Shown here: positions 1-47,020 of the stretch, piece by piece
How the letters are laid out: every line of letters starts with the position of its first letter
How positions within the stretch are numbered: the stretch's first letter is position 1
Assembly (NCBI GenBank): GCA_900128585.1
Contig: LT642167.1
Span: forward strand, 1 to 47,020
Origin: Stramenopiles sp. TOSAG23-3
Lineage: Eukaryota
Reading direction: 5' to 3'
Length of the DNA stretch: 47,020 nt
Position numbers and translations under genes: made by a program
Notes under the pieces: generated by a model
What the model was told of the DNA's origin: nothing
What the model saw: only the letters and a program-made list of their open reading frames with translations
The model's database searches: none

Positions 1-212
1 TCTTTTACTATTAGAGCTTTACAGCATGTCTTCTTTTCCTTCCTCTGCTGCGTTATTAGAGATTAATAAAAAAAAAAAAGCTGAAAGAAAAAAAAACAAA
101 AGGAGAGAGGCCACATTGTTTTAATCGGAGGGGAACAACACAGCAGTGTTTTCCCCTTTTTATTTCGATTAGTTCGCAGCAGTAGTATTACAGGAAGACG
201 ATAAATTTACGT

Positions 213-246
213 AACTACTTAAATAACAGCCAATTTTTTGTTTTAA
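213..246 (-). repeat. Dispersed 3'-flank element, copy A
   Basis: Minus strand reads TTAAAACAAAAAATTGGCTGTTATTTAAGTAGTT, ~62 nt past the kinesin stop. The related sub-motif CTGCGAACT lies at ~171-179. Confidence 0.8.
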
Positions 247-307
247 TACTTATATACGAAACACACTCTACACTACAAAAGATTGTGAGCAATGTTAATT
301 ATAAAAT

Positions 308-3300
308 TCAATAGCGAAGCGAACGATCTTTGGTATTCCGACTGCGGTAATTGTTCAAATTAGAGACATCAACGGGATTCTTCTTATGCTCTCCATGAAA
401 GCGTTTCTGCGAAGGAGAAATGTAACGATGCGACTCTACACTCAATTTGTCAGCTTTTTTCAAGAGTCCATTTATCTTTTTGACGTGCGGAATGCCTGCG
501 GCGGCAGAATTTTCTTTCCTCGCACCAATGCCATTTTCTTTGTCACGTCGGCGAGTGAACAGCGCCAATTGAGACCATACCAAATCGTACAAGGTGCCTC
601 CATTTGCACGAACATTTTTTGCGACTGGGGCAAGGTCCCAGTACCCAGCCATATCGAGTGGCGAAAGACCATGGCGGCTTATGATTCGTGCATCCGCCCC
701 CCTCAATAACATGCTATCGATGATTTGTGTCGCCCACTTGTAATAGGCGCGACCATCACCTTTTTGGGAAATTCCCGCGATGGCTTTGCAGAAACCCAAC
801 AATGCCGTGTTTCCATATCGATCTTGCGCGTTTATGTTAATCTTTTTGCTGGTCATTGATAAGCAGTTTGACACTACAGAAACGTGGTCGTCGGCTAAAT
901 TGATGCACGGGGGAGGCATCGAGAGGAGCAAGTGGAGAGGGTTTCGACCGCAGTGATCAATTGCACTTTTTTTGCCGATCCACGCAGCTTTGTAAGATAT
1001 CAAGTATCGCACGATTGGAATCCAGTAATTGGTACCCGTCCACACTCCCGCCGTTGCACTTGAGGGAGAACCCATGGCCCGACGACTAAGGACAATGCAA
1101 AGTGTCAATGGGGTGAGACCATCCTTTGATTCTGCATTTACATCGGCACCATGCTCGACCAGCATCTTGATTATTGGAAGGCTCATAGCATTCATTCGCC
1201 TAATTTCAATATGTAACGCACTTTCCCCGTCAGAATTCTTATGAGAAACGTTCACAGAGGGCACCGACAAGATATTGCGTAGCAGCGACATCGACTTCTT
1301 TGCTGGCATGGACGTAAGTGCATGCATTAAAACTGTATTCCCGTTCTCATCGACCTGGTTAAGGTTGAACCCGTTGTCCAGCAGAACGCTAACGCACTTT
1401 TGCACTCGGGATAAATCCCCATGATAGTTCAGCCCAGTAATTGCACGGTGAATTGGAACCAGGTTTGGGGCATGGCGTTCATTCTCAGAGAATATTTTTG
1501 GCCGCGAGTTTACTGCCTTTTTCAGTTCGTGCAATTCTCCGTCGTATGCTGCCGAGTGAATGTTTGCTATAAACTCTTCTTCTTCGTTCTCGTAGCTGGT
1601 GGGGGATGCATGCAACTTCGAGGAACGCAACGAAATACCTTTCCAAGCTTGTGGGGTGCGTGAATTGTTTTCTTGCTTCATAGACTTTCTGTCTTTTTTC
1701 TCCAGTGGAATGGTGCTGTCAGCACTTGGGGTACTGACTAGTTTGGCAAAACTAGAAGGCCGAAGACTATCAAATTTCGAAGTGTGAGCAAGCTGATCAA
1801 TAGACAAACTAGAGACAGCACGAAACCGTTTCAGTTTTTTGAATGCATTCTTCTTAACAGATAAACACCTATGGTCTTGATGCGCCATGACCTTTAAGAG
1901 TGGTTCATAGTGCTTTTTTCGCACATCAGTTTGACTCCGGGATGCCACTTCAGTCGCTTCTTCCAAGTGTTTTTCGACATCAGAAAGTGCCTTTTTTGCA
2001 CCACTAGTTTGCGCTTCGACTTGGAATTCCAAGTCTTCAAGAGCTCTCTTGTGCTCAATTGATTGGGATTTAAGCTGCTCCTCGAAGTTTTCTTTCAGCT
2101 CCTTATATTTTTCTACCGCTGAAACAAGTTTCTCTTTCAAAGCCTTTACTTCTTTATCATGCGAGACAAGCACGGATTCCATTCGAACAGAGACAGCGTT
2201 TTTTACAGCAGTTTTGGTCAGTTCTTCGTGATCCATTATCATTTTTCTGATGTATTTTGTATTGCTAGACTCAATATTTGCAATTTTATCAATGTAGTTG
2301 TCATGAATGCTTTTGAGAGCCTTGTTGTGTTTTTCTTTTGTGCTTTTGATCGCCAAATCCTTCTCCACAAACTTTTCCTCAAACTTCTTAACGACTTCAT
2401 CGTTTACAGCATTGTTCGCCTTCTTCAGTTCTTCTTGATGCTCTACTTTCATTTCTTCAATTTGTTTCTTCAACACTTCTACAGAGCTTGAACTTTCTTG
2501 GTTTGCGGTTGCCAACTTAACTTCATATGCTTTAACTTGATCCGTTAATGCTTTCCTCAATATTGTTTTGTTTTTTCTATTCTTTTCTGAGCTTTCTTTG
2601 AGGCGTTCTTCAAACATCTTTGCCTGATCCTTGAGAGCTGTTTGAAGCGCTAATTCCGTTGATTCTTTTGCGGCTTCCAGGGAAGATATTTTTGATGTGA
2701 ATTTTACCTCCAACTCTTGCAACTGCTTGTTCCTTTCTTTGCTGTCTTTAGATTTAATTTTTTTCAGTTGAGCTTTTAAAGAAGATATCGTTGACTCGGC
2801 TTCAGTAAACTTCATCTGCGATTGTGCCATATCGTCTTTCATTGATTCTTGCATGTCTCGTTCTCCAGTCAATGTGCTTTTCAATTCATCAATTTCACGC
2901 TCTTTCTCCGACAAAATCTCTTCTTTCATTTGTGCAACAATTGTGTCGTACTTTGCGCGTTCTAATCCAATCGTCTTGTTTATCTTTTCTTTGAAATCAT
3001 TTTCCTGTTCTGATATCATTTGAGAAAACTGCTCTTGGACTTCTTCACATTTTTTTGCCACAGATTCAGCGACCGACCTTCGGTTCTTTTCAGCAAAATC
3101 CTTTTCCATCTCACAGATCTTTTTCGCAAACTCGTCTCTTTCCTGTTCAAGGTTAGCTTGGGCTTCTTCCAGTTGTTTCTCATATTTTTCGCATACTTCG
3201 TCGCTATACTTTCTGAGGTTCACTATTTGAAACTCGTAATCTTCCTTTAATTTTTCTACGTTATCTCCATGAGCCTTCTGCATCTCTTCTTTAGTGCTCT

Positions 3301-6300
3301 CAACAGAATCTCTGACTTGGATTTCACAATCATTTTGTAATGCTTTGAAATCAACTTTATTTTTCTCAGAGTCCTCCTTTCGCAACTCATTTAAGGCTGC
3401 AATTTTCTCTTCGAACAATTTCATTTGAGAATTTAATGCGGTTTGGAGAGACAATTCCGACGCCTCTTTTGCAGATTTCAGGGAATTTATTTGAGATTCA
3501 TACTCATTTTTCTGCCTTTGAACTTCTGCAGATATTTTTGATTCATTCATTTCCGACATGGTCGAGTACTTTTCTTCCGTGACTTTCATTAGCTCTTCTG
3601 ACTTAGCATTTAGAAGAGATAGTTCTTTCACTTTTCTGGACTGCTCATCAAGTTTTTCTTTCAGTAATTTAGTCGCCGCAAGATACTTCTTTTCAATACT
3701 AGCATGCTTTTTTTCAGCATGGCGTAGAGCTTTCTTCTTATCATCATGGTGTTTTTTGATTAAAAACGCAATCTCTTCTTGCTTTTCTGAAGATATTTGA
3801 ACAAGGGCATCGTTATTTTCTCGGGCTAGCTGTTGACTTGTGGCGCACATTTCGTTGATAGCTATCTCATGATCTTTTATGAGTTTACTCTTTTCTGCAT
3901 TTAACGTTGTACCGAAGAAAGTTTCGTTAGCTCTCTGCTTCCACACAAAAAATGCCTTGACCGTCTTTCGTTGCATATAGATTGAAGAGAGCTTTGACAT
4001 GCATTTGCAAAATTGAGAAATGCTCTTTGTTTGATTTTTCCATTGCTGGAAGTGCAATTTAATTCGTCTAGTCATAAATTTATTCAAAAAGTGCTCAAGT
4101 GCGCGCGCTTGAAAACCCGATCTAGAATTCTCATAGACGTTCAGTTTCTCACTCAAGTCTCTATTTTTTTCTTTTAATGCTGTCTTTCTCCAAGTGTAGA
4201 ATGCAATCTGGGAATATCGCTTCGATACCATTTTTAGTACAGACGATAAAACTGCCCTGTTTGATTTGCTTTTTGTGGCCATGGTTCGGTTGCTCGCGTC
4301 TTCCATCTCACATCTTATGTTCTGCAATGTCGTTGTGTGTGTAAATCTGAGCCATGCCCGAAACGATTTATTCGTTAAGCGGTAATTTTTCCGTGCAATT
4401 TGAAACTTCGAGCAACTCTCAGCTGTACTATTCTGCAGAGCTTCGTATGCCTCTTCACTCTTTTCTTTTTCAGATAACATTGTATCATGAAACGCTACTT
4501 TTTGTGTTTTTTGCTGCATTAAGTACTTGTTTTGAAGCTTTTCTTCTAAATCAGAGTATTTTTTCATAAATTCTTCACGAAGCTCACTCATTTTTTCTTC
4601 GCTTTCTTTCGCATGCACTTTACTTGCCATTTTTAGTTCTTCAGAATGCTTACTTTGCAACAGATTGATAGCCTGCAAGCGCTCGTTTTCTGCTTTTAAT
4701 GCCATGCTTTGTAGAGCACTTTTAAATTCATGCTCACTCTTTTGTATTAATGATTCTTTTTCCTCCTCGGCTTTGCTGAGCTTCTCAGATTTTATGCGTT
4801 GCGCCTCATTTAGATCCCTCTGATGAGCCTCTTTCAAAAGCGCAATTGCAGATTCATGATGATCGGTTTGTGAAGTCATTTTTGTTTCAAGAACACTCAG
4901 TTTTTCATCCCACTGAGCTTTCAAATCGCCTTTTTCTTTCTCACACTGAACCTTCAGCTCTGAAATGCTATTTGACTTTTGGGCTTCAAATCCCTTTTGT
5001 AGTTCGGCTTTTAAAGCCCTTATCTCTTCAACATGAGATGCCTTAATTGCCGCAATAGAGGTGTGCAAAACATCTTTTTGTTTGAATTCGAGTAGCTCAA
5101 GTTCTTTTGAAGAAGAGTTTTTGAGCGCTTTTAACTCATCTTCATAGTGGCGTTTAAGGCTAGACATTTCTAGCGCGGACCGTTCCTTAACATGCCTTAC
5201 AGTTTCTTCTTGCATGGTCAATTTCTGCTTTGTCAGATCCAGTTCTGATTTCCATGTTTGCTCCGTAGATAAAAGTTTAGACGTGGCGCTCTCAGTTATT
5301 TCCACAAGACGTTGTTCATGCTTGGCAACCATTTCATTTCGATCTGCAGCAAATTTCCCCCTCAAAAGCTCAATTTTCTCGTTAAAGGTTGCTTCCATCT
5401 CCTTCGCTTTCTGTAAAGAGTTCTCTTGGAGAGCATGGAGATCTTTGTTGTACTGGTCCTTTAAATTCGAACTATTTTCAAGCTTCCGATTTTCAAACTG
5501 TTGCTCAGTCTGTTTTAATTTATTATCATAGGTGTTTTTAAGGGCCTCGATCTCCTTTAACTTGTCTTTTTGTAGTTGATCTGTAGCGATTCGCTCTTGG
5601 GCAGACTGTTTTTTAAAATCAGCGAACTGCATTTGAACCCTCGCCAATTCTTCTTTCAGTTGAGTAACTACGTTTTCATTAGCTCTGTTTTGATCAGCGA
5701 GTTGTTTTTCATAGTTTTCACTCCATTTCTTTTCTTGTGCTGAAAGATTTTGTTCCCACTTAATCGATTCGTTTTCAATAATAGTTTTGGATACGTTTTC
5801 TATTTTTGCTGTTTCCATTAGTGCCGTCTCTTTCTGAATGTTTAAAATTGCGGTTGAATGCTCTTCCTTCAGCTTTAAGACAGTGTTTTCATGCGTTTGA
5901 GTAAGCTCTTGAAATTTTCTCGCGCTGGACTCTTGAGAAGATCGAGTTATTTGCTCTAGTTCCACCTGCTTTTTTGAAAGGGCAGTTTCAAGAACTTGTT
6001 TCTCTTTTTCTAATTCCTCACTGAATTCTTTCCGTATCTTCTGTATTTCACTAGCGTGTTTATCGTTAGTCTGTCTTAATGATTCGCGCAGCTCCTGTTT
6101 TGTCGCAATGGTGTCTTCCTTTCCTTTTGCGTTGGCATCTGATAATGCCTTTTTATGATTTTCATTGATTTCTTCAATTTGCTTTTGGAAAATTTGAGCG
6201 TTTTCTTGAAGGCTGCGTTGAAGTTCTTGCGCAAACTGGGATTCACACTCTTTTCGACTAGTTTCAATTCTATTTTCGGTGAGATGAGCGAGATTTATGT

Positions 6301-9300
6301 TTCTACTCTCCATGCTTTCTTTGAACTCTCTCAAACGCATTGCAGCCGCATCTTCGGCTTCCTGGATTGCCTTTGATAAATTTATTTTTGATTCATCCAG
6401 TGCTTCTTGAAGGCGTTTGTTTTCGCCTTGCGCAGCAAGCAACTGAGTTTGCATCTCTGACTTAAAGACTGTTTGCTCTTTTTCCAACGATTCCTTTGAA
6501 ACCCGCAACTCTTCCATTAACTTAATTTTTTCGTTGGAAGACTTCAGAACTAAATTTTCTGTAATAGATTCAATTTTTGTCATCATTTCGTCCTTTTCTT
6601 TCGCACTTTGTTGCGTTAAATTATTTAAACGATCTTTAAGCATTGTTTCTTGACTTTTCATTTCACTATTTGTTTGCAAAGACTCATTTAGCTGCTTATT
6701 AAGTGCTTCCATGCTATTCTTGAGTAAAGTAACTTCTTCTTCTAACGCAGACTCACTACATTTGATTTCAGATTGGGATGATTTGGCTTCTGCCAGCTCT
6801 TTCGATATCTTTTCAAAATCCTTTTTGTACCTTTCATTCGCCACCTTGTCGGATAACGATGATTTGGTGGCATCTACTAATCGGCCTTCTACAGTCTCCA
6901 ACCGCTTGGACAAGACAAGTTTTTCGCTCTTTAAAGTATCGAGTTTTTCATTGAAAGAGATCTTGGCTTTGTCTAAGTCTTCTACTGCTGCGGCATGGCC
7001 ACTATTTTTTATTTCGGTCAATTTCATTTGCAGCGCTTGGATACACGCCTCTTTTTCGGGCAGGAGTTTATCAAATCCAGCAATTTTTTCTCTAAGTTTT
7101 GCACAAATGGATTCTTTTTCCTGGGAATGCGTTTGCAGTTCTATCATGGTATCCATTGCCTTTCTCAACGATGCTTGGATTTTATCGCGCTTCTCTCTCA
7201 ATTCAGAAATTTTTGCGTCTCTTAATTTGATTTCATTCCCAAGTTGCGTTTCGTTTTGTTTGTCATTAACTTCCTTTATTACATTTTTCTCCTTCAGTTT
7301 CGAAATGATGGTATCCTGATCTGATATTTTCTTCGCGAACTTTGAATTGGAAGACTCCAGTTCAACTACAAGTTTCTTGTACTTTCGAATTTCTTCGTTA
7401 AAAGCCTGAATCTGCAAATTTACCCTGTTTTGGGTCTTTTTTGAAGTGCTTTCTTCGAGCCTTAACTTTCGTTTTACTATTGACATCTGATTACTATTTT
7501 CTTCAAGATCTTGTTGAAGCTTCTCCATTTGCTCCTTGTGGTTCTTGTTTACAGAAGAGATTGACGAACGGGCTTTTTTCAGGGCTAGTTTGAGTTCAGA
7601 TATTTGCTTTTCAGCCATGTCCTTTTCGACAGAAATATTTTTCATGTACTTTTCTTCCAGCTGTTGGCGCTCTCTACGATTCGACTCCTTCAATTTGCGT
7701 TCGTTAGACAGTTCATTTTTCAGCTGCTTAACTTCAGTTGAAAGTTCATTAACCAATGACTGCGCTTTCGATTTTTCCAGTGCTTTTTGTTCCGTAAGAA
7801 TTTTCTCTCGCATTAATTTCTCTTTGACATCGTCCATTTCTCGCAACGCATTGGCGTACTCATTTTTGATAACTCCGACACGTTCCTCATTTGCACGGGC
7901 GTCCTGAACTTCACTCTCTAATTGCAAAATTTGAGATTTCATTGCCTTCTTTTGATGTTGCCATTCATCCACCACTTGGCGAATTCTATCAGACTCATCT
8001 CCCAATCGCTTTGCTGCCGCATCTCGCTGCGATCGCATACGTTTTGAATCAGCCTGGGAAGCCTGCAAAGCTATTCGTAAGTTTTGGGCCTCATCCTCCC
8101 TTCCTTCGACTGTCTTCTTCAATTGGGATATTTCTTGTCGCTGCAACATCACAGTTTCCTGATATTCTTCGACGTTTGCCTGCAACTCTTCAAAGTGCCC
8201 CAGCTCTTTAGTGTGTTCTTCACGGTTGGATATGACCTGATTCAATTTTCGCTGCAGTTCTTGCTTTTCAAGCTCGTTCTGTCTTGCCATTTCCCTCACT
8301 CGCTGCTTTAACTCTGTGCTTTCTTTGGTGCTTCTCACATGAAGCGATCGAATGCGGTTAAATTCTGTCGTGCGTTCTAGCAAGCGAACCTTCAGCTCGT
8401 CTACTTGAGAAGCAACCTTTTGCATTTCAGATGCACCAGTACTATCAACGTTGATTTTGGTCGAATTTTCAATTTTTTTGGCTCGACTAGAGTACATCAA
8501 GGAAGTCTTTGTTTGTTGAAAGAAAGCTTCCGGGCAACGGATGGTTGTGATCATGCAGGTTTTCGAATTGCCCCCCAACGAATCTCGCAACAGGTACGTT
8601 AATTTGTTGTGACGATAGGGAACAATGGGTTTTTTCGTACTGCCTCCTCTCTTTGAATGATACGAAGACAAAGCAGAAAGGACGTTCCCGAGCATTGCCA
8701 AAGATAAGTTAATGTTCTGGGTTTCGCGCAGGGTTGTGCCTTCTGCCCCCGACATGCTCACGCGCTCACTTCCTGCTAAGTCAACCAAATGCAACTTTCC
8801 CATGCACACGGCTCCCGCCCCCTTTTCACGGCTTTCCACGTCTAATGTCATTATCGAATGAGACCTTGAACTATGCTCGTTCAAATTTGTATGACCGACC
8901 GCTCGAGAACTCAAACCATAACGAATTAAACTCATAACTTCAGACACACTGCTAACTTTGCTGCGGAGAGTTTTCGATCCCGTCAAATACACTCCCTTGG
9001 ACGAATTTTCACGAACGTCGATCTTCGCACGGACCCTGTCCTCTTCGCGCAATTTGTTCTTTGAACGCGCTCCAAATTTTTTCGTTACATTGGACCCTTC
9101 CAACAAGTCACGAAAATTGTTGTTGTAAAGCTCTACAAAGCTCATACGAACCATGAACATCATGCCCGACTTTTTTGAGCTGTTTTCGCCAATCAGTTCA
9201 AAGAGTCGCTGGACGGCGCGCGGTGTAATACCAGGCCTCTCGTCTGTCCCCATCATGGTATGCGTCTTCCCGCTGCCAGTCGCCCCGTATGCAAAAATAG

Positions 9301-9619
9301 TAGCGTTGTAACCACCGACAACCGAGTCAACCAACTCTTCAATGCTTTCGTCAAACACATCTTGCTGTCGAGCGTCGGGACCGTAGACGCGGTCGTATCC
9401 AAAGTCTTTTCTTTCGCTTTCAAAATTGTGCGCATCCTTCAGGTTCTCCAAACCGGTATCGATCGTAGTCCTAAATGCTGGCTTGTACAGCGACAGCGCA
9501 GAAGAGTGCATCAGTTTAACACATGGTTTCCCAAAGCGTTTGAGGTCATTTTTGTGCTCCGGGCGGAGACGGACTATGACGCGGATCCTCTCGTTTTTAG
9601 CTTTCGCCGAGACACTCAT
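308..9619 (-). CDS. Giant N-terminal-motor kinesin (~3100 aa) with long coiled-coil stalk and C-terminal ankyrin repeats
   Basis: P-loop GATGSGKT, switch I NEHSSRSH, switch II LVDLAGSER, VPYR..KLTYLLRDSLGGNSKT. About 2200 aa of E/K-rich heptads follow. The tail has ankyrin motifs (GNTVLMHA, GESALHI, GLTPL, GRNPLH, GNTALL). First ATG is at 9619; the track start at 9625 is TTG. Confidence 0.95.
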   Translation of the reverse strand: MSVSAKAKNERIRVIVRLRPEHKNDLKRFGKPCVKLMHSSALSLYKPAFRTTIDTGLENLKDAHNFESERKDFGYDRVYGPDARQQDVFDESIEELVDSVVGGYNATIFAYGATGSGKTHTMMGTDERPGITPRAVQRLFELIGENSSKKSGMMFMVRMSFVELYNNNFRDLLEGSNVTKKFGARSKNKLREEDRVRAKIDVRENSSKGVYLTGSKTLRSKVSSVSEVMSLIRYGLSSRAVGHTNLNEHSSRSHSIMTLDVESREKGAGAVCMGKLHLVDLAGSERVSMSGAEGTTLRETQNINLSLAMLGNVLSALSSYHSKRGGSTKKPIVPYRHNKLTYLLRDSLGGNSKTCMITTIRCPEAFFQQTKTSLMYSSRAKKIENSTKINVDSTGASEMQKVASQVDELKVRLLERTTEFNRIRSLHVRSTKESTELKQRVREMARQNELEKQELQRKLNQVISNREEHTKELGHFEELQANVEEYQETVMLQRQEISQLKKTVEGREDEAQNLRIALQASQADSKRMRSQRDAAAKRLGDESDRIRQVVDEWQHQKKAMKSQILQLESEVQDARANEERVGVIKNEYANALREMDDVKEKLMREKILTEQKALEKSKAQSLVNELSTEVKQLKNELSNERKLKESNRRERQQLEEKYMKNISVEKDMAEKQISELKLALKKARSSISSVNKNHKEQMEKLQQDLEENSNQMSIVKRKLRLEESTSKKTQNRVNLQIQAFNEEIRKYKKLVVELESSNSKFAKKISDQDTIISKLKEKNVIKEVNDKQNETQLGNEIKLRDAKISELREKRDKIQASLRKAMDTMIELQTHSQEKESICAKLREKIAGFDKLLPEKEACIQALQMKLTEIKNSGHAAAVEDLDKAKISFNEKLDTLKSEKLVLSKRLETVEGRLVDATKSSLSDKVANERYKKDFEKISKELAEAKSSQSEIKCSESALEEEVTLLKNSMEALNKQLNESLQTNSEMKSQETMLKDRLNNLTQQSAKEKDEMMTKIESITENLVLKSSNEKIKLMEELRVSKESLEKEQTVFKSEMQTQLLAAQGENKRLQEALDESKINLSKAIQEAEDAAAMRLREFKESMESRNINLAHLTENRIETSRKECESQFAQELQRSLQENAQIFQKQIEEINENHKKALSDANAKGKEDTIATKQELRESLRQTNDKHASEIQKIRKEFSEELEKEKQVLETALSKKQVELEQITRSSQESSARKFQELTQTHENTVLKLKEEHSTAILNIQKETALMETAKIENVSKTIIENESIKWEQNLSAQEKKWSENYEKQLADQNRANENVVTQLKEELARVQMQFADFKKQSAQERIATDQLQKDKLKEIEALKNTYDNKLKQTEQQFENRKLENSSNLKDQYNKDLHALQENSLQKAKEMEATFNEKIELLRGKFAADRNEMVAKHEQRLVEITESATSKLLSTEQTWKSELDLTKQKLTMQEETVRHVKERSALEMSSLKRHYEDELKALKNSSSKELELLEFKQKDVLHTSIAAIKASHVEEIRALKAELQKGFEAQKSNSISELKVQCEKEKGDLKAQWDEKLSVLETKMTSQTDHHESAIALLKEAHQRDLNEAQRIKSEKLSKAEEEKESLIQKSEHEFKSALQSMALKAENERLQAINLLQSKHSEELKMASKVHAKESEEKMSELREEFMKKYSDLEEKLQNKYLMQQKTQKVAFHDTMLSEKEKSEEAYEALQNSTAESCSKFQIARKNYRLTNKSFRAWLRFTHTTTLQNIRCEMEDASNRTMATKSKSNRAVLSSVLKMVSKRYSQIAFYTWRKTALKEKNRDLSEKLNVYENSRSGFQARALEHFLNKFMTRRIKLHFQQWKNQTKSISQFCKCMSKLSSIYMQRKTVKAFFVWKQRANETFFGTTLNAEKSKLIKDHEIAINEMCATSQQLARENNDALVQISSEKQEEIAFLIKKHHDDKKKALRHAEKKHASIEKKYLAATKLLKEKLDEQSRKVKELSLLNAKSEELMKVTEEKYSTMSEMNESKISAEVQRQKNEYESQINSLKSAKEASELSLQTALNSQMKLFEEKIAALNELRKEDSEKNKVDFKALQNDCEIQVRDSVESTKEEMQKAHGDNVEKLKEDYEFQIVNLRKYSDEVCEKYEKQLEEAQANLEQERDEFAKKICEMEKDFAEKNRRSVAESVAKKCEEVQEQFSQMISEQENDFKEKINKTIGLERAKYDTIVAQMKEEILSEKEREIDELKSTLTGERDMQESMKDDMAQSQMKFTEAESTISSLKAQLKKIKSKDSKERNKQLQELEVKFTSKISSLEAAKESTELALQTALKDQAKMFEERLKESSEKNRKNKTILRKALTDQVKAYEVKLATANQESSSSVEVLKKQIEEMKVEHQEELKKANNAVNDEVVKKFEEKFVEKDLAIKSTKEKHNKALKSIHDNYIDKIANIESSNTKYIRKMIMDHEELTKTAVKNAVSVRMESVLVSHDKEVKALKEKLVSAVEKYKELKENFEEQLKSQSIEHKRALEDLEFQVEAQTSGAKKALSDVEKHLEEATEVASRSQTDVRKKHYEPLLKVMAHQDHRCLSVKKNAFKKLKRFRAVSSLSIDQLAHTSKFDSLRPSSFAKLVSTPSADSTIPLEKKDRKSMKQENNSRTPQAWKGISLRSSKLHASPTSYENEEEEFIANIHSAAYDGELHELKKAVNSRPKIFSENERHAPNLVPIHRAITGLNYHGDLSRVQKCVSVLLDNGFNLNQVDENGNTVLMHALTSMPAKKSMSLLRNILSVPSVNVSHKNSDGESALHIEIRRMNAMSLPIIKMLVEHGADVNAESKDGLTPLTLCIVLSRRAMGSPSSATAGVWTGTNYWIPIVRYLISYKAAWIGKKSAIDHCGRNPLHLLLSMPPPCINLADDHVSVVSNCLSMTSKKININAQDRYGNTALLGFCKAIAGISQKGDGRAYYKWATQIIDSMLLRGADARIISRHGLSPLDMAGYWDLAPVAKNVRANGGTLYDLVWSQLALFTRRRDKENGIGARKENSAAAGIPHVKKINGLLKKADKLSVESHRYISPSQKRFHGEHKKNPVDVSNLNNYRSRNTKDRSLRY

Positions 9620-11141
9620 TTTCAACTACCTAAAGCCCGATGCCCAGCGTGAACAAATACCTGCGTGCGTTTTACCAGGTAATAGAAACGAAAAGAATTG
9701 GCCGTTTCTTGTGGAGACAAAAATTGGTAAGCTTTATAAAAATGTACGTTATGCAACACAACGCCGTTTACAAATTAAAATGCGCCGAATGAAAGAAAGT
9801 GCGAGAAAGAAATGCTTTTTTGTTCTTGTTTGTTTGTTGTATGCGAAATCTCCATCCCCCATTTTTTTAATATTTTTTTATTTTATTATAATTATTATTT
9901 TTTTTTATTTTTAAACTCCTCTCTCTGTTGTTGTTGTTTGTTGTTATAAAATATTATTTTATTATTCTATTATTTTTTTAATAATAATTTTAATTTGAAA
10001 ATCATAAATATAATAAAATATGCGAAATAGGCAATTACAATGAAAGTGAGGAAAAGAAAATATATATAGGGATATATAATTATATAAGTATAAATATGTA
10101 TATATATGATAAATTCAATTTTATTGTATGTTATACTTTTATAATATATTGTATATTGATATAAATAGGATAATTAATAACATTAATTCAGTAACGACAA
10201 ATCCATTTATTCGTCGTCTCTCGTCCTCGTAGTTATTATTATAATTAATATTAGAACTACGATCGAAGTATTATAATAACTCACGACGGTATTTTATAAA
10301 AGGAAAAGTTAGCGATTTCAGATTTCACCAACAATCATCCTTTTTTTTCCCATAATTTTCATCTTTGCTTTTTCGTTCGTTATTCAGTTGTTCATAGTTT
10401 AAAGTTTAAAGTATATGCTATTTTAACTTATTTTGTACGGTAGTTATTACTTGGTATATTATTATACCTATCAAAGTGTTCTAATTACTACGTAATTCAA
10501 TTCAATTTGATTTCTTTTTCCTTTTTTCCCCTCAACCTGCTGTCGTGATTTAAAGTTGGTTTCCTCTTTTGCTATTTCCATGTTATATTTTAGCGTGTTC
10601 CAATGAGGACTTGAAAGAAAATAACGACTTTTCTTAAAATTTCTAATTTCTTCGTAAAAAGAAGTACGAACGCGTTTACCGGTACTTGAACAATGATGTG
10701 TTCATACTATAATGCAATTTTATTTCCTAGTTATGAAATAATACAAAAGTATGAAAGATGACAAGAAAAAAAAGAACAGGAGGACACTCATCGCACAAAC
10801 AACCTATTACATTGTAATACTACAGAAGAAGAAGAAACAACGAACGACGAAATCAATAATAATCCACCACAACAAAGAAGAATAAAAAAAATAATAATAA
10901 TAATGGACATATAATAATAATAATCACATCTATTTAATAATATACTAATAACAAATATTTATATAATTCTTGTTCAAAAAGTCAACAATCTGTTCAAAGG
11001 CAAAGTTTTCAAGGGGATTTAATTATAGTTTATTTAAAATTTTTATGTATTCAAGTAATAATTTAAGCGGAAAGTTTTTGAGTTTGAATTTATGCAACTG
11101 AAAAAGCATTTCTTAACAAACGTTAGAATACACGCGTAATT

Positions 11142-12650
11142 ATGAGCACAACTCCTTCTGCAGAGTCGAAAGCGCGGGATGCAAAAGTTCAGGCATTGAT
11201 CGGGAACCAGTCCGGTACTACAATAAACGAAGACTTGTTAGAGTTTCCTGGCATAGTAAAAAATGCAGCGGGGGTATTTAAAGGCAATGATGACTTTGAT
11301 GATACTTCGGCACACTTAGAATGTGTCAAAGCTACGTTTGAAAGCTTGAAAAATAGTTTCTTGGAAGTGAAAGCAGTTGGTGGATTCGTTAGTCTCTTGG
11401 AAAAGCCCAACCCATTCGCAAACGTGAACAAGGAGAACGGTGGAGTAAAATCTTACGAGGAAGAGGTTGCAAACGTTCAAAAAGAGCTCCTGGGCTCGCA
11501 GTCAAAAACAAACAAAGAAAAGTCAACGCTCAGAGGAGTAATCCAGGAAGTGCAGCACGTTTACCAAGCCACCAAACGAAAGTTCGCAGAGACCGAGAAG
11601 CTTCTGAAAGAGGTCAACGCCAAGCGCAGCAGGGTCACGGCCAACACCGACGTTCTGCAGGAAAAGTTTTCGGACGAAAACATAAAGACTGTGGACGGAT
11701 GCAAAGATGCTCTGGAAACACAGACCAAAACAATGAAAACTTTGGGAGAAAAGGAAGTGTCCATGCAGAAGCAATTGGCGCAGCTGGAGAATGAAATGGC
11801 TCCGATTAAGGCAGAGATCGAAACTTTGATGGCCTTGGCCGAGGAAGATAAAGACGACGACGAGGAGATCAAAGAGTTGGCGCAGTCAATAGATTCTTTG
11901 GAAGAGATGAAGACATGGTACCTTCAGGTGAACGGTCTTATTCAGAGCATTGAGGGTGTGATGCTAGATGTCGACGAAGAAGACATGCTGAAAAAGGATG
12001 CATGGAAGCAGGCCTTTGAGGGGGGGAACAAGATAAAGTTGCGTTTGGACGATGACAAAGACAAACATATTTTGATCATCATGTTCGAGAACGGCACTTT
12101 AAAGTTGAAAAATGCTGAGATTCACCCCGCAGATATTCCTGTAGAAGACATTTTACTTGCATCAAAAAGCTTGAGCGATAAGGGAGATTTGGCCATGTTA
12201 ATTCGTGAAGTACGTGTTCGATTACGTGCCAAACGCGATAGAATGAAAGAAGTTGAGGACCTGAAAAGGTCCTATCCCGCGGTGAGGCTTCAGTACAAAG
12301 GGTCCAAGGAGTCGCCTATGTTAAGTCACACCCTGAAGGCTCATGTCACCATCAGCGCGGGCATTGTGGTGGTGTTGGAAATGGATCCAGACTACCCACA
12401 ACCGTACGCCTCACCTTATCTCGTGGAATTAGTTGGGGTGATGGGATGGAGCGACGAAGCGATGGATAAAATGACGGAGGAGGTACGGGGCAGGAAGTTG
12501 AGACGCGTTCTACAGATTGTAAAACTCGTAGAAGAATTAGCGAGTGAAAGTTCAGACGTGATAGGGCCAGACGCGGTTTCAGAAAACATGGCACAATCAC
12601 ATATGCACGCAAGCACAGATGTAGATGAGGATGGACCGGCTATTTTGTAG
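11142..12650 (+). CDS. Coiled-coil protein with C-terminal tandem RWD-like region; probable Zwint-1/Knl1-family kinetochore protein
   Basis: A long coiled coil is followed by HILIIMFENGTLKLKNAEIHPADIPVEDIL...LAMLIREVR and EMDPDYPQPYASPYLVEL (YP-x-P RWD-like motif). From recall this resembles plant Zwint-1-like proteins; not checked by search. Confidence 0.6.
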   Translation: MSTTPSAESKARDAKVQALIGNQSGTTINEDLLEFPGIVKNAAGVFKGNDDFDDTSAHLECVKATFESLKNSFLEVKAVGGFVSLLEKPNPFANVNKENGGVKSYEEEVANVQKELLGSQSKTNKEKSTLRGVIQEVQHVYQATKRKFAETEKLLKEVNAKRSRVTANTDVLQEKFSDENIKTVDGCKDALETQTKTMKTLGEKEVSMQKQLAQLENEMAPIKAEIETLMALAEEDKDDDEEIKELAQSIDSLEEMKTWYLQVNGLIQSIEGVMLDVDEEDMLKKDAWKQAFEGGNKIKLRLDDDKDKHILIIMFENGTLKLKNAEIHPADIPVEDILLASKSLSDKGDLAMLIREVRVRLRAKRDRMKEVEDLKRSYPAVRLQYKGSKESPMLSHTLKAHVTISAGIVVVLEMDPDYPQPYASPYLVELVGVMGWSDEAMDKMTEEVRGRKLRRVLQIVKLVEELASESSDVIGPDAVSENMAQSHMHASTDVDEDGPAIL

Positions 12651-12926
12651 CTTTAAGGCAATCGTTCTCTGTTACGTTCATCTCATGTACATATAAATTA
12701 TTACAAATGCCGTTCCGTAATGATTGCGGGGGTGGTATGATTAAAAATCTTCCCCCCTTTTTAAGGTTCCAAGTAATGCCGTGCCGTGGTCAAAAGACCG
12801 TTCTGAAAAAAAGTTAAACACAGAGATAACTCTATAAAAATACTTCGTAAGTAATAAAAATTAATTCTTAAAAATTGTGCACCTTTCATCAACATATCTG
12901 CATGTTTCTCTCCAGTCCACCGTTCA

Positions 12927-15900
12927 CTAAATTTTCCAGCTCAAGTACACCCAGAAAAAGAACAGCCCCAAAGCGAGGGTAGGAAAGACGGCATACTGCA
13001 GGGCACCGGCAGGTAAGACATGGTGTTCAAACTCTTCAAAATTATTGAATGGTCGGTTAAATATTTTCTCTGTGCACTGGCGCAACCGGAGCACCGCCAG
13101 CCCAACGAGCGAAGGAATTTGTTCGTAACCCCCAAGCTCAACACTTCGACGAAAATGTTCCTCTGCTTTCGAATCATTTCTTGAGAAGCGTCCATGGACG
13201 GAAAGATCAGTTATCAAGTAGGCGAACCCCACGCGGAAGAGCCCCTCTTGACTATTTTTTGAAGCAGCATATTCAAAATATTCCATTGCTCTCTCTACGC
13301 CATCTTTTCCTGACAGTTCGTACGCTGAGCCAAGAAGCAGAATATCGTCCACGTTCCCCTCCATTGCCGCCTGACTCGCGCGGTAAAGCGCAAACAGCTC
13401 TCGTTTCCATTCCTCTGTAGTATTACTAGCATTTGAAATCAGTGAAGTTAAATTTTTTATGCCACCAACATTTAGCATATTCCGTTTCCCACGCTGGATC
13501 CACGCCACATTGCTTATTGCATCCACCATGCCCATCGTAGCCGCCTCTTCATACAAAAGTTCAGCATTTCTAAAATCACCTTCGTTCCACAGTTTTAGTG
13601 CTTCTTTGGTAACATTTTGGGCTACGCCTAGTTCTGCCAGAGGCCGCAAAAATTTTATGGCCATTGAGCTAGAGCGATTCAGCGGGTACGTAGAGTTCTT
13701 GATCAGTTTCGGTGTTTTTTGGACCATGGATAAAACAATGCGATCATCGTAAACATAGCCAGTCATGTTTACATTACCATCCTTGCCAGCCCAAGAGTCC
13801 ATTGCCAGTATTTTACTAGGCTTTGCGGTGTACCGGTTTTGTCCCATTTCCTCTTGTACTGCGAAAGTAATCCAACTGCGGCGGTGAAGGTAAGCTTCTC
13901 CAAGTTGAAACATGGCTCGATGGTGCCCTAAATGTGATGCGATTAGAAAGTGCAACACTGCCATCCTGTAATTCTGTTTTAGACCTTTGCCATCTTTATA
14001 CAATGAGCCTAAATTGAAATGACCGTCGGGACTTAGAGTCGCAGCAGGAGAAAATTCTTTCTCTGCTGCGATCTGAAAGTACCGGTGAGCATCTACTGGA
14101 TCCGCTGGGCGCCCATCTTGACCATTGTAGCGCATAACAGCATAATTGTACGCTCCTTCAGCATTTCCTACTTCTGCAGCTGCTCTAAAAGCCTCCGCAG
14201 CCCTTGGTCTGTCTTGTGGAAACCCATTAAGCCCATGATAGTACCGCCCAGCGATCCACATTTTCGCGTTTAAATCGCCCTGTTCAGCTCGATCTTTCTG
14301 AAAGACTGCTACATCACTATCGTCTCCGTCATGCTGTTTTAAGAGTTCCTTTGACGCTTTCGACAAGTATATTCGCTCAGCCGGTTTTGGATGCTTTTGT
14401 TTCTTTTCCGGACCGACAACCTCCAAAGCGGCATCATAGTATATCGCCGCAGAAATGTCTTCGTCCGGACTGAATGAAAACTGCTCTTGATGTTGTCGTT
14501 CAGCTAACGGGTTCCTCAGACCTTCATCCCTCTTCGCAGTGACAACGCTGCCGTCTGGCCCACCAACATTTTGCCTTTCCAGCATGGGCCATGAATTACC
14601 CCTCAAAAAATTGTAAGCAAGCGTATGGCGCGACTTTTCGAACGACAATTTCTCGTAATTATAATTCTTCCGGTTCATTTTTGGCAAGTGCATGAAGTGC
14701 AACATCCATACCATGTGAGCCATCTTGCTGTCCCGAATACCGCTCCCAATTCGTTTCAACGCCAACGATTCATTACTTGTTGTCCAGTGGATGAGGCCTC
14801 CTCCGCCACTTCTCGATTTCTTCACTACGTTAGCGTTGGACTCGCTCACACCGGCCTGGGCCCCATTAGCCTCAATTGTAACTTCTGCACTAATGGCATT
14901 GAAGACGGCAGGAGCCTTGGCGATGTCGTCCGATCCACAACGGCCCCAAACGTCTATCAACGATACGGCTGTAAATGGTCCTTTGCGATCGATCCTCAAT
15001 TTGATTTTTTGCAATTTGGAGGGATGGGACATGGGCCACCCTTCCAACGTATCAATGCGGCCCTGAAGTGCCGAAGACGCTACACTGGAAATTTCTTCGA
15101 AATAATCGCCTGTCAGGCTTGAAGCAAAGATCGTAAAACCATCTGGGGCAAGTTTCCAATGCAAGCGTATAAAGTTAACTCCACTTTCGCATGGCGTCTT
15201 TGGAGAAATGGTAATTTCAGGATAGTTATCGTTGACACCACTTTTCCATAAAGTGTCCGGGTTCCCATCAACCGCGAATCTGCCTCTGTTGGTAGGGTTC
15301 CAGAACGACGATTCTTCCACTTCCGCACCGTGGAAGAAATTTTTATCCCCATGACTTTGACTTGATTCTACAGCTGCCGCCGGTTGTGATATTTCAGTCG
15401 CTCGGTTTGCACTCTTAATTGGCAACGGCAGCGGACCCGGTCCTTCTGCATTTAGAATATCTTGCACGTCAGGAAAACTCGGGGGGCATAGAAGTGGGAC
15501 GCACACCTTGACATGATACACGCACGTGCGCGTTTCTACCACTTGCTTTATTAGGGGTGCACCTACCGAAAATTCACTGCAGCACACGAAGCTTACATCC
15601 GCCATTCTGGGAGCATTCGAAGGCGAGCAATCATCCCCATTTCTGTAACGATGTGCTATGACGGACGACTGGAACTTTAGCCCCTTTACTGTGGAGGCGC
15701 ATTTTCTTCCCATGCCTGCTTGGGCGCGGCTGTCATAGAGACAACCTACCATGGCTTTGGCACTTTCAAACGAAATATGTGGGCAAAATATTTGCCTCTC
15801 TGGATTGCACTTTTTGTGTAGAAGGGACGGGTCCACCAAAAACACTGGTTCCCCAGCACTTTCAAACACGCCTATGGTATTGTTGACCAAAACTTCATTG

Positions 15901-17270
15901 GGATTCTGAGGAGCGTGACTTTGTGACACTCCGCTTTTGTGGCACAATTGGTAATCCCACCAGCCCAGCCGTGTCATGATACATGGGCGACTTTTGAACG
16001 CCTCATCTAGCAATTCTCTCTCTGACAATTTGTTCCAACTTTTTAGCGCATCTTCCATTCGCGTCCTTGACTTCTGCACGGCAAGAATACCCATGCCTAG
16101 TGCGCGTTGTCTCCAATCGCCACCTGCCATTTTTTCGGACGGCGGGGCAGCTACAAGAGCCTGGCCGAACTTGAACATTGACGCCGAGGCAGACTCGTCC
16201 TCCTCGGGAGGGGGAGCCCCTTGCGTAGTTGAGAGGGCCTTTTCGTCGCTTAATTTATTTAACGGATCGTCCCCTAAGCTCGCCTGTACCACTTTTACGA
16301 GCCATTTTGGGATCGGCGCCGGGGCACTTCGAGCAATGTTTAATTTTATCTGTTGGTGAAGCAACGCGACCCCATCCCAAGCTCTGGCGTGACTGATCAA
16401 GCCGGTGATACCTTTCGCACTCTCTACCTTCCCGAATGTCAGTACCCGGCGTGCCGGATCGATCGCTCCCTGCCCGCCGGCTTGACCCTGCAGATTAAAT
16501 TCTGTTGTGTTTAGCTCTCCTACTGCATGGTTATCAATAAGGAGGGATAGGATCTCCCCAGTGTACACCAAGGCTACGTGGTGCCATTTGCGCGGTCGCA
16601 TTACGTTCGACATAGTGACGCCTTTTATGTCTAAATTCACCTTGGCCCCCGCCATCGTTCCCTTTCGTTCGGTGGTACAGAGGCCCAAAAACAAACTAAT
16701 CTTACCAGGATCGCTAGGAAGTGCATACAAAATTGGCGACAACGACTCACGCTGCAAAGGTATCGCTTGAAGGAGAGAGAGATGTGGACTGCCCATCTGC
16801 GGACCGTCCCATAACCAAACAAAAAAAACAATCGTCCCTGGAATACCAAAATTCAAAGGCGACTGGGCTTGTATACGAAAATCCCTATTGGAGGGAACGG
16901 TCTGGGAAAGCAAAGGATACCCTTCGGTGGTTTGGTCAGAATATACAATTCGCGTACCGTTTTTAAATTTGCGCAGGGTTGCATCGTCAACTCGTAGGAT
17001 ATGCATGGCCTTTTCTGGGAATTTTTGTAGAACAATTTTCCAAGCCGGTACAGGTCGTTTCACTCCTGACGTCTGAATGTACCAGACGTTGTGCCTGTCA
17101 TCCTCTACCAGTTCTCCTGGCTGCGGGTGTTTGTTGTAAACATTTTTAAAGTACCCCAGACGCCCGAGGTGGGAAGCCCGACTCGGAAAAATAAAAAAAG
17201 AAAGGAACACCAAAAGCTCCAAAACATAGTTTGCGGCACTACGTTTGGGGCGCTGTCGCCGATTCATCAT
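12927..17270 (-). CDS. ER type-I membrane protein: signal peptide + LamG/ConA-like + OS-9-type MRH + F5/8C-like + SEL1L/Hrd3 repeats + C-terminal TM
   Basis: Hydrophobic N-terminus. WHHVALVY...GLISHARAWD (LamG). GWWDYQLC...Q...NGDDC...R...E..CVY (MRH). FAVDGNPDTLWKS (discoidin-like). SEL1 repeats with Hrd3-like ERIYL...DGDD, GHFNLGSLYKDGKG, AMFQLG, ISNVAWI. Terminal TM segment. Confidence 0.85.
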   Translation of the reverse strand: MMNRRQRPKRSAANYVLELLVFLSFFIFPSRASHLGRLGYFKNVYNKHPQPGELVEDDRHNVWYIQTSGVKRPVPAWKIVLQKFPEKAMHILRVDDATLRKFKNGTRIVYSDQTTEGYPLLSQTVPSNRDFRIQAQSPLNFGIPGTIVFFVWLWDGPQMGSPHLSLLQAIPLQRESLSPILYALPSDPGKISLFLGLCTTERKGTMAGAKVNLDIKGVTMSNVMRPRKWHHVALVYTGEILSLLIDNHAVGELNTTEFNLQGQAGGQGAIDPARRVLTFGKVESAKGITGLISHARAWDGVALLHQQIKLNIARSAPAPIPKWLVKVVQASLGDDPLNKLSDEKALSTTQGAPPPEEDESASASMFKFGQALVAAPPSEKMAGGDWRQRALGMGILAVQKSRTRMEDALKSWNKLSERELLDEAFKSRPCIMTRLGWWDYQLCHKSGVSQSHAPQNPNEVLVNNTIGVFESAGEPVFLVDPSLLHKKCNPERQIFCPHISFESAKAMVGCLYDSRAQAGMGRKCASTVKGLKFQSSVIAHRYRNGDDCSPSNAPRMADVSFVCCSEFSVGAPLIKQVVETRTCVYHVKVCVPLLCPPSFPDVQDILNAEGPGPLPLPIKSANRATEISQPAAAVESSQSHGDKNFFHGAEVEESSFWNPTNRGRFAVDGNPDTLWKSGVNDNYPEITISPKTPCESGVNFIRLHWKLAPDGFTIFASSLTGDYFEEISSVASSALQGRIDTLEGWPMSHPSKLQKIKLRIDRKGPFTAVSLIDVWGRCGSDDIAKAPAVFNAISAEVTIEANGAQAGVSESNANVVKKSRSGGGGLIHWTTSNESLALKRIGSGIRDSKMAHMVWMLHFMHLPKMNRKNYNYEKLSFEKSRHTLAYNFLRGNSWPMLERQNVGGPDGSVVTAKRDEGLRNPLAERQHQEQFSFSPDEDISAAIYYDAALEVVGPEKKQKHPKPAERIYLSKASKELLKQHDGDDSDVAVFQKDRAEQGDLNAKMWIAGRYYHGLNGFPQDRPRAAEAFRAAAEVGNAEGAYNYAVMRYNGQDGRPADPVDAHRYFQIAAEKEFSPAATLSPDGHFNLGSLYKDGKGLKQNYRMAVLHFLIASHLGHHRAMFQLGEAYLHRRSWITFAVQEEMGQNRYTAKPSKILAMDSWAGKDGNVNMTGYVYDDRIVLSMVQKTPKLIKNSTYPLNRSSSMAIKFLRPLAELGVAQNVTKEALKLWNEGDFRNAELLYEEAATMGMVDAISNVAWIQRGKRNMLNVGGIKNLTSLISNASNTTEEWKRELFALYRASQAAMEGNVDDILLLGSAYELSGKDGVERAMEYFEYAASKNSQEGLFRVGFAYLITDLSVHGRFSRNDSKAEEHFRRSVELGGYEQIPSLVGLAVLRLRQCTEKIFNRPFNNFEEFEHHVLPAGALQYAVFPTLALGLFFFWVYLSWKI

Positions 17271-17630
17271 ACCTCTTCTATGAAGAGAAAGTGTATTGGG
17301 CGTATAGTTAAACTACGCACGAGGTAAGTAAGGCCCTCCTTGTTCAGACCGTGCAAAAGGGTACCCTCACCAAACTGTTTGGAACACAAACAACTTGTTA
17401 CTTTTCTTCTTCTTAGTCATCAACTTCGCAATCATAATCCATCCATCCCCATCGATCATGTGTACATAATACATAATATATATTATAGTTATTATTATTA
17501 TCGAAATTATTTATTCTTCAACAAACAATCAACAAAACAATCCATCATTTCAGGTATTGAATTAGTCTAACTCGTACTGTAGTATGTGTAATAAATAAAT
17601 AATATTATTTTTTTTTGTGAAAAAATTCGT

Positions 17631-17841
17631 CTTCTTCTTCTTCTTCTTCTTCTTCTTCTTCTTCTTCTTCTTCTTCTTCTTCTTCTTCTTCTTCTTCTTC
17701 TTCTNNNNNNNNNNNNNNNNNNNNNNNNNNNNNNNNNNNNNNNNNNNNNNNNNNNNNNNNNNNNCTTCTTCTTCTTCTTCTTCTTCTTCTTCTTCTTCTT
17801 CTTCTTCTTCTTCTTCTTCTTCTTCTTCTTCTTTCTTCTTC
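17631..17841. repeat. (CTT)n microsatellite spanning a 60-N assembly gap (17705-17764)
   Basis: Pure CTT repeats on both sides of the N run. Confidence 0.98.
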
Positions 17842-18329
17842 TAATAATACTATTTTATTAAAAAAAAAAAAGGAATCTCCTTCCTCCTCCCCCCTTTATT
17901 ATTTTATTATAAATTTCTCTTCTTCTTCTTTTCCCTTATTCTCTCCCTTATTATCGAATTTCCGGGTGGTGTACAGTACGTACAGTAGCTGGTATTCTTC
18001 CAATCAGAACGTTTTGTTTTTTAAATTAAAAAATCAACCTGCTACTCGTGTACCGTTGAAAAATAGAATAAATATAATATATATAATACACACAGTAGTA
18101 TACGAAGTGTCATATTTTTTATAATTATTTGAACAAAAGATAGTAATGTTTCATTGGTGAGTATTAACAAAAAACATTAACATGAGCAAAGAAGTGAAAA
18201 CAAAAGCACAAATTTAGAACTAAGGGTATCTTCATTGACACGATAAAGAAGAAACGGTAAAAATTGTAGTTCGTTCGTGTTACTCTTGTGTTACTGAATT
18301 TCCATTACTTTGGTGTGACCATTTGGAAC

Positions 18330-21300
18330 ATGCTGATCTTCGTCCTGGCCTTGTTGATGCTTTCAGGCGGATGGTCTTCACCGCATGCAAACTTAGAAAT
18401 TCCCCCATTGCCAAAATTCGGCAAGGCGCTAGATGCGGCAAGCGCGAGTATTGATAATGCATGTTTCGTTGGGGCTTATAGAGTAGAAGTGGACCAGGCG
18501 AAGGGCGCTGAACAATGTAGTGGGTGGAAACAGTGCGAGTTGGGTTTCTACTGCTTGAACGGGGGAAAACACCCGTGCCCAGCGGGTCGATATGGATCAA
18601 CAACTGGCTTGAAGTCACCGGATTGCTCAGGACCCTGCCCACCAGGCCACTATTGCCCCCCTCAAACGACAAATGGGGAAGACTACTTGTGTGGAAACTC
18701 AGCGCATTACTGCCCTAGTGGCTCTGAGAGCCCAGCGAAAGTTCGAAGCGGGTTCTATTCCACTGGCAATGGCAATGATAGATTCAATTCGACGAGAACA
18801 GGGGAGTCACTGTGTGAGGCAGGTTCATACTGCGTTGGTGGAATAAAACAGCCCTGTCCAGCAGGGCGTTACGGCCTTCACACTGGCATGGGGTTGAACA
18901 GTTTTGATTACGTTCTTCAGGGGGATCGGAGCAACAGATGTGTGGCGGAAGGCAGCAGCATCATCACAACCGTGGAAGAATGCAGGAACGCGGCAGCGTT
19001 TTTGAAGATCAATTTTTTTTCTGACCCAGGAGGGTTCTCCAACAAATCAGTACCAAGTGGGTGCGTATACCGGGCCGGTTCTAACCAGTACAACCATAAG
19101 GTCTTGTTCAACACGCACCCTAACACTCACCTAAACATGGTAGAAGAGCATAACCCAAAGGCAACGGGGTGGGAGACCGTGTGCTCCCAGCGGATGCCAT
19201 GCTCTGGCATTTGCCACGCGGGATACTATTGCCCCGCAGGCAGCACGTCTCCCCGTCAGTACCAGTGCAACGGAATGACTAATGACGGCGCAGAGAAAGG
19301 GTTGAGGCAACCCGTCCAGTTTTGCCCTGAAGGATCGGGGATACCGCAAATACTGCAGGAGGGCGGGCACGCGCAGGAGGCGCAACCAAATGCACACTTT
19401 GCGTTACCACCGTCTGGTACAGTTACAAAATTGTCAATTAGAACTGGGGAAGAATTGTGCCTCGCAGGCCATTATTGCCTAGAGGGGTTGTCGTACAAGT
19501 GCCCTGCGGGAAGGTACGGGGTGCGGCGCGGAGAAACGAACCCTTTGTGCACTGGTCCATGCTTGGAAGGGTACTACTGCCCGGAAGGCAGCATAAGCGC
19601 AAAGGAGCGCAAGTGCATGGGCACAAACGAGTTTTGCCCACCTGCGTCCCGATCTCCGGCTGCTGTACGAAACGGATTTTTTACCATTAGTTCGTACAGC
19701 GACGAATTCATTGCACTTCAGCATGGAAAACTTGACAGCGATGTCCCGTCTACAATGACTCACGAGGCGCAGTGCGGCTCTGGGCGATATTGTATCGATG
19801 GAGTCGCGTTCAAATGTCCTGCGGGGCGGTACGGAAGTGAGGCAGGCCTCACCTCTAGCGAATGCACCGGCGCTTGCGAAGCGGGTTATTTTTGCCCCAT
19901 TGGGAGTGTGACAAAACGGCATTCAAACTGTTCATCGCCTGCAGTGTTTTGCCCAGAAGGGAGCGTTGAGCCGCTTCCCGTACACGAAGGTTACTACACC
20001 ATTGGAGGCGACGAGCAGCATCGATGGGACGAAGTACGGTGTGAACTAGGACACTGGTGTACTGGTGGTACGCGGAAGCCCTGCCCCTCCGGTCGCTACG
20101 GCGCTTCCGTGGGCTTGCACAGCGAAACTTGTACCGGAATCTGTGCGCCTGGATATTATTGCCCGCCTGCATCGTTCGAAGCCACTCAAAAACAATGCGG
20201 CGGCCCGCACCTTTACTGCCCGGAAGGCTCATCCACTCCCATCCCCGTTCTTTCAGGGTACCACACGGTAAGGGGCGGTCCGCCAGCCCTTTATACGGTA
20301 GAGCTAAGCGTTGACGACAGGGTGCCGTTTTCTTCATGCCGGAATGCCAGTAATTATTCAAGGTGCATAAACAGGTGGGACCCAGTTCGAAAGTTTAGAA
20401 TTGTAGAAGACCCAGACCCTAGCATGAACATTCGCTCCACTCAAATCCCCTGCTCCCCTGGCTACTTCTGCATCGCGGGCGTACGATTCATTTGCCCATC
20501 TGGGCGGTACGGGAGTCTGTATAATGAGACCCGGTCGGCATGCGAAGGCGTTGCTCGGGCCGGGCATTTCACGTCCCCCGGCAGTACCAGTGTGGGCACA
20601 ATCAACCGTATCCCTCCAGTGTATTCTGCCCTTCTGGAGACAATGATGTTACGTTCGTGGACAAGAAATCCCCCGCCAACACAGGATCATGGAAGTACGT
20701 GGAGGTCGATTTGCCCAACGGCCGTGTGAACCAGGGCATTACTGCGACAAGGGAATAAAAATACGTTGTCCCGCAGGGCGGTACGGAAAAACGTGGAAGC
20801 TAGACTCTATCGATTGCACGGGAGAGTGCGACGCAGGGTACTATTGCCCCCCAGGATCGAACAGCAGCACACAAAAGGAATGTGGAGACATCGAAGGGGC
20901 GAGGTCCCCGTGCTACGTTACCCCCACTGGGTTGGTAGAAAGTACTCGCCGGTCGGGCGAGCGCAGATGTGAGTATCCACACGCCGACGAGAACAAGCGC
21001 TGGCCTAAAATGATGGAAGACTACGGAAACGGGTGGAAAACTGTTCACCACTACGAGAACGAATGGCTTCAGGAAGGCCAACCGAGGCATTTTCATTTTC
21101 ATATTAGCCAACAGCACCGCTCTCGCACAAAATCAAGCGGGCTGCCCGCATCCGTATATTGCCCGAAAGGGTCATCGCTTCCCACGAACGTTCGCCCGGG
21201 GTACTACACGATCGGAGGAAACAATGCGACGAACAGAACAAGGGTCGAGGAGGTACCATGCAAGACGGGACACTTTTGTGAGCAAGGTATGATTTTTCAA

Positions 21301-21525
21301 TGCCCGCCCGGACGTTACGGTAGTGTCAAGGGTCTGACGGAAGAGCACTGCTCTGGATTTTGCCCACCTGGGCACAGGTGTGGATGGAACACTACAACTC
21401 CCGAGGAGTGCGCCCAAGGGTATTACTCGAGTGGTGGGTGGGCATACTGTATGAAGTGCCCAAGAAACCCGCGCACTGAGTCCGTTCAAACTTGCAAAAC
21501 CGGGCGTAAGTGCTGCAGCATGTGA
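18330..21525 (+). CDS. Secreted cysteine-rich repeat protein (GCC2/GCC3, ephrin-receptor-like repeats) with two apparent -1 frameshifts near 20585 and 20650-20710
   Basis: Signal peptide MLIFVLALLMLSGGWS from the ATG at 18330. Recurring CPAGRYG..C.G.C.AGYYCP.GS...CG...FCP.GS units continue across track ORFs 18288-20729, 20540-20758 and 20689-21525. Confidence 0.8.
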
Positions 21526-21587
21526 CGCGTGCTTGAAATTACGAAAGTATTAATTTCTTATGATATTAGAAACAAAAAACCGGTTGC

Positions 21588-21620
21588 TTTAAAAAAAAAA
21601 TTAGCCCCGTTATTTAAGTA
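21588..21620 (+). repeat. Dispersed 3'-flank element, degenerate copy B
   Basis: TTTAAAAAAAAAATTAGCCCCGTTATTTAAGTA, ~63 nt after the stop at 21525. Confidence 0.55.
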
Positions 21621-21776
21621 CTTTTGTGGTTAAAATTCTTACAAACAAAATAAACTTATGCGTAATTACATTGCGAATAAATTTTAAGTTTAAACTCAGC
21701 ATCGCCTCGACCCTAGTAGTGCCACCCTCGGATGAAGACACAGGGAATCAGAGCATTGCCAGCAGGACGAGACTCC

Positions 21777-21815
21777 AACTGGCACGCCAACTGGCACGCC
21801 GACTGGCACGCCAAC
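21777..21815 (+). repeat. 12-bp tandem repeat (ACTGGCACGCC[A/G]) x3
   Basis: Directly visible tandem copies. Confidence 0.9.
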
Positions 21816-22129
21816 GAACCACATCCACCGCACTGCTGATCGAAAATGACACAAACGACCCTCCCCCGACATCCCACCCCACAGATGACAATCCCTTGAA
21901 TGATTTACAAGGCAGACAACGAGCACCTCTAAAACAATTACGCCGCTGCTGTGAAAATCACACAAGGAATGAGTCACCTATGAACGAGACACTGGACGAG
22001 GAAGTTGATTATGGGTCATTTGGAAGCACTGCTTATCCATCTACCGATTCAGGCCATGAATGGTGAGAACGATAGTCAATACTAAGTGACAAGGGCATAT
22101 TGATTAGTAAATCCAAAAGGGCAAAGACA

Positions 22130-22246
22130 AGTTCGCAGTACACGAAGGAAATGTAAACCTTGAAAGTCTAAATCTAGAGTTCAGCTCGCAGTACATTAAT
22201 TTTAATCACTGAAAAATAACAGAGAGCCAATTTTCTTGTTTTTAAA
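22130..22246 (-). repeat. Dispersed 3'-flank element, long copy C
   Basis: Minus strand TTTAAAAACAAGAAAATTGGCTCTCTGTTA...ATTAAAATTAATGTACTGCGAGCTGAACTCTAGATTTAGAC aligns over ~95 nt with 28833-28925. The sub-motif AGTTCGCAGTACAC recurs at 22130 and 22324. Confidence 0.9.
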
Positions 22247-22410
22247 GAAAAAATACCTAAAATTCAGGGGTGTTTTATCATATCTAAAACAAGAAAATAA
22301 ATGAAATCACAACAGTAGAGATTAGTTCGCAGTACACCGAAGGAATGTAATGGACAAAAAGCTGAGTAGATTCATTTTCGCGGTATATGAGAAAGCTAAA
22401 ATTTTAATTA

Positions 22411-23679
22411 CTATAAGTGCAGATGTGTCATGGCGTGGACAGAGCCACTTCTATCGGCACCTGTATTCGGATCAATAAATTGCCCGTCTTCATTGCGTAC
22501 ATGCTCCAATGGATTTAACTTCCACCTTCCGTACTTCTCACCCGACTCTGAATTTTGTCGCTTCATTTCCCTATGACGAAAAAAACTGAATTTCACAAAC
22601 AGCACAAAATTTGCGTAAATCAGCAAAGAGATGGCTTTACTACTCATAAAATTAATGACGGCGCCGTTAAGCTTTGTAACCCGATCGTCGGTCTTACAAA
22701 CAATAGGCCAACCACAAAGTGCTGGGGTGCATGCACAGGAAGTGTCTGTACCATTCGCGTTCTTCACCGAGCAAAGCTCACGCTCCGTATCCTTCTGGAC
22801 ACACTGCAGAAGAATGCCGATTGTAAGAGAACCATTCACCAGCATGAAAATGATAATTAAGAACTTTCCCAACCAACGAAAGAATTTTCTGCAACAGACA
22901 TAGCCATCGCCAGAGCAACATCTACAAATGGCGCAAGGTTGCAAGACAGTACTAAATATTGTCAGAAGAATGGCTATATAAATCGAACTTATAGAGGCTG
23001 CATTTGACTCGCAATTGGTATTGTTATGCAAAACGAATGCTAAAAACGAAGCAAAGAACCAAGTGGCGGTCACAAAATAACACCGCCGTTTCCCTCTCAA
23101 TGGGTTGTGTTCGTGAGCGAAACAAATGCTAAATAATTCATGTTGGTTTTTCCAGTAAAAGCGAAAGTCTCCACAGAATGTGCCATCCGACGTGCCTTGA
23201 AACTGAGGTCCAAAGTGGACGTCACCGAGCAAGAATTTGTGAACAATAGGGTCTCGAACTTCCTTTCTCACCAGCTCTTTCGTAGCAGCTACCACCTTCT
23301 CACCCCCTCGGGTTATCCCGAACGCTACCGCCGCCGCCGCTCCGGCAGTTTTGTTCTTCAGCGCGGACAGCCCTTTGCTAGCTGCGTTTTCCAAGGTCGT
23401 TTGGGTCTCGTCCCTCGCTTTGTTTAGGGTGCTCCCAACGAAAGGCACACTGCAGAATTCCATTTTCTGGAACATTTTGTTTTGCGCCCGATCGAGCCCA
23501 TCTTCGAACTTAGATACATGGGCCGTGGCAGCATTTCCAGCTCTGCCGACCGAGGCCACCATTTTGTTCGAGGACGCAACAACTGCGATGTCAGCTTGTT
23601 TTTGCGCTGCGTCTACCACGTCTTCTGCCGCACCCCGGAGTTTCATCCCAGCACTTTGGTTCACCGAAGCATCTGACAT
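22411..23679 (-). CDS. Hypothetical multipass membrane protein (Ala-rich amphipathic N-terminus, ~4 TM segments, Cys-rich loops)
   Basis: ORF of ~422 aa from the ATG at 23679 with several hydrophobic segments. QHELFSICF..HNPL...RR loosely resembles the polycystin juxtamembrane motif. Confidence 0.7.
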   Translation of the reverse strand: MSDASVNQSAGMKLRGAAEDVVDAAQKQADIAVVASSNKMVASVGRAGNAATAHVSKFEDGLDRAQNKMFQKMEFCSVPFVGSTLNKARDETQTTLENAASKGLSALKNKTAGAAAAVAFGITRGGEKVVAATKELVRKEVRDPIVHKFLLGDVHFGPQFQGTSDGTFCGDFRFYWKNQHELFSICFAHEHNPLRGKRRCYFVTATWFFASFLAFVLHNNTNCESNAASISSIYIAILLTIFSTVLQPCAICRCCSGDGYVCCRKFFRWLGKFLIIIFMLVNGSLTIGILLQCVQKDTERELCSVKNANGTDTSCACTPALCGWPIVCKTDDRVTKLNGAVINFMSSKAISLLIYANFVLFVKFSFFRHREMKRQNSESGEKYGRWKLNPLEHVRNEDGQFIDPNTGADRSGSVHAMTHLHL

Positions 23680-24456
23680 TTTAATAGAGAAACAATCCCT
23701 GAAGCATAGCACCGTGCGATATGTGCCCCCCCCAACGTCCTTTTTTTTTCTACTGAAAAGGCTCTTTAACTTTACAGTTAGTTCACAAGTGTACAGTTGT
23801 CATATATTACCCCAATCAATAATAATAATAAAAAGTATATTAAATATATAATTCTACAGTAGTACCAATAGGAAGTTTGTCAATATATTTCTCTTCTTCT
23901 CTCTTCTTCTCTCTTCTTCTTCTTCTTCAGTCACTGTAGTCTTCTATCATCAAGAAGAGCACAGTAAAAAATTCAACAACACACAGTAAGCTGGAGCGGG
24001 GGAACGGTTCCTGATATTAATACCTGGTACGGATACTAGCTATTAAAATATGGGTTCCAGTGCTTTCCCTTCCGTACCGTACCAGGTATTTAATATAATA
24101 CCGTACTACTTGGCACTACGGTGGTGATTTTTAATAATAATAATATTATTAAATTTAATTATATATTAGAATAGTCGTCTAATACTGTATTAATAGGTCT
24201 ATAAAAAAATAATTATTATTTATTTTATTTTTTGTTGTTGTTGTTTTTTTGTTGTTGTTGTTGTTGTGTAAAAAAACAAAAGTCGTCCATCTACTATATT
24301 AAAAATCAAAAGATTAAAATATATAAGTATTTTGCATTTCCGAAGAAAGAGATTAAGTTTAAAATTGCACACCGAAACACAACTACTATTTAATAAAAAG
24401 GAAGTGCCCCCCACACAGACAGACACTTTTTCAAAGATACAATCTAAATATCAACC

Positions 24457-25527
24457 ATGTCGCTTGCGTTTTCTTTTGCTAGTGGAATGGCAGTCGGGTT
24501 GGCAATTCGCCGGAGCTACTCCGTACGAACTAGTCCGTCGTATCTATTCTTCTTTTCCACGAGGGGGCGAAGTGGATGGGGCACAAAGAAAACCCGTGCA
24601 GATTTAGAAAGTAGAATTTCTGAGTTTTGCAAAGAGGAAGAATCTAAGAATCCAGAGGACGAGACACAGGTTCTGGTGAAAAGTTTGGCTGGTAATGTAG
24701 CCGAGCGTGACGCTGACGCGTTCGATGTTCTTGGCGAGTTTCGTAGATTCTTAAAGACGGAGTACCTCGGTCGCACAGGATTTTACGCTCCTGTGTTGCC
24801 TTCGTCACAGACGCTGCTGTACGAGTCTTTCGACGGCGTGCTTCAGGAAGGGCTCATTTGCATCGTTGACAGGCAGAGCAAGGGCAAAGGGCGGGGTGGA
24901 AACTCTTGGGTCTCCCCGCAGGGGTGCGCGATGTGCTCGTTCAAGTTCCAAGAAACGAGCGGAAGGAAGGTCCCGTTCCTCCAGTACTTGATAGCTCTGG
25001 CCGTCCATAGGGCGATAAAGTCGCTTCCGGGCGGGGAGCACATTGACGTGGGGATCAAGTGGCCCAACGACATATACGTTGACAAAAAAATAAAGATTGG
25101 GGGTGTCCTCTCGCAGAGCAAATTTTCGGACAACAAGTTTGATGTGACCATTGGCATGGGCATTAACACTACGAACGAGGAACCGACCGTCAGCTTGAAT
25201 TCGAAGTTGCCCAAAGGCTTTCCAAGAATTTCGCGCGAACAACTGTTGGCGGAAGTGTTGAATCAATTCGAATCGATGATGCCCACATTCCGAAAGGAAG
25301 GCTTTAAACCATTCCACGAGGATTACAAGCGGGCATGGCTGCACACGGACCAGAACGTCCAGGTTTGCCTCAAAGATGGGAAGGACCCGATCATGGTGCA
25401 AATCAAGGGGATATGTGAAGCTTCCGCGGGTTTGTATGCCATCGACAAGAACAACAAACCGTATGAGCTGTATCCGGATGGCAACTCGTTTGATTTTTTT
25501 AAAGGCTTGATTCGGCGAAAGCTATAG
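24457..25527 (+). CDS. Biotin--protein ligase (holocarboxylase synthetase)
   Basis: QSKGKGRGGNSWVSP, IKWPNDIY, KIGGVL, GMGIN, and the eukaryotic-type C-terminus PDGNSFDFFKGLI. Confidence 0.95.
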   Translation: MSLAFSFASGMAVGLAIRRSYSVRTSPSYLFFFSTRGRSGWGTKKTRADLESRISEFCKEEESKNPEDETQVLVKSLAGNVAERDADAFDVLGEFRRFLKTEYLGRTGFYAPVLPSSQTLLYESFDGVLQEGLICIVDRQSKGKGRGGNSWVSPQGCAMCSFKFQETSGRKVPFLQYLIALAVHRAIKSLPGGEHIDVGIKWPNDIYVDKKIKIGGVLSQSKFSDNKFDVTIGMGINTTNEEPTVSLNSKLPKGFPRISREQLLAEVLNQFESMMPTFRKEGFKPFHEDYKRAWLHTDQNVQVCLKDGKDPIMVQIKGICEASAGLYAIDKNNKPYELYPDGNSFDFFKGLIRRKL

Positions 25528-26077
25528 TGATTAAAATAACACACGCACGCCTACAAAAGTTATGAAAAAGAAAACAGAATAATGCCTTAGTATAGCAAAA
25601 TAAAATAAAAATACGAGTAGAAACTTTCTTCACAAAGAAAAGAAAATGATGATGGTCAATTCTATTTATTCTTCTTCTTCTACCTTATTAGTATCATGAT
25701 AGAGATAGTCTAGTGTCTGCGTACCACCCATGATGATGTCAACTTTCTTCTTAGCAGAAGCCTTCTGCTAAAATAAATAGGAGAGGAGAGAGGAGGTGAG
25801 GTGATGAAACTCCTCGTACTTCTTTATTTTATAGCTCCTCGTAGAAATCGAAAGTAGTCTAAGAGTCAGCACATTTTCATTGTATTATTATTCGACGGAC
25901 GACGATTATTAATATAAATACCCTATTATACTATACTTAATATTGGAATTAGTTTACATAAATAAAACTTCTTCTTTTGCTTTTCCTCCTTCTCTTTATT
26001 ACGAAGATGTAATACGAGGAGTAGTCATATGTACGTTGTTGGAGACACAGAATGAAAATAATAATAGCTTAACAGCA

Positions 26078-26391
26078 AGAAGAAAGAAGAAAGAAGAAGA
26101 AAGAAGAAAGAAGAAGAAGAAGAAAGAAGAAGAAAGAAGAAGAAAAAAGAAGAAAGAAGAAAGAAGAAGAAAAAAGAAGAAAGAAGAAAGAAGAAAGAAG
26201 AAGAAAGAAGAAAGAAGAAGAAGAAGAAAGAAGAAAGAAAGAAGAAGAAGAAAGAAGAAGAAAGAAGAAGAAAAAAGAAGAAAGAAGAAGAAGAAAGAAG
26301 AAGAAAGAAAGAAAGAAGAAAGAAGAAAGAAGAAGAAAGAAGAAGAAAGAAGAAGAAAGAAGAAGAAAGAAGAAGAAAGAAGAAGAAAGAA
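26078..26391. repeat. ~310-bp pure purine (GAA/GAAA mosaic) simple repeat
   Basis: Only A and G on the + strand across the tract. Confidence 0.97.
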
Positions 26392-26626
26392 CACCACACA
26401 AACCGTTGATTTCAGCAGCGTTTTTTTGTCAGCCGACTAGTTTTTTGTAGCACAAATGCCACAACATAAAGTATTATTCATTACTTAGGAACAAATGTGA
26501 AGAATTGCAAGTGTAGGAAAAAACTCAATAAAACTAATCCACATTTGAGATAACTTTTGTTTTACTTTTCACTCTCTTGTTGTAAGATTATTCGCCCCCC
26601 TTTTTTTTGGCTGGAATACGGACAAA

Positions 26627-28769
26627 ATGAGGATGTTGCCGAAGAAAAAGCCCCTGCCGTCGTTGCTCACGCGGACCCTGGGGCAAGGTCGGCTTGCAAA
26701 GGAGCGTTTGAAAGTGCTGCTGCTCACTTTTTTGAGTTATATGTGTTTTCATGCGTCGAGAATACCACCGAGTATTACGAAAGGGGTCCTACATCCCCAC
26801 AGCGAGAGTGCCAATACCGTTGGTTCCTACAATCCTCAGTCGAACCCAGGCTGGTTGCCGTTTTCACAGGACCTGGTTCCAGAAAAAGTTCTACACGCGG
26901 GCTACCGAATCGACAATTCAAAGTTGTGCTCCCTAGACAACGCAGGCAAATTCTCATGCTCACACCAAGTGAAATCAGAGAATAAAGATGGTTCGGTTTC
27001 GTATTGGTGCAATAGGTACACTTCGAAAGATTTCAAGTTTAAGTTGAACCACTTGACGGGATCCAGTACAAAGACAAACTGCGGCATTGCCAACAGCACG
27101 CGATGCTGGGAAATCACTGCTATTTACGAAAACATAACCAGTGCAGAGAAGCAGAAATATTGTACCGACAAAGACTGTGCTCTTTTCGTTCAAAGTGGTG
27201 GTTATCGTCTTCCTGCCGAAGTTGATTCCGACACCGTCCAGTGGGTGGCGGCGCATGCTCTCGATGGGAATCCCCCGGACGTAGTGCCAGAAATTACCAA
27301 TGGTAAAATTTTGCTTGGCAGCCTGATGACCGTTTATTTGCTCTTTTACGCCGGTGGCATGTTTGTGTCTGGGCATATTGCCGATCAAGTGAGCTTGCGC
27401 CTGTTCCTTTCGTTTGGAATGATGGTATCCGGGATTTTGGTTGCAGGTATTGGTTTTGCCAGAGCGCTCGATCAGCACAGTCTGGTGTACTTTTATTCCG
27501 TGTATGCCGTTCAAGGCCTTTTCCAAAGCATTGGGGTAAGTGATCGTTTCGTCTTTACAAACCTATGTACATCTCTCATAGCTAACAACACCATGTCTCT
27601 TTGTCTTTTTCCAGTGGCCCACGGTTGTGGCAGTAATGGGAAATTGGTTCGATAAGTCCACTCGAGGATTTGTGATGACGGTTTGGAATAGCCACACTTC
27701 TGTAGGAAATATTGTCGGAAAGGCTTTGTCCAGTTTTGCCCTAGGCTTCAGCGGCGGCGAGGCAGACCTTAACAATGGGAACAATTGGCCAGCGACGTTC
27801 TTCGTGTGCGGTGGTCTAATTTCTTCGATGAGTGTGTTTGTGTTTTGCTTTTTAAAGAATTCCCCAGAAGATGCTGGTCTTCAAAAGGTTGTGATGGAGT
27901 CCGACACTGCACTACTCAAAGAGGGCCCCGACCGTGAAAACCCATTGCTGGACGCTGGCGCAAGCAAATACGGGACCACTCAAAGCAGTGGCGACACACC
28001 TAAGTCCAAAGAGGCGACCGGTATTTTGCGAGCCCTGGCAATTCCTGGGGTCGTTGAATTCGCGCTTTCGCTGTTTTTCTGTAAGTTTGTAGCCTATACT
28101 TTCATTTACTGGCTACCGTACTACCTCGGGCACGTTGGATTTCCAGCGGAAACGGCTGGGTATTTGTCAATTTTTTTTGATTTAGGTGGCATTCCCGGGG
28201 GCGTGCTTGCGGGAGTCATTTCTGACAAGGTTGGAGATCGCGGGGTTGTAATATTCGTTTATCTCGCGCTTACAATCCCGAGCCTTTACGCGTACCGCGC
28301 GATTACGGAAAACTTAGGGGATACGGCCATTGCTATCCACGTGATTTTGATGCTTGTGCTGGGTGCTCTTGTGAACGGACCGTACGCTTTGATTACAACT
28401 GCCGTTTCCGCCGACCTTGGTCAGCACCAAAGTTTGAAAGGGTCGAAGGCATTGATGGCCACAGTTGCTGGAATCATAGATGGGACTGGTAGCGTAGGGG
28501 CAGCGGCGCAAGGGTTGGTTATTGGAGCACTTAGCTCTTCGTGCAGGGGGTGGGATGCTGTATTTTCTGCGCTCCAATTTGCCTCTGCAATGTCCGCCAT
28601 TTGTTTAGTGCGAATGCTGCTCGCTGACATTGGATCTGAGCCAAGTGGGCGGATGTCCCTTCACAAGATATCCGTTTATGCCGCTGTGCTGGCTCTTGTT
28701 GGGGCAGCTGTGTACAACGTCGTAACAATGGTAGAAGATTGCGGTGTGCAAGATACGATGTGCACCTAA
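26627..28769 (+). CDS. MFS sugar-phosphate exchanger, SLC37/GlpT family; 2 exons (26627-27535, 27615-28769)
   Basis: FHASR, GWLPF, YAGGMFVSGHIAD, spliced QSIG|WPTVVAVMGNWF, WNSHTSVGNI, KFVAYTFIYWLP, VNGPYALITTAVSADLG, IIDGTGSVGAA. Confidence 0.93.
27536..27614 (+). other. Spliceosomal intron (79 nt)
   Basis: GTAAGT donor, GCTAAC branch point, pyrimidine tract and CCAG acceptor. Removing it joins two ORFs and restores the conserved GWP motif. Confidence 0.93.
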
Positions 28770-28832
28770 ACAGGAAAGGGATGACTCTGAGAGATGCACT
28801 GAAGTAAAATTCTCTCTTAAAAAATGAAATAA

Positions 28833-28925
28833 TAAAAACAAGAAAATTTTGCTGTTATTTAAGTAATTAAAATTAATGTACTGCGAACTGAAATCTAGAT
28901 TTAGACATTCTAGGTTTTTACATTT
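28833..28925 (+). repeat. Dispersed 3'-flank element, long copy D
   Basis: TAAAAACAAGAAAATTTTGCTGTTATTTAAGTAATTAAAATTAATGTACTGCGAACTGAAATCTAGATTTAGACATTCTAGG, ~64 nt after the stop at 28769. Confidence 0.9.
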
Positions 28926-29010
28926 ATAAAGTTTTTAAATCATTGCTAGTCCTATATTCAAAAGCAAAAATTCTTTAGTAAGATTAATTTGATGTGGGAG
29001 CCTTCATTTC

Positions 29011-29595
29011 TTAAACAATCGTCGGATCAATCATTTCAACCAATTTCAGTTCAAACACAAGCACTGAACCAGGCGCAATAAGAGAACCGTGCCTTTTATT
29101 CCCATAAGCAAGGTGGCTTGGGATAAAAAGTTTGTACTTGTCCCCTATTGACATCATCATGAGCGCCTCTTGCCAACCTTTAATGACTCCCCTTGGCCTA
29201 AATACTCGATTAACACCTTTATCAAAAATTGTACCATCGATCAATCTCCCTTCATATGTACATTTGCACCTCGTATTTAATGATGGGGTTTGAACAAAAT
29301 TATCGTTATGGTAGAGAACCTTGTACTGCAGCCCAGATTTCGTAACCTTCACTTCCGGATCATTCCGTACATTCATCTCTAGAAAATCCATGCCTTCTTC
29401 AGCCGATGGAGACGCGTAGGGATTTAAAGCAACAAGAGCAAATACGAGGAAAATTACTGCCCCAAGAGAATATAAAATCACTTTCGATTTGAAATTTTCC
29501 CGGTCTAGCTCTGCCTGACGCTCCCTTCTGTCTTCTTCTAATCTGCTCTTCTTTCGACTGGGTATATCTTCCCCTCCCTTTCTTTTTCTGATCAT
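29011..29595 (-). CDS. Membrane-anchored FKBP-type peptidyl-prolyl isomerase (Mip-like)
   Basis: Basic N-terminus, one TM, then VKVTKSGLQYKVL, YEGRLIDGTIFD, VIKGWQEAL, IPSHLAYG, PGSVLVFE. Confidence 0.93.
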   Translation of the reverse strand: MIRKRKGGEDIPSRKKSRLEEDRRERQAELDRENFKSKVILYSLGAVIFLVFALVALNPYASPSAEEGMDFLEMNVRNDPEVKVTKSGLQYKVLYHNDNFVQTPSLNTRCKCTYEGRLIDGTIFDKGVNRVFRPRGVIKGWQEALMMMSIGDKYKLFIPSHLAYGNKRHGSLIAPGSVLVFELKLVEMIDPTIV

Positions 29596-30093
29596 TGTAT
29601 TCTAGCATTGTAGAAGGGAATTTGATTCTACTACGACGGCTAGATACCCAACATAATCATTTCCCTACTTAAACATCTAAAATATTTAAAATTCATTATT
29701 ATTTCAATTCCTCTTTATAATCCAGAAGTGGTGGTTGTTATAATAAATATGTTCTTGAGTTTTTATATAATATTTATTTCTTTCCCACCATCGACACCGC
29801 CCTCTCCTCCTCCTCCTTTACTTATTATTACAACAAAAAATACACAAAAAAAAAAAAAAAGGAGAAGAAGATAATAGGAGGGAGGAAGAAAGAAGGAAGA
29901 CGCGACCGACGATGAATATGAATAATAAATTCCAATAATAATAATAATAATAATAATTGAAAAAAAATATCTTTTTCTTCCGCCGATCGACGGCGGAACC
30001 TCTAATTGAAAATGGAGCACAAGAGTTAATCTTTTTTTTCTATTGATATTAAAAAATTGAAAAAGACCCAGCGCATGTTCTACTTTTTTGCGC

Positions 30094-30633
30094 ATGAATG
30101 CAAATAAGGCAACCATGCCTTTGCCGATTTTAAATGTTATTTTACACCGCCCAATAATTCCTTGGAATACTGGGAATATTGGAAGAACTTGTCTTGGCAT
30201 GTCTGCTGCATTGCACTTGATTGATCCGGGGTTTGATATTGGTGATAAAGCTACGAAGCGGGCTGGTCTAGATTATTGGAAAGATGTTAATTTGCACGTG
30301 TACAAGGATTGGAAACACTTTGAAGAGACAGCTGTACCGCTTCTGAAGTCGAACGTGTTTATGTTTTCCAAGTTGGGAAAGCATGGAGAAAAACCGCTTG
30401 AAGCCACTAATTTTTTCGAGTCTCAACGTCACTTAAAAACCGACGATAAAATTTTGGGGCTTCTCTTCGGCAGTGAGCATACAGGTTTAGATGGGATATG
30501 TCCGATTGCAATAGAAAAATACGACAGGGTTTTCTTGCCAATGAACGGCGAAAATATCAGAAGTTACAACCTGAGTTCGTCAGTGGCAATGGGTATGTTT
30601 GAAGCTCATCGACAGTTTCAGTCCACCCCATGA
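30094..30633 (+). CDS. trmL: tRNA (cytidine/uridine-34 2'-O)-methyltransferase, TrmL/SPOUT family
   Basis: PIIPWNTGNIGRTC, LHLIDP.GF, KRAGLDYW, LLFGSEHTGL, PM...RSYNLSSSVA. Start is ATG 30094 or 30115. Confidence 0.92.
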   Translation: MNANKATMPLPILNVILHRPIIPWNTGNIGRTCLGMSAALHLIDPGFDIGDKATKRAGLDYWKDVNLHVYKDWKHFEETAVPLLKSNVFMFSKLGKHGEKPLEATNFFESQRHLKTDDKILGLLFGSEHTGLDGICPIAIEKYDRVFLPMNGENIRSYNLSSSVAMGMFEAHRQFQSTP

Positions 30634-30858
30634 GAGGAAGTACCCCATGAGAGGGGAAGTAATCATGGTAGCCATGGCGAGGCATTTGTACATAATATCA
30701 ACGCTCGTACGTCTCGCATGTGGAAGGTAAGAAGCCTTACACGGTTAATTCTTTCATTCGTTCGTAAGCATAACGTAGTAAAAGTATGTCTGTACATTCA
30801 ATATACTCAAAACAAATTTTACGAAAACTAACATGATATCATAAAAATATTATTGAAT

Positions 30859-30904
30859 GAAGAAACTTTAAAAACAAGAAAATTGGCTGTTAGAAGAAAC
30901 TTTA
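30859..30904 (+). repeat. Dispersed 3'-flank element, short copy E, flanked by a 12-bp direct repeat
   Basis: GAAGAAACTTTA [AAAACAAGAAAATTGGCTGTTA] GAAGAAACTTTA. Confidence 0.85.
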
Positions 30905-31081
30905 TGCGATGAATGTGTAACACCTCAAAGTGTCTGTAAAAATATTTTCTTCTTCTCCCAATTCATCCTTCCTTGCAAATGTAATTTGTTTTTGTTCCCG
31001 CTAAAGTCAAAAAGAGTGCTTTATTTCTAATTAAAACATACGATGCATTTGTTTTATTTTTTCTTTCAAAAATGATAAAAA

Positions 31082-31116
31082 AATTACTTAAATAACAGCC
31101 AATTTTCTTTTTTAAA
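31082..31116 (-). repeat. Dispersed 3'-flank element, copy F
   Basis: Minus strand TTTAAAAAAGAAAATTGGCTGTTATTTAAGTAATT, downstream of the ZNF598 stop. Confidence 0.85.
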
Positions 31117-31425
31117 AAACCTTTACAACACATTCGCGCGCCATCAAGAATATTTCACAGAGAGAGATGCTACAAGCAGGTTGTTAGGTTTCGCTCAAAT
31201 TAATCTAGAATTAAAACAAAGAATATATGTCTTCTGTGAAAAAATGTCTGAGGCAACTACATCAAGTAATCTATGAAAAGTTTACATGGAGCATGAGAGC
31301 CATCAAATCGTTATTGGAAGTGAAAAAATTGATCGTCGGGATGAAGTGCCCAAGAAACAGAGTGTGTCTTCCGTAGAGAAAATAGAGTGGAGAATAAGGT
31401 AGAGCAGAAACTTACCTGCAAACGG

Positions 31426-33882
31426 TCAGTACCGAACGAATGCCATGTCTTGCAATTCTTTCGACTTCTTGTTTTTTTTCTTTTTCGGCTTTTTATTGCC
31501 TTTCGATCCAGCAGAACTTTGCTTCCACGCCACCTTGCCACTTGATTTAGGAACAGGAACATCGTTTCTCTTCAATTGTTGCGACCTTTGCCCTGTCGTA
31601 ATTTTTGAATTCGTTTGACCATTCCTTGCCCTTCCACGCGCTACGATCTTGCCGCCGTTCCACCCGATAGTGCTAGACGGTCTAGACAGCGGCTGGGGCA
31701 CCGGCGGTTGGAATACCCGCGGTGGTATCGCCGGTGCAGACGGTGGTGCCTGCCGGGAGAGGCCAGGGGCTCTCTCAGGTGCAGACACTTTTCTATCTCC
31801 CTGCCCTCTGCTGTTCTCGCCGACAGAGGCACTAAATAGCTGCTCCAAAGGCGCTTGCAAGTCCGTGCTCGGCAAGGTCGCAACGAGTAGAGGAAAAAAC
31901 GCCCTCAAGGCATCGGGCCTAAACATTCGCTTTATGGTCATGTAGTATTCGCGAGGAGATATTATTCTTCCAACGTACTTACGGCAGAGGGCTTGGAAAT
32001 CGCCAAACTTCTTTTCATTGTGGTTTAGGCCGCTTCGAACCATGCTAATGAGGTCTCCGCCCCCCTCCGCTCCTCCACGGCGCGCCCCAGCAGGCGCAGC
32101 GGAAGCGACGGCCGCTGGGACTGCCGGCGTGTAGGCCTTCTTAGACCCATTGCTCTTCTTGCCTACGACCTTTCCTTTACTAGTTCCACAGGCAGAACAC
32201 CTTGCTTTCCACCCCGCATTCACGAGGGTGCAACTTCTGCAAGGCCATTCAGGCCCACTCGAGAGCGCTTCCTCGGTCTGCGACAGCGCTCGCGCGCCCG
32301 ACGGCGGCGCGATCACACGACCCGGTGGTTTTTGTTTCGGGCCCAGGTGATCTCTGGCCCTGATCTGTTTTTTTCTTCCATTCCGCGTTTGGGTCGGCAA
32401 CGATGGAAAATCATCCTTTGACTTTACATTGGCGTTCAAGGAACGACTGTGCCCATTCCCTCCTAGAGTCGGGAAGTCGTTCAGGGAATTCACGTTGCCC
32501 CGAACTCCCGGGAGCGATGCATTATTTCCCGTCCACCGGGCTCCCCTCCCACCCTGCGGTGCCGAAGCCGCTGTACTCTCCTGGAGCGACGGGTAATTGT
32601 CCTCTTCCTGTACAACTCGACGCCCTGCAGGGTTGTAGTCAAACGCCAGCGAATTGACCTCGTCTCCGCCAAATTCAATGCTATTGCTGCTGTTGGAATC
32701 ATCGTTCGGCTCCACCGAACGGACCTTAAAGTTGACCTCTATTTTTCGATCGAAGGGTATATGTGGGTGCGCCGCAGCCATGTGGCCTTTGTACTCAATC
32801 TCGGTCAAAAATGCAACAAAACGCTTCTGCAAACAATCATTCTGTTCGCACAGAAAATGTTTGGAGCGAAAGTGCTCTTCAAGATGTCTATAGTCTCGGA
32901 AGTATTGGTTCGACCGACCGCCTTGCTCGCATACATGGCATTTGAAGTGGGTTTTATGCAAATGTTGAAAGAGCTCGTCGTCACTGTAGAACCTTGTCCG
33001 GCAAAAATGGCATTCAGGGTGCCCTTCGAAGCCCTCGCTCGCTTCCCCCTTCTTCATGTGCCGATCGAGCTGTTGCTTTGTAAACCTCTTATGCTCCGAC
33101 ATAAACTTTCGCTGCTCAGGAGCATTCACGCACACTTTGCACAGCTTTAGCTTGTGTTCACTCCAAAGGTGGGCCTCCAACTCTTTTAACCCCTTGAAGG
33201 GCATCACCCTGCACCCTCGCACACCGCACGAGAACCCACGGAGCCGTTGCATTTCCTTCATGTGTTTTTTTCCGTGAAAAAATGCGCCAGATTCCTCGTC
33301 CAGCTGAAGCTCTTTGCCACAAAATTTCCCCCAGATCGAGTCCGAAAAACTAGCCCAGTCCCGTTGAAGATCTGGGGTAACGACGATCCTTTCTAAATCC
33401 GTCTTGCAGTACGGGCACGCGTTGCTTTTGAACAGAATGCGACTGCGCAGGGCGCACTCGCTGCACAACATGCCGTGGTCACACTTGCCGAAAGCCACGA
33501 ACTTGATAGGGTCCGAACAAATAATACAAGTTTTTTCGGAATCGCCACCCTTTTCTTTGATGGCCTTTGCTTTGCTCTCCCCCTTGGATCCCCCCCCGCC
33601 CGAAACCACAGCGGCAGGAACCAGGGCCCCGCGCCCCGTTTTGCCAACTCTGCGCTGCGCGGCAGCACCCTTCTTTTTTTCGGACGAACCGCCAATATTT
33701 ACATTTGCCAGCTTTTTGGCCACCGCATTCGAGTTATTTACCGAAGACAGTTTCCCTTTAGCAATTTCACCCACCGGCGACGAATCAGTTTTCAACTCCT
33801 TGGTGGTGTTCCCCTCCCCGCTTTCCTCCTTCTGCGCAAGCTTTTTAGCCTTCAAGCGCTTCCTTTGCTTTCTTGACGCCAT
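31426..33882 (-). CDS. ZNF598: E3 ubiquitin ligase ZNF598/Hel2 (ribosome quality control)
   Basis: RING (CIIC...CDH..CSEC...CPYC), C2H2 array including GHPECHFC..FYSDDELFQH and CHVC...YFRDY..LEEHF, FP(S/T)L motifs, C-terminal helical domain and basic tail. Confidence 0.92.
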   Translation of the reverse strand: MASRKQRKRLKAKKLAQKEESGEGNTTKELKTDSSPVGEIAKGKLSSVNNSNAVAKKLANVNIGGSSEKKKGAAAQRRVGKTGRGALVPAAVVSGGGGSKGESKAKAIKEKGGDSEKTCIICSDPIKFVAFGKCDHGMLCSECALRSRILFKSNACPYCKTDLERIVVTPDLQRDWASFSDSIWGKFCGKELQLDEESGAFFHGKKHMKEMQRLRGFSCGVRGCRVMPFKGLKELEAHLWSEHKLKLCKVCVNAPEQRKFMSEHKRFTKQQLDRHMKKGEASEGFEGHPECHFCRTRFYSDDELFQHLHKTHFKCHVCEQGGRSNQYFRDYRHLEEHFRSKHFLCEQNDCLQKRFVAFLTEIEYKGHMAAAHPHIPFDRKIEVNFKVRSVEPNDDSNSSNSIEFGGDEVNSLAFDYNPAGRRVVQEEDNYPSLQESTAASAPQGGRGARWTGNNASLPGVRGNVNSLNDFPTLGGNGHSRSLNANVKSKDDFPSLPTQTRNGRKKQIRARDHLGPKQKPPGRVIAPPSGARALSQTEEALSSGPEWPCRSCTLVNAGWKARCSACGTSKGKVVGKKSNGSKKAYTPAVPAAVASAAPAGARRGGAEGGGDLISMVRSGLNHNEKKFGDFQALCRKYVGRIISPREYYMTIKRMFRPDALRAFFPLLVATLPSTDLQAPLEQLFSASVGENSRGQGDRKVSAPERAPGLSRQAPPSAPAIPPRVFQPPVPQPLSRPSSTIGWNGGKIVARGRARNGQTNSKITTGQRSQQLKRNDVPVPKSSGKVAWKQSSAGSKGNKKPKKKKNKKSKELQDMAFVRY

Positions 33883-35108
33883 CGCCGGCCCTCAAAGCGA
33901 CAAGTTGATATGTACAATGCCTGCAAAGATTTTCCTAAAGAGGAAACGATACTTGAGAAACGATAACTATTTACAGTGTGAAAGAGAAAGGGGAACCGAC
34001 AGAGTGACATCTTATATAATCTACATACGTAATACAAACAGCTACCCGAACGTGAAGAAGTCGGAGTCTCTATTGGTGCCGGTACACACTTAAAATAACC
34101 AGGACGACAGAGAAGTGAATGTGTTTTCTTTTCCAAATGCCACCACCACCAACGACCACAGCATAATAGCATCATCTTGCACACTTGCACTGATCAAGCA
34201 TCTCATCACAAGAATGTTCCAACTTCAGAATTTAAAATAGGTTTAAAAGTAATAAGGAATATTATTTTACGATTTTATTTAAATTATATAATATAATAAT
34301 ATAATACTATTTATAAATTACCTCATCATAGTCGTTGAAGTAATTAAAAAATATATAAAATACTTAAATTTCTGTGTTCAATAGAATAGAACAACCAAAA
34401 GTGAACTTCTAAGAACAGAAGAGCAATGAAAAAAAAGGACTAAAGACAGACTAGAACTATTAAATAAAGGAAAGAAAACAACTTGAAAAAAGAAGAAGAA
34501 AGGAGAAGGAAAGGAAATAGCAATGAAAACAAATATAATACAGCTCAAATAACAGAGAGAATGGGAATTGTGGTGGCGACATATTATTCGCTATTATTTA
34601 TATTTATATTAAATTAGCGACAGTGGTATTTATATGTACATCATTATTAAATATCCTTTTTTTTTATCATCCTCCTCCTCCTTCCTCCTCATTTTTTTTT
34701 CTCCATCATCATATCATATTTTTTTCTTCTTTTTTTTTCTTCCGTCGTACCCATTTATAATAAATTTGTATTAGCTCGTAAGCAACGCAACGTCGTTCGT
34801 CGACGTCAAGTGTTCACAAGTTTAATGGATGTGTACAGTCTTCATTTGTATCCATTTCGTTAGGGAAAATTATATAACATTTGAAACGAAAAGCATTCCA
34901 ACGACAAACATTAATGATGGAAAACGTTGGGAATACTTACAGTTCGACTCCATAAAATATTCGCCTGGGTTGAGTATTTATTCGTTTGAACACGTACAAA
35001 CAACGTTTGAAATAGCCCTTTGAGCAGTGAAATGTTTCATTTTTTGTAGACGGGCTGGCCGTGTACGCACAAATACACACATACATCGTAAAAGGCTGTT
35101 GATCCACA

Positions 35109-38100
35109 ATGTCGTCGTTTGCAACAGACCAGTCGGGATCTCCGCAAGTAGTGGTTACTAGAGACACTGTGTCAGAGTTGAAGGATCTGTTCGGGATCGC
35201 CGACTCGTCGAGTAAGAAACAGCAACGCAGGGTGTCGACTGCAAAAGACTTTGCAGTCGTGCTCAGCGCGGCGAGCGCCGGGAGAGCGCTGCAAGGGGAC
35301 GACTTCTTGCACTTGCTTTCTGGGTACGTCCAGGCTAACCTGCCAGATCTAAGAAACGGAATGTTACGCCTGTCTCTCAATACGCCGTGCTTGTCTTACT
35401 TGTCATCGCTGGTGAAGAAGAGCCAAAGCAAGGGGCAGCGCGGCGTGTCACAAAATCGTCGAATCGTGCTGAAACTTGCCGTCATGCTGCTGGATTTGGC
35501 CCATTTGAAAGTGTTGTCCCCGAAAAAGCCTTCGTCTGGCAACGCCGCTGCAAGGGCCGCACCCCTTGCCGTAAAGTGCCAGCTGAACATGTTTGCGAAT
35601 CTGCGCATGCTGGAAATCCACGGCGCGGAATTTCACAATTTGGAAGGCATTGCGTACCTGCGCGATCGACTGGAAGGGATATACGTGGAAGGGTCCAACG
35701 TCACGTGCCCAGGTATGGTTCTTTTTGAACCCGACAGAGTTCCCAACCCCCCGGGTAACACGGAAAGGCCAACCCCGGAAGACATGCTCACGTACCACGA
35801 CACAGAGTACGTCTGGCCTCGTCTGGAAAGCGTGAAATTTTGCAACTGTGGGATGACGGTGCTGGACCGATCTGTCGCGTTTCTGCCCAAAGGCCGGGTC
35901 TTTGATTTCAGCTACAACGAGCTGGAATCGTCGTCGTTCAAAGCCCTGGCCTTGGTTGCACAATCGTCAATTATGACCACCGTCGATTTGGCGTTTAACC
36001 GGCTGTCATCGTGTGCTTCACTGCCAACGTATCTCCCTAGAAGTGTTTCGTCCCGGTTTCGACCGAGTCTGCAGTCACTCATTTTGCGCCACAACCGGTT
36101 GTCAACGACCAAAGGCCTCGAAATCCTTGTCAACTTGCAGCGATTGGACCTCAGCCACAATATTCTCAGCTCGTTGGACGAAATTATGCACCTCCAGCGG
36201 TTGCAGAAACTTCGATCGTTGGGGCTGGAGGGGAACCCGATCGCCCTGCTCGCCACGTACCGCGAACAGGTCGGAGATGCGTTTGCAACAAGAAAAGTAA
36301 CGCTGAAGTCGGACTTCAAGTTTGTGCTGGACGGCCAAGCGGTCAAGGTCAGCAACAGTATGCTTAAGGCCGGGGAGCGCCTGAGCGTGGGGGACGAACA
36401 TTTGAATTTCAACACGTCGCCATTGCAGTCCCGCATGAGACACGAGGAGGAGAATGGAAAAAACGGCGTCGCCGTTGCGGGAAAGGCTGCTGGCGTGGTG
36501 GGCAGTGAAAATTCCAGGTTTGATTTGAGCACCGCAGATTATGCTGGCCGAAGCTATGTACAGAACAAGGGACCAGCAGAAGACAAGCCGAGGCGAAAAG
36601 GCAAGAAGTCCAAAAAAAAGTTGGCAACAATCGAAGACCCATCAGCGCTTGCTGTGCCCATCAGCCCCCCTCGAATAGAAGCCAAGCGACGGAACACGGC
36701 GGACAGAAAGCGAAGCAAGGCAGGACCCGGCCACAAGCAGTCCAGCTCGAGCGGTGCCCCGCACGCCAAGGGTAGTCGTGGCAATAGAAAAAAGTCTGCG
36801 TCCAGCAGAGCTCGGGGGGCTGCGTCGAAGAAGCAGGCGCCGAAATTGATTCAGCATTCCAGCAGCGATGCTTGGGATGAGATGGAGGAATACAAGCGCC
36901 AGGTGCAACGAAAGATGGAGCAGTTTCAGAACCGGTTGAATAAGAAGAGAGAGGTAGAGGGTGCTAACTGGTTGGAGTCGAAGGACGTGAAGCCACAGGC
37001 AAACGAGCTGGGCAACTTTTCGGATCAAATGTACCCCCCCCCGAACCCTTACGTCAACATGAAAATGACGAACGCGCCGAAGCCTAAAAAGGGGCAAGCA
37101 AATTCCTTGAGCGACAACGCGAAAGTAGGGGAGGGAGCGGCACCGGAAGATCAGTACGTAGCAGAAACCACCGTAGCAGCAGCAAAGAAAGAGGAGGATT
37201 TAGAGGCGGAGCGACGGCCGAGCGTCGGCGACTTTTTGTACCAGTGCGAGTACCTTGCCGAACGTCACGACCTCGCTGCCACAAACGACAGCTCTTACCA
37301 AAAATTAAGCATCAAGACGTGTGTAATCCTAGTGCAAGGGTCTTCCTTTATAGAAGTTGATGTTGCAACGGGGGCCCCAGGATTGAAAAAATCCCTCGAC
37401 AATTTAATCGCAGTTGAGCTCATGCGTGGGCAGCGCGGGGATACCCTGCTTCACGTTACGTTTCAGCACATTGCCGCGGATCAGTTGGCCACAAGCAAAA
37501 CAGACAACTATTACGTGCTTCGACAAGCAGGCACTTTGGAGGAATTGAGGTCCCTTTTGAAAGCTCGATTAATCTACAACATAGCTCGCAGGCCAGAGTA
37601 CTTTCAAAACATTTACAAGGATCGGGGCGATATTTACAACCACATGCTGCGGGACAAAACAAGCCTGCAGTGCTTGTCGTGCGAGTATAAATTTCAATGG
37701 AGCTACGAGAAACAACCGGTTCTTCAGTGCGACCGCTGCAACGCAACAAACCTTCGGACTACGAACCAGGCATCCCCGACTCGAAACAAACCGGTCGTGC
37801 ATATCAAGTCGCCTTCTGCGGACAAGGCAGTCAAGAATTTTGCGAAAACGAACGAAGCACGCTCGGATAGGAAGACCAGTTCGAGCGGTTCGGATTCTTT
37901 CTCGGACGAGGGAGATGAGGACGGGGGGGCGTTCTTCCAGGGAAATGCTCCAGTGATGGACAACTATGTCGACTGGGACTATTTTTCTCAAAACGGCGAT
38001 GGTAATAGCAAAGACGACCCCTCCCCCGCGACCCAAAACAAGCTGAAGCAGCTGATAGACGAGAAACTTAGAGCGCGGAAAGAGGCGGTACAGAGACGGG

Positions 38101-39035
38101 GGAGAAAAAATGGAAGTACGCCAGAGGGCCACGGCGCACCGTCTTCTAGCTCCAACCGGGCGATCAGTGAAGAGTACGATCCGTTGGCGAATCTGAGCGT
38201 GTTGGACAATTTAGAAATTTACTTTCGGGAGCGAGTGTTTTGTTCGAGGGCCAACACGAGCGAGCGTGTGGTGTACATGTTTGGCACAAAGATGGTGTTG
38301 GGCGGAGGGGCTAGAATGCAGAAGTCATCGAAGTCTTCAAAGCCAGGCCGCGAGGAAGAAATGGACGTTGTAGTAGTGTTTACGGACGAATCGCTGCACT
38401 TTTTTGAGCTCTTGAAAGCAAACAGAAACGTGTCGTTAACGTTCAAAGATGCCCCAAAATTTCCAATCTTAGGCAAGTATACCTTTTTGGAAGTAATGAA
38501 AGTCAGCATTGGCTTTTGGGCCCAGCGACTCTGCATTAAGACGAAGGATGGCGTGTCGTACATGTTGCTGACGCGCGATCGCGACAGAACTTACGCAATA
38601 TTGCAGCGTGTGCCGTCGAATTGCGAAATAATTAACGAAGATCAGTACACATTGGGCATTTTGCAGCAGTATGTTTTGAAAGACCCAAGTGCAAACATCA
38701 CTTTGTTTTTGATGCTGTACAGGAGGCACAAAGATAAGAAGCGAATAATGCCCCGGACGCTCGTCTTGACAAACAAAGGAATTTATTTGTGCGAAGAGTA
38801 TTTTTCAGAATCTCATTCTGTCGACAATACCCCTATGCGCGTTGAGCGACACGCGGCACTTGGCGATATCGTGCGCCTGGAAGCGTCCGACAAGCCGACC
38901 GATTTTACGATAGTTTGCACGGAAATGTTTGGCATTATCCCCCGAAAGAGAAGGTGGCGGTTGCGGGTACACAGTCGGGCCGCCAAAGCCCGGGTGTTGC
39001 AAGAGTTAAGAAAGTTGATGCGGGAAAGAGTTTAA
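35109..39035 (+). CDS. LRR protein, STK11IP(LIP1)/nischarin-like, with CxxC..CxxC and PH-like C-terminal domains
   Basis: LRRs (DFSYNEL, DLAFNRL, ILRHNRL, DLSHNIL, LEGNPI...YREQV), a disordered middle, CLSC...CDRC, and beta-rich PH-like C-terminal domains. Confidence 0.72.
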   Translation: MSSFATDQSGSPQVVVTRDTVSELKDLFGIADSSSKKQQRRVSTAKDFAVVLSAASAGRALQGDDFLHLLSGYVQANLPDLRNGMLRLSLNTPCLSYLSSLVKKSQSKGQRGVSQNRRIVLKLAVMLLDLAHLKVLSPKKPSSGNAAARAAPLAVKCQLNMFANLRMLEIHGAEFHNLEGIAYLRDRLEGIYVEGSNVTCPGMVLFEPDRVPNPPGNTERPTPEDMLTYHDTEYVWPRLESVKFCNCGMTVLDRSVAFLPKGRVFDFSYNELESSSFKALALVAQSSIMTTVDLAFNRLSSCASLPTYLPRSVSSRFRPSLQSLILRHNRLSTTKGLEILVNLQRLDLSHNILSSLDEIMHLQRLQKLRSLGLEGNPIALLATYREQVGDAFATRKVTLKSDFKFVLDGQAVKVSNSMLKAGERLSVGDEHLNFNTSPLQSRMRHEEENGKNGVAVAGKAAGVVGSENSRFDLSTADYAGRSYVQNKGPAEDKPRRKGKKSKKKLATIEDPSALAVPISPPRIEAKRRNTADRKRSKAGPGHKQSSSSGAPHAKGSRGNRKKSASSRARGAASKKQAPKLIQHSSSDAWDEMEEYKRQVQRKMEQFQNRLNKKREVEGANWLESKDVKPQANELGNFSDQMYPPPNPYVNMKMTNAPKPKKGQANSLSDNAKVGEGAAPEDQYVAETTVAAAKKEEDLEAERRPSVGDFLYQCEYLAERHDLAATNDSSYQKLSIKTCVILVQGSSFIEVDVATGAPGLKKSLDNLIAVELMRGQRGDTLLHVTFQHIAADQLATSKTDNYYVLRQAGTLEELRSLLKARLIYNIARRPEYFQNIYKDRGDIYNHMLRDKTSLQCLSCEYKFQWSYEKQPVLQCDRCNATNLRTTNQASPTRNKPVVHIKSPSADKAVKNFAKTNEARSDRKTSSSGSDSFSDEGDEDGGAFFQGNAPVMDNYVDWDYFSQNGDGNSKDDPSPATQNKLKQLIDEKLRARKEAVQRRGRKNGSTPEGHGAPSSSSNRAISEEYDPLANLSVLDNLEIYFRERVFCSRANTSERVVYMFGTKMVLGGGARMQKSSKSSKPGREEEMDVVVVFTDESLHFFELLKANRNVSLTFKDAPKFPILGKYTFLEVMKVSIGFWAQRLCIKTKDGVSYMLLTRDRDRTYAILQRVPSNCEIINEDQYTLGILQQYVLKDPSANITLFLMLYRRHKDKKRIMPRTLVLTNKGIYLCEEYFSESHSVDNTPMRVERHAALGDIVRLEASDKPTDFTIVCTEMFGIIPRKRRWRLRVHSRAAKARVLQELRKLMRERV

Positions 39036-40381
39036 ATGTTCATAAATTTTAGCATGTTGAAGTATTCCTTTTCAAGCACAAAAGTGTAGTAGTCTTGTTG
39101 TAATTTCGATAGTATAATTAAAATAATTTGTTGTATCAAACTTGTATATCATCTTATTATTTCATAGTAAAGTTGTAGTAAATAATATTTAATTTCTGTA
39201 TTTATGGCAATAGGAAACTAAAGTCAGGTAAAATCAGCATTTGTTCCGAGGAAGAATTCGGTGGTGTGTCAGTTTATTTATTTTTACAGATGTGGGCACA
39301 CTTTTTAACAGCCCCTACTACAGCACCATATAAACTGTGGGTGGGTGGGTTTTGCATTTTGCACCACTCGTTTGCTTAAAATAATTAATATATTTGAACT
39401 TCTTCGAGAGGGAGGAAGGAGGTGTTGAACTAAATTATTTTAGTATAAAAATATTGTATATTAAATTATTCTTCCTATCTGTATTGCTTTATAATTCTGG
39501 ATCCCTAAATGATATTATGATAGGGATTAATGTATACTACAATACAAAATAATTATGTAAGTACGTATTGTATTAGTCCGAGATTTTTAGCAACTGCGGC
39601 GGCCTGACTTAATACTTACTTACTTACTCACTATTTGCTTAGTGGCCACTTAGCTATAAGATAGAACTGACTAATAAAACTATTATTTAATTTTTAATTT
39701 AATTTAATTCCAGTTCGTAGTTTAAAATGGCTTATTATTATATAGAACGACTATAGAATAGACGATTATTATATAAATACAGTTGTTATTTTATTCTTTA
39801 AATCTCTCTCTAATAAAAGGAAGTTAGATAAATATCTATTTAGTATAATAAAATAACATGGAAGTAGAATGTGATAGATAATCCTCAAAGTTACTAATTA
39901 ATCCAAATTTTTAGATAAACTACATTTTTTAAAGGATCGAAAGGAAGAAAGTGATAATGTAATATAAGCACAGTGAGGGACGAAGGGAGGAATAATAAAA
40001 AAAATAATTTATTAATATTAGCTAGACTGACTAGCTTCTTATAAAAAAACTTTTTATTAAAAGAAAAGGAAATTAATCTAACCAACCGTATGATCAGTAA
40101 AGAAAGGAAGAAAGAAAGAAGAATGATGTTTACAACTATCCGGTATTGAAGATTACATTTATACTTATTCAAATCATACACGAATCGGTAACTGAATCGC
40201 GTAGTGTATATATATCTGCCCCCCCCCCCCTTCTTCTCGTTTGTACCAAGCAAGCGTTGAACGGACGCGCGTGTTCGAGTGGATAAACATTGGTCGCCTG
40301 GTCACACTGCAAGAACTAACGATTGCTAGCAACAGAGCATCGTCAAAGCATATTCAGCTCCAGTCGTCTTCGTCCTTAGAC

Positions 40382-43300
40382 ATGGCTACTCCCGCGCAGG
40401 AAAAGAAAGTTTCTGGCGATGGGGAATGGAGAACTGTTAGGGTAAACTCCAAAGAGCAGGATAATGTTTTCCCGACCAACGAAGTGATTAGCTCGAAGTA
40501 CACAAAATTTTCTTTCTTACCAGTAGGACTTTTTGAGCAGTTCAGCCGCGCCGCTAATTGTTATTTCCTCCTTATCTGCTTTCTACAAACGTGGAAGGAT
40601 GTGAGCATCACAAATGGGATCCCGACCATGGCGCCAACGCTGACATTTATTTTGTTCCTGTCTCTGGTGAAAGTGGGCTACGAGGACTACTTGCGCCATA
40701 AGGCGGACGAAAAGGAGAACGGACAGAAGGTTGAAGTGTTTGACGTAGCAACCAACAAGTTTCTCGTCAAAGAGTGGTGGCAGTGCAAGATCGGGGACAT
40801 CTTGAAGCTCAAGAACCGCGACTTTAACCCATGCGATATTATTCTCTTGGCCTCGGCGGACACGGAAAATAATGCCGTGTTCATCAACACCAAGGCGCTG
40901 GACGGAGAGACCGACTTAAAGATTCGTGAAGTGCACAAAGATATGGTGCGCCATAACGGCGGCCCCGACTCCGAAGCTCCACCGGAGATAATTGCCACGA
41001 TGATCAAAGACGATTGTTTGCGGGGCGAAACGCCAAGCAAAAACTTGCTGAAATTCGAAGGCACCTATGTGAAGTCCAACGGGGAAAAAATTTCGTTGGA
41101 CATGAACAACGTCGTTTTGCGTGGTGTTCAAGTTCGTCAAGTCGAGTGGTGCCTTGGCGTTGTTGCGTACACTGGGCAGGACACGAAGATCCAACAAAAT
41201 TCGTTGACCCCGCCTCGAAAGGTGAGCAACATGGGCCGATGGGTCGGCCAAGATACGTTCAAAATGTTTCTTATCGACGTCTTTTGCTGCCTGCTGTCCG
41301 CGATAGTGGGGACCGCTCAGCGCGGCGCCATAAGAAAAGACAAATTCAAGAGCGAAGGCCACGACGTGTACGTCTCCACGATGACGTACCACGAGTTCGG
41401 GGAAGAAAACCTGGGTCAGAGCGTGTTCGTTGAGTTCGTCTTGTCCTTCTTTACCTATTTCATCGTCTTCACGAGTTTCATTCCGATATCTCTTCTGGTG
41501 ACAATTGATTTCGTCAAGTTTTTCCAGAAGTTCACCATCCAATGGGACCTGGATATGTACTACGAGGAAACGGACACCCCGATGCGCGTGCGCTGCTCGG
41601 ATTTGAACGAATCCTTGGGGATGGTAAACCACATTTTCAGTGACAAAACCGGGACCCTGACGTGTAACGTGATGGAATTTCGCAAGTGCTCCGTCAATGG
41701 CAAGTCTTACGGGGCAGGAATGACCCAAATCGGGCGCGGACGGTTCCAACGATTGAACCCTGGGGTGCCAGTGCCCAAGGACCCCGTAATCGACGGGCCG
41801 AAAACGGAGTTCGTGAACTTTCTCGACAAGAAGCTCGCCACCGTGCTCAAAGGCGCAGGTGCTGATGCCGCCACGGCGCGCGCGTTCTGCATGAACATGG
41901 CGCTTAACCACGAGGTTGTGCCAGAGTACGACGACGGCAAGTTTGTTTACTCCGGGCCTTCCCCGGACGAAGTGGCCTTCGTGTATTTCGCCAAGCACAT
42001 GGGCTACTTCTACAATCGGCGAACTCGTCGCACCGCCACTGTGCACATCAACGGGAAAGACGAGGAGTACGACATTTTGGAAGTCCTGAAATTCAGCAGC
42101 GCAAGAAAGCGAAGTTCTATCCTCTGCAGAAAGACGGGCACCAAAGGTGACATTATCGTGTACTCGAAAGGCGCTGACAATGTAATGGAGGCTCTTTTGG
42201 ATAAGAACGACGCAAGGACAAAAAGGGTCAAGAAAGAAAGCCTGAAGCACGTTCAACAATACTGCGACGATGGGCTGCGAATATTGCTGATCGCAACGAA
42301 GACCGTGACGAACGCATGGTACGAAGCTTGGTCAAAGCGTTTCGACCAGGCCAAAAATGCAGAATCAGACAGAGAAGCCAAAAAAGAGGCAGTCATGGCA
42401 GAAATCGAGAATGGACTCTCGCTCTGCGGTGTGACTGCGATCGAGGACAAGCTCCAGGATGGGGTCCCCGATTGCATCAGTGCGATGCGCAAAGCTGGAA
42501 TCAAGGTATGGGTCCTTACCGGAGACAAGGTGGACACGGCGATCAACATCGGGTACGCGTGCCAGCTGATTAGCCCAGATATGAAAGTAATTCAGCTAAC
42601 AAACAATGCACCGGGAATAAACCTAGAACTAGATAAGGACAAGATTCCAGTACAGGATTGCCTGCAGAGGTGCTTGACAAAAGCGTTGGACGATGCCAAA
42701 AAGCACGTTGCGGATGGCCTGGAAGTCGTTGCGGTGCTGGACACGTACTTCTTGACGTCGATTGAGCAAAACGATGAGGGCCAACGCTTGCTGGAGCTTT
42801 CTAACTTGTGCAAATCATTTATTGCGGCCCGCGTCAGTCCCGACCAGAAAGGCCAGATTGTAACGCTCGTGCGCAGCAATTCTCCGGAGGAAGTTGTGAC
42901 GCTGTCGATTGGGGACGGGGCGAACGATGTCAACATGATACAGAAAGCTCACGTCGGTGTCGGTATCGAAGGGTTGGAGGGAAAACAGGCGGTGAATAAT
43001 AGTGACTTTGCAATTGCACAATTTCGCTACTTGCAAAAGCTGCTGTTGTGCCATGGGCGCTGGAACTACCGCCGCATGTCGACCGTTTCCTACTACATGT
43101 TTTACAAGAATGCACTGTTTGTGATTCCCCAGTGGTTCTACGGATGGTATTTGCTCTTCAGCGGTCAGCCATACTATTTGGAGTATCCCTTATACCAGTT
43201 GCACAACATGGCTTGGACAGCGTTCCCCATTGTTGTTTTCGGCGTGTTGGAGAAAGATCTAGTCAAGCGGATTGCAATGCAGATACCAGAGGTGTACAAG

Positions 43301-44029
43301 GACGGCCTGGAAGGTATCTATTTTGGCAGAATGAAGTTCGTTCGTTGGGTAGGAGAGGCAATCATCCATGCCATCATATGCGCAATCGTTGGTATTTCTG
43401 CTACGTCGTTTAGCGTAGGAGCCTTCCACAGCGTTGGCATTTATTACATAGGAACAATAGTCCACTTGTCAATTACCGTAGTGACAAACATTCGTTTGAT
43501 GCTTCTCATCCGCGATTGGACGTGGGTTGTCTTTTTCTTTTATGCAGGCACTTTTGCCTCTTGGTTCGTCTTCATGGAATGGTTAGGCCACAAAAACTCC
43601 ATCGTAGTCATGACAGACCTTGCCTCGGCGAATACCGTAGGGATGCAGGATAAAGTCTTAGGAGACCCTGTCTCATGGTTTTGCGTATTTCTGTCAACGG
43701 CCATCTGCCTTTTACCAATTTTGGCAGAAGGGGCGTACACCACGTTTTATCTGACAAGAATTTCTACGATGTGCATGGAGTTGCAGAAGAAACACGGCAA
43801 GGCTCTGGGTTTGAACAATGGGCCCATTTTAGGGTGCTCCGTTGATGCTGCTTCCGACCAAAGTTACAAAATTGAGTTTGGACGTGGACCTGGTGGAAAA
43901 GCTGTAGAGTTGCCAGCGAAAATTGTTAGTGCTGAAGAAGTAGCGCCCGATAAAGCATTCAACCCAATTGTCGAGAATGCAGACTCGTTGAACGCGTACG
44001 AGAAACGAATCTTCAACTTGAGTGGTTGA
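40382..44029 (+). CDS. P4-type ATPase (phospholipid flippase)
   Basis: LDGETDLK, IPISL, FSDKTGTLT, FSSARKRSS, AIEDKLQDGV, WVLTGDK, IGDGANDV, HGRWNY.R. First ATG is at 40382. Confidence 0.97.
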   Translation: MATPAQEKKVSGDGEWRTVRVNSKEQDNVFPTNEVISSKYTKFSFLPVGLFEQFSRAANCYFLLICFLQTWKDVSITNGIPTMAPTLTFILFLSLVKVGYEDYLRHKADEKENGQKVEVFDVATNKFLVKEWWQCKIGDILKLKNRDFNPCDIILLASADTENNAVFINTKALDGETDLKIREVHKDMVRHNGGPDSEAPPEIIATMIKDDCLRGETPSKNLLKFEGTYVKSNGEKISLDMNNVVLRGVQVRQVEWCLGVVAYTGQDTKIQQNSLTPPRKVSNMGRWVGQDTFKMFLIDVFCCLLSAIVGTAQRGAIRKDKFKSEGHDVYVSTMTYHEFGEENLGQSVFVEFVLSFFTYFIVFTSFIPISLLVTIDFVKFFQKFTIQWDLDMYYEETDTPMRVRCSDLNESLGMVNHIFSDKTGTLTCNVMEFRKCSVNGKSYGAGMTQIGRGRFQRLNPGVPVPKDPVIDGPKTEFVNFLDKKLATVLKGAGADAATARAFCMNMALNHEVVPEYDDGKFVYSGPSPDEVAFVYFAKHMGYFYNRRTRRTATVHINGKDEEYDILEVLKFSSARKRSSILCRKTGTKGDIIVYSKGADNVMEALLDKNDARTKRVKKESLKHVQQYCDDGLRILLIATKTVTNAWYEAWSKRFDQAKNAESDREAKKEAVMAEIENGLSLCGVTAIEDKLQDGVPDCISAMRKAGIKVWVLTGDKVDTAINIGYACQLISPDMKVIQLTNNAPGINLELDKDKIPVQDCLQRCLTKALDDAKKHVADGLEVVAVLDTYFLTSIEQNDEGQRLLELSNLCKSFIAARVSPDQKGQIVTLVRSNSPEEVVTLSIGDGANDVNMIQKAHVGVGIEGLEGKQAVNNSDFAIAQFRYLQKLLLCHGRWNYRRMSTVSYYMFYKNALFVIPQWFYGWYLLFSGQPYYLEYPLYQLHNMAWTAFPIVVFGVLEKDLVKRIAMQIPEVYKDGLEGIYFGRMKFVRWVGEAIIHAIICAIVGISATSFSVGAFHSVGIYYIGTIVHLSITVVTNIRLMLLIRDWTWVVFFFYAGTFASWFVFMEWLGHKNSIVVMTDLASANTVGMQDKVLGDPVSWFCVFLSTAICLLPILAEGAYTTFYLTRISTMCMELQKKHGKALGLNNGPILGCSVDAASDQSYKIEFGRGPGGKAVELPAKIVSAEEVAPDKAFNPIVENADSLNAYEKRIFNLSG

Positions 44030-44907
44030 ACACAATTACTTTCTCGCTTTTTAACTTACTGGTACGAGAATATTACAAAATTATTATTTTCCCTCGATAG
44101 ATGATATGTATAAAATAAATTTCACTTGGTACGCTTCACTTCTTCCTTACATACGAGGAGTATAATAAAGGATAACGTATATTATATCACAGTACATAAT
44201 GGTCAGAGGGAAACAAACAAAAATCAATCACCAAGAAATAAGGAAACAAGCTCCTCCTCAACACAACAACACCACTTTCTTCTTCTTCTTCGAACCACTT
44301 TCTTCTTTCTTCTTCTTCGAACCACATACGTACATTATTATTAGTATTGTAATATAACGCGTATTATTTATTAGATACAATACGAGTACGTAGATAGATA
44401 CTATAAAATACGGGACACTCTTTCTTTCTCTTTCCTTTTTTTCTTCTTCATTCTTCTTCTTCTCTTTTTGTTGCTTGTAATAAATATAGGACTATTAATT
44501 AATTACATATTAATTAGTAGTAAATAAATAATTTAATAATATTATAGACGACTACACTGTATACTTTAATATTATATTATTATTAAAATAATAAATAATA
44601 AAAAGTTGTTGTTGTATTACGAACACAACCATTGCTTGGTGTATAATGTGGATGTATATTTAGTTAAAGCCTGGAAACTCAAAGTTAACGTTCGACTAAA
44701 CTTGAAGCGTGCCACATTTTCTGCTTTACTTGAAATACAGACCATCGCTGTCACCGCGTCTCCTTTTTAAAAAAATCCCACCATCCTCAAGCAAATACGT
44801 GCGTATTTGATACCAAGAAGATTTGGTTTGGTTTTACTGACTCGTGTGTGGAGCGCTGCATCTTCGTCTGTTATTTTTATCATACATAGTGTGCAACTGA
44901 AAGAAAT

Positions 44908-46692
44908 ATGTACAGTAGTAAAGTCAGCGATCCTAGCGGTACTGGCACATCGAGAGACGATGGTGCGTACGAGGGGAAGCGGGATATGTCCGCTTCTTCA
45001 AAGATAGTGGACAGCGACGAAGATTTCGATATTTCTGTTTTCAGTGGGTTGTGGGAAGGCAAAAGCGTCAGCAACAAGGGCGATCAGACGTTTTGGAAAG
45101 GCGCGGAGCTAACGTTCCAGTTGCACAGCGATCGCACGCATGCGACGGTGTCTGGGAACGGAATTTCGCTTTGGAGAAGCTACAAAATCCCCTTCGAAGT
45201 CACCGGGACTATCAACTGTAGGACCAAGGAGATAACCATAGTAAAAGAGCACAAAGGGCAGTTCACCAACCGTGTTGAGTATAACGCGGTCTTGGTTCCA
45301 TCCCGGGGCATTGTCTCGGGTGATTATGCCAACGGTGTGATAGTATTGAAGTTTAAGTCGGAAAGAGACATGATGAATCCCGAAATATGCTTGAGCGGTA
45401 AGTGGGGAGGAGAGAGTCGCAGTAGAAATAATGATCCAACTACATGGACGGAAACAGAGTTGCAATTTATCCTGTCGGGCGATGGTGTAACAGGACACAT
45501 CGACGGACGAGGACTGTCCTTGTGGCGCAGCATGCAAATCGAGTTCGTCGTCGAAGGTACATTCAATTGGGAAACGAAAGAAATATCCCTTCGAAAGCAG
45601 CACTTGGGGCGCTATACAAACGTCGTAAATTATGAGGGCATAGTGCTCTTAGACAACTTTACAATCGAGGGGGAGTATACGAACGGGACGATCCATTTGG
45701 AGCGGTTGGAAGACTTAAATTTGCCGTCCGCGGAAACCATCCGAATCTGGACTATGACCGATGACCAGAAAGAAGAAGTGCGGATAAGGGAGGAAAAGGG
45801 GCGTGAAAAAGCAAGCGAGGCGAGGGAAATAGAAAACCTGTTAGGCGGAGTGTGGGGTGGGGAGAGCATTGATGGGGAAGAGAACGTCACGACGTGGAGA
45901 GAGACAGCGCTGAAGTTTCATTTGAACCCGGTCACACTCAAGGGCACCATTGAAGGCCAAGGGGTCTCCGTGTGGCGGGAGATGAACATCGATTTCAACA
46001 TAAAAGGCGACTTTGACTGGAACACCAAAGAAATACAGCTCCACAAGCAGCACAAGGGCCGTTACACCAACAAACTTGTATATTCAGGCTTTCTACGGGA
46101 AAGACCCCCGGCGCAGGGACCAGACGCCGACCCATCACGCCCGAAGTGGAAGATTGAAGGACGGTATGCCAAGGGCATAATACAGCTGAGCAAAGAGCGA
46201 GACTTTTTTGTTCTTGCGAATGGGAATTCTGTGAAAAACGAAGGCTCTGCAAAGAAAGAAGTCGGCAGACCTGTTAAAATTGGAGGAGGGGACCCCCACG
46301 TTAACTTGAAGCTTGCTAAGTATGAAATGTTTTTGGCGGGTATGCTGTCATCGGGACGGCAATTGAATGCGAGCGACCAACTCGCCCTGGCCAATTTCAG
46401 AAAAAAACACGAAGTTGATGACGAAGAACACTGGAAGACGGTCAAATCAATGGGATTTGAAAAAGCAGATTTTCGCGCTTTAATGATAGGGGAAAGCAGC
46501 GTCAGCCAGGAAGACTCCGACACTTGCAAGATATGTTTTGTCGAGAAGATAAACGCTGTAATCTTGCCTTGCGGCCATTTCTCTTTGTGTATAGACTGCG
46601 GCAAAAAATTTATGAGAAAGCATCCCACAGGTGCTAAGTGCCCTATTTGCAGGAAACCCGTGGCTTCCATACAACAAGTCTATCGTTCCTGA
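44908..46692 (+). CDS. Protein with three tandem ~105-aa beta-rich repeats, a small helical domain and a C-terminal C3HC4 RING (probable E3 ligase)
   Basis: Repeats begin SGLWEGKS, SGKWGGES and GGVWGGES. RING is CKIC...ILPCGH..LCIDC...CPICR. Confidence 0.88.
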   Translation: MYSSKVSDPSGTGTSRDDGAYEGKRDMSASSKIVDSDEDFDISVFSGLWEGKSVSNKGDQTFWKGAELTFQLHSDRTHATVSGNGISLWRSYKIPFEVTGTINCRTKEITIVKEHKGQFTNRVEYNAVLVPSRGIVSGDYANGVIVLKFKSERDMMNPEICLSGKWGGESRSRNNDPTTWTETELQFILSGDGVTGHIDGRGLSLWRSMQIEFVVEGTFNWETKEISLRKQHLGRYTNVVNYEGIVLLDNFTIEGEYTNGTIHLERLEDLNLPSAETIRIWTMTDDQKEEVRIREEKGREKASEAREIENLLGGVWGGESIDGEENVTTWRETALKFHLNPVTLKGTIEGQGVSVWREMNIDFNIKGDFDWNTKEIQLHKQHKGRYTNKLVYSGFLRERPPAQGPDADPSRPKWKIEGRYAKGIIQLSKERDFFVLANGNSVKNEGSAKKEVGRPVKIGGGDPHVNLKLAKYEMFLAGMLSSGRQLNASDQLALANFRKKHEVDDEEHWKTVKSMGFEKADFRALMIGESSVSQEDSDTCKICFVEKINAVILPCGHFSLCIDCGKKFMRKHPTGAKCPICRKPVASIQQVYRS

Positions 46693-47020
46693 ACGCCTTT
46701 CTTTCGCTTGGCATCGATATACGTGTATTTTGTTTCCGTGCAAATAAAAAGATGGTTTGTTCTTCATTCCGAAAGTGCCGTATAGTATAAATGCTACTAT
46801 ATTTTTTTTAAATGCTGTTTTACAGCACATCTAAATTTATGGTTATTTACTTCTTCAATTTATCTTTTTTTGAAAGAATTCTTTTCGCCTCGCATCATCG
46901 CATCTCGCATCGCCCGCCCTCCTCCTCGATTTTCTTCGCTCCTTCTTTTGTTTAAAAAATTGAAAAGTGATTTTACCAAATTCCTTAAACATCAACAACA
47001 ACAAACGCCCCCTTCGCCCT

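Follow-up and report, generated by a model that had tools for sequence, protein, structure and literature searches.

Non-LTR (LINE) retrotransposons of the RLE group, such as R2, R4/Dong, NeSL/Utopia, CRE/SLACS and HERO, encode one polypeptide in which a reverse transcriptase is followed first by a Cys/His motif and then by a nuclease of PD-(D/E)XK type that has a K..KY helix, an arrangement that the family described here appears to share. According to the sections of PMC4640811 that we draw on, most members of the group insert in one repeated target (rDNA, spliced-leader genes, U2 snRNA genes or microsatellites), and copies of Utopia and R2 are precise at the 3′ end but vary at the 5′ end. 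The motifs given for R2 in the relevant part of PMC4838377 are CCHC, RH, PD, D/E and K..KY, while part of PMC6101501 sets out the concept of position-specific retrotransposons that occupy safe havens in compact genomes. Landmark-directed rather than sequence-directed specificity was not described for the RLE LINE group in the literature that we found.

We analysed a 47,020-nt stretch of DNA, hereafter the window, from a gene-dense, intron-poor, stramenopile-like eukaryote. Searches with blastn-short and a profile identified seven copies of one repeat family, including one absent from an earlier list. These copies are very probably dead-on-arrival, 5′-truncated insertions of a non-LTR (LINE) retrotransposon with an RLE domain after the reverse transcriptase. 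Like Utopia and R2, as characterized in the same sections of PMC4640811, they are precise at the 3′ end and variable at the 5′ end, and their clear and candidate target-site duplications differ in length, as those of RLE LINEs do. Unlike the insertions of most RLE LINEs, their flanks are unique, with only a TTTA-like microhomology in common, and no rRNA or snRNA lies in the window; a single conserved repeated target of the R2 or Utopia kind (28S rDNA, U2 snRNA gene) was not found.

Mammalian L1-type copies are biased towards the antisense orientation relative to the adjacent gene, and the copies in the window are likewise antisense to theirs. Further points of likeness to L1-type copies are dead-on-arrival insertion, a common 3′ end, AT-rich target sites that are short and show microhomology, and target-site duplications that, with the candidates included, vary in length. 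L1 differs in having an N-terminal APE nuclease and a poly(A) end, whereas the family here has a C-terminal RLE-like domain and long poly(A) was absent from all copies in the window. With Dictyostelium TRE and yeast Ty1 and Ty3, the copies share a gene-dense host, one harmless class of intergenic site and a narrow distance to a gene landmark. TRE, Ty1 and Ty3 rely on Pol III factors and tRNA genes, whereas here protein-coding genes would supply the putative landmark, at their 3′ ends.

A repeat family with seven copies

All six copies in the preliminary description were present where it had placed them, as judged by blastn-short with the query 28801–28960 and by an nhmmer profile built from the copies. 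The profile, which matches its own members by construction, recovered seven copies in the window (E 1e-16 to 5e-4), the seventh (22304–22416) having been overlooked. It found no further copy in any spacer of the window, and its next match (40476–40510, E 0.042) fell within the flippase coding region. The blastn-short query matched 22155–22206(−) at 92% identity over 52 nt, together with 31082–31099(−), 30869–30884(+), 22229–22244(−), 216–230(−) and, weakly, 21609–21620(+). The proposed 37-mer core was matched only once in the window at ≤3 mismatches (31082–31118), the remaining copies differing from it by indels. No LTR or TIR structure was seen around the copies.

Copy E (163–248, + on the element strand; nhmmer E 9.9e-17) consists of ~85 nt of 3′ UTR and terminus, aligns to the tail of a related locus outside the window (L002, see below), and has its 3′ end 61 nt from the stop of a kinesin gene (308–310, minus strand). 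Copy F (21588–21637, −; nhmmer E 1.6e-4), a degenerate tail of ~50 nt also supported by alignment, ends 62 nt past the TGA (21523–21525) of a Cys-rich gene. The longest copy (21693–22246, +; 554 nt) is a 5′-truncated element in which the last ~122 codons of the element ORF form one open frame (21693–22066), followed by the 3′ UTR and terminus (22067–22246); a copy had been recognized at 22130–22246, but its leftward extent to 21693, into the ORF fragment, had been missed. Copy H (22304–22416, +; nhmmer E 1.7e-9), aligned to both L002 and the longest copy, carries the L002-like variant of the 3′ UTR without the last ~25 nt of the tail, and its end overlaps the TAG stop (22411–22413) of the gene at 22411–23799.

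Copy A (28833–28925, −; nhmmer E 6e-16) comprises 93 nt of 3′ UTR and terminus in the longest copy's variant, with which all 93 nt (28925–28833) align, and is 92% identical to L002 over 49 nt. Its 3′ end lies 63 nt past the TAA (28767–28769) of an MFS gene and its 5′ end 85 nt from the FKBP stop. Copy D (30859–30904 with its duplications, −) is a tail of 22 nt (30871–30892), 24/24 identical to the L002 tail and located 233 nt past the stop of a SpoU-methylase gene. Copy C (31082–31118, +; nhmmer E 5e-6) is a 37-nt tail, 97% identical to L002 over 32 nt, located 307 nt past the stop of a ZNF598-like gene (31426–31428, minus strand).

Alignments and the profile bear out that the copies have one end in common and extend to varying degrees at the opposite end, with lengths of 22, 37, ~50, ~85, 93, ~113 and 554 nt. 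The same terminus, ...CTTGTTTTTA, was found in six of the seven, copy H being the one that lacks it. Alignments also distinguished two 3′ UTR variants, one in copy A and the longest copy (A/B variant) and one in copies E and H (E/H variant); the A/B variant is joined to an ORF in the window at 21693–22246 and the E/H variant is joined to an ORF in L002.

Parent element and encoded protein

A scan of genome contigs for the parent element used a 21-base stretch of the core as its pattern and returned three loci. Two of these, in Nostocaceae (an Aliinostoc and a Nostoc genome), were chance matches with similarity limited to the pattern. The third, L002, on a contig outside the window, showed similarity far beyond the pattern and shares a tail of ~48 nt, which lies on the plus strand ~75–120 nt past the stop of a 971-aa 5′-open ORF and on that ORF's strand. 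Positions 21693–22046 of the window were 76% identical to L002 2559–2888 over 354 nt (blastn, E 7e-75), the frame of the longest copy matched the C-terminus of the L002 ORF with 69 of 122 residues identical (57%; BLASTP, E 2e-36), and 35 of 157 family proteins matched the window only at 21693–22246. These alignments identify 21693–22246 as a 5′-truncated copy of the L002 element, retaining the ~122 last codons and the 3′ UTR, and the 153-codon frame at 21605–22066 is what remains of a transposon and does not represent a gene of the host.

The preliminary description had suggested seeking an autonomous partner, and the L002 ORF is indeed followed by the shared tail, but no full-length element was recovered. 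Its reading of a small retroposon-like element was right in kind; the copies are not small elements but pieces of a protein-coding LINE, and their orientation is the reverse of that given. The shared T/A-rich end does face a gene, as described, but it is the element's own 3′ end, and each copy is therefore antisense to the gene that it faces.

The ORF family is multi-copy (six clusters of 6–116 member sequences each), with 279 representatives at E ≤ 1e-3, nearly all of them short fragments from metagenome-derived protein sets. Coverage of the L002 ORF by family fragments rose from ~5 to ~40 toward the C-terminal third; fragmentary assemblies could produce the same rise, and we therefore did not take it as a sign of 5′ truncation. 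P0130 is 95% identical to residues 1–133 of the L002 ORF and extends upstream into an ...AFADD... box, and P0277, a 1087-aa protein 48% identical to P0130, shows by eye the boxes DAKNAFN..., QGDP... and YADD. We take the DAKNAFN, QGDP and YADD/FADD boxes to be reverse-transcriptase motifs. Residues 1–255 of P0277 matched Pfam RVT_1 with E 3.9e-4 and 20.6 bits, below the 29.6-bit cut-off, RVT_1 was not found when the whole of P0277 was scanned against Pfam, and among the best 30 named Atlas clusters nearest the family, 25 carried RVT_1. This sub-threshold but concordant support indicates that the family probably encodes a reverse transcriptase.

The same P0277 chain continues with a C..C..H..C block followed by PHN, QPD/QAD, E.WDVHF and K..KY (alignment A1), a series that parallels the CCHC, RH, PD, D/E and K..KY that the relevant part of PMC4838377 gives for R2. 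A structure model of the endonuclease region (68 sequences, pLDDT 79.9) had a helix-strand-helix-strand core, and Foldseek with this model placed R2 proteins at rank 1 (8iby_C), rank 3 (9dou_A) and rank 31 (8gh6_A), alongside PA-N, bunyavirus endonucleases, Bse634I, SgrAI and Prp8. An earlier weak model (pLDDT 51) had R2 proteins as its top four Foldseek matches. With both models no Foldseek match reached E ≤ 0.001 (best 0.076 and 0.12). At the sequence level, similarity to R2 was undetectable by HMMER, which found nothing among solved structures with L002, P0277 or profile A1. Pfam returned nothing relevant for the L002 ORF and 12 relatives except for P0212 and P0126; these two are chimeric-looking proteins with host domains in Pfam.

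Relatives of the L002 ORF thus appear to join a reverse transcriptase, a Cys/His motif and a predicted PD-(D/E)XK-like nuclease in one chain. This layout, read from reverse-transcriptase motif A to the C-terminus only, is that of R2/NeSL-type non-LTR retrotransposons. We take the element, which comes from an uncultured stramenopile-like protist, to be a divergent LINE of the RLE type, from a family widespread in metagenome-derived protein sets, with a nuclease region that has no Pfam family and a reverse transcriptase that stays under Pfam's cut-off.

Insertion signatures and proposed mechanism

On either side of copy D, an insert of 22 nt, lies a perfect direct repeat of 12 nt (30859–30870 and 30893–30904; TAAAGTTTCTTC when read along the element), a target-site duplication. 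Short, AT-rich candidate duplications were seen at copy A (5 nt), the longest copy (6 nt, TTTAAA) and copy C (7 nt, A-rich), and no target-site duplication was found for copies E, F and H, giving clear duplications in 1/7 copies, candidates in 3/7 and absence in 3/7. The flanks of the seven copies and L002 were unrelated save for the TTTA-like microhomology and one shared AACCGGTTTT.

If the element behaves like R2 and other LINEs, its RNA would end in a conserved tail of ~45 nt (...AATTACTTAAATAACAGCCAATTTTCTTGTTTTTA), its protein would nick AT-rich DNA after TTTA-like sites, and the nicked strand would prime reverse transcription from the RNA 3′ end. Copying would mostly abort early, which would explain why the copies agree at the 3′ end but, through differences at the 5′ end, range from 22 to 554 nt; a staggered second nick would give the duplications of 5–12 nt. 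Simple target-primed reverse transcription would not predict a copy such as H, without its last ~25 nt.

The short copies might also be read as a SINE-like family that shares the LINE tail, or as a MITE or DNA transposon with facing-pair ends, since most are <120 nt long, there are two 3′ UTR variants, and the facing pairs 30867/31118 and 21588/22246 resemble inverted repeats ~190–600 nt apart. Each 3′ UTR variant is attached to an ORF, which argues against a SINE, as does the lack of a Pol III promoter head: no tRNA-like or other RNA-gene head was seen, and the window held 0 genes in an ARAGORN tRNA/tmRNA search and 0 Rfam families. The outer flanks of the pair 30867/31118 were not duplicated. 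Its left member, with an insert of 22 nt inside a separate 12-nt duplication, is therefore an independent insertion, which rules out the MITE reading of this pair. We regard both the SINE and the MITE alternatives as highly improbable.

Placement relative to genes

The distances to stop codons in the preliminary description agree with our reading of the sequence. Spacers of 61, 62 and 63 nt place copies E, F and A at +62, +63 and +64, with unrelated sequence between stop and element in the three cases, and the remaining listed copies start ~165, 233 and 307 nt past a stop. Element DNA was confined to the left edge and 3 of the 4 convergent spacers of the window; as noted earlier for divergent spacers, the profile found none in 5 divergent and likewise none in 3 tandem spacers, and the right edge had no element DNA. 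The fourth convergent spacer contains an 18-nt look-alike of an internal part of the tail (12848–12865, −; 16/18, blastn-short E 0.022), which is AT-rich, could be chance and was not recovered by the profile. Without element DNA, the convergent spacers measure 148, 155, 276 (the one with no confirmed copy) and 729 nt. Non-element sequence in the convergent and left-edge spacers, the class in which the copies lie, comes to 1529 nt versus 8154 nt of other spacer, and by our own arithmetic the probability that 4 independent loci all fall within that 15.8% is ~6e-4. The restriction to convergent spacers and the left edge of the window exceeds chance.

Across the window, a copy faced the 3′ end of 6/13 genes at any distance and of 4/13 within 65 nt, and none followed the lipoate-ligase, LRR, flippase, RING, FKBP and Sel1 genes or the gene at 11127–12650. 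These counts bear on the suggestion of a lineage-specific 3′-end, termination or UTR signal, which the analysis did not support. A host polyadenylation or termination signal on the sense strand, or a LINE tail co-opted as one, would fit an A/T-rich stretch, like many poly(A) regions, that has the sense orientation of the neighbouring gene and three times sits a near-constant 61–63 nt past the stop. Such a signal should follow most genes at a constrained distance, whereas seven gene ends had no copy, and the stretch is homologous to the antisense of the 3′ UTR of a reverse-transcriptase element, with an ORF attached in two cases and a 12-nt target-site duplication at copy D. Lengths range from 22 to 554 nt with only the terminal ~22 nt in common, the window had no Rfam match, and five tails, folded as RNA of the element strand, were no more stable than shuffles (z-scores 0.19, 0.41, 0.78, 1.61 and −0.73). 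We consider a host signal extremely improbable, and an annotation should mask these stretches as pieces of a retrotransposon instead of treating them as 3′ UTR signals.

Shortened LINE tails between convergent genes are ordinary, though three of the copies lie 61–63 nt from a stop. Purifying selection in a compact genome, which we take to be the most likely cause of the confinement, would explain both this and the 61–63 nt spacing at least as well as targeting does. Promoters would occupy the divergent and tandem spacers and convergent spacers are short, so that the zone past two 3′ UTRs may be the only place where an insertion is survivable; in that case a short 3′ UTR would end where the 61–63 nt spacing does. 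Selection alone would predict neither that three junctions agree to within 3 nt nor that element 3′ ends point toward the nearer gene.

Active targeting would instead direct the same LINE to termination zones, where it would nick the sense (non-template) strand of the gene at its putative poly(A) site or just beyond, ~62 nt past the stop, possibly because that strand is exposed (R-loops, paused polymerase) or because the element protein binds a 3′-end factor. The three independent 3′ junctions at 61, 62 and 63 nt after unrelated sequence, and a fourth copy (H) that abuts a stop, are consistent with this, whereas two copies at 233 and 307 nt are not. The 3′ end pointed toward the nearer gene in 5/5 copies with two known neighbours (p ~0.03, own arithmetic). 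TTTA strand asymmetry was ruled out as the cause of orientation, since TTTA near stops was not commoner on the sense strand (15 sense versus 25 antisense). The divergent and tandem spacers were copy-free although they are longer, more AT-rich (GC 0.26–0.33) and abundant in TTTA sites, and several independent insertions shared short spacers (4–5 in 21526–22410 and 2 in 30634–31425); both points favour targeting. Against it, flanks shared no target motif beyond the TTTA-like microhomology, copies faced 0/4 tandem or right-edge gene ends versus 4/9 convergent-type ends, a difference that was not significant (Fisher estimate, p ~0.2), and L002 had no ORF ≥60 aa facing the element 3′ end within 400 nt, in a 3′ flank that is a palindrome up to the contig end and may be an assembly artefact. 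On this tiny sample of 7 copies at 4 loci, we consider targeting unlikely. That an RLE-type LINE homes to termination zones, nicking at or past the putative poly(A) site, always antisense, with convergent terminators as its safe haven, we hold to be quite unlikely. If the antisense placement at 61–63 nt were true genome-wide, it would represent a new kind of safe-haven targeting and would show, at no extra cost, where 3′ UTRs end in an organism that lacks transcript data.

One further doubtful fragment of 13–19 nt (22280–22298, −), which contains an exact 13-mer (blastn-short E 0.087) and could be chance, would, if real, have an orientation contrary to that of the other copies.

Copies of the repeat and its parent element

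The dispersed repeats in the window are very probably 5′-truncated target-primed reverse-transcription products of a LINE with a restriction-like endonuclease (RLE). We recovered all the sites listed in the preliminary description by blastn-short with the 28833-28925 copy, and a profile made from the copies re-found seven (E 1e-16 to 5e-4) with no further copy in any spacer. The family is thus real by gapped searches, but the proposed 37-mer core, as written, has a single match at up to three mismatches (31082-31118). Copies measure 22 (30871-30892, −), 37 (31082-31118, +), ~50 (21588-21637, −), ~85 (163-248, +), 93 (28833-28925, −), ~113 (22304-22416, +) and 554 nt (21693-22246, +); the common and variable ends noted earlier correspond to the element's 3′ terminus and to 5′ truncation, respectively. 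Whether two very short stretches of similar sequence (12848-12865 and 22280-22298) are copies is doubtful.

Scanning a prokaryote genome collection with a 21-base core pattern returned three loci. Two cyanobacterial loci (Aliinostoc, Nostoc) were rejected as relatives, the match being confined to the pattern. At the third, L002 (contig CALGTL010000157.1, 4.1 kb, filed in a Dehalococcoidia MAG), the match extends well past it; the contig is evidently misbinned, since its LINE ORF and tail are eukaryotic. The tail follows the stop of a 971-aa 5′-open ORF by ~75-120 nt, on the ORF's own strand, which is the reverse of the element orientation assumed previously. Because window 21693-22046 matches the 3′ part of this ORF at 76% identity (E 7e-75) and the C-terminus of its product is encoded in frame 21605-22066 (69/122 identical, E 2e-36), the copy earlier delimited as 22130-22246 is the 3′ UTR of the 554-nt truncated copy 21693-22246.

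The 3′ UTR is modular, with two variants that have in common only the terminal ~45 nt and a further box, (T)GTACTGCGAACT in the orientation first used. This box occurs at window 22130-22142, 22324-22336, 28877-28889 and ~165-175, and twice within the long copy. The previously overlooked copy 22304-22416 abuts the stop of gene 22411-23799, whose TAG (22411-22413, minus strand) falls within transposon-derived sequence. There, at 22404-22416, the element's AATTACTTAAAT appears as AATTACTATAAG and its last ~25 nt are absent; the insertion itself, or a later deletion, may have given the gene its current C-terminus and stop.

Reverse-transcriptase and putative endonuclease regions of the encoded protein

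Public protein sets contain multiple, fragmentary copies of this ORF family, with 279 representatives at E ≤ 1e-3 and six clusters of 6-116 members each. One relative, P0130, is 95% identical to L002 residues 1-133 and continues upstream into an AFADD box, while another, P0277 (1087 aa), has DAKNAFN, QGDP and YADD boxes, which we take to be reverse-transcriptase motifs A, B and C. Residues 1-255 of P0277 matched Pfam RVT_1 at E 3.9e-4 (20.6 bits, under the 29.6-bit cut-off), and 25 of the 30 nearest named Atlas clusters were RVT_1. Downstream in the same chain, a family alignment (A1) has a Cys/His block followed by PHN, QPD/QAD, E.WDVHF and K..KY, an order paralleling the R2 endonuclease motifs CCHC, RH, PD, D/E and K..KY described in PMC4838377. 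A model of the endonuclease region from 68 sequences (pLDDT 79.9) had R2 as its top Foldseek match (8iby_C, E 0.12), and the same list included a second R2 protein, PA-N and bunyavirus endonucleases, Bse634I, SgrAI and Prp8; the top four structural matches of a weaker first model were R2 proteins. No structural match reached E ≤ 0.001, and searching solved structures by sequence returned nothing. The order of domains, the motifs and a fold match that agrees with them but is statistically weak would place the 5′-open element sequence in the RLE-bearing LINE group.

In two further relatives, P0212 and P0126, a stretch of the element ORF is joined to host enzyme domains (FAE1/type III PKS; DUF229/sulfatase); these are probably gene models running into an adjacent insertion.

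Insertion sites, orientation and spacing

Within the window, element DNA is restricted to the left edge and three of the four convergent spacers. As described before, divergent spacers lack it (0/5), and we found none in the three tandem spacers or at the right edge. Non-element space amounts to 1529 nt in convergent or left-edge positions vs. 8154 nt elsewhere, giving by our own arithmetic a chance of ~6e-4 that four independent loci would all fall in the former. With element DNA removed, only 155 and 148 nt remain of spacers 21526-22410 and 28770-29010, respectively. Such confinement would mainly reflect purifying selection in a compact genome.

The element's 3′ end points toward the nearer gene in 5/5 copies with two known neighbours (p ~0.03), and the stop-to-element distances in the preliminary description held when read from the sequence: 61, 62 and 63 nt for the copies at 248, 21588 and 28833 (kinesin, Cys-rich and MFS genes), and ~165, 233 and 307 nt for its remaining copies. 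Strand asymmetry of TTTA was rejected as the cause of orientation (15 sense vs. 25 antisense). The earlier reading of a 3′-end signal fails because the sequence is transposon-derived and copies face only 6 of 13 gene ends; RNA structure on the element strand gave no signal. Active targeting of termination zones by the element is unlikely, but the regular spacing of 61-63 nt and the bias in orientation keep it a live alternative to selection; no paper found by full-text literature search described a LINE targeted to convergent terminators or the 3′ ends of genes.

The 22-nt copy 30871-30892 has a perfect 12-nt direct repeat on both flanks, three other copies have candidate duplications of 5-7 nt, AT-rich and starting with TTTA- or TAAA-like bases, and comparison of flanks at a further three gave no duplication. 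The TTTA-/TAAA-like candidates fit microhomology priming with the RNA's ...GUUUUUAAA end. No other motif was common to the flanks, and therefore the element lacks sequence-specific insertion of the kind that PMC4640811 describes for R2 and Utopia. Copy 21588-21637 and the L002 copy have AACCGGTTTT(T)TGT in common in their 3′ flanks (window 21572-21587 and L002 3045-3060, respectively); this may be a coincidence, reflect a tail that is longer in some subfamilies, or hint at a target preference.

No ORF faces the 3′ end of the L002 copy, the only one outside the window, within 400 nt. Directly after this end, a near-perfect ~370-nt palindrome (L002 3071-3440; arms of 153 nt, 92% complementarity) reaches the contig end; it represents a foldback element or else an artefact of assembly.

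Host genes and other spacer sequences

Eukaryotic and poor in introns, the 47-kb window has AT-rich spacers (GC 0.26-0.39) and long single-frame genes for a 3105-aa kinesin, a P4-ATPase flippase, a ZNF598-like RING protein, an FKBP, an MFS transporter and a lipoate ligase. The closest named relatives of the flippase are from stramenopiles (Triparma, Rhizochromulina, oomycetes; ~37-43% identity), and only unnamed environmental proteins reach 63-99%. No tRNA genes or Rfam families were found in the window. The MFS gene (26549-28769) comprises two overlapping frames, 26549-27655 and 27582-28769, which suggests a short intron or frameshift. The large Cys-rich gene (18270-21525) has 5-6 repeats of C.G.C..GYYCP and CP.GRYG motifs, had no Pfam match at E ≤ 0.001, and changes frame between 20647 and 20729 through an intron or frameshift.

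Convergent spacer 30634-31425 retains 729 nt after subtraction of its two short copies, vs. 148, 155 and 276 nt in the others; it had no match to the element's proteins, and a small gene that has escaped recognition, long UTRs or older repeats in decay may lie within it. At 17626-17850, a divergent spacer contains a long (CTT)n tract broken by an assembly gap of 60 Ns (~17705-17764); at 26037-26437, in a tandem spacer, (AAG)-rich sequence of the opposite strand sense runs for ~400 nt with a period of 10 nt.

Follow-up and report, generated by a model that had tools for sequence, protein, structure and literature searches.

The window analysed here, a 47,020-nt stretch of DNA from the marine protist Stramenopiles sp. 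TOSAG23-3 (GCA_900128585.1, contig LT642167.1, forward-strand numbering), carries an intron-free coding sequence on its minus strand (12927..17270), to which all features described below belong. It encodes 1447 aa plus a stop, with 4341 nt free of internal stops, and from the N- to the C-terminus the protein comprises a signal peptide, a tentative ConA/LamG-like region, an MRH domain, an F5/8 type C (CBM32-like) domain, Sel1 repeats and a C-terminal transmembrane (TM) helix. Translation bears out the uninterrupted 1447-aa ORF reported in a preliminary description of this DNA. The domain positions given there (LamG ~16840-16340, MRH ~15985-15487, F5/8C ~15313-14935, SEL1 ~14640-13130) also stand, and all the motifs it quoted are present (GWWDY at residues 436-440, VSQSH 448-452, GDDC 545-548, PRMA 554-557, VVET 577-580 and CVY 583-585). 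In yeast, animals and plants, OS-9/Yos9 and SEL1L/Hrd3 are known as individual proteins that associate non-covalently; here, a single membrane-anchored chain is confirmed to join an OS-9-type lectin and a SEL1L-like adaptor. No description of a fused lectin-SEL1L protein was found in the literature searched.

One conserved gene for lectin and adaptor

Full-length homologues with the same architecture, encoded on independent contigs from other sources, occur at 98% (P0002), 63% (P0003) and 42% identity (P0004). Moreover, P0169 and P0170, from a distant subfamily, contain PF07915 together with PF08238 and align collinearly to the window protein, and one neighbouring gene, encoding a Cys-rich product, is syntenic in L001. 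The proposal that the fusion is a single gene is thus upheld by close and distant relatives as well as by the synteny of one neighbour. Regional identity to P0003 and P0004 is high in the domains and poor in the linkers.

RNA contigs, suggested in the preliminary description as a check on the fusion, speak against a two-gene reading. Pieces of the gene were found in all four RNA libraries, on contigs without splice joints: record 19 of X18 bridges the MRH and F5/8C domains, record 4 of X15 spans the F5/8C domain and the region preceding the repeats, and record 3 of X15 connects that region to the Sel1 repeats, leaving a gap in the tiling of domain junctions only at 15081-15164. The assembly is imperfect at one site (14043..14047), where 75 nt, encoding 25 aa or one helix pair, are missing from the window in alignments to relatives; P0002, P0003, P0004, P0169 and P0170 all carry these 25 aa, and record 3 of X15 has ~75 extra letters at the same site. 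This flaw speaks for an artefact, either a chimeric assembly or a pair of genes mistaken for a single one, but the independent full-length contigs, the syntenic Cys-rich neighbour, the joint-free RNA contigs and the uninterrupted ORF all contradict it, making such an origin extremely improbable.

Lectin-type domains of the N-terminal part

The protein begins with a signal peptide (residues 1-33; 17172..17270) built around a hydrophobic segment at 11-30, with probable cleavage after SRA; homologues likewise have an N-terminal hydrophobic segment. A small conserved subdomain follows (residues 34-120; 16911..17171), modelled as strands and two helices, with 67% identity to P0003 and 49% to P0004 and no match in a Pfam search. 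The next region (residues ~121-320; 16311..16910) is tentatively assigned as a ConA/LamG-like beta domain, the least secure of our domain calls. Laminin_G_3 matches residues 200-308 (E 0.0026), but its 18.3 bits do not reach the cut-off of 27.6, which P0039 alone among the homologues exceeds (31.2 bits), and a profile search reached the PAPP-A LG domain at E 0.083. The model shows only beta structure here, at block pLDDT values of mostly 65-84; no fold match to this region appeared among the matches listed, which were filled by other domains.

The MRH domain (residues 429-595; 15486..15986) was described earlier as being of OS-9/Yos9 type, an assignment supported by both sequence and fold. Its best sequence matches are ERLEC1 (E 1.5e-17), OS-9 (1.9e-9) and Yos9 (4.7e-8), whereas M6P receptors match weakly (E 0.25-0.67 in one search, 1.8e-5 in another). 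The model, with block pLDDT mostly 75-92, has OS9 chain 9og0_E (2.5e-9) and 3aih (TMt 0.84-0.85, E 3e-8) as its top Foldseek matches, and aligns to OS-9 over 110/111 residues with Z 15.8 and rmsd 2.8 (VIA). PF07915 (PRKCSH) covers residues 430-548 at 26.5 bits, 0.5 bit short of the cut-off of 27, and exceeds it in P0003 (37.5 bits), P0004 (41), P0169 (52.6) and P0170 (43.6).

The predicted mannose-binding set of this domain is shown to be intact at the sequence level. W437, W438, Q450, R555, E579 and Y585 are invariant in all five full-length relatives and align to the corresponding positions of OS-9, XTP3-B and Yos9, as are the six canonical, putatively disulphide-forming cysteines (C430, C443, C548, C563/C564, C583 and C595) invariant in 5/5. 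Of the residues listed as kept in the preliminary description, WW, Q, R, E and Y are thus invariant, and the D of GDDC is not, being A in P0169 and P0170. Alignments place S after the GDDC cysteine, as in MRH1 of XTP3-B, where OS-9, Yos9 and MRH2 of XTP3-B have D. The Q/R/E/Y set corresponds to Gln133/Arg207/Glu228/Tyr234 of XTP3-B, which hold the terminal mannose according to excerpts of PMC12217079; sugar-binding roles of MRH residues are described in excerpts of both that paper and PMC3332353. Like OS-9, XTP3-B/ERLEC1 and Yos9, which are soluble ERAD lectins, the fused protein thus combines the MRH fold with WW, Q/R/E/Y and the conserved cysteines. In those proteins the lectin docks by way of a distinct beta domain, which in XTP3-B has a 4-beta-1-alpha structure (PMC12217079, in excerpt); in the fused protein, a covalent link to the adaptor takes the place of docking. 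Further differences are the CBM32-like domain after the MRH and, in the close group, a 66-residue helical insertion within it (residues ~470-535; 15666..15863). This insertion, modelled as three helices, bears four cysteines (C488, C496, C510 and C524), shares 71% identity with P0003 and 47% with P0004, and is missing from P0169 and P0170.

The F5/8 type C or CBM32-like beta sandwich (residues 642-778; 14937..15347) shares both fold and sequence profile with CBM32 and discoidin modules. VIA superposes the modelled domain on CBM32 4zxe over 129 residues (642-778) at Z 17.5 and rmsd 2.2, and a 15-sequence profile matches CBM32 4zz5 across its full length (4-136) at E 2.3e-9. Pfam F5_F8_type_C, with a cut-off of 28.2, gives E 0.059 and 13.9 bits for the window protein, and 6.8e-6 and 26.7 bits for P0026. 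We know of no CBM32 or F5/8C domain in ERAD lectins or SEL1L. Its position after the MRH is the place taken by the SEL1L-binding beta domain in XTP3-B or Yos9.

The Sel1 region and the membrane anchor

Ahead of the canonical repeats lies a conserved region (residues 826-985; 14316..14795), helical in a low-confidence model, which is 66% identical to P0003 and 48% to P0004 and is also covered by fragments of further relatives (P0028, P0029 and P0036). The central Sel1 cluster (residues 986-1145; 13836..14315) is the most conserved part of the protein, at 88% identity to P0003 and 68% to P0004. Pfam Sel1 (PF08238) scores 52.8 bits in the window protein (cut-off 30.7), and the cluster aligns to human SEL1L 362-527 at 74 bits, the best single stretch among PDB chains; SEL1L residues 396-418 lie at the SLR4 C-helix and the SLR5 N-helix (PMC12217079, in excerpt). 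A predicted four-stranded beta insertion follows (residues 1146-1195; 13686..13835), with strands at 1154-1196, block pLDDT 66-73, and identities of 54% to P0003 and 24% to P0004.

The segment that comes next (residues ~1196-1285; 13416..13685) is non-canonical and of SEL1L type. Profile A5 aligns it to SEL1L 528-600 with 21.9 bits and an i-E of 2.1e-4, collinear with the 74-bit stretch that it immediately follows. In a search with the C-terminal profile A4, which listed 19 chains at E up to 10, the best stretch fell on this segment only in the four SEL1L sequences, with 3rjv (positions 39-76, E 1) as a weak exception outside SEL1L. Bacterial Sel1 chains match the canonical repeats of the profile, and none covers the SEL1L-specific segment. 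The two consecutive stretches bear out the view that the Sel1 part is SEL1L-like rather than generic, and the collinear segment, together with the C-terminal TM helix, argues for common descent with SEL1L.

Over the whole protein, bacterial proteins equal or exceed SEL1L (6ok3 at 135 bits and SEL1L at 116 with profile A5), and bacterial Sel1-repeat proteins such as 6ok3, 4bwr and LpnE share the high-scoring canonical repeats; the MRH domain and TM helix of the fused protein are absent from these soluble chains. The match to yeast Hrd3 is weak and non-collinear (E 0.0015-0.4), and a search with the lone window sequence of the C-terminal third did not retrieve SEL1L. The Sel1 part is poorly modelled (pLDDT 52.5): the low-confidence model has ~13 helix pairs and ends in a long helix, where SEL1L/Hrd3 adaptors have about 12 repeats, and a fold search with it did not distinguish SEL1L from repeat proteins of bacteria. 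A language model offers no more than a lead, placing the protein nearest to clusters of eukaryotic Sel1 proteins, among them 'protein sel-1 homolog 1' at 0.95.

The last Sel1 repeats and the long last helix (residues 1286-1405; 13056..13415) combine canonical repeat matches with an IPS motif, in which P1386 is invariant in 5/5 full-length relatives, and I1385 and S1387 only in the close group. By analogy, this part is a possible counterpart of SLR11/12 and the amphipathic helix through which SEL1L binds HRD1, a part of SEL1L described in excerpts of PMC12217079. In a manual register, E1370 and R1374 stand in the places of K688 and D692, which contact glycan in SEL1L, so that neither contact residue is conserved. 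A C-terminal TM helix follows (residues 1423-1445; 12936..13004), recognised by hydropathy and found also in P0003, P0004 and P0008, after which only two residues remain. Hydropathy gives P0001 to P0004 type I topology, with a signal peptide and a single C-terminal TM helix; no terminal TM helix is present in P0169 or P0170 as deposited.

Two residues of cytosolic tail, three carbohydrate-binding-type folds in series, a C-terminus without visible ER retrieval motif and overall bacterial Sel1 scores as high as those of SEL1L would fit a multi-lectin receptor of the secretory pathway or cell surface, acting outside ERAD and using its Sel1 repeats for generic protein binding. We consider this quite improbable: the MRH domain carries the residue set of ER quality-control lectins, with ERLEC1, OS-9 and Yos9 as best matches and M6P receptors weak, the SEL1L-specific stretch is significant by itself, and, to our knowledge, SEL1L and Hrd3 lack retrieval motifs too.

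A putative single-chain ERAD receptor

The fused protein resembles the HRD1 adaptors SEL1L (animals), Hrd3 (yeast) and HRD3A/EBS5 (plants) in its signal peptide, predicted luminal Sel1 solenoid and single C-terminal TM helix. The N-terminal part of SEL1L carries a fibronectin II domain; in contrast to SEL1L and Hrd3, the fused protein has ~800 extra N-terminal residues with lectin-type domains, a predicted beta insertion of ~50 residues in its solenoid and its minimal cytosolic tail. It is probably a type I ER membrane protein acting as a single-chain, HRD1-type ERAD substrate receptor. The preliminary description had arrived at a similar interpretation, of which the architecture, the MRH type, the SEL1L-like Sel1 part and the conserved fusion stand, whereas the role at HRD1 is one that we infer. 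This reading is weakened by the weak yeast Hrd3 match, the high bacterial Sel1 scores, the non-conserved K688/D692 and the poor Sel1 model, and further by the failure of the C-terminal third alone to find SEL1L and the narrow Pfam shortfall of the MRH domain; the models of P0169 and P0170 lacking a terminal TM helix also count against it.

In a single-chain receptor, the MRH domain would recognise misfolded proteins by their trimmed N-glycans, in which alpha1,6-mannose is exposed, the Sel1 solenoid would grip the unfolded polypeptide, and the last repeats and last helix would bind an HRD1-type ligase on its luminal side. Covalent linkage would stand in for the non-covalent anchor needed by OS-9, XTP3-B and Yos9, fixing the lectin:adaptor stoichiometry at 1:1 and keeping the lectin in the ER. 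The F5/8C domain might, speculatively, serve as a spacer or a second sugar-binding site, and the ConA-like region might bind glycan or polypeptide. A rationale for the fusion may lie in plants, where OS9 levels drop in a sel1l mutant and ER retention of OS9 by SEL1L has been proposed (PMC3332353, in excerpt).

Alternatively, the gene may be a lineage-specific paralogue with borrowed MRH and SEL1L-like modules, working beside ordinary OS-9 and Hrd3 as a receptor for special substrates or in another ER lectin task (retention, ER-phagy or sorting). Domains foreign to canonical OS-9 and SEL1L (ConA-like, CBM32-like, the four-cysteine MRH insertion and the beta insertion in the solenoid) favour this, as does the weak Hrd3 match, and two green and diatom algae are reported to have separate OS9 and Hrd3A genes (PMC7838096; PMC9585838, both in excerpt). 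Since common descent with SEL1L is favoured by the collinear segment and TM helix, and the repeat core is 88% identical at 63% overall identity, we regard a paralogue as unlikely, though less so than a receptor outside ERAD. Separate OS-9 and Hrd3 genes may exist beside the fused gene. A bolder extension of the single-chain receptor, doubtful at present, is that in a marine protist clade the fused chain replaced the separate OS-9-type lectin and Hrd3/SEL1L as sole luminal HRD1 receptor; its three lectin-type folds (ConA-like, MRH and CBM32-like) would then read more than a single trimmed-mannose signal, and the glycan code for ER degradation would thus differ from that of yeast, animals and plants.

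As a conserved natural fusion, the protein is evolutionary evidence from an independent source for a lectin and an adaptor that function together as a 1:1 unit, and structural and biochemical studies of substrate hand-over gain a simpler subject in it. Whether ER quality control in some protists reads further glycan features is a question posed by the additional CBM32-like and ConA-like domains, and ERAD inventories that look for OS9 and Hrd3 as separate genes could give wrong counts in such lineages.

The gene and its surroundings

The putative fusion of an ERAD lectin with the SEL1L/Hrd3 adaptor is encoded on the minus strand of the window (12927..17270) in a single open frame of 1447 codons, the translation of which contains all motifs quoted in the preliminary description, with the domains at the positions assigned to them there. 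In Pfam, the score is 52.8 bits for the Sel1 repeats (cut-off 30.7) and, at residues 430-548, 26.5 bits for the MRH family PRKCSH (cut-off 27), with weak matches to Laminin_G_3 (E 0.0026) and F5_F8_type_C (E 0.059). Hydropathy places an N-terminal signal-like segment at residues 11-30 and a C-terminal transmembrane (TM) segment at residues 1423-1445.

The window DNA was found in marine metagenomes and metatranscriptomes. RNA contigs from all four RNA libraries are at least 99% identical to the gene and free of joints, and their pieces span the MRH/F5/8C, F5/8C/pre-repeat and pre-repeat/repeats junctions; they leave 15081-15164 and other stretches uncovered, gaps that carry no weight, and are no proof of transcription or of a single transcript. 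Additional evidence comes from the contig of the relative P0003 (L001), the single locus found in a metagenome scan, where a related cysteine-rich repeat gene (325-1467, minus strand) lies upstream in the same relative position and divergent orientation as in the window (E 4e-33); on the 3' flank, the neighbour is not syntenic between the two. Full-length relatives (see below), this shared neighbour and the joint-free RNA contigs agree on a single gene, as first described, rather than an assembly chimera or two genes: 12927..17270 is one real gene. In one RNA contig (record 15 of set X18), two extra T follow 13714 within the coding sequence; they are absent from the other RNA runs covering the site and are probably a contig error.

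At about 14043-14047, the window copy lacks 75 nt, corresponding to 25 aa (LNGIGV...KRSA in P0002) that make up precisely one helix pair within a Sel1 repeat. All five full-length relatives (P0002, P0003, P0004, P0169 and P0170) carry the segment, as does the sole RNA contig crossing the site (record 3 of set X15), and its absence from the window reflects an allele or an error of the assembly. Isoform X3 of human SEL1L is described as working without 23 residues, comprising one C-helix and one N-helix (PMC12217079), so the 25-aa loss need not inactivate the window protein.

The divergent neighbour in the window (18288-21525, plus strand) encodes a large cysteine-rich repeat protein with units like C.aG.YC..G....CPaGRYG and no Pfam match; it spans two overlapping ORFs (18288..20729 and 20689..21525) and may contain a frameshift or an intron. 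A 3105-aa ORF (308-9625, minus strand) combines an N-terminal kinesin motor (E 1.3e-95) with C-terminal ankyrin repeats. Ordinary eukaryotic genes, each a long intron-free ORF, encode a lipoate/biotin ligase family protein (24457-25527, plus), a ZNF598-like RING protein (31426-33882, minus), a P4-type phospholipid flippase (40241-44029, plus) and a further RING protein (44908-46692, plus). Scans of the 47 kb window for tRNAs and Rfam families gave no match.

Relatives that share the architecture

Three full-length relatives, retrieved by a word-indexed search, share with the window protein the precomputed pair of Pfam families PF07915 and PF08238, namely P0002 (98% identity, 1472 aa), P0003 (63%, 1462 aa) and P0004 (42%, 1409 aa), all of which align with it end to end. 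Identity is high throughout the domains (64-88% to P0003, 41-68% to P0004) and drops in the linkers (to 28-29% and 14-37%, respectively), as is typical of a single multi-domain protein under selection. When residues 34-990 were searched exhaustively with HMMER, 145 matches were obtained, mostly ordinary MRH proteins; the homologues P0026 and P0027 (29-31% identity) combine the ConA-like, MRH and F5/8C parts with the start of the repeat region. With P0027 as query, two distant full-length proteins emerged: P0169 (1651 aa) and P0170 (1634 aa). Compared with the window protein, their Sel1 part shows 40% identity across 361 residues, and the sequence preceding it 22% across 764. Both are collinear with the window protein and carry PF07915 and PF08238, so the MRH-Sel1 fusion occurs in no fewer than two divergent subfamilies.

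Members of the distant subfamily are extended at the N-terminus by sequence that Pfam does not match, and the deposited models lack a C-terminal TM segment. In P0026, P0027, P0169 and P0170, this extension adds about 150-190 residues behind the signal peptide and gives way to low-complexity sequence rich in Ser and Thr. Two further homologues, P0039 and P0085, are apparently ConA-like plus MRH proteins with very long insertions. In the source databases, the fusion proteins are named only ‘TPR repeat protein’ or ‘hypothetical protein’.

Identity of the lectin-type domains and of the repeats

The best PDB matches of the MRH domain are ER quality-control lectins (ERLEC1/XTP3-B, 1.5e-17; OS-9, 1.9e-9; Yos9, 4.7e-8), with M6P/IGF2 receptor domains at E 0.25 or worse in the same search. 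A model of residues 34-830, in which confidence is good within the MRH domain, has OS-9 chains as its top Foldseek matches (9og0_E, 2.5e-9; 3aih, TMt 0.85), and structure alignment (VIA) covers 110 of the 111 residues of the OS-9 MRH domain at Z 15.8 and rmsd 2.8. Across the five aligned full-length relatives, W437, W438, Q450, R555, E579, Y585 and the canonical cysteines show no variation. The Q/R/E/Y set matches Gln133/Arg207/Glu228/Tyr234 of XTP3-B, which are described in the human HRD1-SEL1L-XTP3B structure as gripping the mannose at the end of the trimmed C arm (PMC12217079), and the double tryptophan is said to determine alpha1,6-mannose specificity (PMC3332353, citing Satoh 2010). The D that the preliminary description counted among the retained residues (in GDDC) is not invariant among the full-length relatives, and that Cys is followed by S, which is also the case in XTP3-B MRH1. 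In the close group, the MRH domain also carries a 66-residue helical insert with four additional cysteines.

A 15-sequence profile of the F5/8C domain matches CBM32 modules along their full length (4zz5, 2.3e-9), and the model of the domain aligns with CBM32 at VIA Z 17.5. The N-terminal region is all-beta in the predicted model, its Pfam matches are sub-threshold and rise above the cut-off in P0039 only, and its match to the PAPP-A LG domain has E 0.083; its ConA/LamG-like identity is likely rather than shown. The ConA-like fold is absent from the 50 matches listed by Foldseek or by VIA for the three-domain model, lists filled by the other two domains and so uninformative on this point.

The preliminary description took the repeats to be SEL1L-type, a claim supported by individual stretches and not by whole-chain scores, in which bacterial Sel1 proteins equal or exceed SEL1L because their numerous canonical repeats all fall on one small set of profile repeats. 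With a five-sequence profile, no PDB chain has a stretch scoring higher than that of SEL1L (74 bits; profile 961-1122 on SEL1L 362-527), the best bacterial stretch reaching 56 bits. A second stretch directly follows on the non-canonical SEL1L 528-600 (21.9 bits, i-E 2.1e-4), and when the profile is restricted to its last 256 positions, the four SEL1L sequences are, apart from a weak exception (3rjv), the only ones among the chains listed that have their best stretch on this segment. Yeast Hrd3 matches weakly. With a single sequence, the C-terminal third searched against the PDB found neither SEL1L nor Hrd3; when the Sel1 part was the query of a word-indexed search restricted to shorter proteins, no named SEL1L was found, and the matches were fragments of the window-protein family and proteins whose Pfam sets include a SPOR domain. 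The AlphaFold model of residues 820-1447 is poor (pLDDT 52.5, pTM 0.30), and its Foldseek list (TM ~0.2) does not discriminate, containing bacterial Sel1 proteins as well as SEL1L and Hrd3. By language model, the neighbours belong to eukaryotic Sel1 clusters, one of them ‘protein sel-1 homolog 1’ (0.95), and serve as a lead only. The stretch-level SEL1L matches and the C-terminal TM segment, rather than a phylogeny, support common descent of the repeat part with SEL1L/Hrd3.

A putative single-chain receptor

Lectin and adaptor lie in one chain, and the best-supported reading, close to the HRD1 substrate-recognition module first proposed, is a putative single-chain luminal receptor of an HRD1-type ligase. 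The MRH domain would read the glycan, the solenoid would bind polypeptide, and the last repeats and helix would dock on HRD1. In the human complex, XTP3-B is described as anchored to SEL1L chiefly via the beta domain after an MRH domain, its MRH domains contributing little to SEL1L binding (PMC12217079), and in plants, OS9 levels are reported to depend on SEL1L (PMC3332353). A covalent link would make a separate anchor of the lectin to SEL1L unnecessary. The CBM32-like domain follows the MRH domain, the position at which XTP3-B has its SEL1L-anchoring beta domain, and may bind sugar or act as a spacer. For Chlamydomonas, OS9 and Hrd3A are listed as separate genes (PMC7838096), and Phaeodactylum is likewise discussed in terms of separate OS9/Hrd3A (PMC9585838). 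Full-text literature searches found no described MRH-Sel1 fusion. The parts and their partnership are known; what is new is the covalent arrangement, with two added lectin-type folds.
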